Shown one piece after another: positions 1 through 32,000 of a DNA stretch of 32,000 nt. Under the pieces are notes generated by a model. It was not told where the DNA came from. It saw only the letters and a program-made list of their open reading frames with translations, and did no database searches. Position numbers and translations under genes: made by a program. This DNA is from Horticoccus luteus. GTDB lineage: Bacteria; Verrucomicrobiota; Verrucomicrobiia; Opitutales; Opitutaceae. Location of the stretch: contig NZ_CP080507.1 in the NCBI RefSeq assembly GCF_019464535.1, positions 4,260,001 to 4,292,000 of the forward strand, read 5' to 3'. Each line of letters starts with the position of its first letter. Within the stretch, counting starts at the first letter, position 1.

Positions 1-1
1 G

Positions 2-3000
2 AGCCGTCGCCGTCCAGTTCCCGCGCGTCAGGTTTCCGTTTCTGCGTTTCAAATCGAAGCGTTGGAAACGCGGCTTTTGTTATCGGCCACTCCCATGGCC
101 GCGCAAGTTGGAGCGCTGGAACCACTCGTGCAAGTCGTCGAAAACGTCGCGCACCGCCCGACCGCCATTGCGCACGCGGAGCAAGGCTCGGGTCTTTTTG
201 AAGGCATGGAGCTGGCCCCGGCCGCAGCGGAAAACGCGGCCACCGCCCCGGCGCATCAGGCGCATCGAGAAGTGACGCCAGCGGGTGGCGCGACGGAAGT
301 GAAAATCTCTGCAGCGCCCGCGCCCGTGTCCGTTGCTGAAAACGGGTCAGTCGCTGCGGCGGCAATTCCCGCGGCACCGACCGAGGTCGCTTCGGCTGCT
401 TCTCTTTTAGTTCTCACGCTCCACGCCAGCCAGGCGCCTCCGGTCGGCGCGGTTGCAGGTATCGCCACGGGCGATTCGCCTTTGGTGGCGGTGGTTGATC
501 AAAAACACGCGGCCGCTCCGGCTGCGGGCTCTGTTATCGAAGCAAACGCTTCGACGGGTGTGGTTGCGCTGAACGACCTGACACTCGGTGCGGATGATAC
601 GGTGCGCATCGGCATCACCGATGCCACGCACTACGGTCAGATTACGGTGAGCGGTGCAGCGACCTTGGGCGGCAAGCTCGATGTTCAGGTCGACGGTGCC
701 TACCAGCCGCACGCTGGTGACACGTTCGACATTGTTTCTTTTCCCGGCGTGAGCGGCAAGTTCGCCGACGCCTCCGGCCTCGCGGGCTTCGCGGACGGCT
801 CGCATTATTTTCAAGTGGTGCAAACTGCGACCGGCGTGAAGCTCGTCGTGCGCGAGATCGCCGGCGGCCAGATCGGCGCCTACCTCGCCGGCCAGGCCGA
901 TCAAGCGCTGCTCGGCAAGGTGCTCAACGGTTCCTATTTCGCGCCGACCAGCGTGACCGTGACGGGCCAGGTGCAGGTTTCCGATTTCGCCTACCTCTCC
1001 GGCACGTTCACGCTTTCCTACACTTCCTTCCTTTCCGTGACCGTGGACGGCGCAGCCAAACAGGTCGAAGCCGTGACGGTCGCGGCGGCGGGCGTCGATC
1101 TGTTCATCGGCACCGGCGGACCTTATTACGAAGCGGGCAACGTGACCAATCCCGGTGCGACCGGCCTTGCGTTGACCGGCGTGGATGTCGCCTTCGCCTG
1201 GTTCAAGCCGACCGACGAGGCTGACACCAGCCGCTACGTCGCCCTCAAGGCCAGCGCCACCGCCGCCACGTTTGTCGGCCTCCCGGACGTGCAGCTCAGC
1301 ATCACCGGTCTCGCGCTCTCTATTAATAGAGCATCTTCCGCGACCTCGACCGAGGAAGCCCCGGCGCCCGTCATCGATTTCAGCGCGCAAGCGGGCGGGG
1401 GCCTCTCAGTTGCCGTGGGCAGCCACACGATCTTGCTCGATTTCGCCAGCCGCGTCACCAGCGCGGCGATCACCGGCGGTGTGCTGCAGATCGCGGACTT
1501 CGTTTACATCAGCGGCGCGTTTGCTTTCACCAAGGGCGTTCAGACGACGGTCGACCTGACCGACGGCTCCACGAAGGCCGTCGATGTGGTCCAAATTGGC
1601 GGCGATCACATCCATCTCTTCGCGGGCGTCGGCGGGCCTTACTGGACCGATTCGAACAACGATGGCGTGATCGACGGCGATGACACACCGGCCGGCGACG
1701 CGGCCATCGGTCTCGCGCTCGGCGATGTTGCGTTTGCCGTCGCGGTTCTTCGTCCGACCGACGTCAACGACACCGCCCGCTACCTGGCGCTCAAGGTCAC
1801 CGCCGATTCCGCCGAACTCGTGGGCGTCGAAAGCATGGTGACGCTTTCAGCCAGCGGCATCTCGGTCGAGGCCAACCGCGCCACCGATCCCTCCAGCACC
1901 GATCCGATCGCGGCGGTGAACTTCTCTCTCTATAATAGTGGCGCCGGTTTCGACGTCAGCACGGGAAGCGGAGACATCGCCCTCACCTATGACCACGCCC
2001 TGCTGCGCGTCAGCGTGGCGGACGCGCTTTTCAGCCTTTCCAGTTTCGTCTACCTGCGGGGCGGTTTCGCGTTCGAACGCGGCCAGCCCGTGGTCCAGGA
2101 TAACGGCGACGGCACCTCCACTGATCTGGACGTGCTCACCGTCGGCGCGAGCAACGCCTACCTCTTTGCCGGCCTCGGTGGACCCTACTGGGTCGATTCC
2201 AACAACAATGGCGTGGTCGACGGCACCGACACTCCGGCCGCTGGCCCGGCGCTCGGCTTGGCCGTGGGCGGCGTAAATCTTGCCCTCGCGTTTCTGGAAG
2301 AGTCGGGCGTCGCCCAGCCGATCAAGTATTTTGCCGCCAAGGCCACCGTAGCCAGCGCGGCGCTCGTGGGCCTCGAGTCTGTGCTCACCGTCAGCGCGCA
2401 CAACATCACGCTCGAAATCAACCGCGCCACCGATCCAGCCGGCGAAGTTGAGGCCGGCGATTTCACGAGCCTGGCGGGCGGAGGCCTCATGGTCGAGACC
2501 GGCGGGACGCCGATCCTGATCGATTTCGATCACGCCTTGCTGCGGGTCAGCGTGGCCGACGCTTCGATCCAACTCTCCAGCTTTGTCTATCTGCGCGGCG
2601 GCATCGCCTTCGAACGCGGGGTCCCGCTCGTCGAAGATAATGGCGACGGCACTACGACGGCCCTCGATGTGGTCACCGTCGGCGGTTCCAACCTCTACCT
2701 CTTCGCCGGCTCGGGCGGCCCTTACTGGACAGACTCCAATAACGATGGCGTCGTGGACGGCACGGACACTCCGGTCGCCACCGGTGCGTTGGGCGTCGCG
2801 GTCGGCGGCGTGGATTTCGGCCTCGCGTTGTTGACCCAATCCGGCGTCGCCGATCCCGTGAAATACACCGCGCTCAAGCTCAACGCGGCATCCGCGTCAC
2901 TGGTCGGCTTCGATTCGACCGTGCAGCTTTCGGCTCAAGGCATTACGGTCGAGGTCAACACCGCAGTCGATCCGGCGGGCGTCGTCACGGCGGCCGACTT

Positions 3001-6000
3001 CAGCGGACTTCCCGGCGGCGGGTTGAGCGTCTTGACGGGCAACGCGCCCGTCGTGATCGACTTCGACCACGCTCTCCTGCGCGTCAGCATCGCCGATGCT
3101 CTCCTTCAGGTTTCCCAATTTGTTTATGTCCGTGGCGGCTTCGCCCTCGAGCGCGGAGCGCCGGTTGTTGAAGACCTCGGCGGCGGTGCCGCGCGCGACC
3201 TCGATGTGCTCACGCTCGGCTCGTCCAACGCCTATGTGTTTGCCGGCCTCGGCGGCCCTTACTGGGTCGATTCCAATAACGACGGCGTGGTGGACAGCCT
3301 CGATACTCCAGCTGCGGATGGCGCGATCGGCTTCGCGCTGGGCGGTGTGACCGTTGGCATTGCGCTGCTCGATCAGACAGGCGTGGCGCAGCCGGTCAAA
3401 TACGTCGCCGTCAAGCTCACGGCCGCGAGCGCGACGCTCCTAGGCTTTACAGACTATCTCACGGTCGACGCCCGCAACATCTCCGTCGAGGTCAACACCG
3501 CTTACGATCCGGCGGGCGTGGTCTCGGCGGGCGACTTCAGCGCTCTCGATGGTGGCGGGCTTTCAGTGCCCACCGGCGGTGATGCCGTTCTCATCGACTT
3601 CGATCACGCGTTGACGCGCGTGAGTGTGGCCGACGCGACGATCCAACTTTCCGAATTCGTCTTCATTCGCGGCGGCTTCGCGTTCGAAAAAGGCGTGCCG
3701 GTCGTTGAAGACTTGGGCGGAGGCGAAACGCGCAATCTCGATGTGCTGACGATCGGCGCTGCCAATGTTCACGTGTTCGCCGGCATCGGCGGCCCGTATT
3801 GGATCGATAGCAACGATGACGGGAAGATCGACGCCAGCGATACACCAGCTTCCGCGGGCGCCATCGGCCTCGCCGCTGGCGGCGTGACTTTCGGCCTCGC
3901 GTTGCTCAAGCAAACGGGGGTCGCCCAACCGGTCGAATATCTCGCACTTAAAGCCACCGCTGCGTCGGCTGCCCTCGTGGGCGTTGAGTCGACGGTCAAA
4001 CTTCAGGCGAGCAACATCTCCGTCGAAATCAACCAAGCGACCGATCCGGCCGGCGTGGTTGTCGCAGGCGATTTCACTCACATGACCGGCGGCGGCCTTA
4101 CCGTTTTGACCGGCGGCGACGATGTGTTGATCGACTTCGATTCCGCTCTCCTCCGCGTGAGCATCGGCAACGGTGTGCTCCAAGTTTCTTCGTTCTTCTT
4201 CGTGAGCGGGAGCTTTGCGCTCCAGAAAAGCACCACGACCGTCACTCTCGCGAACGGCACCGAAGTTGCGACGTCGCTCCTCACGCTGGGCGCCTCAAAT
4301 CTGACCGCGTTCGTTGGCCTTAATGGCCCGGCCGCGTCCGATTCGGCGATGGGTCTTTCGCTCACGGGCCTCGACTTTGGCCTCGCGCTACTCGCGCCTG
4401 ACGCCGCCGAAGATGCGTTGACGGGCGTAAGTTGGACGGCACTCAAAGCGTCCGCAACGGGGTTTGCGGTCGTGGGCATCCCCGACGTGACGATCACGGG
4501 CGCGTCGCTGCATCTCTCTATTAATACCGTGTCGGGTCTCGCGGCGGGCGCCGATGCCAATCTAAACGTGATCGACTTCGCGAGCGCGCCGCTCCCGGTC
4601 GCAACCGGCACGGGCACAAGTCTCGATCTGGACTTCGCCGGTGCCGACGGCCGTTTGCTTGAAGCCGCGGGCAACCTGACTCTCACGGTCGGCGGCTTCT
4701 TCAACGTCAGCGGCAATCTCGCCCTGCGTAAGTCGCTCGCCACGGTCACGCTCGCCGACAGCACAAACGTGTTGACCGATATGCTCACCATCGGCGGCAG
4801 CGACCTCACGGCGTTCGCCGGCCTCAACGGTCCCGCCGCCGAGGCGCACGCGATCGGTTTCACGCTCGCCAACGCGAGCTTCGCGCTCGGCCTGTTCTCC
4901 TCCAAGCCGGATGAAGATGGCCATGTGTCGAAGTGGACCGCCCTGCGCGCAACCGCCGGCACGATCGGTTTTATCGGCGTGCCGAACTTGGAGATTTCCG
5001 CCACCGAACTGACTGTGGCCATCAACCACAGTGGCGATGGCGTGAGCCCGGTGATCGATTTTGCCGCTGCTCCGGTGACCATCGCCACCGGGCCAGACAG
5101 TAGCGAAACGCTGGATTTTGCCGGCGGCCTCGGTCAGTTGACCCAAGCCAAAGGCCACGTGGCGATCGACCTTTTTGGCTTCGTGCAACTGAGCGCCGAT
5201 CTGGCGTTCGAGCGCTCGAGCGGCACCGCCACGCTCGACGACGGCAGCACGGCGGACGTCGACCGCCTCTTGATCGGTGGGCACGACGTCAACGGCTTCG
5301 CCGGTCTCAACGGCGGCACGGATGCCGCACTGGGCTTTACGCTAAGCGGTTTGGACTTCGCGCTCGCGATTCAGACGGACACCGGTGGCACCCGGTCCTG
5401 GACGACGTTTGAAGCCGACGCCGCCCAAGTCGCGTTCGTGGGCGTCCCCGGCCTGACCATTTCGGCGGATACTCTTTCGGTCGCAATCAACCAAGCCGCC
5501 GTCGCCGACAACAGCTTGGTCAACTACGCGACCGATGGGCTCGAGGTGACGACGGGGGCTTCGACGTCACGCACGATCAATCTCGATGCCGCCAACGGTC
5601 CAACGCTACGCGCTTCCGGCCACTTGGACGTTAACCTCTTCGGCTTTGTCTATCTTTCCGGCAGCTTCGGCTTCGAGAAAACTACGACCGACCTTACTTT
5701 GGCCGACGGCCGCACGGTCACGGGCGCCGATGTGCTCGCGCTCGGCGCGTCTCACGTTGACGCGTTCCTTGGCGTCAACGGTCCCGGCACCAACCCGTAT
5801 GCGATGGGCTTGGCGCTGCATGATTTGAATTTCGGCTTGGGCCTCTTCAGCGCGGAGGTTTCCGGCGCGACGGTCAAGTGGACCTCGTTGCACGCGGACG
5901 CCGCCTCCTTCGGCACGGTCGGCTTGCCCGGCGTCACCATCGAAGGCACGACCTTGTCGGTTGACGTCAACCAAGTGTCCGGTGTGCCGGCAGGTCAGGA

Positions 6001-9000
6001 TGCGGCCGACTGGGTCATCGATTTCTCGTCCGCGGCTTACACGATTACGACCGGCCCCGGCACGACGCTTGATTTGACGATGGATGGCGCGAAGGGCGAA
6101 TTGCTGCGCGCCTCAGGCCATCTGACAATCGTTCTCGCGAACTTCTTCTCGGTCACGGGCGATTTCGCATTCGAGCAATCCCGCGGCACGGTGACGCTTG
6201 CCGACGGCCGCCTGGTCGACGCCAACCTCCTCACCATCGGCACCGCCAACGTCGACGCGTTTGCTGGCTTGAACGGTAACACCCCTGAAGCGCTCGGTCT
6301 TTCGCTCACCAACGGCTCCTTCGCTCTCGCTCTCGTCTCCGACCGCGCGAACCCCGCGTGGCGCTGGATCGCGCTCAAGGCCTCGGCGGATCAAGTGGCG
6401 TTCATCGGCGTCGATGGACTGACGCTCGAAGGCACCGGCATTCTCGTCGAGATCAACCGCAACACCGGTTACTCCAACAACACTGTGCTGCATCTCGATC
6501 TCGCGGGCACGGTCGGCACGGTCTCGTTCACGCTCGCCGGCGCGACTCAGGATCTCGTTTTGGGCGACACCGAAACCGACGCGCAACTTGCCGCCGCGTT
6601 GCAAGCGAAGCTCGAGGCGCTCTCCGGAGTCGGCGCCGGCAACGTCCAAGTTTCGGGTAATCGCGCGGACGGATTTACGATTGAATTCATCGGCGCTCTC
6701 GCCGGTCAGGATCTCACTGGACTGTCGGTCGCCACAGTTGCGCCGTCGCTGTCCAGTTCTGTCGCCCAAACCACGCCAAGCACTGCCGGCACGAACGAGG
6801 TTCAGTTCCTCGAGTTCGTCGCCTCGCCGAATGTCTACTCCACCATCCGCCTGCTCTTCGGTGCGGACACCACCGCCGCCTTCACTTACGATGCGGATCC
6901 CGCGACGCTCGCGGCCTCGATCCAGACCGCCCTTCGCGCCCTCGGCTCCGTCGGATCAGATGGCGTCGCCGTCGCCTACGATTCCGCCCATGACCGTTTC
7001 GTTCTGACCTTCGGCGGCAGCCTCGCCAACCAGGACCTGCCCCAAGTCACGGCGCGCTTCATTACCGCGGGCGTTCTTGTTAACACTGTTTACCGGGTGA
7101 CGCTTAACGCTCCGCAGGCGACACTGACCTTTAACTACAACGGCCATTCTGCTCAGGTCGCTTACGACGCAACGACCGCCGACGCCGACTTGATCACCGC
7201 GCTCACGACGTCGCTGGCGTCCTTGTCTGGCATCGGCGCCGGCAACGTCCAGGTCACGGGCACCCGCGCCAACGGTTTCGCCATCGAGTTCGTCGGCACC
7301 CTCGCGCGCACGCCGGTCACCGGCCTCACGGTGACGACCACGTCCGCGCCGACCGCGACCTTCGTCACCGAAACAGCCGCAGCAACGCCGGGTGCAGCAT
7401 CAGCCTACGCGGTGTTGATCGACAACACGTCCCTCTCGGGCAGCGGCACCTATCAGCTTGAAGTGGGCTTCTTCCACACCGGCTACATCCGCTTCGCCGG
7501 CAGCGACGTCACCAATAACGCACGCTATCTCCGCCAGGCCCTCGAAGCACTGCCCAACGTCGGCTATGGCAACGTCACGGTCTCCTTCGACCAAGCCTCC
7601 ACCATCACGCAGCAACGCTACGTCGTCACCTTCAAGAACAGCGCCGCCCAAGTCGCGCTGACCGACGTTTCCTACCTGACGAGCCTGCGCCGCGCGAGCG
7701 TGTCCCTGGCGACCATCGGCGCCGGCACCGCCACCACCAACGAAACGCAACGCGTCTCCATCACCTCGCCCAACGGCGGCGCGTTCACGCTCAGCCTTAC
7801 TTACAATGCCGTCACTTATACGACGAAGGCCTTGGCTGTCGGCGCCGCCGCGCTCGAGGTGCAGAACGCCCTCAATCAAGCGCTCTCCGTCGGCCTAGTA
7901 ACCGTGACCACTTCCGGCGCCGATTACGACATCACGTTCACCGGCGGGTTGGCGGGCAAGAACGTGAACAACCTCGTCGTTGCCCTCACGCCGGGAGGGA
8001 AAGACGCCACCCTCGCACTCACTCAGACCGGCGGATCTACGAAGCCCCAGGCCGGGGCGCTCGTCATCTACCACGGCACCGACACCAACGGCCGCGCGCC
8101 CACCGGCGAAACGCAAACCATCACGATCGACCAAGGCGCCCCGGGGACCTTCACCCTTTCTGTCACGCTTTCCGGCACCACTTACACGACCACCGCACTC
8201 GACCTCGCAGCCGATGCGGCGACGATCCAGACGGCCCTTCACGCCGCGCTCAACGGAGATCATGCCGACGCCGAGTTCGATGTCGCGCTCACCGCGGACC
8301 GCACGTTCACCGTTACCTTTGGCGGCAGCCTCCTCGGCGTCGACCTCGCGGGTGTCGTCGTCACTCTCAACGCCACCGCGCCCACCGCGGCACTGACGAC
8401 CGAACAAATCGGAAAAACCGCCGATTCCGGCGGCACCGTCATCGACTTCAAAGCGCAGCCGCTCGAGATCGCCACCGGCCCGACCACCTCCACGACCCTC
8501 GACTTCGATGGGGCGGACGGGGACTTGGTCCGCGCGCAAGGCTATCTGACCATCGACCTCTTCGGTTTCGTCTTTGTCACCGGCAACTTCGCCTTTGAAA
8601 CGAAAACGGTCACGCAGACGGTCGATGACGTCACGACGGCTTACGATCAAATGACCATCGGCGCGGCCGATGCTTACGTGTTCGCCGGCATCGGCGGGCC
8701 CTATTGGACCGACTCCAATCACGACGGAAAAGTCACGGCTGAAGATGCTCCCGACTCTGCAGGCGCCATCGGCCTCGCGGTCGGCGGCGTCGATGTTGGG
8801 CTCGCCATCCTGACTCCGCAAGTTGAGGGCAGCACCGTCCGCTACCTCGGGCTCAAGATTGCGGCCGCCTCCGCCGAATTGGTCGGATTGGAAAGCCTCC
8901 TCACGATTCAAGCCCATGACGTCACGGTCGAACTCAACCAGGCCACGGATGCGTCGACGACGGTCGCGCCGGCGGTGCTCGACTTCAGCGCTTTTGATGG

Positions 9001-12000
9001 CGGCGGTCTCTCCGTTCTCACCGGCGGAGATCCGGTGCTGCTCGATTTCGATCACGCGCTGCTCCGCGTGACGATTGGCGACGCACTGGTGCAGATTTCG
9101 AGCTTCGTCTATGTGCGCGGCTCGTTCGCTCTGGAAAAGGGCGTGCAGGTTTCGGTGGATAATGGCGACAGCACGACCACCGACCTCGACGTCCTGACGA
9201 TCGGCGCGTCCAACGTCCACGTTTTCGCCGGCCTCGGCGGGCCCTATTGGGTCGATTCAAACAACGACGGCGTCATCACCGCCGACGATACGCCCGCGAG
9301 CGACGGTGCGATCGGCATCGCTCTCGCCAATGTGACGGTCGGCATGGCTTTCCTGAAGGAAGTCTCGGGCGCGGCGGAACCGATCAAATACTTCGCGCTG
9401 AAAATTACGGCCGACTCCGCCGCCCTGGTCGGTCTCGAATCGTTGGTTCAGATCACGGCCCGCGGTATCACGATCGAGGTCAACCAGGCCACGGATCCGG
9501 ACAACGTCGTCACCGCGCTGGACTTCACCCCGCTCGAAGGCGGCGGCCTCTCCGTCTTGACCGGAGGCGACCCCGTGCTGCTCAATTTCGACCACGCGTT
9601 GCTGCGGGTGCAAATTGCGGACGCGCTCCTGCAAGTCTCCAGTTTCGTCTACGTCCGCGGCGCTTTTGCCTTGGAAAAGGGCGTGCCGGTCGCAGTCGAT
9701 AACGGCGACGGCACCACCACCGATCTCGACGTCCTCACAATTGGCGCCGCTCACGTCTACGTCTTCGCCGGACTTGGCGGACCTTACTGGGTCGACTCGA
9801 ATGACGACGGCGTCGTCAACGGCGACGATACGCCCGACAGCGCCGGCGCCGTAGGCGTAGCCCTCGCCAACGTGACAGTCGGCATGGCCTTCCTCACGGA
9901 GCAGAGTGGGGCGGTTCAGCCGATCAAATATTTCGCGCTGAAAATCACCGCCGACTCCGCGTCGTTGGTCGGTCTCGAGTCCCTGGTCCAGATCACGGCG
10001 CGCGGCATCACGATCGAGGTCAACCAAGCTACGGATCCCGACAATGTCGTCACCGCGCTCGACTTCACCCCGCTTGACGGCGGTGGTCTCTCAGTCCTGA
10101 CCGGCGGCGATCCGGTGCTGCTCGACTTTTCCGACAAGACCCTTCGCGTGGCCATTGCCGACGCGACCCTGAGCGTTTCCAGCTTCATCTTCATCCGCGG
10201 CGGCATCGCCTTCGAGCGCCAGGAAGCGGTGGATGTGACGCTCGCCGACGGCACGATGAAGAACGTCGATGTTCTCACCATCGGCGCGAGCAACCTCCAC
10301 GTTTTCGCCGGCGTCGGTGGCCCCTATTGGGTCGACTCTAACAATGATGGCGTGATCGACGCGTCCGATACGCCTGACGACACCAACGCGATTGGGGTCG
10401 CCTTTGGCGGCGTCGATCTCGGGCTCGCGATTCTCAAGCCCACCACGGCAACGGACACCACGAAATACCTCGCCCTCAAAATCACCGCGGCGAGCGGCAG
10501 TCTCGTTGGACTGCCCAATCTCCTCACGATTTCCGCCCGTGGCATCGAAATCGCCGTCAACCAAGTGCAGTCGACCGACGTCGATGCGCCGGTCGTGAAC
10601 TTCAGCAAATTCGCCGGCGGTGGGTTGAGCGTGTTGACGGGTAACGCACCCGTCGTGATCGATTACTCCGACTCCTTGCTGCGCGTCTCGATTGCCGACG
10701 CCACGATCGCCGTCTCCTCGTTTGTCTATCTCCGTGGCGGCATCGCGCTGGAAAAAGGTGCCGATACCGAAGTCACCCTCAGCGACGGCACGACCGTGAC
10801 GGCCTCGCTTCTCACCATCGGTGCTTCCAATCTTCACTTCTTCGCCGGACTCGGCGGACCTTACTGGGTCGATTCCAATAACAATGGCGTGCTCGATGCG
10901 AGCGACACGCCGGCCTCCGACGGCGCAATCGGGCTCGCGCTCGGCGGCGTCAACGTCGCCCTCGCCATGCTCGCCGCGGGCGCGACCAAGTATACCGCGC
11001 TCAAGATCACGGCGGACTCGGCGGCGCTCGTGGGCATGGATGGCGTGCTCACTTTGGAGGCCCACGGCATCAGCGTGGAAGTCAATCAAGTCGCTGGCGG
11101 CACCGTCACGACACCCGTCGTCGACTTCACCAAGCTGGAAGGTGGCGCGCTGAGCGTCGCCACCGGCAGCGGCACCACCGATATCGATTTCTCCCGCGCC
11201 TTGCTGCGCGTTTCGGTCGCCGACGCGATCTTCAGCATTTCCGAATTCATCTTCCTGCGCGGCGGCTTCGCGCTCGAGAAACACCAGCCCATCGTCGAAG
11301 ATAATGGCGACGGCTCGAGCACCGCGCTCGAAGTGCTCACCATCGGCCTTTCGCACGCCTACCTTTTTGCCGGCGTGGGCGGCCCGTATTGGACCGACAG
11401 CAACGACGACGGTGTTCTGAATGGCGACGACACGCCGGCGACAGGCGCAGTTGGCTTGGCGATCGGTGGCGTGGATGCCGGTATCGCGTTGCTGCAACAG
11501 GCCGAAGTCGCGACGCCGGTGAAATACTTCGCGCTCAAACTTCACGCTGATTCGGCGGCACTCGTCGGACTCGGTGACGCACTCCAAATCGAGGCGCACG
11601 ATATCACCATCGGGGTCAACCGGGCGACCGATCCTGCCGGGGTGATCACCGCCGCGGACTTCACCGGACTTGATGGCGGCGGCCTAAGCGTTGCGACCGG
11701 CGGCGACCCCGTGCTGATCGATTTCGCGCATGAGCTGCTGAGCGTCTCCGTCGCCGACGCGACGATCCAGATTTCCCAATTCGTCTTCGTGCGCGGTGGA
11801 TTTGCGTTGGAGAAGGGGAGCCCGATTGATGTCACGACCAGCGATGGTGCGACGAAGGAAGTCGACGTCGTCACGATCGGCATCAGCAACGCCTACGTCT
11901 TTGCAGGAGTCGGTGGACCTTACTGGGTCGATTCCAATGCCGACGGCGTCATTACCGCGGACGACACGCCCGCGAGCGCCGGCGCGATCGGCATCGCCAT

Positions 12001-15000
12001 CGGCGACGTGAATGCGGCCGTCGCGCTCTTCCGTCCGACGGACACGACGGACACCACCACTTACACCGCGCTCAAGGTCACCGCCGCATCCGCCGAATTG
12101 GTGGGCCTGCCGTCGACCTTCCACCTGACCCTCGCGGGCATTCAAGTTGGCTACAACACAGCCTCCGCGCCGGGCGGTGCTGCGGCAGCGGCGATCGATT
12201 TCTCCAAACTGGATGACGGCGGTTTGGACGTCGCCACGGGCGGCGACGCCATCAAGCTCGATTTCACCGGCAGCATCCTCCAGGTCGTCGTCGATCCGTT
12301 GACGATTACGATCGACGACTTCGTCACCATCTCAGGCCGCTTCGCCTTCGAGCGCAACGACACGGAACTCCTCCTCGTCGCCGATCAAGTCACCGCCAGT
12401 CTCTCGTTGGGTGACTACACGGTCGGCGTTAAGGAAGCCACGCTCGGCCTCATCCTTCCGACGGCCGGAGGCGTCGCCCTCGATGCGCACGGCGCGTTCG
12501 TCTTCGAAGGCCCCGGCTTCGCCAACGTCACAGTCGATTCCGTCGCCGTTCAATACAACACCAGCGGCACCGACTATTCTGCGGCCCCCCGCACGCTCAC
12601 CATCGGCACCGTCAGCGCCGATGTGACGGCCGCGCTCGGTTCTGTTTCCCAGCCCTATATCGCCATCGCGGCCCATGGCCTCGAGGTCGACATCGCCGGC
12701 CTGGTTCACGTGGGCGGCGATTTCGCTTTCTCCAAAGGCTACACGACCGGCGGCACGAGCATCATCCGCATCGGCATCGCCAATTTCCACGCTTCGCTCG
12801 GCAGCGACGACGCAACCTACTTCACCGTCACCAATGGCAGCGGCGCGTTCATGCTCACCGATGCCGGCATGGCGGCGACCATTTCCGCGACCGTCAACGT
12901 CGACAACATTCCCGGCATCACGATCGACGACAGCACGTTCACCTTCTCGATCAACACCCTGCCCGATGCGGTCAACGAAAGCTTCACGCTCAACGGCGAC
13001 ACGTTCACGCTCAATCTCCGCGCCGGCACGCTCATCAGCATCTCCGCCGACCCGTTGAACGTCAGCGTGCTCGGCATCACCCTGCACGGTTCGTTCTCAT
13101 TTGAACAGACGACGGACGCCAACGGCGCCAAAACGATCGTGGTTTCCGCCGCCAATGTTTCCATCGACAACTTCCTCGGCGACGGCACCGACGGTTCGCC
13201 GATCAACGTTCATGATGCCGGCGGTCTTTTCGTCCTCACCGATTCCGGCATGGCCGGCGTGCTGTCGTTCCAGGCCGACGTCGCGTTCGGACTCTTCTCC
13301 GCAGGCGTCAATCTCAGCCTGGAAATCAACGACACAGGCAATGCGGTCAACGCGACCGGGGTGTTCGGCACCGTTGCGCTCGAGGCCGGCCGCTTTACGC
13401 GCATCGTCCTGAAGGATCTCAAAATCACGTTCCCGGGCATCGAAATCGACGGCGACTTCAGCTTCCAGTCCGCCCTCGTCAACGGTGTCGCCACCAACGT
13501 CATCGCTGGTAACAATGTTCACATCTTCATCGGCGATAACGTGAGTGGCACGCGCATCGGCTTGGAACTCACCGATGGGCAGGCGCTCTTCATCGTGGAT
13601 GGCGATCTGAAGGCCGGGCGCGTCACCGGCACGGTGTCACTCGTGGGCGTGACCGGTCTCACCATCTCGGCGACGATGACGGTGCGTCTCAACCAGTTCA
13701 CGACCGCGATCAGCAAGACCGTTGTCCTCGATGGCGAGACGGTTGCGTTGAACTTCACCTCAGCGGAGACCAGCGGCTTCATCCAAGTCGTCGGCGAAGA
13801 CATCCGCTTCTCGGTCGCCGATGCGTTCGAACTGCGTGGCACCGTCGCGTTCACCCGCACGGCCTCGAAGTTCTACGTCGGTGCCACCGACGCAGAAATT
13901 TTCGTCGGCAGCGGACCGCTTTACGATGCCAGCGGCACACTCAATCCTGACGCCATCGGCCTGCGCATTCACGACCTCGATTTCGCGATGGTCATCTATA
14001 CCGACGTCGCCGGCAAATACGCGTTGAAGGGTGAGGGCTCGGTGAGCTTCGTCGGCTTGGATGGCTTGGATGCCGTCGCTTCATCGGTCGGCCTGCGCTT
14101 CGGCGTCGGCCTCAACAAGACCGGTGCCGCCGTCAACGAAAGCGTGCCCGTGAGCACGACGCTCACGATGCCTTTGGTCTTCGCCACTGGTGACTCATCG
14201 CCGGTCTTCATCGGCGGACTGACGATCAGCGTCGGCAGCGTGTTCACGCTTTCTGGCTCGGTTGAAATCCAGAAACAGGCGAACGGTGACCTCGACATCA
14301 ACGTCACCACAGCGAGCTTCAGCTTCAGCAATGGCGACTATGGCCTGAGCGGCACGGCGCACATGAAGCTGACGGCGACTGATGGGTTCAAACTCGTCAG
14401 CTTCTCCATCACTGGCGCGACCATCGCCGGCCACACACTTTCCTTCTCGTCTCCCGCCGCGCCTGCGCCCGACGGCACCGCCAATGCGCCGGCAGCGATC
14501 CCCACGCCCGCGCAAAGCACCAGCTCTTTCACCGTCGGTCCGCTCTCGTTCGTCAACCCCGGCGTCGGCCTCGATGACTTTAGTTTCAAGGGCGGCAAAG
14601 TCGTCATCACCCTGAAACTCACACTCGACAGCGCCACCCTCGCATTCGGGGGTTCCGCCGCGGCCAGCGCTCAAACCTCCTCCGGCATCACCGCAAAAAT
14701 CACGGGGCTTGCGATCACGTTCGATGTCGGTGTGGACATCGCGAGCGGGTTCTCCGTTTCGCCCACGGGAAAGTGGAGCGTTGCGGCTGATTCGCTTCTC
14801 ATCGAGATCCCCAGTCTCGTTAAGATCACCGCCACAAACATCGTCATCAAATACGATCCCGATGCCGCGTCCGACCAGGAACTCGTCCGCATCAATTCCG
14901 CGAAGCTCGACTTCCTGACGATTCCGGTCTCGGGCAGCATCGATCCCTACACCGACGGTTCCAACCCGACCATCCCCGGCTTGGTCATTCGTGGCGATGG

Positions 15001-18000
15001 CTTCACGCTCGGCCAAGGCAAGATCACCGTCCATGGCACCAACGGCCAGCCGGCGGTCACGCTCGGCAGCGTGCTGACGCTCGACGACATCAGCGTCGGC
15101 GTCACCAACTTCAACGTCAGTTTCGTGGGCGATACCTTCCCGGCGTTCGATGGCGCCATCTTCTTTGCGTCCGGCGGCGCCAAGCTCAGCATCGGCTCCG
15201 CCTTCACGGCGACCGTAAGTTCGAAGACCGTAGGCGGCGACGCCCTCCGATTTGACGTTACGTTCACCGATGGGAAACCCGACGGACTGATCTTTAAGGT
15301 CTCAAAACTGGAGATCAAAATCGCCAGCATCCTCACGCTCGGCGCCGAAGACTTCTCCCTCGACACCCGCGCGACCGGCAGCGACGCGATGGTGGTCTTC
15401 GGGTCCGTTTCGGCGGATCTGACGATCGCGGGCAACACCCTCGGCGGGGAAGCGCGCAACTTCTACATTACGGGCGACGGGCATTTCAAAGCGGGCAACC
15501 CCACCGACAGCTCCAAGAAATTCGGCGTCGCCCTCAACATCGGCGGAGCCGATGGCAACACCTTCAAGTGGCCGTCGTGGCTCCCGATCAAGATCACCAG
15601 CATCGCGCTGGAGTGGACGGACATCGAAAATAGTCCGGCCGACTTCGACATCATCCTGTCCGCCAGCATCGGCAGCATGCCCGGCGTGCCCGGTCTGGTG
15701 TTCAGCGGCACGGTCGACGGCATTCACATCCGCCCGAGCTTGCTGCTGGAAGGCAAATTCCCGGTCATCGGAATCGATGCACTCGGCGTTACGGTCTCGG
15801 GTAACATCGCCGGCGGCGAAATATCTGGCGGGCTCATCGGCGGTATTCTCCGCATCACCGAGCCGACGCCCGGCCATTACGCGATGGCGGATGCGTTCAC
15901 GACCGATGCCGATGTGGTGGACCGCATTCTCTATATCGCGGTTCAGGGCAGCTTCAGTTTCGCCGGCTTGGCCGGGTTTGGTATTCAATTTGCCCTCAGC
16001 GAACTCGGGCCGCTCGGGATGCAGATTAATATTAACGTGCCCGGCGGTATCCTCCTCGAACCCAACACAGGCCTCAGCATCAATAATTTCACGGCCGGCG
16101 TGGAGTTCTTCAAAACCCTGCCGTCGATCGACGATCCGCTCGCGTTGCGCGACCCGGCGTTCAGCGTCTCGGCCGCGCCGGCCGCCGGTGACTGGCTGGC
16201 GGGCGTCAAACAACAGGTCCTCAACCAATTCATTGCAGTTAAGGCCAACCCCAATCTCGGTGGTTTCCTCGCGGCGTTCACGCAGCCGATGCTCATCAAG
16301 GGCTCGGCGCAGATCTACACCATCTACGCATCCCAAGCCACGTTCAACGGCCAGGTCGACGTCATCTTCAGCACCGACGGCAAGTTCCTCGTCACGGGCA
16401 AACTCAACTTCGCCGCCAATCAACTCAGCGTCAGCGGCAAACTTTACGCCGACCTTTCCAACGTCGCCAACGGCGCCGTCACCGTCCTCTTCCTCGCCGA
16501 TCTGCCGGATCAAGTGCGCCTGCTCACGATCGACGGCAAACTCAAGATGGGCTTCAAGAACGACGCCGGCGAAGACGTTGAAATCCCGGTCGTCAATCTC
16601 AACGACGTCGATCCCACCGCTCCGACCGCCACCGTCCTCCTTCCGGCGAGCGACGCCGGCCAGCTCAACAACCAGATCGGCACCGGCACGCCTTATATCG
16701 ATGTTGTCTACAAGCCCGGCGCTCTCGGCACGCTCGACTATGCGTCGATTCTCGACGCCGACGCCGACTTCGTCGCCACTTTTACGAAACTGGATGGCAC
16801 GACCGTCACCTTGACGCTTTCGGGCACTCCGCAGCCGATCGAAATCGGTGTCGACGACAACGGCGTGCCGCAGGAATCGATTGTGACCGCCGGAAGCACG
16901 GCCGACTTGATCGCGCTACTCAAGGGGAAGGGTATTCAGCGCTTCCGCTACCAGATCACCAATACCGATTTCGCCTGGAGTCCCGGCACGCTCGACATCT
17001 CTTACTCGGCCGGAGGATTCGCTCAAACGGTCACGGGCACCGGCGCGACGTTGGATAACGAAGCGGCCACCCAAACCGTGCTCGTCCAAGGCGCCACCGC
17101 CGCCCTCGCTTCACCGATTGCCAACGGCAGCATCGCCATAGCGAGCCTCAACGCTCGCAAGTATATCGACATCAATCTCGCGCCCTCGCTCACCAGTGGA
17201 GCGCTGATCAACCTGGCCAACGGCCCTCCGCTGACCTTGGCCGGCCCTGGCGCCACGGGGGTCACGCTCAGCCCGACGGGTGAGCGGCAGGGCACCACGA
17301 ATACTTATCGCTACGCGTTTACGGGAGAATTCGATCCAGGCGACGTCGTCGTCTCCCTCGCGGCCAACACCTTTGCCGACAGCGCCGGTTTTGGAAATCT
17401 GGCGCAAACGTTCACGTTCCGCGTCGACGGCAGCACTGCCGTTCTGCCGGGTATTACCTCGGGTGCCGTCCTGGGCCTGACTACATTCGGCAACCAAGGC
17501 TACCTCGACGTCACGTTCAGCCCCGGACGGGGCACGAAAATCGATCCGGCGTCCCTCATGGACGACGCTCCGGAATTCACCATCACGATGTCTGATGGCA
17601 CCACCCTCACGGTCGACAATGATCCGACCCAACCCGGTGCACTCGCCGGCACCAACACCTACCGCTACACATTTACCGGCACACTGGTGGCGGGACCCGT
17701 CACCGTCACCTTCCCGGAAGCGAGTTTCAACGACAACGCCGGCACCGCCAATCTCGCGACGACGATCACGTTTACACTCGCCCGTCCGACGGCCACCGCG
17801 GGCAATTTCACCGATGGCGGCCAGACCGACACCACCACGCTCAACGGGCTCGGCTACTTCGAAGTCAACCTCTCGCCCGCGTTGAGCGGCGGCACGATCG
17901 ACGCCGATTCCCTCACCGCCTCCGACTTCGCGATCAAGGTCGTTAAACTCAAGACCATCGATTTCTACGGCAACGCCGTCGACGCTTCGACCGACACCCT

Positions 18001-21000
18001 CACGCTCGTCGGCCACAATCTCACCGACGGCGCGAAAGTCACCATTTCCGAATTCGCCCCCAATACCCTTCCCGACGGCCTCGCGGCAGGAGACTATTAC
18101 GTCAAGGTTCTCAGTCCGGACACGATCCAGCTTGCGACCACGGCGGGCGGCGCGGCCATCAACATCACCGGCTCCGCCGTCGCTACGAACAAGCTCCGCA
18201 TCGCCCAAGAAGGCGAGGAGGTCACGGGCTTCTCGATCACAAGCGTCGATCACGTGGCGAACTCCAACACCTTCCGCTTCCACTTCGATGGCGACTTCGA
18301 ACTCCAATCCCTTTCGCAGAAACTCCAAGTAACGGTCTCCATGGCGGCAGGCGCTTTTACGGACACCGCGGGCAACGAGTCGGCGGCGTTCTCCGCCACG
18401 TTCACGGTCCGCAAGCCCGCGAGCACCTTCTATCTCAGCCTCTCCGGTGGCATGATGCTCGACGGCGCCGGCTTCACCGACGAACCACTCATCGACGTCC
18501 GCGGCTACGTGAACTTCGAAGTCACCGAGACCGAGTCGGGCGGCCCCCGCTTCCGCCTCGATTTCGGCGGCACGTTCAAAGTCATCTATCTCGGCAACCT
18601 CGGCTCGGCAGCGGGCGTGTTCGTGCTTGATACGTCATCCCCTGCCTCCGGCCCTGATCCCGATGCCCTCACGGTCGGCGATTTGCTCTCGGATATGGGC
18701 ATCCCGATCACCGACAGCCCTGCTTTCGACATCGCTTTGCCCAAGTTGTGGGGCGTCATCAAAGTCGAGGCCAACCTGGCCGCCCTGAAGAATCTTGGCA
18801 TCGACGTCGCCATCGCTGGCACGTTCCAGATCAACACGACGAAGACCAACAAGACGGAGACCATCACGCTCGAAGGCATTCCGGGTGACCTCATCGGCGC
18901 CACCTCCTATCTCACCAACCCAAGCGAGAATGCGATTTCGTCGCTCAATAGCGGCACGCTCACCCAGGCGATGTTGGATGTTTTTGCCAATGCGAGCATC
19001 ACTTTGGGCGCAAGCGTGAAGGTCCTCACGATCGTGCCCGGCTCGCAATGGCGCATCATCGATACGGCAAACAACAACAAGCAGTACTTCATCCAGCTGC
19101 AGGATTCCGGCGCGATGGACGCCAGCGATGGGTCCACGACGCAGCACCTGAACTTCCGCGGCGATAAGCAGACGTTCACCCTCGCCCCAAAGACCCTGCT
19201 CATCGCCGGCTATGCCTACGCGAAATTCTCCTTCGCCGGGTCCCAGCTCTTCCTGATCAGCGGTGCCTTCTCGATCAAGATTTCGACCACGAGCATCGAG
19301 CTCTTCGCGGATGGCCATATCGCCTTCACGCCCGGCGGCGTCACCGTCTTTGAAGCCCGCGTCCAAGCCCTCCTGCTGGCCGGCAAGATCAACCTCGGCG
19401 ACCGCGACAACGACGGCACCAACGACGGCGTGGTCACCGGCATCGCCGGCAAATTCAAGCTGGCGGCCAGCATCAATCTACCCGGCATTCTCATCGGTGG
19501 CTCACTCGATGTGATGGTCAACAGCACCGGTGAGGACATTCTGTGGAGCGTCCCCGTCTTCCTGCGCGGAGCGACGGGCTACGATTCGATCAAAATTTTC
19601 GGCGCGGCGCCGAAACTAAATCCCGCCTTCGATCCGACGTCCGCGGCCGCGCTCGACGGCGGTGCGCTGGTCGAAGATACGTCTGCCACCGCTGGATGGT
19701 ATGTCGTCATCGGAGGATTGGCGTATGCCAACGTTCTCGGAGCGCTCCGTTTCGATGGCCTCTTCTTCTTCTCCCTTTCCAATACGGAATTCAAGCTGCA
19801 GGCGGCGGTGCGGACGGTCCTTAAGATTCCGGTTGTCGACGTCGAATTGTTCAAACTACAAGGCGCGCTGTCCCTCGTCATTGACGCCGACGGACTCTAC
19901 GGCACGGCCGCTTTGGCGATCTATGGCGTGCGGGGCATGCCGCCGGGCTTCACCCTCGATGCGGACTTTGCGATCACGATCAATACCGCCAGCATCTCGA
20001 AGACGGTCACCGTGATCTCGTTCGAGGCCAACACCGGCGCTCGCCAGTCCGAGACGGTGGCCATCCAGTCCCGCTTCTTCCAGATCGAGGCCGGCGGCAC
20101 GCTCACTTTTGGCGTCGCCGGTTATGATGCAGCCGTGCTTACAGGGCGCTTCGTCTTCACGATCGATGCCACCAATGGCTACGTGCAAATGACGGCCAAC
20201 GTCGACGTGACGCTGAACCCCATCGGCGAAGTCGGGTCCGCCGCGGGCGGCTTCCGCATCGGCGTCAAGGACGGGACACCTTACATCGCGGCGTTCATCC
20301 AAATTCAAGTAGGCACCGGAGGCGATCCGGATGGCGGCACTCAGACCATCCAATCGAGCAGTTTCATCCTGCAGTTCCGGATGGCGTTTTATATCAACAC
20401 AAGCGGCGACGACATCACGATCAACGGGATCACCCTCGCGCACGAAACCGTGAAGTTCGCCGCCTCCGGTGTGCTGCAGGTTTCCATCGGCGGTGTCGCC
20501 GGGTTCCGCATCGAAGGCGAGCTGAACATCGTCGCGAGCCCGGATGGCTTCGATGTCACCATCGGCGGCCAGCTCACGGTGCAGGTTGCCGGTGTAATCA
20601 TCTTCCGCGCCGGAGCCCTCGGCGGCTTGAAGGTCACCAACATCGGCACCGAGGCCGTTCCGATCTACACCTTGGCGGGTGTGCTGCAAATCAGCCTCGA
20701 TGCGGACGCGATTACGGGCGGCAACGGCTTCTCCTTCGACGCCACGTTCCGCTTTGAGGTCAACCTGACCAACGAAGAGCAGACTTTCGTCGCCGCCGGT
20801 CAGACCGTGGTCCTCGAAGCCGGCCTTTACGCGCGGATACATGCCGACGGCACCTTGATTCTCGGCGCCGGCGGCAACACCGGATTCTTCCTCGCGGGCG
20901 TGTTCGATCTCGAAGTCGGGAGCAACGGGCTCATGGTCGCCGCCCAAGCCATCCTGCACGTCAAGGTCTTGGGCGTCAGTCTCCTTGATCTGCAGGCCAC

Positions 21001-24000
21001 CGGCGCCCTGCTCATCGGTCCCAAGGGGATTGCCGCGCTCCTCGATCTTACGCTCTCGGTGGGGAATACGCCCGGCTTCACGCTCGCGGGTTCGTTCCAA
21101 CTGCGCCTCAACACCAGCAGTAGCGCCATTACCCAGATTGGCACGGTCACGGTCAATCTTCCGGCCGGTCCATACTTCCAGATCACCGTCTCCGGCACGT
21201 TGAATCTCGCGAGTGTCGTTACCCTGACAGGTTCCTTCACCCTCACGATCTCTCCCACGGGGCTCGCCATCGAGATTGTAGCGACCGCCAACTTGGGGCC
21301 GCTCGGTTCGCTCGGAGCCGGCGGGAGTCTCTATATCACCTCCGCCGGCCTGTATGGCAGTATCGAACTCAGCCTGAACGCCTCCATCGGCTTCGCGAGC
21401 GTCTCTTTCTCCGGTCGCTTCCAACTGGCCATCAATACGACGTCTTCCACCCAGACCGTCAAAGTTCTAAACGTCAACACGACCACGGGCGTCGTTTCGG
21501 GCCTCAAAGACGCGACCATCGCCCCCCTGACCGTCTTGATCAGCTTCGGTGGCAACGTCACCATTGGCTTCTTCGTCATCTCGGGTTCCGCGACGCTGAC
21601 CTTTGGCGCTGACGGTTTCTCGGTTGAGTTCGATGCTTCCCTGGATCTCGCCCTCTTCGGCACACTTTCCGTCAAGGGTGGGGCGATCATCCGCAGTGAT
21701 GGCGGCACGCCTTACTTCGCGCTCTACCTCGATCTCGGCGCCAACCTTCTCGCGATGGGGCTCGTGCAGCTCGGCGGCAACTTCACCCTCGAACTCAACA
21801 CCCGCGGCAGCACCGTCACCATCGCCGGTCACGACATCGCCGCCAGCACCTTCCGCGTCACGATCGCGCTCAAGCTCAAGATCTGGGTCTTCGAGGCCCA
21901 AGGCACGGCCTACATGCTCGCCAACTCCAGCTACTTCGAGGTCGGCATCACCAATCTGTCGGTCAACTTCTTCAATATTTTCAACATCGGTGTGAGCGGA
22001 TACATCCGCTCCAACGGCCAGTTCGAACTTACGGGCACAGCGAACTTCAATTTGGATTTCGGCCCCGTCTATTTCCACGCCTCCTTCTCGCTCACGATCG
22101 CCGATTGGGGCTTCAGTGGCCACGCCTCGGCATCCATCGGTCTGCATCTCGATTTCTGGCTCTTCTCGATCGACATCGATTTCACCATCTCGATCGGCTT
22201 CTCGTTCAACCTGAAGAAAAACTCCGTTACCTTCAGCTTCAGTATCTGGAAGTTCGGCTTCGATATTACTTGGTATTTCGGTTCGCCACCCGTTCTCGCC
22301 ACCAGACTCGCTGATGGAACCTTGCGCCTCAACATGGGCGTCGACGCGAAATACCGTGGTTCAGGCTATGGGGACGACACGGCCGAAAACTTCACCGTCT
22401 CACACGTCGGCGGCAGCGCCGGCAACGAGACCGTCCGTGTCTCCGCGATGGGTTACGAACAGGACTACGGCGGCGTCAGCAAGATCGTCGTCAACGACGC
22501 CGGCAACGGCAACGACGGCATCACGATCTCCGCCGGTGTGCTCGCGTCCGTCGACATTAACGGCGGCGTGGGCGACGATACGATTGTCAATCTCTCCTCC
22601 GGCGGCGGCACCATCCGCGGCGGCTCCGGCAACGACCATCTCATCGGCGGCCCCGGCACCAACTACATCTATGCCGGCGATGGTGACGACGACCTGAGCG
22701 GCGGCGAAGGCATCAACTACCTCTACGCTGAGTCCGGCACCAACACCCTTGCGGGCGGTGCGGGCGCCAACTATTTCTACAGCGGCACGGGCACCGATTC
22801 CATGAAGGGTGGCGGTGGCCTGAATACCTACATCTTCGCGGGCGCTTACGGCACCGATACGATCGAGGGTCACACCACCACGGACGGCCACCCCGATACC
22901 CTGCATGCGGGCGACATCGTGGATTTCAGCGGCGTCACCGCCCCGGTCACCTTTGCCCTCGGGTCCACCCACGTCATCACTTCCGGTTCGAACCAAGTCA
23001 CCATCACCGACCGCAGCGTCGACGTGTTTGTCGGCGGGTCCAACGCCGACATCTACAATGTCAGCTCGACCGCCGCCCGTGCCGCCACGCTCAAGGGCGG
23101 TCCCGGCAACGATACCTATAATATCACCCTCGGCAGCCTCGGCAGCACCGTCACCATCGACGATGCCAACAGCTCCACCAACGTCGACGTCCTCAATCTC
23201 ACCACCAGCGCGTCCTCGCAGGTTCGCGTTTCCCAGAGCACGGGCGACAGCAAGATCACCCAAGGTGCCCAGACGGTCCTCTACTCGCCGTCTTACACCA
23301 ACATCGAGCAGATGAACATTGTGGCGCCCAACGCCCCGGTGTTCGTCACCGGTCCCACGCCCGGCGCCGAGATGATCAACCTCCGCACGGACTTTACGAT
23401 CAACGCCCCCTCCGTCACCTGGAACGGCCGCATCCACGCCGGCCGGATCGAGTTCAATACCTCGTCCGCCATCGCGATCGACTACGACCTCGTCACGCGC
23501 GCCAACGGCAACGTCACGCTCAAGACCTCCTCGGGCGACATCAACCTCCATGCGGGCATTTATAGCGCCAGCGACGACGGCTACCTCGGCAACGGCTCCG
23601 GCACCGTTACCCTCACGGCGGTGAACGGCGGCATCCGCACCGATGGCAACGGCTGGCTCCGCAACGGCGCCTCCTTTGAGCAATGGCTCGATTGGGCTCT
23701 CCGCGCCGGCAAATACACTGCCGGCAGCACCAACTTCTCCACCGCGCAAATCACCGAGACGGGCGCCGCGCCTTGGGAAGAGTCGCTCTACCTTCCGAAC
23801 GGCACCGTCCTTCGTGCCGCCAACGGCGCCTTCATCCAGTCCGACCAAGGCACGCTCGTCATGAGCGCGAGCAACGGCATCGGCGCACCTCTCGCCGGCT
23901 TTGCCACCAGCCCCCTCGCCATCTTCACCGACGTCGCCGCCATCACCGTCACGACGCCGCTGACCACAAACTCCTACGTCACCGATCTCGACGATATTAC

Positions 24001-27000
24001 GAACTCCGGCACGTCGAGCACCGGCAGCTTCCAATTGATCAGCCTCTTCGGCACCCAGAACGTCACCCAGCCGATCGATACCGACAAAGAAGTCGTCCTC
24101 TCGGGCAACCAACTCGTCATCACGTCTCCCGTTAAGACCACCAAGAACATTCTGATCCTGCCCACCAACCCGCTGCTGCCGCTCGTGTTGGTCCCCACCG
24201 CCGCCTTCCTCGCCAGCGTTCCCGATGCCGCCAACGGTGTGATCCTCACGCAGTCCGAGCTCAATTTCCTCATCTCGAGCAGCAACGTCTACTTCGGCTC
24301 CAGCGATCTTCTCACCACGCTGATCCTCGGCGACGGCAAGAGCACCCCCGTTACGCTGCCCGGCCCGAACACCGTCCTCCGCGGCACCGAGATCAAAATC
24401 CTTTCGCCGACGCTCGCCCAGAATCTCCTCATCTTGGGCGACGGCACCACCGTCGATCTCGCCGCCGACATCACCGCCACCGGCGACGTCATCATCAACG
24501 ACTCCGTCAAGGTCACCGATACCCGCACCATCAGCGCGACCGGCCTCATCCGCATCGACTCGCCCGGCACCATCTTTGGCGATGGGGTGGGCGGCCCCGA
24601 CAGCCTTACGCTGACGGCCACCAGCGATGTTTACCTCGGCGGTGCGGTCGGGACGACCGCGTTGAAGAACCTCACGATCAATTCCGGCGGCAACGTCACC
24701 TTGAACGGCGCGACCACGCTCACCGGCAACCTCACCGTCAACAGCGGCCAGACCGTCGTCTTCAACTCCGCGCTCAATATCACGGGCGACCTCGTCCTCG
24801 ACAACGTTCAGAACGTCACCTTCAACGGCCCCGTCACCGTCGGCGGCAAGATCCAGATCAACAAGGCTGCCACCGTCACCTTCAACGGCAACGTCGGCGT
24901 CACCGGCACCTTCTCCATCGGCAGCTCCAGCGCCTATGCCAACGTCGGCGCCATCGTCTTCACCACCTCCGCCCGTCTCGACTTCTCCGGCACCACTGCC
25001 TTCTACACGTCCGGCTCCATCACCTTCGGCAACTCCATCGGCCGCAACTCCGCTTACACGCCGCAGGCCATGATCCTCGGTGCCGGCAGTGCCATCTCGT
25101 TCAACAACGGCGCTGAAGTCCTCCTCGGCTCCGCGCCGCTCTCCATCGTCTCCGGCACCAACGTCAGCTTCAGCAATAACGTCGCCGTGGGCGCCCTCAC
25201 GATCACCGGCGTCTCCGGCAATATCGACTTCCAGCAGACCACCCAGGTCGCGTCGATGGACATCACCACCAGCGGCGCCACCGCGCTCGCACGCCTCAAC
25301 TTCCTCGAAGTCGGCTCCGGCAACGCCACGATCACCGCCAACCAGATCGATTTCACCGGCACCGTCACCGATACCGGCGCGGCTTCGACGCTCACCCTCA
25401 AGCCCTACACCGTCAGCCGCGCGATCGCCGTCGGCTCCAGCCCCTCAGGCGGCGTGCCGTCCTTTAACAATCGCCTCGACCTCAGCGGCAACGACCTGCT
25501 CGCCATCCAGTCCGGCTTCACGTCCGTCAACATCGGCGATGCCAACGCCGGCACCGGCACCGTTTACCTCGGCTTCATGGGCACGCAGCTCTCCGGCGTC
25601 TCCTCCGAATATCTCAACCGCACCCAGATCTTCGGCGGCGCCATCATCGTCACCCAGCCCTTCGACATCAACCCCACCGTCGACTACTTCCGCCTCGTCG
25701 CCCGCACCGGCGACATCACCGTCAACGCCCTCGTCGGTTACGCGCAAAACAACACCCTCGCCGAGCGCAACGCCTGGCTGCGCTTCGAAGCCGCCGGCAG
25801 CATCGTCGTCAACGCCCCCATTTACGCGACCGATCGCATCTCCCTCTCCGCCGGCATGAACATCGCCGGATTCGCCGGCACCGGCATCGGCTCCATCACC
25901 GTCGCCACCACCGGCAGCGTCAACACGTCCAACGCCGCCGGCGTCAATCGCCGCATCGAGCTCTCCGCCGGCCCGCTCGGCGGTAACATCCTCCTCAACG
26001 GCGCCGCCGCCGAGTCCGCCATCCTCACCGCCGCCGGCAACGGCTCCAACTCGGAGATTGCCCTCTACGCCAAGGCCGGTGCCATCACGCAAACCTCCGG
26101 TCGCCTCGTCGCCGACCGCCTCGCGATGCAGAGCGCGAACAACATCACCGTGCGCACCAACGTCGCACGCCTCACCGCGCTGACCATCGCCGCCGCCGTC
26201 CTGCCCGCCGCCTCCGCCCAGACGATCAACGGCGTCCTCATCACCGGTGCCGGCACGCTCACCCTCACCGAAGTCGACGCCCTGATCGTCGACCAGATCA
26301 CGACGAACACAGGCGCCGTTTCCCTCACCACCGAAGTCGGCGGCAACGGCAACCTCAGCATCGGCAACATCAACACCGTCACCGGCGCGGTCACCCTCAC
26401 TGCCGACGGCGCCATCGTCGATAACACGCCTTCCAGCGACTCCGTCCCGAACATCCAGACCACCGGTCTTGCTTCGCTCTACGCCAAGACCGGCATCGGC
26501 GCCGCCGGCCTCGCGGACTTCGATCTCCTCGCCGGCTCGTTGCAGGCCACCAACTCCGTCTCGGGCGACATCTTCATCGAAGACGCCAACGGCCTCAACC
26601 TCACCGGCCCCGTCCAGACCACCGGCGGCAATGGCAATATCACCATCCTCGTCGGCGCCGGCGCGTTCAATGTGAACGCCAACGTCACCGCCCACGGTTC
26701 CGGCACCATTACGCTCACCAGCACGACCGGCACCATCACGCAAAACGCCGCGTCCACGATCAGCTCCACCACCGGCAATCTCGCCCTCAGCGCCACTAGC
26801 GTCACGCAAAACGGCGCCCTCGCCACCGGCTCCGCCGCCACTGTCAACGTCACCGCCACGAGCGGCGCCCTCACGATGGGCGACGGCGCCACCACCACCA
26901 CCGCCACGGGCGCGATCACCTACACTGCCGCCACCAGCGTGGCGCTTTCACTCCTCACGTCGACCAGCGGCGACCTCAGCGTCACCGCCACCAACGGCAG

Positions 27001-30000
27001 CATCACCGACAACACCGCCGCCGAAACCCCCAACCTCGTCACCACCGGCCAGACCACCCTCGACGCCAAGACCGGCATCGGCGCCGCCGGCGCGGCCGAT
27101 ATCGACACCACCGTCGCGACCCTCACCGCGACCAACCGCTCGTCCGGCGACATCTACATTCAGGAAACCGACACGCTCGTCATCAACGGCACCGGCGTCC
27201 GCACCCTGGCCGGCAACGGCAACATCAATCTCGATGTCGCCGCCGGCGATCTCACCCTCAACGCCGTCGTCACCGCGCACGGTTCCGGCACCATCGTGCT
27301 CAACGCCGACGCCGGCGCACTCACCATCGGCGCGGTGGTCAGCAGCACCAGCGGCGCCATCACCGCCTCGGCCGACCGCATCGCGCAAAACGCCAACATC
27401 GCCACCTCCGCCGGAATCATCTCCCTTACGACCGACGTCGCCGACCTCACGATGGCCGACGGCACCACCACCTCGACCACGACCGGCGCGATCACCTTGA
27501 CCGCCGCGACCGACATCGCGCTCAGCCTCGTCAGCAGCGCCTCCGGCAACCTCACGCTCACCGCCACCGCCGGCGCCATCACCGACCACACCGCCGCCGA
27601 GTCCGCCAACCTCGTGACCACCGGCCAGACCACGTTGACCGCCGCCACCCGCATCGGCGCCGCCGGCGATGCGGACATCGACACGACCATCGCCACGTTG
27701 CAGGCCACGAACACCGCGTCGGGCGACATTTATCTCCAGGAAACCAACACCCTCGTCATCAACGGCACGGGCGTCCGCACACTCGCCGGCAACGGCTCCA
27801 TCTGGATCGACACCGCCGCCGGCACCTTGACCGTCAACGCTGTCGTCACCGCACACGGCAGCGGCGCCATCACGCTCCTCACCGATGCCGGCGCCGCCAC
27901 ACTCAACGCCGTCATCTCCTCCACCTCCGGCGATCTCGCCGTCACCGCCACCGCCGTCACGCAAAACGCCGACCTCGCCACCGGCCTCGCGGGCAACATC
28001 GCGGTCACCGCCACGACCGGCGCGATCTCGATGACCGACGGCACCACGACCACGAGCGCCGCCGGCAACATCACTTACACCGCCGCCACCAACGTCGCCC
28101 TCTCGCTCCTCACCAGCACGACCGGCGCGCTCAATGTCACCGCCACCGCCGGCGCCATTTCCGATAACACCGCCGCGGAAACGCCCAACCTCGTCACCAC
28201 CGGCCTCGCCACCTTGACCGCCAAGAGCGGCATCGGCGACGTCGGCGCCGCCGACCTCAACACCGCGCTCGGCTCGCTCACCGCGTCCAACAGCACCACG
28301 GGCCGCATCGTCATCAACGAAGTCGACGCGCTGACCATCGCCGCGCCTGGTATTTCCAACACCGCCGGCACCGCCATCATCGTCACCACCGCCGCCGGCA
28401 CGCTCACCGTCAACGGTGCGGTCAACGTTTCCGCCGCCGGCCGTGTGCTCCTGCAGGCGGGTGGGGTGGGCTCTGATCTCTTTACCACCGCCGCCATCTC
28501 CTCCGGCACCGGCGCCATCACGCTCCTCGCCGCCCGCGACCTCAACGTCGCCGCCAACATCGCCACGGTCGGCGGCTCCATCGATCTCGAAGCCACCGCC
28601 GGCTCGCTCGCCATCGCCGACGGCGCCGCCCTCACGACGTCCGGTGGCAACCTTCGCGCCTTCGCCCACCTTTCCCTCGCCGTCACCGGCATCAACGTCG
28701 GCGCCGGCGGCGCCACGCTCACTGCCGTCACCGGCCAAATCACCGACGCGGGCGATAGCTTGATCGACGTCGTCGCGTCCCTCCTTCGCCTCTCCGCCGC
28801 CACCGGCATTGGCGCCGTCGATGCGATCGACGTTTCCGCCGGCACGCTCGCCGCGGCCACCACCTCCGGCGCCCTCCGCCTCAACGAAAGCGACGACGTC
28901 ACTATCGGCACCGTCGCCGTCATTTCCGTCAGCCGCGTGACCACCGCCGCCGGCGTGACCCCGCTCGCCGACAGCGCCGCCACCAGCGACCTCGTCGCCG
29001 GCAACGGCGGCGACATCGCCCTCACAAGCCTCGCCGGCTCCATCACGTTGACCGACGGCGTCAACGCCGACGCCACCGCCGTCCATTCCGACACCGGCAG
29101 CATCACCATCACCGCCGCCAACAACGTTCTTCAGAACGCCAACGTTTACACCGCCGCGGCCGGCACGATTTCTGTTACCGCCACGACCGGTTCCATCACG
29201 ATGGCCGATGGCACCAAGGCGCAGACCGTCACCGGCGAGATCACCTACCTCGCCGGCGTCAACGTCGCCCTCTCGCTGCTCACGAGCACGACCGGCGCGC
29301 TCAACGTCACCGCCACCGCCGGCGCGATCACCGATCACACCGCCGCCGAAACCGCCAACCTCTCCAGCGCCGCCCTCGCCACGCTCGTCGCCGGCACCGG
29401 CATCGGCGCCGCCAACGCCGCCGACATCGACACCACCATCGACTCCCTGCAGGCCACCGTCACCACCTCCGGCGGCATCTTCATCCAGGAAACGAGCGTC
29501 CTCGTCCTCACCGGCACCGGAGTCCAGACGCAGGCGGGCACCGGCGCGATTTCGATCCTCATCACCGACGGCAACCTCACTGTCGCCGCCCCCGTTCAAG
29601 CCTACGCGGGCAACGTTCGACTCGAAGCCGCCGGCACCACGCTCGCGAACTCCGACCTGCTCGTTAACGCCGCCGTCGGCTCCGGCGGCGGCAACCTCAG
29701 CCTCGTGGCCCGTCACGACGTCATCTTCGCCTCCGCCGGTAACGTCACCGTCTCCGCCGCTCCCGGCACCATCGACGTCTGGGCCCGCGAAGGTAAACTT
29801 CAGCAAGCTGCCGATCTCATCCTCGCCACCGACGGCGCCAACATCCGCCTGACCGCTGCGACCTCGATCATCGCGGGAGTCATCGACGCGCGGACCAACG
29901 CCGACCGTCTGGGCGGCACGCTGACGCAGCAAGCGGCCTGGGGCTCCCTCGCGCTGAGCGCCGGCAGCGGCTCGATCACCGACGCGAAGGCGCGCGGCGA

Positions 30001-31999
30001 AGCCGGCATCAACCTCTACGGCTCGTCCGCCCGCCTCTCCGCCGCGACCGACATCGGCGTCCTCGGTGCCGGCGTGGACAACGCCCTCGACACCGAACTC
30101 GTCACCGTCGCGGCCGAGACCACGACCGCCGGCAGCATCAACCTCGCCGACGCGAGCGACCTGACGGTGGACACCGTGGCGATCATCTACGTCAACCGCG
30201 TCGCCGCCGACGGCACCGCCTCCGTGATCGGCACGACCGCCTTGTCCGACCTGACGACCACCGGCAACGGCGCAATCGTCGTCACCGCCGCGGGCGACCT
30301 CACACTGAATGACGGCTTCGCCAACAACACCGCCGTCAGCGCGAACGGCACCGGCAACGTTTACGTCTCCGCCGCGAACGTCACCGCGAACGCGGACATC
30401 CTCAGCGGCAGCGGCGACATCACCCTCCTCGGCACGACAAACCTGACCTTCAACACGACCGCCGACGTCAAGACGAGCGGCGGCGACGTGAACTTGGTCG
30501 CGGCCGCCGGCGCGATCCTCTTCGCCGACAACGCGCAAGTCGCCACCTCCAACGGCAACGTCCGCCTGCTCGCCGCGACCGACATCACGCTCGGCGGCAT
30601 CCAAGCCGGCACCGGCTCCGTCACCCTGACCGCGATCGCCGGCTCGATCCTCGACGGCGGCGACACGTATCAAGACATCAGCGCCTCCGCCGCGCGCCTC
30701 GTTGCTGGCACCGGCATCGGCACGTCCACCAACCCGCTCGAAGTCGGCCTCGACACCCTCGCCGCCAGCGCCGGCAGCGCGGGCATCAGCCTCGTCGAAG
30801 ACAACGCTCTCACCGTCACAAACGTCTCAATCACCGTTCGCAGCGTCGCGACCGACGCCTCATCCGCCGCACTCGCCGCCGAAACCCTCTCCGACCTCAC
30901 GACGACCGCGAACGGCTCGATCGCCCTGACAATCATCGCCGGCGACCTCACGCTGAACGACGGCTTCGCCAACAACACGGCGGTCAGCGCGAACGGCAGC
31001 GGCAACGTTTACTTCTCCGCCGCGAACGTCACCGCGAACGCCGATATCCTCAGCGGCAGCGGCGACATCACGCTCCTCGGCGCGACGAACCTCGCCTTCA
31101 ACGCGACCGCCGACGTCAAGACGACCGGCGGCGACGTGAACCTCGTGGCCGGGGTGGGGGCGATCCTCTTCGCCGACAACGCGCAAATCGCGACCTCGGG
31201 AGGCAACGTCCGCCTCCTCGCCGCGACCGACATCACCTTGGGCGGCCTCCAAGCCGGCACGGGTTCAGTCACGTTGACCGCGACCGCGGGCTCGATCCTC
31301 GACGGCGGCGACACGTATCAAGACATCAGCGCGTCCGCCGCGCGTCTGGTTGCCGGCACCGGCATCGGCACGTCCACGAACCCCCTCGAAGTCAGCCTCG
31401 ACACCCTGGCCGCCAGCGCCGGCAGCGCGGGCATCAGCCTCCTCGAAGACAACGCGCTCACGATCACGAACGTGTCGGTCACGGTGCGCGCCGTCGCCGC
31501 CGACTTCACGTCCACCGCGCTCGCCGCCGAAACCCTCTCCGACCTCACGACGACCGCGAACGGCTCCATCGCCCTGACAATCATCGCGGGCGACCTCACG
31601 CTGAACGACGGCTTCGTGAACAACACCGCGGTCAGCGCGAACGGCACCGGCAACATCTACTTCTCCGCCGCGAACCTCACCGCCAACGCCGACATCCTCT
31701 CTGGCAGCGGCGACATCACGCTCCTCGGTGCCACGAACCTCACGTTCACCACGACCGCCGACGTCAAAACCACCGGCGGCGACGTGAACCTCGTGGCCGC
31801 CGCGGGTGCGATCCACTTCGCCGACAACGCGCAAGTCGCCACCTCGAACGGCAACGTCCGCCTGCTCGCCGCGACCGACATCACGCTCGGCGGCATCCAA
31901 GCCGGCACCGGCTCCGTGACGTTGACCGCCACCGCCGGCTCGATCCTCGACGGCGGGGACACCTATCAAGACATCAGCGCCAGCGCCGCTCGCCTGGTT
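2..31999 (+). CDS. Single giant repetitive exoprotein, a putative fibrillar adhesin or surface fibre. Partial at both window edges, with 10,666 codons inside the window. The start codon is probably a short distance upstream of nt 1 and the stop lies beyond nt 32000.
   Basis: The plus-strand phase with codons at nt 2,5,8... was translated by eye end to end without meeting TAA, TAG or TGA. The phase was re-verified at anchors 611, 1631, 2177, 2714, 3251, 3788, 6794, 7739, 8693, 11912, 21968, 22619, 24692, 30662 and 31310 (all equal 2 mod 3). The supplied track contains no plus-strand ORF in this phase, as expected if the frame never closes within the window. Third codon positions are strongly G/C. 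The translation gives coherent recurring motifs: GGPYWxDSNNDG, RGGFAFE[KR]G, GGxGxDxxx nonapeptides and NVTFNG rungs. Other frames give Arg/Gly/Pro/Ala/Ser-rich low-complexity strings. Confidence 0.93.
47..88 (+). other. N-terminal leader-type motif FQIEALETRLLLSA, preceded by an Arg cluster SRRR at nt 2-13. It resembles the [FL]ExLExRxLL[SA] motif I recall at the extreme N-terminus of many secreted giant proteins of Planctomycetota and the PVC superphylum (Planctomycetota, Verrucomicrobiota, Chlamydiota).
   Basis: Direct translation of nt 2-94 gives SRRRPVPARQVSVSAFQIEALETRLLLSATP. The family association is from memory, not a search. Confidence 0.5.
569..853 (+). other. Small N-terminal beta module with the signature GGKLDVQVDGAYQPHAGDTFDIVSFPGVSGKF (pattern GxLxVxxxGxYxPxxGDxFxIVxF..SGxF). 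Family not assigned.
   Basis: Direct translation. It follows an Ala/Pro-rich low-complexity linker (about nt 200-560). I recall similar signatures in other large bacterial surface proteins but cannot name a family with confidence. Confidence 0.35.
1322..4030 (+). repeat. Five tandem ~537-546-nt (~179-aa) protein repeats. Each carries one calcium-loop-like cassette FAGxGGPYWxDSNxDGxxDxxDTP. A degenerate cassette-less copy precedes them at about 923-1321.
   Basis: GGPYW codon anchors at nt 1631, 2177, 2714, 3251 and 3788 (spacing 546, 537, 537, 537). Unit consensus by eye: N[RQT]A[TVY]DP...DF..L.GGGLSV.TGG.PVLIDFDHALLRVS.ADA..Q.S.FVY.RGGFAFE.G.P.V.DNGDGT.T.LDVLT.GA.N.Y.FAG.GGPYW.DSNNDGV.D..DTPA..GA.G.A.GGV..GLA.L...GVA.P.KY.ALK.TA.SA.LVG.E......A..I.VE.N. 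Confidence 0.9.
4031..6454 (+). repeat. Five tandem ~460-505-nt (~155-168-aa) copies of the same scaffold lacking the calcium-loop cassette. Here FAGLNGP is followed directly by A...A[IL]G.
   Basis: F(A/V/L)G(L/V)NG anchors at nt 4310, 4814, 5297, 5765 and 6260. Unit-boundary motifs L.[LV].[IV]N at about 4522, 5027, 5486, 5966 and 6455. These copies share the G.[FL]AFE[KRQ] strand, the T[IL]G..[NDH][LV].[AG]F.G turn and the W[TI][AST][LF][KRHE]A strand with the long repeats. Confidence 0.85.
6455..8415 (+). repeat. Six unassigned ~95-120-aa modules. Several open with N/G-E-x-Q and close with ...G.GNV.V[ST]....F.[IV].F.G.LA...[LV]..[LV].V.
   Basis: Module starts are at about 6478, 6794 (NEVQFLEF), 7091, 7404, 7739 (NETQRVSI) and 8105 (GETQTITI). 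Recurrent internal pattern: a short T[FL][TS][LF] strand, then an Ala-rich helix-like A..[LI]Q.AL.AL segment, then G[AY]GNV.V, then F.[IV][ET]F.G.LA. Seen by direct translation only. Confidence 0.7.
8416..12150 (+). repeat. Seven further tandem ~525-540-nt (~175-180-aa) cassette-bearing repeats of the same family as 1322-4030.
   Basis: GGPYW anchors at nt 8693, 9236, 9776, 10316, 10853, 11378 and 11912 (spacing 543, 540, 540, 537, 525, 534). The first unit (8416-8940) has a hybrid N-terminal half resembling the short cassette-less units (VIDFKAQPLEIATGPTTSTTLDFDGADGDLVRAQGYLTIDLFGFVFVTGNFAFE). Confidence 0.9.
12150..14300 (+). repeat. Cryptic, degenerate ~120-140-aa periodicity. It is marked only by the anchor-strand motif G-x-[FV]-[ASE]-[FI]-[EQST]-[KRQ].
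   Basis: Motif instances: ISGRFAFERN around 12329, VGGDFAFSKG around 12709, LHGSFSFEQT around 13082, IDGDFSFQSA around 13445, LRGTVAFTRT around 13831 and LSGSVEIQKQ around 14249. Spacing is 363-418 nt. There is little other sequence similarity between units. Confidence 0.5.
16590..18412 (+). repeat. Four Ig-like (bacterial Ig / Big_5-like by motif) modules. The fourth carries an extra segment of about 75-90 aa.
   Basis: Recurrent module ends: RFRYQITNTDFAWSPGTLDISYSAGGFAQTV (to around 17050), NTYRYAFTGEFDPGDVVVSLAANTFADSAGFGNLAQTFTFRV (to around 17428), NTYRYTFTGTLVAGPVTVTFPEASFNDNAGTANLATTITFTL (to around 17785) and NTFRFHFDGDF...VTVSMAAGAFTDTAGNESAAFSATFTV (to around 18412). The pattern ..F.D.AGN......F.[VL] is what I associate with SbsA/Big_5-type Ig-like domains. 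This is a by-eye call. Confidence 0.55.
21968..22279 (+). other. Aromatic-rich segment of alternating hydrophobic and polar residues (amphipathic beta-strand pattern), in a locally A/T-richer patch. It lies at the junction between the N-terminal two-thirds of the protein and the RTX block.
   Basis: Translation: FFNIFNIGVSGYIRSNGQFELTGTANFNLDFGPVYFHASFSLTIADWGFSGHASASIGLHLDFWLFSIDIDFTISIGFSFNLKKNSVTFSFSIWKFGFDITWYF. The DNA here is visibly less G/C-rich than its flanks. Confidence 0.6.
22562..22837 (+). repeat. RTX-type (haemolysin-type calcium-binding) nonapeptide block of GGxGxDxUx repeats. It is internal to the protein.
   Basis: GGVGDDTIV lies at 22562-22588. Eight in-register 27-nt nonapeptides then follow from 22619: GGSGNDHLI, GGPGTNYIY, AGDGDDDLS, GGEGINYLY, AESGTNTLA, GGAGANYFY, SGTGTDSMK, GGGGLNTYI. 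Next comes the usual ..F....G.DTI......D.....D.VDFS tail, and a further GGPGNDTYNI occurs near 23098. Confidence 0.85.
24640..25400 (+). repeat. Parallel beta-helix-like region. Its core is four exact 60-nt (20-aa) rungs, followed by looser rungs.
   Basis: [NT]V[TV][LF]N[GS] rung starts at nt 24692, 24752, 24812 and 24872, exactly 60 nt apart: NVTLNGATTLTGNLTVNSGQ / TVVFNSALNITGDLVLDNVQ / NVTFNGPVTVGGKIQINKAA / TVTFNGNVGVTGTFSIGSSS. Similar but less regular [IV].F.[GN] rungs continue to about 25400. Confidence 0.7.
26440..29950 (+). repeat. Six tandem ~575-595-nt (~193-aa) divergent repeats of the type seen in FHA-like large exoproteins.
   Basis: GIGAAG-type anchors at about 26492, 27074, 27650, 28229, 28804 (diverged unit) and 29399. 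Unit consensus by eye: AE.[PA]NL.T.G..TL.A..GIGAAG.ADIDT...[TS]L.AT....G.I.IQET..LV.NGTGV.T.AGNG.I........LT.NA.V.AHGSG.I.L...... Confidence 0.8.
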
Positions 32000-32000
32000 G
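30014..32000 (+). repeat. Tandem array of 648-nt (216-aa) near-identical in-frame repeats. Just over three units are in the window and the array continues past the 3' edge.
   Basis: The string GAC AC[GC] TAT CAA GAC ATC AGC GC recurs at nt 30662, 31310 and 31958, exactly 648 nt apart. Units 30662-31309 and 31310-31957 align without indels at roughly nine matches in ten by eye. The shadow ORFs in the supplied track repeat with the same period: 30361/31009/31657 on minus, 30670/31318 on minus, and 30702/31350 on plus. Confidence 0.92.

Follow-up and report, generated by a model that had tools for sequence, protein, structure and literature searches.

Proteins of more than 10,000 amino acids have repeatedly been reported in Planctomycetota (PMC12673574) and reach up to 85,804 amino acids in Omnitrophota (bioRxiv 10.1101/2023.11.21.568195). 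Huge bacterial proteins are mostly found at the cell periphery (PMC11573180), and those of PVC bacteria have been assigned to the cell surface or to calcium binding (PMC12673574, through which the studies of Reva & Tummler 2008 and Kohn 2016 on bacterial giant genes are cited here). A Vibrio giant of ~8,000 aa with a LEPR-XLL leader carries C-terminal RTX and serralysin-type domains (PMC10868602), and the giant symbiosis proteins of 'Chlorochromatium aggregatum' have been suggested to act by injection or transfer (bioRxiv 10.64898/2026.03.19.712371).

The window analysed here, a stretch of 32,000 nucleotides from Horticoccus luteus, is the inside of one genuine protein-coding gene running off both edges. 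It resembles the giant genes of Planctomycetota and Verrucomicrobiota (PMC12673574, PMC11573180; West-Roberts 2023 bioRxiv) in coding for more than 10,000 aa, in the enrichment in PVC bacteria, in a predicted surface or calcium-binding role and in poor domain annotation. The Omnitrophota giants differ in containing many transmembrane segments and SecA-like domains, neither of which is present in the window protein.

Coding evidence

The plus-strand frame starting at base 2 contains no stop among its 10,666 codons, and the remaining five frames of the six-frame translation hold 43-788 stops each; from the base composition, ~249 stops would be expected in the giant frame, giving a P(0) of ~1e-108. 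Its GC content at codon positions 1, 2 and 3 is 0.60, 0.50 and 0.83, respectively, with the third position exceeding the other two in all 1.5-kb slices and ranging from 0.73 to 0.93 along the frame. Purifying selection is indicated by two young paralogous repeats (aa 3036-3215 and aa 3216-3395), because their differences concentrate at codon position 3 (26/15/74 at positions 1/2/3), and synonymous codon changes outnumber non-synonymous ones by 63 to 29. An earlier note on this DNA had described a single frame with coding-like G/C third positions, open across the window and beyond both edges and missing from the list of closed ORFs, and all of this is borne out; no listed entry lies in the frame. 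Its count of about 170 ORFs was not reproduced: closed ORFs of 60 aa or more number 130, a figure which depends on the rule applied. The 10,666 residues within the window probably belong to a full-length protein of at least ~11,100 residues. No tRNA or Rfam matches were found in the window.

Architecture of the encoded protein

The features are as follows, with relatives named by their P numbers.

2..46, + strand: basic stretch of the N-terminal leader ahead of the motif, SRRRPVPARQVSVSA, without a start codon (K/R-rich in relatives)
47..103, + strand: LEPR-XLL leader motif, FQIEALETRLLLSATPMAA, aa 16-34 (NCBIfam NF012209)
104..991, + strand: Ala/Pro-rich linker, then conserved N-terminal domain at aa ~130-330 (collinear BLAST to P0007 and P0073)
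992..4198, + strand: scaffold array 1, six type-A units of ~179 aa (self-BLAST, period 179, DxNxDG loops)
4199..6646, + strand: scaffold array 2, five type-B units of ~155-168 aa without the Ca-loop insert (26-31% identity to type A)
6647..8416, + strand: about six ~105-aa modules, consensus ...LQxAL..L.GxGxGNVxV....GFxIxFxGxLAGxD... (self-BLAST, sequence inspection)
8417..12322, + strand: scaffold array 3, a partial unit and seven type-A units with DxNxDG loops (self-BLAST, loop positions)
12323..14491, + strand: divergent scaffold-like beta repeats, aa ~4108-4830 (weak internal repeats; collinear relatives)
14492..16681, + strand: central module, aa 4831-5560, more strongly conserved in the family than any other part
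16682..18451, + strand: about five ~115-aa repeats, aa ~5561-6150 (self-BLAST; collinear with P0032, P0055, P0001 and P0053)
18452..22351, + strand: beta-rich region with a conserved module at aa ~7050-7450 (collinear relatives)
22556..22900, + strand: RTX calcium-binding nonapeptide block, aa 7519-7633, about 9-10 repeats (Pfam, PDB)
22901..24448, + strand: conserved region behind the RTX block, aa ~7634-8149 (collinear with P0073 at 36% identity)
24449..26101, + strand: 20-residue-periodic region, putative beta-solenoid, aa ~8150-8700 (autocorrelation; collinear with P0007)
26102..29971, + strand: super-repeats of ~192-194 aa, rich in Thr/Ala/Gly and made up of sub-repeats of 22-24 residues, aa ~8700-9990 (self-BLAST, autocorrelation)
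29972..31999, + strand: at least three super-repeats of 216 aa, running off the 3' edge (self-BLAST, DNA comparison)

The leader motif at aa 16-34 matches NCBIfam NF012209 ('LEPR-8K') over profile positions 1-19 of 24 with 24.4 bits (E=1.5e-5), or with 18.2 bits when scored inside a 2,500-aa tile; the curated cut-off of this model, which describes an N-terminal motif of ~24 residues, is 17 bits. In the window the motif starts at codon 16, with more than 10,600 codons behind it. In 24 relatives the same leader stands at the extreme N-terminus, the motif (consensus F.LE.LE(P)R.LLSADP) beginning 11-46 residues after the Met and being preceded by 6-41 residues rich in K/R. Since no ATG, GTG or TTG precedes the motif in the window, translation must start upstream of the window, probably by less than ~30 codons as judged by comparison with the relatives, of which P0073 starts directly downstream of an intergenic gap. 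The leader is basic ahead of the motif and acidic behind it, and its longest hydrophobic run comprises 3 residues. The following N-terminal domain aligns collinearly by BLAST with P0007 (q133-1408) and P0073 (q211-339), with a weak match to L001, and no Pfam match was found in aa 35-330, which cover linker and domain.

The scaffold arrays amount to 18 units, 13 of type A with and five of type B without the DxNxDG loop, in line with the 17-18 copies in two versions proposed previously. Array 1 shows a GGPYWxDSNNDG loop in five of its six units, the first one being degenerate, and the 12 DxNxDG loops of the window protein are located at aa 550, 732, 911, 1090 and 1269 in array 1 and at aa 2904, 3085, 3265, 3445, 3624, 3799 and 3977 in array 3. 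Both types share invariant F/G/A/N columns and belong to the same fold family. An AlphaFold (AF2) model of two units (aa 862-1219) is all-beta with strands of 15-20 residues and a pLDDT of 90.8; it found no match in the PDB, and no Pfam model matched the ~180-aa unit. The divergent repeats at aa ~4108-4830 are collinear with P0055 and P0032 (q4298-4760), P0001 and P0053.

Among the middle modules, those of ~105 aa also occur in P0002, P0014, P0018 and others and gave a sub-threshold BON match only in Pfam. The central module has 28 homologues with 38-53% identity (41% for P0055) and E-values down to 1e-183, all of them labelled 'hypothetical' and none with a Pfam domain. The ~115-aa repeats are possibly Ig-like, their sole Pfam match being a non-significant one to Big_13 (E=3.5). 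No Pfam match was obtained for the beta-rich region (18452..22351), which is collinear with P0073 (q6798-8315) and with P0055 and P0032 (q7051-7382). The RTX block is recognized by Pfam HemolysinCabind with 37 bits against a cut-off of 23 (E=2.8e-9) and matches the RTX block of CyaA (7rah, E=3.8e-14) and RTX lipases in the PDB. It is followed by at least 3,033 residues within the window, the end of which is not the C-terminus of the protein, and the region directly behind it is visibly conserved in P0007 as well.

Towards the 3' edge, autocorrelation peaks appear at lags of 20, 40, 81, 121 and 141 in aa ~8150-8700, which is probably a beta-solenoid as judged from this periodicity alone, and at 22, 24 and 44 in aa 8700-10666. 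The ~192-194-aa super-repeats are 71-76% identical between DNA copies and collinear with P0007, P0073 and P0055, while those of 216 aa are 84-98% identical in protein and 89% in DNA. The leader-type motif and the RTX block reported in the earlier note have proved genuine by their scores above the respective cut-offs and the CyaA match, and a solenoid-like nature of the C-terminal arrays agrees with the 20-24-residue periodicity under super-repeats of 192 and 216 residues. The note's description of arrays as FHA-like is not supported, since no filamentous-haemagglutinin or TPS profile matched even at E<=5, including Fil_haemagg and Fil_haemagg_2 in aa 8200-10666.

The window protein contains 0 Cys, has a pI of 4.18 and shows no transmembrane segment (no 19-aa window with KD>1.9). 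Pfam searches, with thresholds of E<=0.01 on tiles and E<=5 on modules, and PDB sequence searches yielded no significant match besides RTX; in particular, no adhesin, lectin, enzyme, toxin, peptidase, lyase or effector domain was recognized in the 10,666 aa, and no FHA/TPS or Ig-type adhesin domain was detected with Pfam.

Relation to the LEPR-XLL family

By its leader, the N-terminal position of this motif and the homology of its body, the window protein is to be assigned to the LEPR-XLL ('LEPR-8K') family. A profile built from the scaffold repeat retrieved 1,376 cluster representatives (431 at E<=1e-30), many of 5,000-7,900 aa, from Opitutales, other Verrucomicrobiota, Planctomycetota and Pseudomonadota, all labelled hypothetical. 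The nearest relatives found show ~30-36% identity with the same leader and module order, and collinear BLAST chains to P0073, P0007, P0055 and P0032 cover 4,000-4,800 aligned residues at 30-33% identity; P0073 and P0032 have the leader. Homologues were found for every segment of the window, and the order of modules held in common with relatives from Verrucomicrobiota, Planctomycetota and Pseudomonadota is leader, N-domain, ~180-aa beta scaffold arrays, central module, ~115-aa repeats, RTX and solenoid-like arrays, in proteins which are nearly Cys-free.

The giants MCC5834415.1 and MCC5833759.1 (Opitutales MAG), WP_104798714 (Limnohabitans) and the ~8,000-aa Vibrio protein (PMC10868602) share with the window protein the leader F.LE.LE.R.LLSA(D/T)P above the cut-off, the giant size, the almost complete lack of Cys, the internal RTX block and the module order. 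They differ in length, as the single entries retrieved are mostly partial and do not exceed 7,902 aa, whereas the window protein is longer than 10,666 aa, and the latter has its own repeat numbers and, inserted between scaffold arrays, a block of about six modules of 105 aa each. A length above 12,900 aa is reached by one relative that is split by frameshifts. The earlier statement that the architecture could not be matched to a described family is not upheld, because the leader is a curated NCBIfam domain, more than 1,300 cluster representatives have the scaffold repeat and several the whole module order; ranking the protein among the very largest of bacteria was likewise overstated, since it is large, but larger or similar ones have been reported. 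It rather appears as a divergent, newly found member of an already catalogued, widespread and uncharacterised family, striking but not unprecedented.

Proposed function and alternative readings

We consider it reasonably probable that the window is the interior of a LEPR-XLL giant gene whose product is a Ca2+-stabilised extracellular all-beta fibre exported by a non-classical route. The polypeptide would be exported unfolded by a route other than one using a classical Sec/Tat signal, with the leader recognised by, or retained at, an export or anchoring machinery, and would fold outside the cell on binding of Ca2+ to the RTX block and the DxNxDG loops. On the cell surface it would form a fibre, long, rigid and all-beta, with the scaffold arrays as spacer or stalk; the central module and the C-terminal solenoid arrays would offer the surfaces through which adhesion, aggregation or contact between cells takes place. 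This adhesin or fibre function is a hypothesis drawn from the sequence, and we infer that the leader may serve as a recognition or retention element. A bolder version, which we regard as speculative and unlikely to hold as a whole, takes the leader, which has no hydrophobic core, as an address tag by which the largest proteins of PVC bacteria and some Proteobacteria are directed into an undescribed export or anchoring pathway of their own, and the ~180-aa Ca-loop unit as a new fold building micrometre-scale extracellular beta fibres.

The RTX block and the huge, repetitive, acidic and Cys-free beta protein without a Sec-type signal would also suit a T1SS RTX adhesin of the LapA/MpIBP/SiiE kind, exported C-terminus first via ABC/MFP/TolC with the N-terminal region as retention plug in the outer-membrane pore. 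Such adhesins (including FrhA) are likewise giant, Ca2+-dependent, Cys-poor extracellular proteins with RTX nonapeptides, and the C-terminal domains of the Vibrio giant point in the same direction. However, in T1SS substrates the RTX repeats adjoin the C-terminal signal, whereas here more than 3,000 residues follow them within the visible sequence, beyond which a second, C-terminal RTX block may lie; BIg-type extenders, Cadherin and VCBS repeats are absent, no LapG-type retention module is recognized, and the N-terminal motif is a different one. Moreover, no T1SS, TPS or T2SS genes were seen in the 10 kb preceding P0073, P0007 and P0008 or following P0185 (one side each). We regard this kind of adhesin as unlikely but not negligible. 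Filamentous haemagglutinins (TpsA, type Vb secretion) resemble the window protein in their long Thr/Ala/Gly/Asn-rich arrays with a ~20-residue periodicity suggesting a right-handed beta-helix, but the latter lacks a Sec signal, the TPS domain (PF05860) and Fil_haemagg/Fil_haemagg_2, and no TpsB neighbour was found on the flanks covered in these four relatives. Still less probable is a delivery or attack device, i.e., a giant Ca2+-triggered hemagglutinin-like or MARTX-like protein that, unlike a passive fibre, reaches another cell and injects or transfers itself or a payload, as suggested for the 'Chlorochromatium aggregatum' giants. The solenoid-like arrays and RTX resemble in kind those hemagglutinin-like/RTX proteins, and an RHS-repeat protein is encoded directly upstream in one relative, but the resemblance is compositional only, and the missing toxin, peptidase, lyase, effector and TPS domains and Fil_haemagg repeats speak against it.

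An assembly artefact, with modules joined or expanded by repeat-driven misassembly, or a decaying pseudogene is very improbable. The gene is indeed highly repetitive (179-aa and 216-aa units, the last three copies being 89% identical in DNA), and L002 possibly contains a chimeric junction involving the scaffold repeat; yet neither a misassembly nor a pseudogene in decay would have remained open over 10,666 codons (P ~1e-108), the module order is collinear with independent relatives, and synonymous changes dominate between copies. Collapse or expansion by the assembler is unlikely because the repeat copies differ by 10-70%. The reading as many small genes on both strands can draw on the 130 closed ORFs, including an antisense one of 1,241 aa, but it is effectively refuted and has hardly any probability left: in all the long off-frame and antisense open stretches it is the first or second codon position that is GC-rich, which marks them as shadows of the giant frame, and this frame has homologues along its whole length.

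Implications

Genes of this kind escape annotation in two ways. Closed-ORF tracks show only antisense shadow ORFs, and error-prone long-read assemblies shatter such genes into many spurious calls (L003, L008). In one relative, located on a contig of 207 kb, the gene is broken up into more than 12 small called genes on both strands. The predicted mis-annotation of the locus is correct for closed-ORF tracks, but not for standard gene callers, which do include edge-partial giants, examples being the partial NCBI entries P0073 (7,459 aa) and P0007 (7,902 aa). Pfam, NCBIfam and PDB sequence searches miss ~99% of the giant gene, which shows to what extent the giant proteins of environmental bacteria lack annotation. 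The confidently modelled ~180-aa scaffold repeat could become the definition of a domain family. The conserved module order together with the conserved non-Sec-like leader makes a shared biogenesis route likely across this family of more than 1,300 representatives, and if the leader and the scaffold unit do represent a new pathway and a new fold, the window would be among the longest intact examples for studying them.

Reading frame and coding evidence

The plus-strand frame starting at base 2 of the window (the giant frame) is very probably one genuine giant gene belonging to the LEPR-XLL family, a curated family of giant proteins recognized by an N-terminal leader motif. As claimed in the earlier note, this frame is open over the whole window: its 10,666 codons contain no stop, while 43-788 stops occur in each of the other five frames and about 249 would be expected from the base composition (64.2% G+C; probability of finding none, about 1e-108). 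The G+C contents at codon positions 1/2/3 are 0.60/0.50/0.83, and in each 1.5-kb slice GC3 is the highest of the three, reaching 0.90-0.93 in the final 8 kb. A comparison of two repeat copies (aa 3036-3215 and 3216-3395) shows 26/15/74 differences at codon positions 1/2/3 (63 codon changes synonymous, 29 non-synonymous), and the copies of the 216-aa repeat at the 3' end likewise differ mostly at third positions. Because of this third-position bias between young paralogous repeat copies, purifying selection is considered to act on the giant frame as coding sequence.

The list of closed ORFs indeed contains no entry in the giant frame, although it comprises 130 ORFs of at least 60 aa instead of the roughly 170 stated before. 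The long off-frame and antisense open stretches, which reach 1,241 aa, are shadows of the giant frame, because their G+C-rich position is codon position 1 or 2. The longest closed ORF (window positions 26948-30673, minus strand, antisense to the giant frame; 1,241 aa, TTG start) shows G+C contents of 0.92/0.57/0.60 by codon position and is a shadow of this kind, one that naive gene calling would list as a gene. Searches of the window for tRNAs and Rfam families gave no matches. In its 3' third (22500-32000), which encodes Thr/Ala/Gly-rich arrays, GC3 climbs from 0.73-0.83 to 0.86-0.93, total G+C increases from 0.62 to 0.70, and the GC skew falls to about -0.3.

Module organization

The module order was derived from self-comparison of the translation and comparison with relatives.

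Modules of the window protein (plus strand, residues counted in the frame from base 2)
aa 1-34: basic stretch and leader motif FQIEALETRLLLSATP
to aa ~330: Ala/Pro-rich linker, then conserved N-domain
aa 331-1399: six type-A scaffold units, ~179 aa each
aa 1400-2215: five type-B scaffold units, ~160 aa each, without loop insert
aa ~2216-2805 (window 6647-8416): about six ~105-aa modules
aa 2857-4107: seven further type-A scaffold units
to aa ~4830: divergent scaffold-like repeats
aa 4831-5560: conserved central module
to aa ~6150: about five ~115-aa repeats
to aa ~7450: beta-rich region
aa 7519-7633: RTX block
between RTX block and next region: conserved post-RTX region
aa ~8150-8700: region of 20-residue periodicity
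off the 3' edge: Thr/Ala/Gly-rich super-repeats, 192-194 aa, then 216 aa, built on 22-24-residue sub-repeats

The 17-18 scaffold copies in two versions counted earlier correspond exactly to 13 type-A and five type-B units, and a DSNNDG-type (DxNxDG) loop is present in 12 of the 13 type-A units. The block of ~105-aa modules (consensus …LQxAL..L.GxGxGNVxV…GFxIxFxGxLAGxD…) splits the scaffold arrays; it is common to the relatives P0002, P0014, P0018 and others, and yields only a sub-threshold BON-domain match.

Pfam scans of 2,500-aa tiles (E<=0.01) and of single modules (E<=5) returned HemolysinCabind (RTX) as the sole match, and PDB sequence searches likewise matched the RTX block only (CyaA 7rah, E=3.8e-14, and RTX lipases), which bears out the RTX assignment. 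Ig-like, cadherin, VCBS, TPS and filamentous-haemagglutinin profiles gave no match at either threshold, so that the description of some arrays as FHA-like is not supported. The scaffold-repeat profile found no significant match in the PDB. A single-sequence AlphaFold prediction of the scaffold reached a pLDDT of 35; with an alignment of 32 sequences, in which pairs of neighbouring units of the window protein were combined with short relatives, two type-A units (aa 862-1219) were modelled with a mean pLDDT of 90.8 and a pTM of 0.87. In this all-beta model the strands are 13-20 residues long, and the DSNNDG insert forms a loop that joins two long strands.

N-terminal leader

The leader is recognized by the NCBIfam model NF012209 ("LEPR-8K / LEPR-XLL domain-containing protein") with 24.4 bits (curated cut-off, 17), comparable with the 22-37 bits of seven relatives. 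It is family-wide: 24 relatives with intact N-termini show a K/R-rich stretch, followed by F.LE.LE(P)R.LLSADP at residues 11-46 and an acidic region. Within their first 80 residues, hydrophobic runs extend over 3-6 residues at most, which sets the leader apart from classical Sec and Tat signal peptides. The N-terminus of the relative P0073, MSPEKPDFSVELLEARILLSATPM, lies immediately past an intergenic gap of ~200 nt and closely resembles that of the window protein. Since no ATG, GTG or TTG precedes the motif in the window, the gene must start upstream of base 1, probably by less than about 30 codons if the relatives are taken as a guide.

Relatives and gene neighbourhoods

An exhaustive HMMER search of 1.84 billion cluster representatives with an 18-unit scaffold profile gave 1,376 matching proteins at E<=1e-3, of which 431 reach E<=1e-30. 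Many of the matches are 5,000-7,900 aa long, and homologues of every segment of the window protein occur among the best 150 matches. Four relatives share its module order at 30-33% mean identity (greedy collinear BLAST chains).

Relatives with the same module order
P0073: 7,459 aa, MCC5834415.1, Opitutales MAG
P0007: 7,902 aa, MCC5833759.1, same Opitutales MAG
P0055: 6,503 aa, JGI
P0032: 6,541 aa

The Opitutales MAG (GCA_020831485.1; contigs L005 and L007) thus encodes at least two paralogous LEPR-XLL giants, of 7,459 and 7,902 aa, on separate contigs, both running off the contig ends. The central module has 28 homologues (38-53% identity), all annotated as "hypothetical protein" and mostly partial, from MAGs labelled as Planctomycetaceae, Pirellula, Verrucomicrobiae, Sterolibacteriaceae, Ilumatobacter, Actinoplanes and Gammaproteobacteria. 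The giant relatives P0035, P0047 and P0149 share the C-terminal motif ...(F)EYW.E..(I/F), which may be a conserved C-terminal signal. On a 5.5-kb contig (L002, Ga0164241_10018923; 5017-5457), Cys-containing FG-GAP-like repeats (GDFDGDHRTDLLCHD...) continue unbroken into 47 residues at the extreme contig edge that are 89% identical to the 216-aa C-terminal repeat of the window protein; either the module was shuffled into another protein or the contig is chimeric.

Housekeeping genes are located upstream of P0073. The genes upstream of P0007 encode glycosyl hydrolases, glycosyltransferases and a GerE-type regulator, the 220-aa GerE protein (L007, 8909-9571) being directly adjacent. A regulator-like gene and metabolic genes lie downstream of the relative P0185, the side on which a GerE-domain response regulator (L004, 26786-27556) is also close by; dedicated regulation by such GerE/LuxR-type proteins is possible for P0007 and P0185. 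The LEPR-XLL giant P0008 of a Verrucomicrobiota MAG has a 1,999-aa RHS-repeat/DUF6531 protein (L006, 134-6133) directly upstream, at a distance of 6 nt.

The predicted mis-annotation of such loci has a real case in a long-read metagenome (L003, ENA ERZ25039586 contig_9508, 1-23078), where the giant gene of a relative was broken up into more than 12 small gene calls on the two strands, with no Pfam domain except a weak RTX match. On another long-read metagenome contig (L008, ENA ERZ25039597 contig_83934, 1-36719), a relative appears as a series of at least four successive ORFs on one strand (715+, 3,101, 5,572 and 3,568+ aa), probably through frameshift errors of the assembly; their sum of >12,900 aa would imply that the family has members in the size class of the window protein.

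Possible function and placement among giant proteins

The composition of the window protein is of the secreted type, as it contains no cysteine, is acidic (pI 4.18; 952 D+E versus 400 K+R) and has no transmembrane segment, none of its 19-residue windows exceeding a Kyte-Doolittle value of 1.9. It further contains putative Ca2+-binding motifs, namely the RTX block and 12 DxNxDG loops, and its scaffold is predicted to be all-beta. We consider the chances about even that it acts as an extracellular Ca2+-dependent fibre or adhesin. Such a protein would be exported unfolded, fold upon binding extracellular Ca2+ and form a long surface fibre, in which the scaffold arrays may serve as stalk, the central module together with the putative solenoid arrays of the C-terminal part as interaction surfaces, and the leader as a recognition or retention element. 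Export by a T1SS is plausible and would fit the composition, but the RTX block is not C-terminal and the relatives have no adjacent T1SS genes: no T1SS, TpsB or T2SS genes were found within 10 kb upstream of P0073, P0007 and P0008 or downstream of P0185. The protein also differs from LapA-type T1SS adhesins in extender domains and RTX position, and from FHA/TpsA proteins in signal, TPS domain and repeat profiles, whereas every feature tested agrees with LEPR-XLL family membership.

The view that the architecture matches no described family is therefore not tenable, given the NF012209 leader and the module order common to P0073, P0007, P0055 and P0032. The proposed rank among the very largest bacterial proteins is overstated. 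The protein is unusually long for the LEPR-XLL family, but its size alone is unexceptional in PVC bacteria, for which proteins >10,000 aa have been reported (PMC12673574), the record being 85,804 aa (bioRxiv 10.1101/2023.11.21.568195), and UniProtKB contains >41,000 proteins over 5,000 aa (PMC11573180). In the literature, we found only passing mentions of the family and no experimental work; a Limnohabitans LEPR-XLL protein recruits metatranscriptome reads (PMC9611531). The window protein is a divergent, unusually long member of the known but uncharacterised LEPR-XLL giants, and its interest lies in the dark content of this family, in a leader of non-canonical type and in a scaffold fold that has no match, rather than in being unprecedented.
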